Assembly: GCF_004010195.1 (NCBI RefSeq)
Contig: NC_057718.1
Coordinates: 99,538,684-99,558,683, forward strand
DNA: 20,000 nt
Origin: Chiloscyllium plagiosum
Taxonomy: Eukaryota
Direction of reading: 5' to 3'
Part shown: positions 1 through 20,000 of the stretch, one piece after another
How the letters are laid out: every line of letters begins with the position of its first letter
Numbering within the stretch: the first letter of the stretch is position 1
Notes under the pieces: generated by a model
What the model was told of the DNA's origin: nothing
What the model saw: only the letters and a program-made list of their open reading frames with translations
Database searches by the model: none
Position numbers and translations under genes: made by a program

Positions 1-142
1 TAGGACACAAACCCTTACACCTTGTCCAGTCAATACGGCTTTTAAAAGTGCATTAACGCTCCAATTATTTATGAAAAAAAAAGCAAAAATTAAGCTGGTA
101 GGGAAAGTAAAGGGTCCTCTGGCGATATGTATATTTAGTAAA

Positions 143-270
143 ATCACAGAATCTTTACGGTGCAAACGAAGGCCTTTCAATCCATCATGCCCGCTCGATT
201 TTATCCCCTAGTGTCAGTTTCCTGCCTTCACCACATACCCCTGCATAGCATTACTAACCAAATGCTTCAA
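143..270 (-). mobile_element. Degraded CR1/HER1-type LINE 3' tail
   Basis: cacagaatc..tacggtgca..gaaggcc..tcaatccatc resembles the reverse-complemented CR1 3' end seen in other copies in this window. Confidence 0.5.
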
Positions 271-314
271 TGTGTTTTACTGATTCAATTGACTTGAAGT
301 TGTGATTGATGGGA

Positions 315-465
315 CCTCACAGCACAGATGGAGGCCTTTCAGTCTCTCAGGTCCATCTGTTAGACTATCCAATCAGTCCCCCACTCCTCACAGCTGTGCC
401 TAGTTTTCCGTTTCAAGTACTAACCTCATTCCCTTGCCAAAGTAACTGCAGAATGTTGGCAACGT
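315..465 (-). mobile_element. Degraded CR1 3' tail (older subfamily)
   Basis: acagcacagatggaggcc...ctatccaatcagtcccccactcc, typical CR1 3' UTR on the minus strand. Confidence 0.45.
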
Positions 466-467
466 AT

Positions 468-645
468 CCCTCACTGTACCAGGAAGCCGGTTCAATTCCT
501 GCCTGGAGTGACTGTGTGGAGTTTACACATTCTCCCTGTGTCTGCGTGGGTTTCCTCTGGCTACTCTGGTTTCATTCCATAGAGGTGCAGGTTAAGTGGA
601 TTGGCCATGGTAAACTACCCCCAATGTTCAGGGATGTGTAGGCTA
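468..645 (+). mobile_element. HE1 (V-SINE) fragment
   Basis: B-box ggttcaattcc followed by V-domain tgtgtggagttt.cacattctccc.gtgtctgcgtgggtttcctc; homologous to the full copy at 18155-18495. Confidence 0.85.
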
Positions 646-646
646 G

Positions 647-1110
647 CTCCAATAACATTGAAGAAGCTGATGCCATTCAGGGACAAAGTAGCCCCCACTT
701 GATTGGCACCACATCCTCAAGCATCCACTCCCTCCACCACTGACACTCAGTAGCAGCAGTGTGTACTATCTACAAAATGCACTGCAAAACATTCACCAAA
801 GACACTTAGACAGTGCCTTCCAAACCCATGACCACTTCCATCAAGAAGGACAAGGGCAGCAGATACATGGGAACACCCCCACCTTCAAGTTCCCTCCAAG
901 CCACTCCCCATTCTGACTTGGAAATATATCGCTGTTCCTTCGCTGTCGTTGGGTCAAAATCTTGGAATTCCCTCCCAGAGGGCATTGTGGGTCAGCCCAC
1001 AGCAAATGGACTGCAGCAGTTCAAGAAGGCACCTCACCCCCATCTTCTCAAGGGGCAGCTAGGGACGGGCAATAAATGCTGACACAGCCAACAATGTCCA
1101 TATCCCACAT
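647..1110 (+). mobile_element. 3' end of a second CR1-group LINE family (tail gggcaataaatgct...atatcccac)
   Basis: ORF2 C-terminal remnant (SKSWNSLPEGIV...QFKKA); homologous copies at 1935-2625 (-) and 5760-6325 (+). Confidence 0.8.
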
Positions 1111-1111
1111 T

Positions 1112-1702
1112 GAGTCATAGAGCTGTACAGCACAGTCAACTAAATTAATCTAATCCCATTTGCTAGCATTGACCAATATCCCTCTAAACCCTTCCTATTC
1201 ATATACCCATCCAGATACCTTTTAAATGTTGTAACTATACCAGCCTCCATCATTTCCTCTGGCAGCTCACTCCATACACGCACCATCCTCTGTGTGAAAA
1301 AATTGCCCCTTAGATCCCTTTTATATCTTTCCCCTCTTACCCTAAACCTATGCCCTCTAGTTCTGGACTCACACCTCAGGCAAAAGATTTTGTCTATTTA
1401 TCCTATCCATGTCCCACATGATTTTATAAACCACTATAAAGTCACCCTTCAACTTCCGACGCTCCAGGGAAAACAGCCCAGCCTGTTAAGCCTCTCCCTG
1501 TAGCTCAGATCCTCCAACCCTGGCAACATCCTTGTGAATCTTCTCTGAATCCTTTTAAGTTTAACAATAACCTTCCGATAGGAGGGTGACTAGAATTGCA
1601 CGCAATATTCCAAAAGTGGCCTAACCAATGTCCTGTACAGCCGCAACATGACCTCCCAACTCCTGTTCTCAATGCTGTGACCAATAAAGGAAAGTGTGTC
1701 AA
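1112..1702 (-). mobile_element. CR1/HER1 LINE, 5'-truncated, frameshifted
   Basis: RSWEVMLRLYRTLVRPLLEYCVQF peptide; gagtcatagag tail; homologous to 15255-16441 and 16768-17585. Confidence 0.95.
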
Positions 1703-1934
1703 ATAAAAAAAGTGCTTCAGGAATGAGGATGGGAAAGACTGGCAATGCCTTTAATGTTCGAAGGCATGTAGGAGAGAAGACTGAATTCTCCAAAAATTAT
1801 CATAACGTCCAACTAGTTCATTCTACTCATGACGTTACAGAAGTTGAAGTCAAGTAGGGGAACGTGGTTGGTTTCAGTTTGAATGCATTCACTTTAGCGA
1901 GATAAATAAAAACCAGCAGCCTTTTGAAAACCTG

Positions 1935-2625
1935 AACATTTATTCTCATCCCTAATAACCCTTAAAAAGGTGGGAGTAAGCTGCATTCATATAGCCCTTT
2001 CGGTGCAGGTTAAGGAGTGGAAGAATTTTGATCTAGCAATATTGAAGGGACAAGGATGTATTTCCAAGTCCGGATGGTGAGCGGCTCAGAGGGGGACTTG
2101 CAGGAGGTGGTGTTCCCATCCATCTGCTGCCCTTGTCCTTCCAGAAGGCAGTGGCTGTGGGATTGGAAGCTGCTGTCTAGGAAGTCATGGTGCACTTCTG
2201 CAGCGCATGTTGTAGCTAGTAGACACTGATGCTACTGAGCGTCGGTGGTGGAGGGAATGGATGCTTGTGGATGTGGTGCCAATTAAATGGGCTGCTTTGA
2301 TCTGGGTGGTGTCAAGCTTCATGAGTGTGGTTGGAGCTGCACTCATTCCTGTATTCCTGGTGAAGGGCTTTTGCCCGAAACGTCGATTTTACTGCTCCTC
2401 GGATGCTGCCTGACCTGCTGTGCTTTTCCAGCACCACTCTAAGCTAGGCTCTGGTTTCCAGCATCTGCGGTCATTGTTTTTACCGAGCTGCACTCATCCA
2501 GGCAAGTGGGGAATGTTCCATCACACTCCTGACTTGTGATAGATGTTGAGATGGCTTTGAGGAGTTCAGGGATGCTGTAGAATTCCCAGCCTCTGACCTG
2601 TTATTGTAACCACAGTATTTATGTG
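1935..2625 (-). mobile_element. Second CR1-group LINE 3' portion, interrupted by a PLE insert
   Basis: Reverse-complement homology to 647-1110 (e.g. tggtgttccca..tctgctgcccttgtccttc). Confidence 0.8.
2347..2484 (+). mobile_element. Short Penelope-like pLTR-derived insertion with 13-bp TSD
   Basis: TSD gagctgcactcat at 2334-2346 and 2485-2497; body matches the terminus of the GIY-YIG-encoding fragment at 9150-9660. Confidence 0.85.
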
Positions 2626-2627
2626 GA

Positions 2628-2653
2628 ATATATAAATATATATATATATATAT
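2628..2653. repeat. (TA)n microsatellite
   Basis: atatataaatatatatatatatatat. Confidence 0.9.
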
Positions 2654-3231
2654 CCGTAGTTATTTGTGTAAAATAAATATAACATCGGTGATAACATTTC
2701 CTGCTTTGTTTTACATTCAAGTCAAAGACTGCCAATACTACAGGGGAATGTCATATTGTAGAGCATTTCCTGTATTCCCTTATTCAGCAGAGATGTTCCT
2801 GTTCTGAATGGACTACTGTAGATATTTTGAATGAAGCGTGTCATTGTGATGGTACTGTTGGCACTTCCTGTGCTACAGGAAAATCCCAGGCAGACTGCCC
2901 TCTGATGCAAGAGATTAATCTTCAGACAGTCTGATTCATGCAAAGCTGGCCGAGTTTAAGACGTGCGCTCTCTGCTTTCCTCTTCCTTTGTTTTGGAGCA
3001 GATAGCTTCTTGGTTCTTTGAAGTGTCGTGTATGAGGATGCACGATGTCCTGCCAACTGAACGCTTTGTATCCGCTAATCGCGAGCCAGTGCAGGCTCTC
3101 TGTCACTCAGTGGGGCATGTTTTGTTAACCTTTGATTCAAGGTTAGTCTTAGCATTTTGATTTCCATACCTTGGAGGGAATATCGCAGAGGGAGTAACTT
3201 ATTTTGTCTCTGTTTTCCAAGCAGAGCCATA

Positions 3232-3508
3232 ATCATGGAATCCCTACAGTGTGGGGACAGGCCATTCAGCCCATCGAGTCCACACCGACCCTCGGAAGAG
3301 CATCCCATCCAGACCCAACCCCCCTACCCTATCCCTGCATTTTCCACGGCTAACCTACACACTATGGGCAAATTAGCACCCACCTAACCTGCACACCTTT
3401 GGACTGGGTGAGGAAATTGGAGGAGACCCACACAGACAGTCGCCCGAGGCTGGAATTGAACCTGGGTCCCTGGCACTGTGAGGCAGCATTGCTAACCGCT
3501 GAGCCACA
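3232..3508 (-). mobile_element. HE1 SINE, internally deleted
   Basis: Minus-strand A box (gtggctcagcgg), B box (ggttcaattcc), and CR1-derived tail (cacactgtagggattccatgat). Confidence 0.85.
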
Positions 3509-3839
3509 GGGATCTGGAGGTATTGGCAGTGTGGCAATGCTCACACTTTAAATCAGATAATGTTGGGTGTCTCTGCCAAATGAAGCAGAAATTCCCAAAA
3601 AGGATCCTGCATATGGATTTGATCCTCTCCTTACTTTGAAGCTGATGTTGTGGCAAAGTATCATCCAAAGGCATCCCTGGCAAATCAACATCAGTCAGTC
3701 ATCCGTATCCTTATTGCACACAGAATGCTGCCTGACTGATGTTCCTGTGGTAATCCTCACCTTTAAAGAGGCAGGAGCGCTCCATTAGTGAATTACATGG
3801 CTTGCATGTGTCTCTCTTTTTTATTCATTCATGTGATGC

Positions 3840-4032
3840 AGACAGGTTTGGGCTGACACTGTGCAAGTAACATTCACACCACACAAAGTGTCAAGCAATG
3901 ATCATTTCCAACAAGAGAGAATCTAACCATTGCTCTTCAGCATTCAAAGGCATTACTATCACCGAATCCCTCACACCAATATCCTGGGAGTTGTCATTGA
4001 CCAGAAACTGAACTGGACTTGCCACATTAATA
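3840..4032 (+). mobile_element. Degraded RT/thumb fragment of the second CR1-group LINE
   Basis: atcctgggagttgtcattgaccagaaactgaactggact encodes ILGVVIDQKLNWT. Confidence 0.75.
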
Positions 4033-4159
4033 ATTATTTCTATCCCTCGATTCCCATTGACTCCCGTTTCACTAGGGCTCCTTGAAGCCTAATTGTTGGA
4101 CCTTCATTTCATTGGCTGTCACTCTCACCTCCCCTCTGGAATTCAGCTCATTTGTCCAT

Positions 4160-4348
4160 GTTTAACCCAAGGCGGTAATGAGGTCAGGAGCTGAGTGACC
4201 CTGGGGGAACCCAAACTGGGCGTCACTGAGCAGGTTGTTGCTGAGCAGGTGCTGCTGGATAGCACTGTGGGTGACACGTTCTATCACTTTACTGATGATC
4301 AGGAGTACACTGACGGGGCGGTAATTGGCTGGGTTGGATTTGTCCTGC
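4160..4348 (-). mobile_element. Non-LTR reverse transcriptase N-terminal fragment
   Basis: DKSNPANYRPVSVLLIISKVIE...QFGFPQGHSAPDLIT, the canonical non-LTR RT domain 1-2 motifs. Confidence 0.9.
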
Positions 4349-4489
4349 GTTTTGTGTTTCAGAATAACATTGAAAGCAAGGCTTCCATTCTTGTTCCAGC
4401 TCTTGGGAGCTATCTCCTTGCCCTCCCCCATGTGAAGTGGTGCTCCTCAAGCTATCTAAGTAATAGTCTCTCTCACATGGAGGATAGGT

Positions 4490-5020
4490 GATCACACAGT
4501 GGTACTGTCAGAGGGAAGTAATTGAGAACTCCAGGCCACAGCTCTGAGGATAAATGGTTTGAATCTCACCATGTGCTTCCTGGGAGAGTGGTGGAAGCAG
4601 GAACTCTTACAACAAAGAATCTGGGTGAGCATTTAAAATGCTGGGGCACAGTGGGCTATAGACCGAGTGCAGGTAAAAAGGATTAATGTAGTTTGGTGTT
4701 TGCTGATCAGCATGGCAAGGTGGGTTGAAGGTCCTGTTTTTTATGCTGTATGACTGTATGGCAGGCTGGTGAAATTTGAATAGACTCTAGAAGAAAGAGC
4801 TAGCCTAATTATAACCATGTAAGGACTTTCAGTTGTTTAACAACTCAGATGGTTCGCAAATGCCCTTTAGGGAAGGAAACTGCCATCCTTACCTAGACTG
4901 GCTTATACGTGACTCCAGACCCACCGCAAAGTGGTTGACTCTTAAGAACCTCGAGGCAATTAGGGATGGGCAATAAATGCTGGCCTAGTCAGTGACACCC
5001 ATATCCCAGGAATGCATCAA
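4490..5020 (+). mobile_element. tRNA-derived SINE (partner of the second LINE), interrupted by a CR1 tail at about 4573-4757
   Basis: B-box-like ggtttgaatctc; core ggaaggaaactgccatccttacc..gtgactccagaccca; tail tagggatgggcaataaatgctggcc shared with the LINE at 647-1110. Confidence 0.75.
4573..4757 (+). mobile_element. CR1 3' end nested in a SINE
   Basis: gggagagtggtggaagcagg...gggttgaaggtcctgttt..atgctgtatgactgtatg CR1 tail. Confidence 0.7.
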
Positions 5021-5264
5021 AAGGATTATGTTTTTGGTTCCTCTGGTTAATTACTGTCACCTTGCCATTAAATAAAAACATGCCTAATGGAAACATTAAC
5101 CCCTTCCATTCATGAATCAATGATGGAAGGCCATGGGTGTAGAACTTCCTAAAGACCTGAGAACCGACTCGAATATTTGGTTGGCGTGAAATGTTACTTC
5201 ACTTGGTGAGCATGATGGTTTTCATGTCAGTCTCTCTATTTTCTCCTCTGCATGATGTGGAGGT

Positions 5265-5449
5265 GCCCGATGTTGGACTGGGGTGAACATAGTCAGAAGT
5301 CCCACAGTACCAGGCTACAGTCCAACAGGTTTATCTGAAACCACACGCTTTGTCAGGTGCAGTCATTGATGAAGGAGCAGCGCTCTGAAAGCTTGTGATG
5401 TCAAATAAACCTGTTGGACTAAAACCTGGCATCGTGTGACTTTTGACTT
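5265..5449. mobile_element. Fold-back PLE-terminus element (second family) with hammerhead-like motif
   Basis: Arms of about 60 bp, 5291-5351 vs 5388-5449 (agtccaacaggtttat / ataaacctgttggact); central ttgatga-a-ggagc-agc-gctct-gaaa-gctt. Confidence 0.7.
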
Positions 5450-5635
5450 TCTCCTGTGCAGTCAGAGGTAAGACAGGACCCAATTCTTTTCCTGGCTATG
5501 AATCTCAAAGGTGACCTGTGCTCAGTCAAAGCCATAGCCAAGTTAAAATGATCAGACCCAAGGTCCCATATTACTCGTAGAGTCCTTCATGAAATGTAAC
5601 AGTTCAGAAACAGTGGAGATGTCTATTGAGGAGTA

Positions 5636-6325
5636 GGCAATGTTCAGTACCACTCAGACCTCTCTGATATTGAAATAGTCTGTTTTTCCATGTAGTAAGA
5701 CCTGAACAGCATTCAGGCCTAAGCTGATAGGCTGCAAGTGATGTTTGCAAGTAGCTAATACATACCATCTTCAAGTTCCCCTCCAAGCTACTCACTGTCC
5801 TGACTGGGAAATATGTTGTTGTCCCTTCAATGTCGCTGGGTCAAAATCCTGAAATTCCCTCCCTAATGGCATTATGAGTCTACCCACAGCACACGGACTG
5901 TAGCAGTACAAGAAGGCACCTTCTCAAGGGCAACTAGGGTTGGGCAATAAATCCTCATTCACTATAAATCACCATCCTCATGACCTGTCCCACCTGTCAA
6001 TCTTCATTCCACCTATCCACTCCACCCTCCTCCCTGACCTATCACCTTTACCCCCACCTCCATCCACCTATTGCACTCTCAACTACCTTCTCCCCAGCCC
6101 CAACCCCCTCCCATTTAATCTCTCCACCCCTGAGGCTTCCAGCCTCATTTCTGAAGAAGGGCTTTTGCCTGAAACGTCGATTCTTCTGCTCCTCGGATGC
6201 TGCCTGACCTGCTGTGCTTTTCCAGCAGCACTCTAATCTTGACTCTAATCTCCAGCATCTGCAGTACCCACTTTCACCATGGATAATAAATGCCAGGCCC
6301 AGCCAGCAATGTCCATGTCCCATGA
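5636..6325 (+). mobile_element. Second CR1-group LINE remnant (RT piece plus 3' end) with a PLE inserted in its tail
   Basis: 5760-5953 homologous to 880-1078; tail resumes at 6281 (ataataaatgcc..agccagcaatgtccatgtccca). Confidence 0.75.
5954..6279 (+). mobile_element. Penelope-like element 3' region/pLTR
   Basis: C-rich tract plus ctgaagaagggcttttgcctgaaacgtcga terminus; homologous to 9150-9420 (-); imperfect TSD tgggcaataaat/tggataataaat. Confidence 0.85.
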
Positions 6326-6384
6326 GAAAAAAAATGTTTTAAACCTGTTATTACAAACAAGGTGGGGACCTGCTGAATGGGAGA

Positions 6385-6572
6385 CAGGATGGTACAATTA
6401 TAACATTTAAAAGGCATCTGAATGGGCAAATGAATCGAAAGGGTTTAGAGGGATATGGGCCAAATGCTGGCAAATGGGACTAGATTAGGTTAGGATATCC
6501 GGTCAACATGGACGAGTTGGACCGAAGGGTCTGTTTCTGTGCTGTACATCTCTATGACTCTGTGACTCCATG
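6385..6572 (+). mobile_element. CR1/HER1 3' end
   Basis: catttaaaaggcatctg...ggacgagttggaccgaagggtctgttt..ctatgactctgtgactc. Confidence 0.9.
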
Positions 6573-7004
6573 TAAGGAGTGAAGATGTTTATGAGTAAGG
6601 ATTTGGAATCAGCTATCCTGAAAGCATGCTGGGTCAATAGAAACGGAGATGTCCAAGGCATACGTACTATGGATTGTATGGGGTGTGCTGTCTATCAAAC
6701 ATTTGGAGCTGTAACATCTTATTTCCGGCATTTGCCAGTGATTTTTGGAACATTCTGTCTTTTCAGCCAAAATAGTTTATCCTGATGGATTGTAGATAGT
6801 TTTAAGTATGAAAGCAAAGTCATTTCCCAGACCTCATTTGAATTTTGCAGGATCATTTCCTTCCAGTGGGATGTAACTTCAGTTCACACAATGTTGGTCA
6901 TTCACAAGTACTGAAGACACTCCTGAATTAAATATGGCCGAACGGTGGGATAGACAAACAGAAACGTGGAATCGTTACAGCACAGAAGAAGGGCATTCGG
7001 CCCA

Positions 7005-7935
7005 TTGACTTCAGAAAGAAAGGAGGAGGACATGCCCCCATCTACATCAATGGAGCGGAGGTGGAGAGGGTGGAGAGCGTCAAGCTTCTCCAAGTGACAA
7101 TATCCGACAACCAGTCCTGGACCTCCCGCGTAGATGCGACTGTCAGGAAGGCACAACAACGCCTTTCCTTCCTCAAGCAGCTCAGGAAATTCAGCATGTC
7201 CATAAGGACCCTCACCAACTTCTACAGATGCACCACTGAACGCATCCAATCTGGGTGCATTATGGCCTGGTATCACAACTGCTCTGCCCAGGACCATGAG
7301 AAACTACAGAGAATGGTGTGCACAGTCCAGACTATTATGGGAGCCAACCTCCCATCCATGGACTCCATTTACACGGCTCACTGCCACAGAAAGGCTGCCA
7401 ACATTAAAGATCCTCCCACCCTGGTAACAATCTCCAAAAATTTTTCCATCAGGCAGAAGATACAGAAGCCTGAACACATGCACCAGCAGATTCAGGAACA
7501 GCTCCTTCCCAGCTGTTATCAGACTGCTGAATGGACCCTCTAGCCTCAAATAATGCTGACCTTGCTAACTTTAATCTCGCCCAGTACACGCCCTGTACAA
7601 TGTAACCTGTAGGCCTCAAACCAAGCCTTTTTGATTTGTATGATCTGCCTGCATTGCTCATTAGGGAGAAAGTGAGGGCTGCAGGTGCTGGAGATCAGAG
7701 CTGAAAAATGTGTTGCTGGAAAAGTGCAGCAGGTCAGGCAGCATCCAAGGAACAGGAGAATTCAGGAAGATGGGCTTATGCCCGAAACGTTGATTCTCCT
7801 GTTCCCTGGATGCTGCCTGACCTGCTGTGCTTTACCAGCAACACATTTTCAGCTCTGCATTGCTCATTAACAAAGTTTTTTGTTGTGCTTCGATGTGACA
7901 ATAAATCATTCAACTGATCAATAATCAATCAATCA
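7005..7935 (+). mobile_element. Rex1/Babar-clade non-LTR retrotransposon, 5'-truncated
   Basis: DFRK..HAPIYINGAEVERVES..KAQQRLSFLKQLRKF..LTNFYRC..CIMAWY is the typical Rex1 post-RT region; (ATCA)n tail at about 7900-7935. Confidence 0.85.
7664..7854. mobile_element. Fold-back PLE-terminus insertion with perfect 15-bp TSD
   Basis: TSD ctgcattgctcatta at 7649-7663 and 7855-7869; inverted arms 7696-7761 vs 7793-7857. Confidence 0.9.
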
Positions 7936-8004
7936 TGTCACCTCGGGCTCTCCGGATGAACATTATGACTCAATGCCACTCTCCTGCCTTTTCGTACTGA
8001 GAAT

Positions 8005-8530
8005 GAGCGGATTGCCTCATGAGGAAAGGCGAGACAGGGTTTAGAAGAGGCAGAGATGACTTAATTGAAGCATTTAGGTTTCTGAGGGGACTTGACTGGG
8101 TGCACATGGAAGGGATGTGAGAGAATCTAGGTTTACGGGCAACAGTTTAAAAATAAACGGTCATCAATTTAAGACGGCGATGAGGGAATATTTTCTCCCA
8201 GAGAGTTGTGAGTCTTTGGAATTCCCTCCATCAACAAGGCAATGGATGTAGTGTTTTTTAGTAGAAGTCAATGGATTCCTGATTCCCAACGGGATGAAAG
8301 CTTCTGGGGGGATATGCAGGAATGTCGAGTTGAAGTTAAAATCATGTTGAGCCACGACCTTTACTGAATGGTAGCGCAGGTTTGAAGGGCTGAATGGCCT
8401 ACTTCTGAGGAAAGGTCACTCGACCCGAGACATTCACTCTGATTTCTCTCCACGGATGCTGCCAGACCTGCTGAGCTTTTCCAGCAAATTCTGTTTTCGT
8501 TTCTGGCCGACTCCTGCTCCCAGTTCGCAC
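8005..8530 (+). mobile_element. Older CR1 3' fragment
   Basis: tttagaaga..agagatgacttaattgaa..tttctgaggggacttgac..gagggttgtg-like region, tail gggctgaatggcctac..ctcctgctcc. Confidence 0.75.
8404..8505 (+). mobile_element. Short PLE-terminus insert (third family) in CR1 tail
   Basis: ctgaggaaaggtcactcgacccgagac..ggatgctgccagacctgctgagcttttccagca; imperfect TSD tggcctacttctg/tggccgactcctg. Confidence 0.65.
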
Positions 8531-9149
8531 GTTTCTCCTGTAACGTTTTTGCGATTTAAGTAATCGTCCACCGTCCTTTTTAACACCTCATCGTGATTTC
8601 TTTACGGGTTGACTTTGAACGTTGCCAAAGCTTTGCAGCTTGTGCCGATCAGGATGAACGCAAGAACGCCAAATGATCGAATGGTCACTGCTCTCCCATC
8701 AGGCAGAGGGTGATTGGCAACCAGGATTAGAGAGAGAGAGGGACGGACTTTATTTCTGTTTGGTATCACATTTCTGAACCTGTGAAAACCTTGAGAGTTG
8801 CAGGATGTTCTGTTCATGATGCTGACAGACGTGAAGAGTGAGAGACACATGTAGCAAGCTCAGTTGTCACCCTCTGGCTATAACCCTCCCCTGCCCCCAT
8901 CTTTGCAGGACAGCAGCCCTCACTCCCACAGATGGTCACTCGTCCACACGACCTCATCTACAGTCCCAGCCGGTCAAAGGGACAGTTTGGTCTCTGGGTG
9001 TCCTCTCCAGGCTGAGATGAGCAAGAGTCACTCCCTCTAAGGACGGGACGCTGTCCCTTTAAATACTGCTCGCTGGCCTGATTTTGTGAGCCAGCAATCA
9101 GCCAGGTTCCAGGTCTAACCTCTGTACTTGCTCCCCATATGTTAAACCA

Positions 9150-9660
9150 AGTGTGGCGCTGGAAAAGCACAGCAGGTCAGGCATCATCCGAGAAGCAGGA
9201 GAGTCGATGTTTCGGGCTGAAGCCCTTCATCAGGAATGGAGAGGTGGAAGGGGGCTGCGAGATAAATAGGAGGGTGGCACTGGGGGAAAGGTAGCTGGGA
9301 AGGAGCTAGTTAGATGGAGGTGGGTAATGAAGGTGATAGTTCGGAGGGGAGGTTGAAGTAGATAGGTGGGAAGGAAGATGGACAGGTAGGACGGGTCAAG
9401 AGGGCAGTGCCGAGTTGGAGGGTTGGATCTGCGATAACGTGGGGGGGAGGGGAGATGAGGAAACTGGTGAAGTTGACATCAATGCCATGTGCTTGAAGGG
9501 TCCCAAGGTGGAAGATGAGGCATTCTTCCTCCAGGCGTCGGGTGGCTTGGATTTGGCGGTGGAGGAGGACTCGGACTTGCTCGTCCTTGGTGAGGTGGGA
9601 GGGGTAGTTGAAGTTTTCAGCCACAGGGCGGTGGGGTTGTTTGGTGCGTGTGTCCAGGGA
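9150..9660 (-). mobile_element. Penelope-like element: GIY-YIG endonuclease C-terminus plus pLTR
   Basis: PVAENFNYPSH...RRLEEECLIFHLGTLQAHGIDV matches the PLE GIY-YIG C-terminal pattern (PVAxHF...E..I..L.TL.P.G.N); followed by the C-rich tract and a hammerhead motif. Confidence 0.9.
9206..9233 (-). ncRNA. Minimal type I hammerhead ribozyme motif in PLE pLTR
   Basis: Minus strand CTGATGA-A-GGGC-TTCA-GCCC-GAAA-C-ATC; intact CUGAUGA and GAAA boxes around a 4-bp stem II. Confidence 0.65.
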
Positions 9661-9749
9661 CTGGACCTCAGACATCAAAATTAAACTCAAATGTACCACT
9701 GGCACCCCGTTTTGACAGGATTGCAAATTGAGAATTAGTATTTGTAGGC

Positions 9750-10035
9750 AGTCATAGAGTCATCCAGCACGGGAACAGACCCTTCGGTCCCACCAGTCCA
9801 TACCGGCCATAATCCCAAACTGAACTTAGTCCCACCTGCCTGCTCCTGGCCCATATCCCTCCAAACATTTCCTGTTCATGTCTTTATCCAAATGTCTTTT
9901 AAACATTGTAACTGTGCCCACATCCACCACTTCCTCTGGAAGTTCATTCCACACAGGAACTCTGTGTTAAAAAGTGTCCTTTTCAAAGCCTTTCTCCTCT
10001 CACCTTAATAATATGTCTGTTAAACTCCAATCTCC
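9750..10035 (-). mobile_element. CR1/HER1 3' end
   Basis: gtcatagagtcatccagcacgggaacagacccttcggtcc...agttcattccacaca. Confidence 0.9.
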
Positions 10036-10074
10036 TCTTGTCCACGATAGGTTTTTTGAAAGAAAAGCCCCAAC

Positions 10075-10345
10075 TGCGTGTTGCTAGTCATTCATTGCCC
10101 AGAGAGCAGTTGAGAGTCAACCTCATTGCCTTGGTCTGGAGTCACATTGGGGCCAGACCAGGTCAGGATGGCAATCTTTCTTCCCTGAAGGGCACTAGTG
10201 AACCAGATGGGCATTTAAACAACAGTTGATAACATTAACCATTAGGCCAGCTCCTAATACCAAATTCTATCAAATTTAAACTTCCCTGTTGGGATTTGAA
10301 CCTACGTCTGGGGTTTTAAATTATTAGCACAGTGGTATTCCTCCT
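10075..10345 (-). mobile_element. tRNA-derived SINE (LINE-2 partner family)
   Basis: gagagtcaacc.cattgc..ggtctggagtcacat..ggccagaccagg; gggatttgaacc B box on minus strand. Confidence 0.75.
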
Positions 10346-10777
10346 ACACCACTGCTTCCCCATACATGGACAGAAATCAGAAATTCTTGCCGTGCATGAC
10401 TGCATCAGTTGATGTATTGTTATGAATCTAAACTCGTTTCTTCGAGATTCCAATTTTGTAGAATCATGCAGTTCAGAAAAAACCACTTGGCCCATCAAGT
10501 CTGTACTGCTAGAAAAATGCAACCAGCTAGACTTTCCCACAGAATCATAGAATGATACAGTACAGAATTTAGCTTAATGCTCATGGTATCAACACATCTA
10601 AAAATGTCTTGACAACACAAACAGTTTGCCAAGGTTGAACTATTTAATTTATAATTTGCAAGAAGGGAAGTTGTGGTGAGAGTAAACAGGATTGAATGTT
10701 TTCTCTGTGCTTGATAGTGGAGTACTTATCAACGTTGCTTTGGGAGTGAGGATGCAGTGAAGACCTGCTCTCTATCC

Positions 10778-11422
10778 ACATGTCTTTTCCCTAGGGTAGG
10801 GGAGTCAAAAACTAGAGGGCATGGGTTTAAGATGAAAGAACTAAGATTTAACAGGGACCTAAGGGACAACCTTCGCACACAGAGGGTGGTGCATATATGG
10901 AATGCATTGCCAGAGGAGGTGGTGGAGGGTGGTACAATTACAACATTATGAAGGCATCTGGATTATTTTTCCCTTTATTCATTCACAGGATGAGGCCATC
11001 TGTGGCTAAACCAGCATTCATTGCCTGGAGGGCAGTTTAAGAGTCAACCACATTGCTGTGGTCTGGAGTCACAGGTAACGATGCCAGTTTCTTTCCCCGA
11101 AGGACATCAGTGAACCAGATGAGGGTCTTCCCCAACAATGGATTCATGGTCAACATTAAACTTGTAATTTCAGACTTTTTTTTTGTTCGCCCAAATTCAA
11201 TCCAACTGCAGGCCTTAAACCCAGGTCGCCAGAACTTTACCTGGGTCTCTGGATTAACAGCACAGCAATGACACCACTAGGCCTTCACCTCCCAGTGTAC
11301 ATAATGGGGACATGAATAGGAAGGGTTTCGGGGGATATGGGTCCAGGTTAATTTAGGATATTTGATCGGCATGGACGAGTTGGACCGAAGGGTCTGTCTC
11401 TGTGCTGTATGAGTCTCTCTAT
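10778..11422 (+). mobile_element. CR1/HER1 3' fragment split by a SINE insertion
   Basis: LFPRVGESKTRGHGFK..QRVVHIWNALPEEVVEGGTI, resuming at about 11305 with the CR1 tail. Confidence 0.85.
10965..11296 (-). mobile_element. tRNA-derived SINE (LINE-2 partner family), near full length
   Basis: ttattcattcacaggatg..ccagcatt.attgc tail, gagtcaaccacattgctgtgg core, head gaggtgaaggcctagtgg on minus strand. Confidence 0.75.
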
Positions 11423-11618
11423 ATTGTTTTGAAATGTTCCCTGACACACTGACTGTTTGGACCGTGCCAGTGTTCACAAGATACTTAAAAGATACCATGC
11501 ATTTCTCCACCTGTGACTTTTGTTATTACAAAGAGCTCTCTTGGCTTAAATCCTGCAGAATTGTCACTATGTCATTGTAAGGTGCTTGTATCGCAGGGCG
11601 CTGTTCAATATTACTTAC

Positions 11619-11784
11619 AACGTCTTCCAAAAGGTGGAAATCCCAGGGCATTACACATTTGGATACAGCAAAGACCCCCATATCGAATTTACACCACCCG
11701 CATGCATCAAAGGATTCCAAATAGATCCAATTTAATCTTTGTGGTGTCCCACATGACCTTTTTAACATTTTCAATGGCAGTGAT
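11619..11784 (-). CDS. Candidate internal exon, unknown product
   Basis: Acceptor ..ctatttaaag|, donor |gtaagtaat; 166 nt with one open frame SLPLKMLKRSCGTPQRLNWIYLESFDACGWCKFDMGVFAVSKCVMPWDFHLLEDV; no homology recognised. Confidence 0.3.
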
Positions 11785-12009
11785 CTTTAAATAGTCGCGA
11801 GTGTATGAAATAAAATAGTGAACAGTATCTGTTTGCACATATCACAGCCCCCTTCTCTTCTCCCAAGGCAGCCTAGTCTTGCCAAATGCATTCCAAACGA
11901 TGTTTTGAAAAGCATATTCCCTCCCATTCCGGAATGTAGGCCAGTCTCGCTCTCTGATCTCCCCGGGACGTCTGTCCTGCTCGGTGACACACCAATGTGC
12001 CAGTTTGGA

Positions 12010-12330
12010 CGGGTGTAGGCTTCCACAGATCCTCCCTCCAATGACATGAGCCAGAAACCTACCCTGATGGAGGCGCTGTCCTTTCACTGAGTCATTCAAT
12101 CCAAAGTCCTGTCTGCTCTCCCAGCTGGATGGGAAAGATCCCATGGCGCAGTTCAAAGAAGACCACCCTCCGGGGATATCCCCCCCCCCCCTCAGCAGAT
12201 TGGGCAGCCAATCCAATCTGTATTTCATCCAACAGTGAAGAAACGACAATAGCAAGTCGTTGGCTGTAACACATTTTGAGATGTCCTGAGGTCATCAGGG
12301 AGCCATATAAAAGCACAACCATCTTTTTTC
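12010..12330 (+). mobile_element. Decayed Deu-domain SINE (SacSINE1/AmnSINE1/LmeSINE1 superfamily)
   Basis: ggaggcgctgtcctttc..tgag..gtcctgtctgctctc..tggatgggaaagatcccatggc..ttcaaagaaga matches the recalled Deu core; tail ttggctgtaa..ttt.agatgtcctgaggtc..gccatataaa.gca. Confidence 0.7.
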
Positions 12331-12654
12331 CCTCCTCGTGAAAACATTTCCATTATAAACTCCTGCGACAGAGGCATAACAATATTTGACAGCACTTTGT
12401 GCAACTGAAGTACAGTGTATTCCCCTCACAGCATGTTTGGTCATCATTGGCAAATTTACTTTCATGCAACAAGGACATTCGCCCTGATACAGATACTTAA
12501 ATAAAGAGATTCTTTGCTTGATGGAATTTGTAAAGTTTGTAATCCGCGATTTAAAAGGAAGTTGCTTTAATTTTGGCAGTTTAGCACAGCACATTATGGG
12601 GCAATTATGATCAACACCCATGAGCAAAATTCCAATCAAAGAAAAGAGAGGAAA

Positions 12655-12790
12655 CGTAGAAAAAGGAGTAGGCCATTCAGCCCCTCGGGTCTGGTCTACT
12701 ATTCAATGAGATCACAGCCCTAAGTGTGGCCTATCTCTATCGACCTGCCCCTGACCCATATTCCCTGAACACCTTTGCTAGACAAAATGA
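12655..12790 (-). mobile_element. CR1 3' tail fragment
   Basis: aggagtaggccattcagcccctcg..attcaatgagatca. Confidence 0.65.
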
Positions 12791-12824
12791 CTAATTATTG
12801 CTCAGATTTACTGAGAAAGCAACA

Positions 12825-12932
12825 GAGTTCGTCTTAACTGAATCCACATTTTACCACGTGCCATAGTAAGATTTGAACCATGCCCTGAGATATTAGTCTG
12901 GGGGTCTGGGCTACCAGCCCAATGCCACCTCC
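12825..12932 (-). mobile_element. 5' head of tRNA-derived SINE
   Basis: gccat.gt.agatttgaacc..attagtctgg; similar to 16650-16725. Confidence 0.5.
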
Positions 12933-13189
12933 TCTTCTTTGTTAACAAATGCTTACATTGAAAGAGAGACCTACAACCTGAACTTTCTAAAGTGCCTTTG
13001 ATGGAACAACACACATGATAACAGAGGTGCAGAAAGTGTGAATGAGGAGGCCAGTTTTGAGGCTGTTTGTTTTAGAGATGGGGAGAGCTTGTGGAGTTGG
13101 GAACGGAGGGCATCAACGTGCAGAGACATGATACAGTGGAGGCAGAAAGGGATTCAGTGAAATAGGGTCAGGGACAGGGTCAATCTCAT

Positions 13190-13990
13190 GTAACCCAGCT
13201 TCTTCCTCCTTATCAAACAAGTTTCTGATTGCCTTTTGAAATCCTGCACTGAGCTGTCCTCCACCACATCCTCAGGCAGTACATTCCAGACCCGAAAAGG
13301 TGACTAACATTTCCCTCCTACCACTTTCGCTCCTTTTACTAATAACTGTAAATCTGCATCCTCAATCCTTTCACGAGTGGGAACAGTTCCTCTCTATGTC
13401 TCCCTGGTATCAGTCCAGATTCCCTCCCAGTTTTGGAATATTTTTGTCAGCCTCCTCCCAGACAAACGGTCCCAGTCAATCGGCCTACTTGGGCTTTCTC
13501 AGGCCTGAGCCTGTTCTTATACACTGTTTCTCCGAGGCCTCACACCGTTCCTGAAGAGTGGCACCCTGACCCGGACACAATATTCCCAGCTGAGGCCAAC
13601 CTGCCACTTATACGAGTTCAATATTACCTCCTTACTCTGTACACCTTGCCTCTCTTAATGAAGCTGAAGACACCATATGCCTTAACATTATTCTTCCAAC
13701 CTGCTCTGCCACCTTTAGTGACTTGCACACAGTTCCTCGACTCCCACACTCACCCATTTTCGACTTAATGGTCAGAAAGACCTCTTCTGTTCCGTACGAC
13801 TTCATGATTCTTTAGACAGTACCCTTTCTTTTATAACATCCCTCCATTTTCTTCCTACAAACACCTATCAGCTCAGACCTCTCCACATTGAGCCTAACCT
13901 GCCAACTATGTGCCCACTCCACCAACCTATCTTTGCCCTTATGGATGTTAAACTTTCCCCTTGCTGTATACAATGCTTCTATATTTCTTT
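13190..13990 (-). mobile_element. Old, heavily diverged CR1 ORF2 fragment
   Basis: DRLVEWAHSWQVRLNVERSELI (post-RT region); gacacaatattcc.agctgaggccaacc like the RPxLEYCVQF motif. Confidence 0.7.
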
Positions 13991-13994
13991 CATT

Positions 13995-14070
13995 AAGAAT
14001 CACACAGCACCAGGTTATAGTCTAACAGATTTAGTTGGAAGCAATAGCTTTCACAGCGCTGCTCCTCTGG
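13995..14070 (-). mobile_element. Truncated copy of the 5265-5449 PLE-terminus family
   Basis: cacacagcaccaggttatagtctaacagattta..tagctttc..agcgctgctcct. Confidence 0.65.
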
Positions 14071-14249
14071 CACCTCCACTTCAAATTTCTTATTATCTAT
14101 AAAGCCTGAAGTTGTGCCTCAAACAACCTGGGTGATCCCAAAGTGGAAATTTCAGAGAAAGGGAGGAATAGGGTAGACGCTGAGAGACTGTTGCCCCTTG
14201 GCTCCTGGAGAGAATACAATGACTTGAGACTGAGAGTTGAGGAGGTCTT

Positions 14250-14450
14250 TATATCGCAGTGGATGGTGTCCATGCCTCTGAGCCATGAGCTCTGGATTCA
14301 AATCCCATCCTGGGACTGAGTGACCAAGGAATTGATAACGCGTTCATGATGTGGCAGAGTGGGGTGAGTTTCAATGACAAGTTCTAACATCTTTTCATGA
14401 CAGTTGGTAGGATTCCTGGCAAGCCATATGTGATCGGAGGAATTGGAGCT
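14250..14450 (+). mobile_element. Probable degraded tRNA-derived SINE
   Basis: cgcagtgg A-box-like, cctctgagcca..ggattcaaatcccat B-box-like; family not recognised. Confidence 0.4.
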
Positions 14451-14454
14451 TACA

Positions 14455-14585
14455 TTTACCCCTGACTAATACAACTAAACTATACATCCCTGAACACTAT
14501 GGGAAAAATTAGCATGGCCAATTCACCCTAACCTGCACATCTTTGGATAGTGGGAGAAAACCGGAGCACCCGGAGGAAACCCACC
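14455..14585 (-). mobile_element. HE1 SINE fragment
   Basis: ttagcatggccaattcaccctaacctgcacatctttgga..gagcacccggaggaaaccca (V-domain). Confidence 0.85.
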
Positions 14586-15254
14586 ATCACTATCCTTGGC
14601 TCTAGACCACAACATGCCTGGAAGAGCACCTTCTGCTTCCCCCTGCTGGCTGGATGGTTGGTGAAGATCAGATTAGCACCAGCAGCGCAGGGTTCGAGCC
14701 CCAATTCCCCCAGGGGTGGAGCTGCCTCTTTATTTTACCCATGGTGCAGTCTGAGGAGCTGTGGATCAAGCCTGTTGCTGGGCAGAGAGCTGGAGAAGAA
14801 GTCAACGAGTAGACTGTCAGCCATTTTGCCTCAGTGCCTCGCTATAATAGATTTAATAGTTCCTACAATAGGTATAATTCACTTTGAGGATTTGGAATAT
14901 TTTAAGACAGAGAGCTGTGGATTCCCAACTCTGCAAGTGCACTTGAGACAGATTTGTTTTAAAATCAAATCGGAATTTTGGGAATTGAGAGCAGTAATAA
15001 TTGGACTGGAAAGCGGATTGCTGTCAATGTGTTTGTTCAATGGAGATGCAATCGAAATCCTGCTCCTTTTCCTCATGTTCTCATCAGTGTAGCACATGAA
15101 AAAAACAATATCTATCGCCATGGTGAAGCATTCTTGAAGAAACAATGAACATTGATCCAAGCTCAGCTGAATGATCCTGAATATCGCTGTCTTTCTCTAT
15201 TCATGACAGGATGTGGGCATCTCTGAGAAGGTCAGATTTGGCTGCCCACTCCTA

Positions 15255-16441
15255 GAGTCACAGAGTCATAGAGATGTACAGCATGGAAACAGACCCTTCG
15301 GTCCAACCTGTCCATGCCGACCAGATATCCCAACCCCACCTAGTCCCACCTGCCAGCACCCGACCCATTCCCCTCCAAACCCTTCCTATTAATATACCCA
15401 TCCAAATGCCTCTTAAATGTTGCAATTGTACCAGCTTCCATCACATCCTCTGGCAGCTCATTCCATATACGTACCACCCTCTGTGTGAAAAAGTTGCCCT
15501 TTAGGTCTCCTTTCTATCTTACCCCTCTCACCCTAAACCTATGCCCTCTAGTTCTGGACTCCCCGACCGCAGGGAAAAGACTTTGTCTATTTACCCTATC
15601 CATGCCCCTCATAATTTTGTAAACCTCTATAAGGTCATCCCTCAGCCTCCGACGCTCCAGGTAAAAAAGCCCCAGTCTGTTCAGCCTCTCTCTATAGCTC
15701 AGATCCTCCAACCCTGGCAACATCCCTGTAAATCTTTTCTGAACCCTTTCAGGTTTCACAACATCTTTCCGATAGGAAGGAAACCAGAATTGCACACAAT
15801 ATTCCAACAGTGGCCTAACCAATGTCCTGTGCAGCCTCAACATGACCTCCCAACTCCTGTAGGAGAAAGTGAGGACTGCAGATGCTGGAGATCAGAGCTG
15901 AAAATGTGTTGCTGGAAAAGCGCAGCAGGTCAGGCAGCATCCAAGAAGCAGGAGAATCGACGTTTGGGGCATGAGCCCTTCTTCAGGAACTCCTTCAGGA
16001 ACTCCCAACTCCTGTACTCAATACTCTGACCAATAAAGGAAAGCATACCAAAAGCCACCTTCACTATCCTATCTACCTGCGACTCCACTTTCAAGGAGCT
16101 ATGAACCTGCACTCCAAGGTCTCTTTGTTCAGCAACACTCCCTAGGACCTTACCATTAAGTGTATAAGTCCTGCTAAGATTTGCTTTCCCAAAATGTCGC
16201 ACCTCACGTTTATCTGAATTAAACTCCATCTGCCACTTCTCAGCCCATTGGCCCATCTGGTCCAGGTCCTGTTGTAATCTGAGGTAACCATCTTCGCTGT
16301 CCATGACACCTGCAATTTTGGTGTCATCTGCAAACTTACTAACTGTACCTCTTATGCTCACATCCAAATCATTTATGTAAATGACAAAAAGTAGAGGGTC
16401 CAGCACCGATCCTTGTGGCACTCCACTGGTCACAGGCCTCC
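15255..16441 (-). mobile_element. Young 5'-truncated CR1/HER1 LINE with RT catalytic core, interrupted by a PLE insert
   Basis: SGVPQGSVL..LF.IYINDLD..KFADDTK, then LVRPLLEYCVQFW..RGHRF; (gagtca[c/t]a)n tail. Confidence 0.97.
15862..16001 (-). mobile_element. Short PLE-terminus insertion with perfect 15-bp TSD
   Basis: TSD ctcccaactcctgta at 15847-15861 and 16002-16016; hammerhead box mutated (CTGAAGA..CAAAC). Confidence 0.9.
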
Positions 16442-16728
16442 ACTAATCGCCCCTGAACTGAGGATTTACTAGGGGCATTTCAGAGGGCCGTTAAACCCCA
16501 TTGCTGTGGGCCTGGAGTCACGTGTAAACCAGACCAGGTAAGGATGGCAGATTTCCTTCCGCTAAACAACATTAGCGAACCAGATGGGCTCTTAACAACA
16601 ATTGATGGAGGTTTCGTAGTCATCATTAACTGAATTTTAACTCCACCAATTACTGTGACGGGATTTGAACCCATGCCCAATGAAAATTAACCTGGATTAC
16701 AGGATGAGCAATATTACCATTATATCAC
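16442..16728 (-). mobile_element. tRNA-derived SINE (LINE-2 partner family); its tail lies at about 15195-15254, across the CR1
   Basis: ccagaccaggtaaggatggcagatttccttcc core, gggatttgaaccc B box; the tail acaggatgtgggcatc..tgccca is on the far side of the CR1. Confidence 0.75.
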
Positions 16729-16767
16729 CGTTAAATATACGGCTCAACCACTAATCATAAAATATAC

Positions 16768-17585
16768 AGAGTCATAGAGATGTACAGCATGGAAATAGAC
16801 CCTACAACCCAACTCCTCCATGTTGACTAGATATCCCAACCTCAACTAGTCCCATTTGCTCGCACGTATCCCTCCAAACCCTTCCTATTCATATACCCAT
16901 CTAGATGCCTTTTAAATGATGTAATTGTACCAGTCTCCACCACATCCTCTGGCAGCTCATTCCATACACGTACCACCCTCTGCATGAAAAAGTTGCCATT
17001 TACATCCCTTTTAAATCTTTCCCCTCTCACTTTAAACCCATGCCTTCTAGTTTTGGATTCCCCAATCCTGAGAAAAATACCTTGTTTATTTACCCTATCC
17101 ACATCCCTCATGCTCTTACAAACCTCTATAAGGTCACCCCTCAGTCTCCGACACTCCAGGGAAAACAGATACCCCAGCCTATTCAGCCTCTCCCTGTAGC
17201 TCAAACCCTCCAACCCTGGCAACATCCTTGTAAATCTTTTCTGAACTCTTTCAAGTTTCACAACATCCTTCCTATAGCAGGGGGAACAGAATTGCACGCA
17301 ATATACCAAAAGTGGCCTAACCAATGTCCTGTACAGCCGCAACATGACCTCCCAACTCATATGTTTAGATCAGAGTGGTGCTGCATCTGCAGTGCTCACT
17401 TTTCCCCTCCCAACTCCTATACTCAGTGCACTGACCAATGAAGGCAAGCATACCAAATGCCTTCTTCACTATCCTGTTGACCTGGGACTCCACTTTCAAG
17501 GAGCTATGAATCTGCACTCCAATGTCTCTTTGTTCAGCAACACGGCCCAGGACCTGACCATTAAGTGTATAAGTCCTGCCCTGCT
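16768..17585 (-). mobile_element. CR1/HER1 LINE, 5'-truncated
   Basis: 172-aa ORF2 C-terminus SWEVMLRLYRTLVRP...WNELPEDVV..FKRHLDGYM. Confidence 0.97.
17363..17405 (+). mobile_element. Micro-insertion of PLE terminal sequence in CR1
   Basis: TSD cctcccaactc(a/c)tat at 17348-17362 and 17406-17420; insert is ttagatcagagtggtgct (inverted PLE piece) plus gcatctgcagtgctcactttt (PLE end, compare 6254-6275). Confidence 0.8.
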
Positions 17586-17818
17586 TTGAGTTTCATTGTG
17601 TAAAGTGTGATTAAGAAGAATCATGTGTTAGAATTTTACAACTGTTACACCAAAGTTTTAGATTGAGAACGCAGCATTCATTTCACAGCAGAAAGTCGGA
17701 AGATGATGAAATGTTAAACATTAAGTCTGAATTCCGTGGCATATACTCTGACCAAAGACATTTGGGGTAATTCTAATGTCCTTCCAGGCAAGGAGAGCAG
17801 AGGGAATCTGGGCTTCTC

Positions 17819-18013
17819 TCACAGACAGGCTCTCACAGAAACTCTTGGCAGAAGAACAGCCAAAGCAGAGCCAAGAAAAACAACAAGAAGAAAAATAGAG
17901 GCGAATGTTTTGTCTACAGGGGAAGGGTTTCTCATCCTAATCACATCTTCAGTGTTCGACAGAAACTCTTTCAGCTCTTGCCGCTTTGATCTGAATGGGT
18001 CCCCAGGGTTTCC
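17819..18013 (-). CDS. Probable coding exon with a hydrophobic helix; gene unidentified
   Basis: Branch cttaac plus pyrimidine tract plus cag| acceptor; frame opens near the acceptor and encodes GNPGDPFRSKRQELKEFLSNTEDVIRMRNPSPVDKTFASIFLLVVFLGSALAVLLPRVSVRACL*; non-repeat sequence. Confidence 0.5.
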   Translation of the reverse strand, partial: GNPGDPFRSKRQELKEFLSNTEDVIRMRNPSPVDKTFASIFLLVVFLGSALAVLLPRVSVRACL

Positions 18014-18154
18014 CTGGGGTGAAAGTGGATGTTAAGCAGGAGCGGGAGAATTGGGAGAGGCGAGTCAAGGTGGGGTTGGCGGGGTTTTCGGGCAGCATCA
18101 CTCAGGGAAGCAGGCAATGAGAGGAAATGGCATGCACGAGAATAGGATTATCGA

Positions 18155-18495
18155 GCGGCACAGTGGCACAGTGGTGGGCGGCACGGTGGCACAGTGGTTA
18201 GCACTGCTGCCTCACGGCGCCAGAGACTCAGGTTCAATTCCCGCCTCAGGCGACTGACTGTGTGGAGTTTGCACATTGTCCCCGTGTCTGCGTGGGTTTC
18301 CTCCGGGTGCTCTGGTTTCCTCCCACAGTCCAAAGATGTGCAGGTTAGGTGAAATGGCCATGCTAAATTGCCCGTAGTGTTAGGTGAAGGGGTAAATGTA
18401 GGGGAATGGGTCTGGGTGGGTTGCGCTTCGGTGGGTCGGTGTGGATTTGTTGGGCCGAAGGGCCTGTTTCCACACTGTAAGTTATCTAATCTAAA
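18155..18495 (+). mobile_element. Full-length HE1 SINE (V-SINE)
   Basis: Pol III A box tggcacagtgg, B box ggttcaattcc, V-domain, CR1-derived tail gggccgaagggcctgtttccacactgta, ending atctaatctaaaaaa. Confidence 0.92.
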
Positions 18496-18540
18496 AAAGA
18501 AGGCAGGAGACATACAAGAACCGACAGCAGGTGAGCAGAG

Positions 18541-18590
18541 GGGAGGCGATGACCTCGTGGTATTATCACTGGACTGTCAATCCAGAGGGA
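18541..18590 (+). mobile_element. Isolated 5' head of the tRNA-derived SINE
   Basis: gggaggcgatgacctcgtggtattatcactggactgtcaatccagag resembles the head of 10965-11296. Confidence 0.55.
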
Positions 18591-18608
18591 GAAAGGGTGC
18601 TGAAAGAG

Positions 18609-18911
18609 CAGATCAAGTGATCGGAACGTGAGAGTGACAGAACAATGGTGACAGAACCTGCCTGACTGGAAAGAACATTTGCATAAAGAACATTTCCCTC
18701 CACACTTCATCTGGACTGGAAACGTTAGCTTACTCTCTCTCCGTGGATCAGATCAAGTGATCGGAACGTGAGAGTGACAGAACAATGGTGTATCTACCTG
18801 CCTGACTGGAAAGAACATTTGCATAAAGAACATTTCCCTCCACACTTCACTTCATGCTCTGATGAAGAGTCATCTGGACTGGAAACGTTAGCTCACTCTC
18901 TCTCCATGGAT
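18609..18911. repeat. Tandem duplication, units 18609-18748 and 18749-18911
   Basis: Both units start cagatcaagtgatcggaacgtgagagtgacagaacaatggtg and end tctctcc(g/a)tggat; unit 1 has a short internal deletion. Confidence 0.95.
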
Positions 18912-18987
18912 GCTGCCTGACTCACTGTGATCTCCAGCATTTGTTGTTTTCAGCACAGATTCCAGCCTCTGCAGTCATTTGCTCCTA
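18853..18987 (+). mobile_element. PLE-terminus element (fourth family) with hammerhead-like motif
   Basis: gct-CTGATGA-a-gagtc..gactg-GAAA-cgtt-agc then ggatgctgcctgac..ctccagcatt..ctgcagt. Confidence 0.7.
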
Positions 18988-19237
18988 ATACGTTTGATTT
19001 AACAGGCTGGGTTGAAAATGTGTTATTTATGTAAAACTCTACATTGACCAACATTTGCGGGAATGTACATGTAGAAAGACAAGATGTTTCTCATTAATAC
19101 CAGTTTAACAAAGCTATTAATTGACAAGAAGTAATGAAAAGCACAAGTTTGTTCCTTTCTCCTTCCCACGTACATTTCATAGAATTCTAAGAGTGTGGAA
19201 ACATGCCATCTGGCCCAAAAGGTCCAACAGGTCAGGC

Positions 19238-19397
19238 TTGGAAAAGCACAGCAGGTCAGGCAGCATCCTAGGGGCAGGCAAATCAATGTTTTGAGCATAA
19301 ACCCTTCATCAGAAATGGCTCTCGCTTAAAATGTCAATTCTCCCGCTCCTCGGATGCTGCCTGAGCTGTTGTGCTTTTCCAGCACCACACTCTCGAC
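19238..19397. mobile_element. Fold-back PLE-terminus element, degraded
   Basis: Arms tggaaaagcacagcaggtcaggcagcatcc / ggatgctgcctgagctgttgtgcttttcca; minus-strand CTGATGAagggtt. Confidence 0.8.
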
Positions 19398-19459
19398 ATG
19401 TATCAACTGCAGCTCAATGACTAGAAGGAGAGTTCACACTAGTTTAAATTATTTACCCT

Positions 19460-19710
19460 ATTTGATTTGACTTGATTTGATTTATTATTGCCGCATGTAC
19501 CTACGTACAGTAAAAATATTTGTTTTGCGTGCAGTACAGTCAGATTGTATCATACAAAGGCCATAGGGTGATAGAACAGAGCGAGGAATACAATGTTACG
19601 GCTGCAAAGAAGGTGCACAAAATAAAGATCAACGTTAGATTTGAAATTTGAGAGGTCTATTCAGAAGTCTAATAACAACAGGGAAGAAGGCATTTTGAAC
19701 TTTTTGATAC
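19460..19710 (-). mobile_element. Rex1/Babar 3' end
   Basis: Reverse complement of 19652-19700 matches 7490-7541 (cttccc..ctgttat.agact.ctgaat.gacc); (TCAAA)-like tail. Confidence 0.7.
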
Positions 19711-19750
19711 AGAGATAATAATATCACAAGATGGGTGGCTCAGTGGTTAG

Positions 19751-20000
19751 CAATAAAGGGAATGATGGAGCTATGAGGGAGGAGCTGGCCAAAGTTCGCA
19801 ATCAAGGGAACTATGGAGCTATGAGAGAGGAGCTGGCCAAAGTTCAATGTTACAATACCTTAGCAGGGATGACAGTGGAGGAACAATGGCAGATATTTCT
19901 GGGTATAATGCAGAAGATGCAGGATCAGTTCATTCCAAAAAGGAAGAAAGATCCCAGGAGGAGGCATGGGCGGCCGTGGCTGACGAGGGAAGTTAAGAAA
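19751..20000 (+). mobile_element. CR1 ORF2 endonuclease-RT linker, running off the window end; 48-bp 5' duplication
   Basis: 19800-20000 open: NQGNYGAMREELAKV..TVEEQWQIF..FIPKRKK..PWLTREVKK; preceded by an HE1-like head ggtggctcagtggttagca. Confidence 0.85.

What the first reader, a model, noticed from the sequence alone, without database searches (positions are those of the whole stretch)
2357..19312. Dense population of minimal hammerhead-ribozyme motifs in at least four short Penelope-derived families
Seen: CTGANGA-A-[stem II]-GAAA-(CG/GC)T(C/T) or single-mutation variants at 2357-2384, 5366-5394, 6151-6178, about 7765-7790 (3' half only), about 8405-8435, 9206-9233 (-), about 15958-15986 (-), 18859-18889 and about 19285-19312 (-). 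Stem II differs between families (GGGC/GCCC, GGAGC/GCTCY, GGTC/GACC, AGTC/GACT) while the boxes stay constant, which looks like covariation. Helix III is reduced to a short palindrome (ACGT, AACGTT, AAGCTT). Established: PLE pseudo-LTRs carry minimal type I hammerheads thought to act as dimers, and the 9150-9660 copy links this terminus to a GIY-YIG ORF. Inference: shark genomes may hold very large numbers of ribozyme-bearing non-autonomous PLE ends that behave like a SINE or retrozyme class. Most copies here carry core mutations and may be dead.
Basis: partly seen in the sequence, partly recalled or inferred. Interest (0 to 1): 0.72.

Follow-up and report, generated by a model that had tools for sequence, protein, structure and literature searches.

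The report
Penelope retroelement stubs carrying minimal hammerheads
These short repeats are end-pieces of Penelope-type jumping genes in shark-like DNA, each with a tiny hammerhead ribozyme motif of an already described kind that is broken in most copies, and they are likely dead-end DNA copies of the front of the element's own RNA rather than a separate mobile family.

Summary
All nine motifs are present; stem II covaries across four families. They fit the published minimal hammerhead of Penelope-like element (PLE) ends (Cervera 2014), including the extra base after A9 and the palindromic helix III. A model built from 51 non-window motifs finds 6 of 9 at E<0.01. The carriers show PLE insertion anatomy: 13-15 bp target duplications in 5 of 11 insertions (1 of 300 controls), inverted arms, a 3' end about 120 nt past stem II, and one copy joined to the C-terminal half of a PLE endonuclease. 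Only 3 of 9 copies keep both catalytic boxes; losses favour CpG sites. No tandem units occur in the window, so the retrozyme/SINE reading is unsupported. Short copies start 1-9 nt before the ribozyme, not at its cut site. The two long copies show TATA-like and initiator-like motifs there. Likely mechanism: reverse transcriptase starts internally near the front of an uncut PLE transcript and runs off its 5' end (inferred). Cleavage was not tested. This scan has noted the same thing many times on other DNA (498 findings, at least 32 genomes). Verdict: new member of a known kind.

The parts
2349..2484 (+). Family A short PLE end: hammerhead 2357-2384 (A6 changed to G) plus tail; 15-bp target duplication 2334-2348 / 2485-2499 (1 mismatch)
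   Evidence: (E 2.7e-08)
5253..5445 (.). Family B inverted two-arm insertion: minus arm 5253-5353 with the full tail, plus arm with hammerhead 5366-5394 (C3 lost); 13-15 bp target duplication 5238-5252 / 5446-5460
   Evidence: not found by model R1
5956..6279 (+). Family A long copy: about 195 nt of pLTR, TATA-like CATTTAA at -39, initiator-like motif with A at 6147, hammerhead 6151-6178 with intact boxes, tail to about 6279
   Evidence: (E 2e-08)
7664..7854 (.). Family A inverted two-arm insertion; last ~40 nt of tail on the left (minus) arm only; hammerhead 7764-7791 with broken first box; perfect 15-bp target duplication 7649-7663 / 7855-7869; the arm junction lies within 2-3 nt of the predicted cut site on one arm, with two possible parses
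   Evidence: (E 2.7e-04)
8404..8503 (+). Family C short PLE end: hammerhead 8405-8434 (GAAA read as GAGA, palindrome lost); weak 9-bp flanking repeat
   Evidence: model R1 E 4.4 (not significant)
9149..9657 (-). Family A-like long copy: C-terminal half of PLE GIY-YIG endonuclease (about 9648-9442), pLTR with TATA-like TATTTAT at -35 and initiator-like motif with A at 9237, hammerhead 9233-9206 (boxes intact, helix III ACAU), tail cut about 45 nt short
   Evidence: 59% identity over 69 aa to P0028; E 4.8e-06
13995..14083 (.).
15862..16001 (-). Family A short PLE end inserted in a CR1-like LINE: hammerhead 15986-15959 (G12 changed to C), 12-nt duplication at the 5' junction, perfect 15-bp target duplication 15847-15861 / 16002-16016
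   Evidence: (E 4.1e-07)
17363..17405 (.). 43-nt inverted tail-only insertion (no hammerhead) at the same site, within 1 nt, of another CR1-like LINE copy; 15-bp target duplication (1 mismatch)
   Evidence: (family D2)
18707..18748 (+). Partial second copy of the family D motif inside a local 140-bp duplication
   Evidence: (D12)
18855..18988 (+). Family D short PLE end: hammerhead 18859-18889 with intact boxes, 3-bp stem I, G.G mismatch at the base of stem II
   Evidence: (E 0.0022)
19228..19400 (.). Family A inverted two-arm insertion: minus arm with hammerhead 19312-19285 (G12 changed to A) ending at position -4; plus arm starting in stem II at 19317
   Evidence: (E 0.16)

Best explanation
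These are end-pieces of several Penelope-like retrotransposon families, each carrying the known minimal hammerhead motif, and the short ones are likely dead-end cDNAs made when the element's reverse transcriptase started at its internal start site near the front of an uncut transcript and ran off the 5' end. Steps: (1) a pLTR promoter starts a transcript about 4 nt upstream of the ribozyme core, so the hammerhead is the first ~35 nt of the RNA (inferred from motifs and copy ends); (2) the RT/GIY-YIG protein nicks target DNA and starts copying about 120 nt past stem II (shown in vitro for the anole element; here inferred from the shared 3' end); (3) starting at the copy of that site at the RNA's front gives a ~130-nt insert, while starting at the downstream pLTR copy gives long, variably truncated inserts (inferred); (4) priming from the second nick gives inverted two-arm inserts within a 13-15 bp target duplication (anatomy shown, mechanism inferred); (5) the inserts lack the upstream promoter and decay, fastest at CpG sites in the core (decay shown; loss of activity inferred). 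The ribozyme would cut only as a dimer or with protein help, and cutting is probably not needed for insertion.
For: PLE identity: the 9648-9442 frame matches elasmobranch RT+GIY-YIG proteins. In a metagenome set, 32 of 126 oriented motif rows have a PLE protein match in the locus, mostly upstream in the same sense. Insertion anatomy: target duplications scoring 11 or more in 5 of 11 insertions against 1 of 300 random pairs; five inverted two-arm units; tail on one arm only at 7664-7854, as described for PLEs (PMC8557442). Shared 3' end: 641 raw reads have loose ends behind 6275, about 120 nt from stem II against 111-118 nt in PMC11167929. 5' ends: arms at 2349, 5362, 7760, 8404, 15989, 18855 and 19316 begin 1-9 nt before C3 (5362 and 18855 are approximate). 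Raw-read depth rises from about 110 in the best pLTR bin to 1475 over the ribozyme. Loose ends pile at 9237-9238 in 3 of 3 runs with data. Both long copies have a TATA-like motif 31-35 nt before an initiator-like A at -4. Decay: 11 changes in 36 CpG cells against 26 in 156 other cells.
Against: No transcription start was mapped; the TATA-like and initiator-like motifs are short and seen in only 2 copies. The Drosophila virilis element starts about 120 nt upstream of helix I from a TATA-less promoter, so the arrangement is not general. The depth step is partly an artefact of subfamily divergence just upstream of the core: loose-end consensuses behind 9238 and before 6147 continue as pLTR-like sequence. 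In DNA contigs the ribozyme exceeds the pLTR only 3-4 fold and the endonuclease bin only 1.5 fold, and the tool states these depths are not copy numbers. The extra G expected from a cap is not clear: it is the first loose letter at 9237 in X1 and X16, but not in X15 or X21, and no window junction shows it unambiguously. That the tail is the ORF start was not shown.
Confidence: 0.6

Rival explanations
1. Ordinary 5' truncation of PLE 3' ends: RT starts in the downstream pLTR and stalls or is cut off at the structured hammerhead (or a protein bound there), so ends cluster without any transcription start at that point.
For: Heavy 5' truncation is the norm for PLEs. 2 of the 6 family-A copies with a ribozyme are long. 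DNA-contig depth falls only 3-4 fold upstream. Several arms end inside stem II (14066, 19317).
Against: A stall should leave ends on the 3' side of the structure, but the cluster lies just past its 5' edge, at an initiator-like A about 31-35 nt behind a TATA-like motif.
Confidence: 0.25
2. An independent non-autonomous class (SINE- or retrozyme-like): short units are transcribed from short master copies, cut and perhaps circularised by their ribozymes, and mobilised in trans by PLE protein.
For: Very high abundance (11 insertions in 20 kb; 110,513 contig records laid on 441 bases in X1). Rare head-to-tail joints 6275 to 6151 (1 contig in X1, 5 in X11). Short copies are more over-represented in RNA runs (13-15 fold) than in DNA (3-4 fold). 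Retrozymes were reported in one chondrichthyan.
Against: No tandem unit in the window. Short copies lack the upstream promoter motifs and match no tRNA or other Pol III family in Rfam. They share sequence with long copies. Reads lie on both strands, at most 1.5:1 over the core. Unit ends do not fall at the cut site. 5 of 6 whole units fold no better than shuffles (z between -1 and +0.4).
Confidence: 0.1
3. The ribozymes are vestigial in these lineages: they are kept only because they overlap the promoter, ORF start or protein-binding site, and never cut.
For: Family A stem I is only 2 Watson-Crick pairs. In all three intact-box copies the hammerhead fold is less stable than the predicted minimum-energy fold, as monomer or dimer. 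Cleavage was dispensable for insertion of the anole element in vitro.
Against: Stem II changes on both sides between four families while the boxes stay fixed. In 51 non-window motifs stem I covaries (score 0.442 against 0.129 shuffled). The anole ribozyme cuts with protein help. Nearest-neighbour energies ignore the catalytic core.
Confidence: 0.15

Closest known systems
[quoted passage not shown]
   Same: Type I layout, extra base between 9 and 10.1, G10.1-C11.1, palindromic 15.2-16.2 with no loop 3, several consensus families per genome, mostly single motifs attributed to truncated PLEs, and opposite-strand pairs close together.
   Different: Stem I is 2-3 bp rather than 4-5 and stem II is 4-5 bp. 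Density is far above the 4,000 (coelacanth) and 9,000 (Xenopus) they report. Sharks are not mentioned in the parts read; supplements were not read.
PAc, Poseidon element of Anolis carolinensis (Frangieh et al. 2024, PMC11167929; parts 1-2 of 4 read)
   Same: Insertion 3' ends lie about 110-120 nt past the start of stem II, with an optional tail; both target strands are nicked.
   Different: Shark homologues carry the CX4CX2C linker of Neptune/Nematis elements, so the clade differs. An ORF start in the tail was not shown here. Mass short copies are not discussed in the parts read.
Neptune-clade endonuclease-positive PLE insertion units (Craig et al. 2021, PMC8557442; passages read)
   Same: 5' truncation, inverted adjacent copy, tail on one end only, zinc-finger-like linker in homologous proteins.
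   Different: The linker region is not in the window copy, so the clade is assigned through homologues only. Targets here are other LINE copies, not microsatellites.
Non-LTR retrozymes (Cervera and de la Pena 2020, PMC7229834, passages read; Li et al. 2026, bioRxiv 10.64898/2026.07.22.740005, parts 1-3 of 5 read)
   Same: Non-coding, carry a type I hammerhead, related to PLE pLTRs, dispersed monomers exist.
   Different: Those are tandem repeats, mostly with canonical ribozymes, expressed as circles. The units here are single or inverted and have minimal cores.

Membership tests
PLE minimal type I hammerhead | CUGANGA and GAAA boxes flanking stem II, with NUH | tested here: met
   Both boxes and NUH intact in 3 of 9 copies; the read majority over 6150-6185 differs from the 6151 copy only outside the boxes in the rows shown
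PLE minimal type I hammerhead | Extra nucleotide between A9 and G10.1; palindromic helix III without loop | tested here: met
   Extra base in 9 of 9; ACGU or AGCU in 6 of 9, ACAU (CpG decay) in 3
PLE minimal type I hammerhead | Stem II covariation between families | tested here: met
   Pairs 10.2-10.4 change on both sides across 4 families; small n
PLE minimal type I hammerhead | Stem I of 4-5 bp | tested here: inconclusive
   2 bp in family A, 3 bp in D, possibly 4 in B; a 2-bp helix I is published for D. virilis; the comparison set pairs 92, 92, 81 and 63 of 102 at positions 1-4
PLE minimal type I hammerhead | Self-cleavage as a dimer or with protein | not testable with these tools
   No begin/end pile in raw RNA reads, but the library is poly(A) single-cell and about 2% was read
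Endonuclease-positive Penelope-like element | RT plus C-terminal GIY-YIG ORF upstream of the pLTR | tested here: met
   Window fragment is 59% identical over 69 aa to P0028, which hits GIY-YIG above its cut-off and RVT_1 below it; only the C-terminal half is in the window
Endonuclease-positive Penelope-like element | Inverted 5'-truncated arms and tail at one end | tested here: met
   Five inverted units; one-sided tail at 7664-7854 and 5253-5445
Neptune clade | CX2-5CxxC linker between RT and endonuclease | tested here: inconclusive
   Present in homologues P0010, P0012, P0018, P0028, P0033, P0034, P0036, P0041, P0042; region absent from the window copy; no RT tree was built
Non-LTR retrozyme | Head-to-tail tandem repeats with a hammerhead in each unit | tested here: not met
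   0 of 11 insertions; rare joints elsewhere (1 and 5 contigs)
Non-LTR retrozyme | Abundant small circular RNA | not testable with these tools
   Only poly(A) raw reads and contigs were available
SINE | tRNA-, 5S- or 7SL-derived head with internal Pol III promoter | tested here: not met
   No such Rfam match over any copy at E up to 10; the units begin with the ribozyme. A and B boxes were not searched separately
SINE | Independent master lineages distinct from the autonomous partner | not testable with these tools
   No genome held; within the window short and long copies are 77-88% alike over ribozyme and tail

The most novel reading that the evidence does not exclude
In shark-lineage PLEs the hammerhead is the capped first ~35 nt of the mRNA, and tens to hundreds of thousands of ~130-nt genomic copies are strong-stop-like run-off cDNAs from an internal RT start site near the RNA's front. 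The genome would then be a fossil map of the transcription start, the RT start sites and, at a minority of inverted junctions, the ribozyme's cut site in the germ line.
Probability: 0.45. Interest if true: 0.6.

Novelty: new member of a known kind. Interest (0 to 1): 0.33.

Why it matters
What PLE hammerheads do, and whether they cut in vivo, is still open (PMC8557442, PMC11167929). The motif class and its link to truncated PLEs have been in print since 2014, so the observation itself is ordinary. The value lies in numbers: with about one insertion per 1.8 kb in this window, junction statistics could test where PLE RNA starts, where RT starts, and whether cut RNA is ever copied. It also matters in practice: these ends invade predicted protein models in elasmobranch annotations.

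Tried and rejected
Rfam scan: no hammerhead family at E up to 10; the miRNA-like hits are just the inverted arms, and the weak U6 hit at 1530-1587 lies in CR1-like LINE sequence. Own-genome search: no genome held. Pfam on the window's endonuclease fragment: no hit. Word-index protein search with that fragment: 0 of 16 candidates. Search with the tail peptide P0027 to test whether it is the ORF start: 0 of 1 candidate, uninformative. Viral contigs: 0 matches. Metagenome loci: none of 127 rows carried the shark tail motif, so they serve only as an outside comparison, and the search pattern fixed three stem II pairs. No RNA holder was listed in the run search; run X22 laid 0 reads. No begin/end pile at the cut site in X21; the library cannot test this. 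Whole-unit folding: 1 of 6 units had z = -2.35, the rest -1 to +0.4. Tail consensus fold: 7 pairs, 0 compensatory. Energies and stem pairs for 18859 were off by one base and were redone. A 3' splice site at the AG at 6141-6142 was considered; no GT..AG joint appeared among the 15 joints shown (264 not shown). My first clade guess (Poseidon) was dropped. Upstream-homology counts in the metagenome set (41 of 75 under 30 nt) were not used, because gapless extension and subfamily mixing inflate them.
Full report
Observation. A scan for both boxes with at most one mismatch plus a stem II of 4 bp or more gave 11 positions against a mean of 3.5 (maximum 6) in 30 Markov simulations; 7 are reader sites, 1 is a missed fragment and 3 are unrelated. 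The sites at 7765 and 8405 are too decayed to pass. Rfam holds no model that finds them. As an outside test I collected 123 metagenome loci with a similar core, picked 51 diverse motifs of 126 with enough flank, and built a model. In that set stem I, which was not in the search pattern, covaries (covariation score 0.442 against 0.129 shuffled, 0 of 500 shuffles as high; relatedness is not controlled). The model finds 6 of the 9 window sites at E<0.01 and a seventh at 0.16, and misses families B and C, as expected from its fixed GGG/CCC stem.

Ribozyme anatomy. Stem II pairs 10.2-10.4 change on both sides between the four families while the boxes stay fixed. Every copy has the extra base after A9, and six keep the helix III palindrome; both are published marks of PLE minimal hammerheads (PMC4209133). 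Only 6151, 9233 and 18859 keep both boxes. 9233 has lost the palindrome, 18859 has a G.G mismatch at the base of stem II, and 6151 has a G.U there. In six family-A cores there are 11 changes in 36 CpG cells and 26 in 156 other cells, which fits methylation decay (inference). Stem I in family A is two Watson-Crick pairs, then a mismatch and one more pair, also in the read majority. In the comparison set positions 1-4 pair in 92, 92, 81 and 63 of 102 motifs. Predicted hammerhead folds are less stable than alternative folds as monomers and as dimers, but these energies ignore the core and do not test activity.

Carrier elements. The frame at about 9648-9442 on the minus strand has 26 relatives at E up to 0.001 among 1.84 billion proteins. 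A profile of eight such sequences found 21 longer proteins; those with species names are all from cartilaginous fishes. P0028 hits GIY-YIG above the Pfam cut-off and RVT_1 below it, and is 59% identical to the window piece over 69 aa. The window piece lacks the GIY and YIG motifs because it is truncated. Nine homologues carry a CX4CX2C linker before the endonuclease, which PMC8557442 gives as a mark of Neptune and Nematis elements; the clade is thus assigned through homologues only. The host is inferred to be a shark from these hits; I did not identify it.

Insertion anatomy. The window holds 11 insertions plus one local duplicate, 2,063 bases in all. Five have 13-15 bp target duplications scoring 11 or more, against 1 of 300 random pairs; I chose the boundaries after seeing the sequence. 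Five are inverted two-arm units, and at 7664-7854 the last ~40 nt are on one arm only, the arrangement described for PLEs. Raw reads end on the element behind 6275 (641 reads), about 120 nt past the start of stem II. The anole element starts reverse transcription 111-118 nt into an ORF that begins at stem II. No unit is tandem. Head-to-tail joints from 6275 to 6151 appear in 1 contig of X1 and 5 of X11.

Abundance. X1 laid 69,589 contig records on 9050-9800 and 110,513 on 5900-6340, which include flanking LINE pieces. Unique flank depth is about 10 and summed depth over the ribozyme is 1.5-3.2 million. The tool states that this is no copy number. Allowing for up to 31-fold overlap, my rough inference is 10^4 to a few 10^5 family-A copies. 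Earlier scan notes report 160,000-240,000 exact cores in this genome (not tested here).

Where short copies start. Seven arms begin 1-9 nt upstream of C3 (two approximate). Raw-read depth in X21 is about 110 in the best pLTR bin, 22 just upstream of the core, 1475 over the ribozyme and 2894 over the tail core. Loose ends pile at 9237-9238 in X1, X21 and X16. Both long copies have a TATA-like motif 31-35 nt before an initiator-like A at -4; I looked for these after an earlier scan note named them. Against this: subfamilies diverge just upstream of the core, so part of the step is alignment clipping; DNA contigs show only a 3-4 fold step over the pLTR and 1.5 fold over the endonuclease bin; the extra G expected from a cap appears as the first loose letter in X1 and X16 but not in X15 or X21; and the D. 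virilis start is TATA-less and about 120 nt further upstream. Reads lie on both strands, at most 1.5:1 over the core, which fits passive read-through in host transcripts; a poly(A) library cannot show short or circular RNA. One junction (7760-7768) lies within 2-3 nt of the predicted cut, and opposite-strand joints at 6151-6186 (8, 6 and 2 contigs in three runs) are compatible with arms joined at start and cut site, but two parses are possible and the numbers are small.

Mechanism. Most likely the PLE transcript begins at the ribozyme's 5' edge and so carries an RT start site about 130 nt from its front. Starting there runs off the RNA and inserts a promoterless stub; starting at the downstream pLTR gives long copies. 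Shown: sequence anatomy, target duplications, shared ends, endonuclease link, decay. Inferred: transcription start, run-off, twin priming, loss of activity. Untested: cleavage. Rivals are stalling at the ribozyme (0.25), an independent SINE- or retrozyme-like lineage (0.10) and, on the separate question of activity, a vestigial ribozyme (0.15).

What is known. Read: PMC4209133 parts 1-2 of 4; PMC11167929 parts 1-2 of 4; bioRxiv 10.64898/2026.07.22.740005 parts 1-3 of 5; passages of PMC8557442, PMC2377424, PMC7229834, PMC6765202, PMC5680766, PMC6155905 and PMC8455134. Lunse et al. on dimer cleavage was not held and is known here only through the review. Eight library searches listed no paper devoted to shark PLE hammerheads or to cap run-off in PLEs. 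The library lacks most subscription papers and Repbase, and I read no supplements; those of the 2014 and 2026 papers may list chondrichthyan motifs. Hammerhead numbering and the TATA and initiator consensus are recalled, not from a call. This scan has already noted the same class in 498 findings from at least 32 genomes; these are unchecked notes and not independent evidence.

Verdict. Real, abundant, mostly decayed PLE minimal hammerheads: a new member of a known kind, interest 0.33. The run-off reading is the part worth testing.

Noticed in passing
window 15862-16001 and 17363-17405: Two different PLE-end insertions sit at the same site (within 1 nt) of two homologous CR1-like LINE copies, with their 3' ends on opposite sides; a third copy of the LINE at 1470-1666 is empty. 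This suggests a preferred target sequence nicked on either strand.
   Followed up: partly
window 15981-16005: 12-nt tandem duplication at the 5' junction of the 15986 copy that repeats the first bases of the ribozyme; looks like slippage during junction repair.
   Followed up: partly
window 18606-18849: Local 140-bp duplication that includes part of the family D ribozyme; both copies share the G.G mismatch in stem II.
   Followed up: no
L037, L044, L099, L110: Metagenome loci with two hammerheads head to head on opposite strands a few dozen bases apart, the same inverted layout as in the window, so it is not shark-specific.
   Followed up: partly
proteins P0020, P0038, P0046, P0047: Annotated elasmobranch proteins (neuromedin-U receptor, receptor-transporting protein 3-like, DCC, HHAT) carry PLE endonuclease fragments; either annotation errors or exonised repeats.
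   Followed up: no
window 6932-7543 (+): 203-aa frame from a LINE RT C-terminal region that hits Pfam ALKBH8_N at E 4e-10.
   Followed up: no
window 18155-18470, 3245-3507, 506-628: Copies of a repeat family with a tRNA-like head that resembles the shark HE1 SINE (name recalled, not tested; families D14, D18, I15, I22).
   Followed up: no
lay of window 5900-6340: The ribozyme-to-pLTR depth ratio is 13-15 in RNA or RNA-guessed runs but 3-4 in DNA contigs; long copies may be purged from transcribed regions, or contig depth may be skewed.
   Followed up: no

What the first reader, a model, noticed from the sequence alone, without database searches (positions are those of the whole stretch)
15847..17420. 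Two independent PLE insertions at the same site of two CR1 copies: possible target-site-specific parasite of CR1
Seen: CR1 15255-16441 has a 140-bp PLE insert with TSD ctcccaactcctgta. CR1 16768-17585 has a different 43-bp insert, with its PLE 3' end in the opposite orientation, and TSD cctcccaactc(a/c)tat, the homologous site shifted by 1 nt. CR1 1112-1702 retains the empty site (atgacctcccaactcctgttctc, about 1648-1670). Differences in length, orientation and subfamily argue against common descent. Inference: the GIY-YIG endonuclease has a preferred target inside CR1 ORF2 (the YRSWEVM codons), so PLEs could systematically disable CR1 copies. With only two events, chance is not excluded.
Basis: partly seen in the sequence, partly recalled or inferred. 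Interest (0 to 1): 0.7.

Follow-up and report, generated by a model that had tools for sequence, protein, structure and literature searches.

The report
Penelope landing hotspot, not CR1 parasite
Two separate Penelope-type jumping-gene stubs sit at the same spot of two copies of another jumping gene (CR1), and public reads show this junction a few hundred times more often than chance predicts, yet in under 1% of CR1 copies and about 0.3% of the Penelope ends, so it is likely a by-product of a loose DNA preference of the element's cutting enzyme and not a parasite aimed at CR1.

Summary
Observation confirmed, with corrections. Both inserts and their duplications are real. The three CR1 copies are equally distant (83-85%) and have unrelated flanks, so this is no local duplication. 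Insert B is a head-to-head stub (21-nt arm plus 23-nt tail), and the '1-nt shift' lies within junction ambiguity: both events may use the same nick pair. No genome was held, so I used public reads. 92 and 129 reads per run join the Penelope tail to this exact CR1 site, against 0.2-0.3 expected if insertion were uniform (about 300-580-fold); contigs of two organisms carry the junction. Chance is excluded. But the site takes only 0.2-0.3% of the family's tails and 0.4-0.8% of CR1 copies (one orientation), so 'target-specific parasite that disables CR1' fails. Flanks of about 42,000 tail reads per run show a faint AATT(T/G)GG outside the duplication; the site carries a 5/7 and a 3-4/7 match facing each other. 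Likely cause: loose, roughly symmetric endonuclease preference of a Neptune-type element. The motif does not single out this site, and an amplified CR1-Penelope composite is not excluded. The scan noted such hotspots before on other genomes (unchecked notes).

The parts
15262..16441 (-). CR1 copy A (3' part of ORF2 and 3' end), interrupted by insert A
   Evidence: RVT_1 E 1.3e-12; read loose ends at 15262 and 16442
15847..15861 (.). left copy of target duplication A (15 bp; last base may be element-derived)
   Evidence: skip-155 joint with 15 shared letters
15862..15989 (-). PLE end stub A: tail at 15862, runs to just before the hammerhead motif
   Evidence: blast to 9 other window copies; loose ends at 15860-62 and 15989; alignment
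15959..15986 (-). minimal hammerhead motif, core GAAA broken in this copy at 15966
   Evidence: stem II folds; 84% of reads carry the intact letter; intact motif in copies at 6151 and 9209
15990..16001 (.). extra 12 bp from a tandem duplication across the PLE 5' junction
   Evidence: sequence
16002..16016 (.). right copy of target duplication A
16017..16023 (-). better half-site (5 of 7 to AATTKGG) outside the right duplication edge
15839..15846 (+). weaker half-site (3-4 of 7) outside the left duplication edge
16766..17588 (-). CR1 copy B, interrupted by insert B
17349..17362 (.). left copy of target duplication B (14 bp; 15 if 17348 is counted)
17363..17383 (-). inverted 21-nt PLE arm, starting about 35 nt inside the tail end; like the 2353/6147 subfamily
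   Evidence: ends at the same column as the 9149 copy and within a few nt of the 7665 inverted arm
17384..17406 (+). 23-nt PLE tail of insert B
17407..17420 (.). right copy of target duplication B
1653..1667 (.). empty site in CR1 copy E (1112-1702, minus strand)
9145..9660 (-). longer related PLE copy that links the stub family to a GIY-YIG C-terminus (supporting part)
   Evidence: 85% to stub A over 88 nt; its 68-aa frame hits RT + GIY-YIG proteins

Best explanation
This CR1 position is a real landing hotspot of an abundant Penelope-like element, likely because the element's GIY-YIG endonuclease has a loose, roughly mirror-symmetric DNA preference that these conserved CR1 codons partly match, and not because it seeks CR1. 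Shown: two independent stubs at one site; 300-580-fold excess of the tail-to-site junction in reads; only 0.2-0.3% of tails are there; a faint AATT(T/G)GG 16-22 nt upstream of tail junctions genome-wide. Inferred: the enzyme nicks both strands 14-15 nt apart, each nick just beside a half-site; either 3' end can prime reverse transcription, so the tail lands in either direction. In A one strand primed at the tail and copied 128 nt, and the far end was joined with a 12-bp slip. In B both strands primed, one at the tail and one at the second start about 35 nt inside, and two short cDNAs (23 and 21 nt) were joined head to head. Tens of thousands of CR1 copies multiply one good site into roughly 180-330 loci (if the genome is 3-4 Gb, assumed).
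For: (48-nt junction, 24 CR1 + 24 PLE): 329 and 368 reads laid, all covering PLE bases 15866-71; depth at 15842-43 is 113 and 146, a plateau; minus 21 and 17 split-joint reads = 92 and 129. Expected 0.22-0.31 per position and orientation from 16,564 / 15,361 empty-site reads and 41,980 / 41,252 tail reads among 12.9 million. Neighbour joints listed are near the uniform level: 4 and 4 reads for A-direction tails up to 40 nt to the right, 17 and 13 for B-direction tails to the left (about 11 expected over 40 positions). Contigs: 16 listed pieces in two organisms with 0-8 other letters; X9 summed depth 423 at about 5 per contig suggests some 80 contigs. CR1-side variant 15847 C>A (Glu to Asp codon) in 19 of 113 and 27 of 152 reads suggests more than one CR1 lineage was hit. 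B is a second orientation and subfamily at the same site. Motif: A at -22 and -21, T at -19, G at -17 in 9 of 9 majority strings, G at -16 in 7 of 9; 7 of 8 half-sites of 4 independent window insertions score 4/7 or more against 26% background (p about 5e-4). The anole PLE protein cuts and extends both strands, prefers ATT, has two RT start sites and is predicted to be a dimer (PMC11167929, parts 1-2 of 4 read).
Against: The motif comes from majority letters at 33-35% agreement, not a logo, and the three runs share one species label (three disjoint start classes, not nine samples). It does not single out the site: in copy E the best reading ties with 12 others among 2,250 and the 15-bp reading ranks 14th; three settings in A's right part score higher. 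The half-site upstream of A's primer matches only 3-4 of 7; symmetry is assumed, since tail reads show only one side. The window test allowed a +-1 shift, includes site A itself and has 4 sites; two other-family inserts score 2,4 and 2,3. B-direction insertion at the exact site was not counted. Only one site was counted at high sensitivity; split-joint controls are less sensitive and rows under 3 reads are hidden. Other CR1 subfamilies may add to the numerator but not the denominator, and hidden tail rows raise the expectation, so the fold is an upper-side estimate. Two X15 contigs have depth 33 and 53 against 7-11 for others, so some junctions are near-identical multi-copy. No run holds more than 58% of the window's words, so the reads may be from a relative.
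Confidence: 0.62

Rival explanations
1. Most junction reads come from one or a few CR1 masters that already carried the PLE stub and were copied as composites (in trans, or in duplicated blocks); the site is only a mild hotspot.
For: X15 records 1 and 2 have depth 33 and 53 and may share two CR1-side variants (summed depth 86.5 against 86.5 and 86.9). 150-nt reads cannot show both junctions. The joint table hides anything under about 350 summed support (about 115 reads per run), so one shared inverted 5' junction could be unseen. Truncation inside the stub would also hide it.
Against: At most 26, 34 and 36 reads per run fit an A-like 5' junction (G at 15998) against 92-129 at the tail junction. 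Listed contigs differ by 0-8 letters in 48. It cannot explain B, for which the uniform chance is 1e-4 to 3e-4. A has a full duplication with CR1 running on 425 nt beyond it.
Confidence: 0.15
2. The site is favoured by DNA shape or accessibility (a purine/pyrimidine-skewed 15-mer between bendable steps), with base reading a minor part.
For: The 7-letter motif explains the site poorly; the duplication itself has 12 pyrimidines of 15 on one strand (sequence).
Against: A positioned G signal in an AT-rich majority background is base-specific; the hotspot is sharp, with no shifted (indel) variant listed at 3 or more reads.
Confidence: 0.14
3. One reading: the PLE is adapted to target CR1 ORF2 and acts as a parasite or suppressor of CR1.
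For: The enrichment is large and the site is in conserved ORF2 codons. Retroelements that target other transposons exist (Tx1, Tx1-Mar, SINEU-3; PMC4494074 passages).
Against: 0.2-0.3% of tails and under 1% of CR1 copies; tail flanks are diverse (agreement 0.33-0.35); a second cluster of 74-77 reads sits in another repeated flank; the other window inserts lie in unrelated sequences.
Confidence: 0.07
4. Chance coincidence of two random insertions.
For: Both repeat families are very abundant and the scan covers 2,943 windows of this genome.
Against: 92 and 129 reads against at most about 1.5 expected in a +-2 nt window.
Confidence: 0.02

Closest known systems
Neptune/Nematis-type EN+ Penelope-like elements (Craig et al. 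2021, PMC8557442; 21 passages)
   Same: [quoted passage not shown]
   Different: The passages describe microsatellite bias for Neptune and Naiad and 28S targeting for EN-less PLE-X; none describes a loose symmetric target or a hotspot in a LINE
Poseidon of Anolis carolinensis, PAc (Frangieh et al. 2024, PMC11167929; parts 1-2 of 4 read)
   Same: Cuts and extends both strands, ATT preference, two RT start sites bounding the tail, predicted dimer
   Different: Different clade; AT-rich targets, whereas this duplication is 53% G+C; no fixed stagger or hotspot reported in the parts read
Transposon-targeting Tx1, Tx1-Mar and SINEU-3 (Kojima 2015, PMC4494074; 12 passages)
   Same: A retroelement found repeatedly at one place of another mobile element
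   Different: There 77 of 88 SINEU-3 copies flank the host transposon; here 0.2-0.3% of tails; different endonuclease class
Adineta vaga Pen2_Av / Pen2a_Av (Arkhipova et al. 2013, PMC3846280; 12 passages)
   Same: Inverted pLTR, one-sided tail, short duplications; one copy lies in a non-LTR element
   Different: 8-10-bp duplications; single events, no recurrent site in the passages read

Membership tests
EN+ Penelope-like element | minimal hammerhead motif in the pLTR | tested here: met
   motif at 15959-15986 with one core change private to copy A; exact motif 4 times in the window against 0.29 expected, 3 of them in such repeats; no Rfam family reached its gathering score
EN+ Penelope-like element | 30-40-bp tail on one end and adjacent inverted copy | tested here: met
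   B and the 7665 copy: arm starts about 35 nt inside the tail end
EN+ Penelope-like element | linked ORF with RT and C-terminal GIY-YIG | tested here: inconclusive
   not in inserts A or B; related copy 9145-9660 ends in a frame with 22 homologues; 4 of 7 scanned give GIY-YIG below Pfam's cut-off (E 4e-4 to 8e-3), 2 of 7 also RVT_1
EN+ Penelope-like element | RT phylogeny with PLEs and telomerases | not tested
   no RT of this family in the window
Neptune/Nematis clade | CX2-5CxxC linker before GIY-YIG | tested here: inconclusive
   seen by eye in homologues P0008, P0010, P0016 (44% to the window fragment); the window's own copy does not reach the linker
CR1 LINE (host) | non-LTR RT, 5' truncation, short-repeat 3' end | tested here: met
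RVT_1; three 5'-truncated copies with one shared 3' end.
Target-specific retroelement (Kojima criterion) | more than 20% of copies flanked by the target | tested here: not met
   0.20-0.31% of tails at this site; share in CR1 as a whole not measured
Local duplication of one filled CR1 | shared insert, shared flanks, A and B closer to each other than to E | tested here: not met
   different inserts

The most novel reading that the evidence does not exclude
A dimeric Neptune-type GIY-YIG enzyme reads a pseudo-palindrome with a fixed 14-15-nt stagger, and CR1 cannot easily leave the site because it lies in conserved ORF2 codons; hits on active CR1 masters would then select CR1 subfamily changes at these codons (such as the Glu/Asp variant), an arms race between two retroelement classes recorded in the genome.
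Probability: 0.1. Interest if true: 0.75.

Novelty: new variant of a known kind. Interest (0 to 1): 0.48.

Why it matters
How PLE endonucleases choose and cut targets is open (PMC8557442 calls for in vitro work; PMC11167929 gives one AT-rich substrate). A site hit hundreds of times, in both directions and likely through one nick pair, is a ready natural substrate, and insert B records both priming events in 44 nt. Tens of thousands of diverged CR1 copies form a built-in mutational scan of the target. It also warns that shared PLE insertions are prone to homoplasy as phylogenetic markers. It does not show a new parasite of CR1. My five literature searches (listings, open-licence papers only) returned no paper on PLE hotspots in CR1; subscription papers, Repbase entries and supplements were not seen.

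Tried and rejected
No whole genome is held, so the consensus-wide map could not be made. Exact-pattern scans found nothing: junction pattern and PLE-tail pattern in metagenome contigs, tail pattern in viral contigs. Rfam gave 9 weak matches, all below gathering score. Pfam found nothing in the PLE frame or the CR1 C-terminal frame; word-index homologue search 0 of 59; Atlas best score 0.76, uninformative. Folding A's hammerhead region gave z = 0.02, only stem II. Look-up of earlier findings by sequence found 0. One row (insert near 5285) had wrong left coordinates; it was redone (scores 2 and 3) and, with the 8400 insert, left out of the 7-of-8 count as other families; B was left out as the same site as A. 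Rejected: local duplication; B as a cut-down A (other subfamily letters, tail on the other side); primer-RNA pairing as the cause (only 1-2 letters shared at the junction); GG signal as element read-through (it persists in the 15862 class, whose last letters differ between runs).

Full report
What was asked. Two CR1 copies in the window carry different Penelope-like (PLE) inserts at one site; a third is empty. That the genome is a shark's rests on earlier scan notes and recall; I did not determine it.

Anatomy. Copy A (15262-16441, minus) has a perfect 15-bp duplication (15847-15861, 16002-16016) around 140 bp. Of these, 128 bp are a PLE end stub in the same direction as the CR1, from the tail (15862) to just before a minimal hammerhead motif (15989); reads break off at exactly these places. 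The other 12 bp are a tandem slip across the far junction. A's hammerhead core has one private change (84% of reads keep the intact letter). Copy B (16766-17588) has a 43-44-bp insert made of a 21-nt arm and a 23-nt tail that point away from each other. The arm starts about 35 nt inside the tail end, as in two other window copies, and resembles the 2353/6147 subfamily more than A. With B's tail given the family's length, its duplication is 14 bp and starts at the same base as A's; A's last duplicated base is shared by 72% of listed tail junction reads (30,323 of 41,980). The two events may thus have used the same pair of nicks. The site is in the YRSWEVM codons behind the RT domain.

Independence in the window. 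With inserts removed, A/B, A/E and B/E are 85.0, 84.8 and 83.4% alike; patterns AB 48, AE 45, BE 36; none of 6 flank pairs aligns. The inserts differ in length, tail side and subfamily. One ancestral insertion is rejected.

Genome-wide test. No assembly is held. Public runs holding about half of the stretch's words were found (best 58%, so possibly a relative). Three raw-read runs of organism B and one contig run were laid on copy A at 80%: 16,564, 15,361 and 16,214 reads skip the insert (six listed rows), and 41,980, 41,252 and 41,930 reads have a PLE tail joined to other DNA (three listed rows). Uniform insertion predicts 0.22-0.31 reads per position and direction. I then laid two raw runs and two contig runs on the 48-nt junction alone. 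Half-matches were too short to be laid: all 329 and 368 reads cover the PLE side, and depth forms a plateau of 113 and 146 at 15842-43. After removing 21 and 17 split-joint reads, 92 and 129 remain: 298-578-fold over one position, 60-116-fold over five. Listed neighbour joints were near the uniform level (4 and 4 reads to the right; 17 and 13 in the other direction to the left, which I read as pooled over up to 40 positions; about 11 expected). Contigs of organisms A and B span the junction with 0-8 differences (16 pieces listed of 884 laid, most of which are PLE-side only).

Size of the effect. The site holds 0.44-0.83% of CR1 copies and 0.20-0.31% of the family's tails (A direction and A-like tails only). 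The B-direction joint was not among the 15 listed joints, which bounds it only below about 115 reads per run; other hotspots of this size in the same 1.2 kb would be hidden as well. By the 20% rule of PMC4494074 (passage) the family is not target-specific for this site. Even with the hotspot, two filled copies among three is rare (1e-4 to 1e-3), but far likelier than under a uniform model (2e-6 to 2e-5 per pair).

Why here. Majority letters upstream of tail junctions, put on one axis, read AATT(T/G)GG at -22 to -16, just outside a 14-15-bp duplication, with T and C at -7 and -6 (agreement only 0.33-0.35). The site has a 5/7 match on one side and 3-4/7 on the other, facing each other. Seven of 8 half-sites of four independent window insertions score 4/7 or more (background 26%, p about 5e-4). 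Against this: the motif does not single the site out within CR1 (ties with 12 others in copy E; better scores in A's right part), symmetry is assumed, and the sample is small. So a base preference is shown only weakly, and part of the cause may be DNA shape.

Mechanism. Shown: site, junctions, enrichment, low share. From the literature: a PLE protein cuts and extends both strands, prefers ATT, starts RT at two internal sites bounding the tail, and is predicted to be a dimer (PMC11167929, parts 1-2 of 4). Inferred: staggered nicks 14-15 nt apart beside two half-sites; priming from one end (A) or both ends at the two start sites (B). The family link to an endonuclease is indirect: a related window copy (85% over 88 nt) ends in a frame whose homologues include an RT + CX4CxxC linker + GIY-YIG protein, Neptune-type by the description in PMC8557442 (GIY-YIG scores below Pfam's cut-off).

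Main rival. Composite CR1-PLE masters could supply many junction reads. For: two contigs of raised depth; reads cannot show both junctions. Against: at most 26-36 reads fit an A-like far junction; a CR1-side Glu-to-Asp variant in 17-18% of spanning reads; B cannot be explained. I give it 0.15.

Comparison and novelty. The element is a known kind; inverted arm, tail and hammerhead are described (PMC8557442, PMC3846280, PMC4209133; passages only). True transposon-targeting elements differ by orders of magnitude in share. A strong PLE hotspot in CR1 from a loose symmetric preference did not come up in five searches of open papers; supplements were not read. The scan's own notes report such hotspots in other genomes and in a satellite of this genome; they are unchecked, agree with my reading, and whether they concern the same CR1 position I could not tell.

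Verdict. Real hotspot, independent events, no CR1 parasite. Interest 0.48; new variant of a known kind.

Noticed in passing
loose ends before window 15855: 74 and 77 reads (agreement 0.57-0.59; also 4 contigs in X15) share another flank before the PLE tail: a second repeated target or a composite repeat. My stretch selected it through a shared 7-letter end.
   Followed up: no
window 2334-2499, 5940-6291, 7649-7869, 8395-8516, 5241-5460: Five more PLE-type inserts with 12-15-bp duplications, all apparently inside other repeats; two are fold-backs.
   Followed up: partly
window 15989; About 34,000 reads per run continue past the stub's front end into one common sequence (agreement 0.6), and 137-187 fold back exactly there: a preferred stop just before the hammerhead motif.
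   Followed up: no
window 15861-15893; 79-95 reads per run carry a tandem repeat of the 33-nt PLE tail.
   Followed up: no
window 18606-18849: Tandem duplication with 140-bp spacing (94% over 104 nt) next to a different hammerhead-bearing repeat at 18859-18987.
   Followed up: no
window 19215-19400: Older, decayed fold-back PLE with no clear duplication.
   Followed up: no
P0008, P0018, P0004: Database proteins in which a PLE endonuclease C-terminus is joined to unrelated domains (DUF4518, a 7TM receptor, a non-PLE-like RT); probably gene-model chimeras.
   Followed up: no
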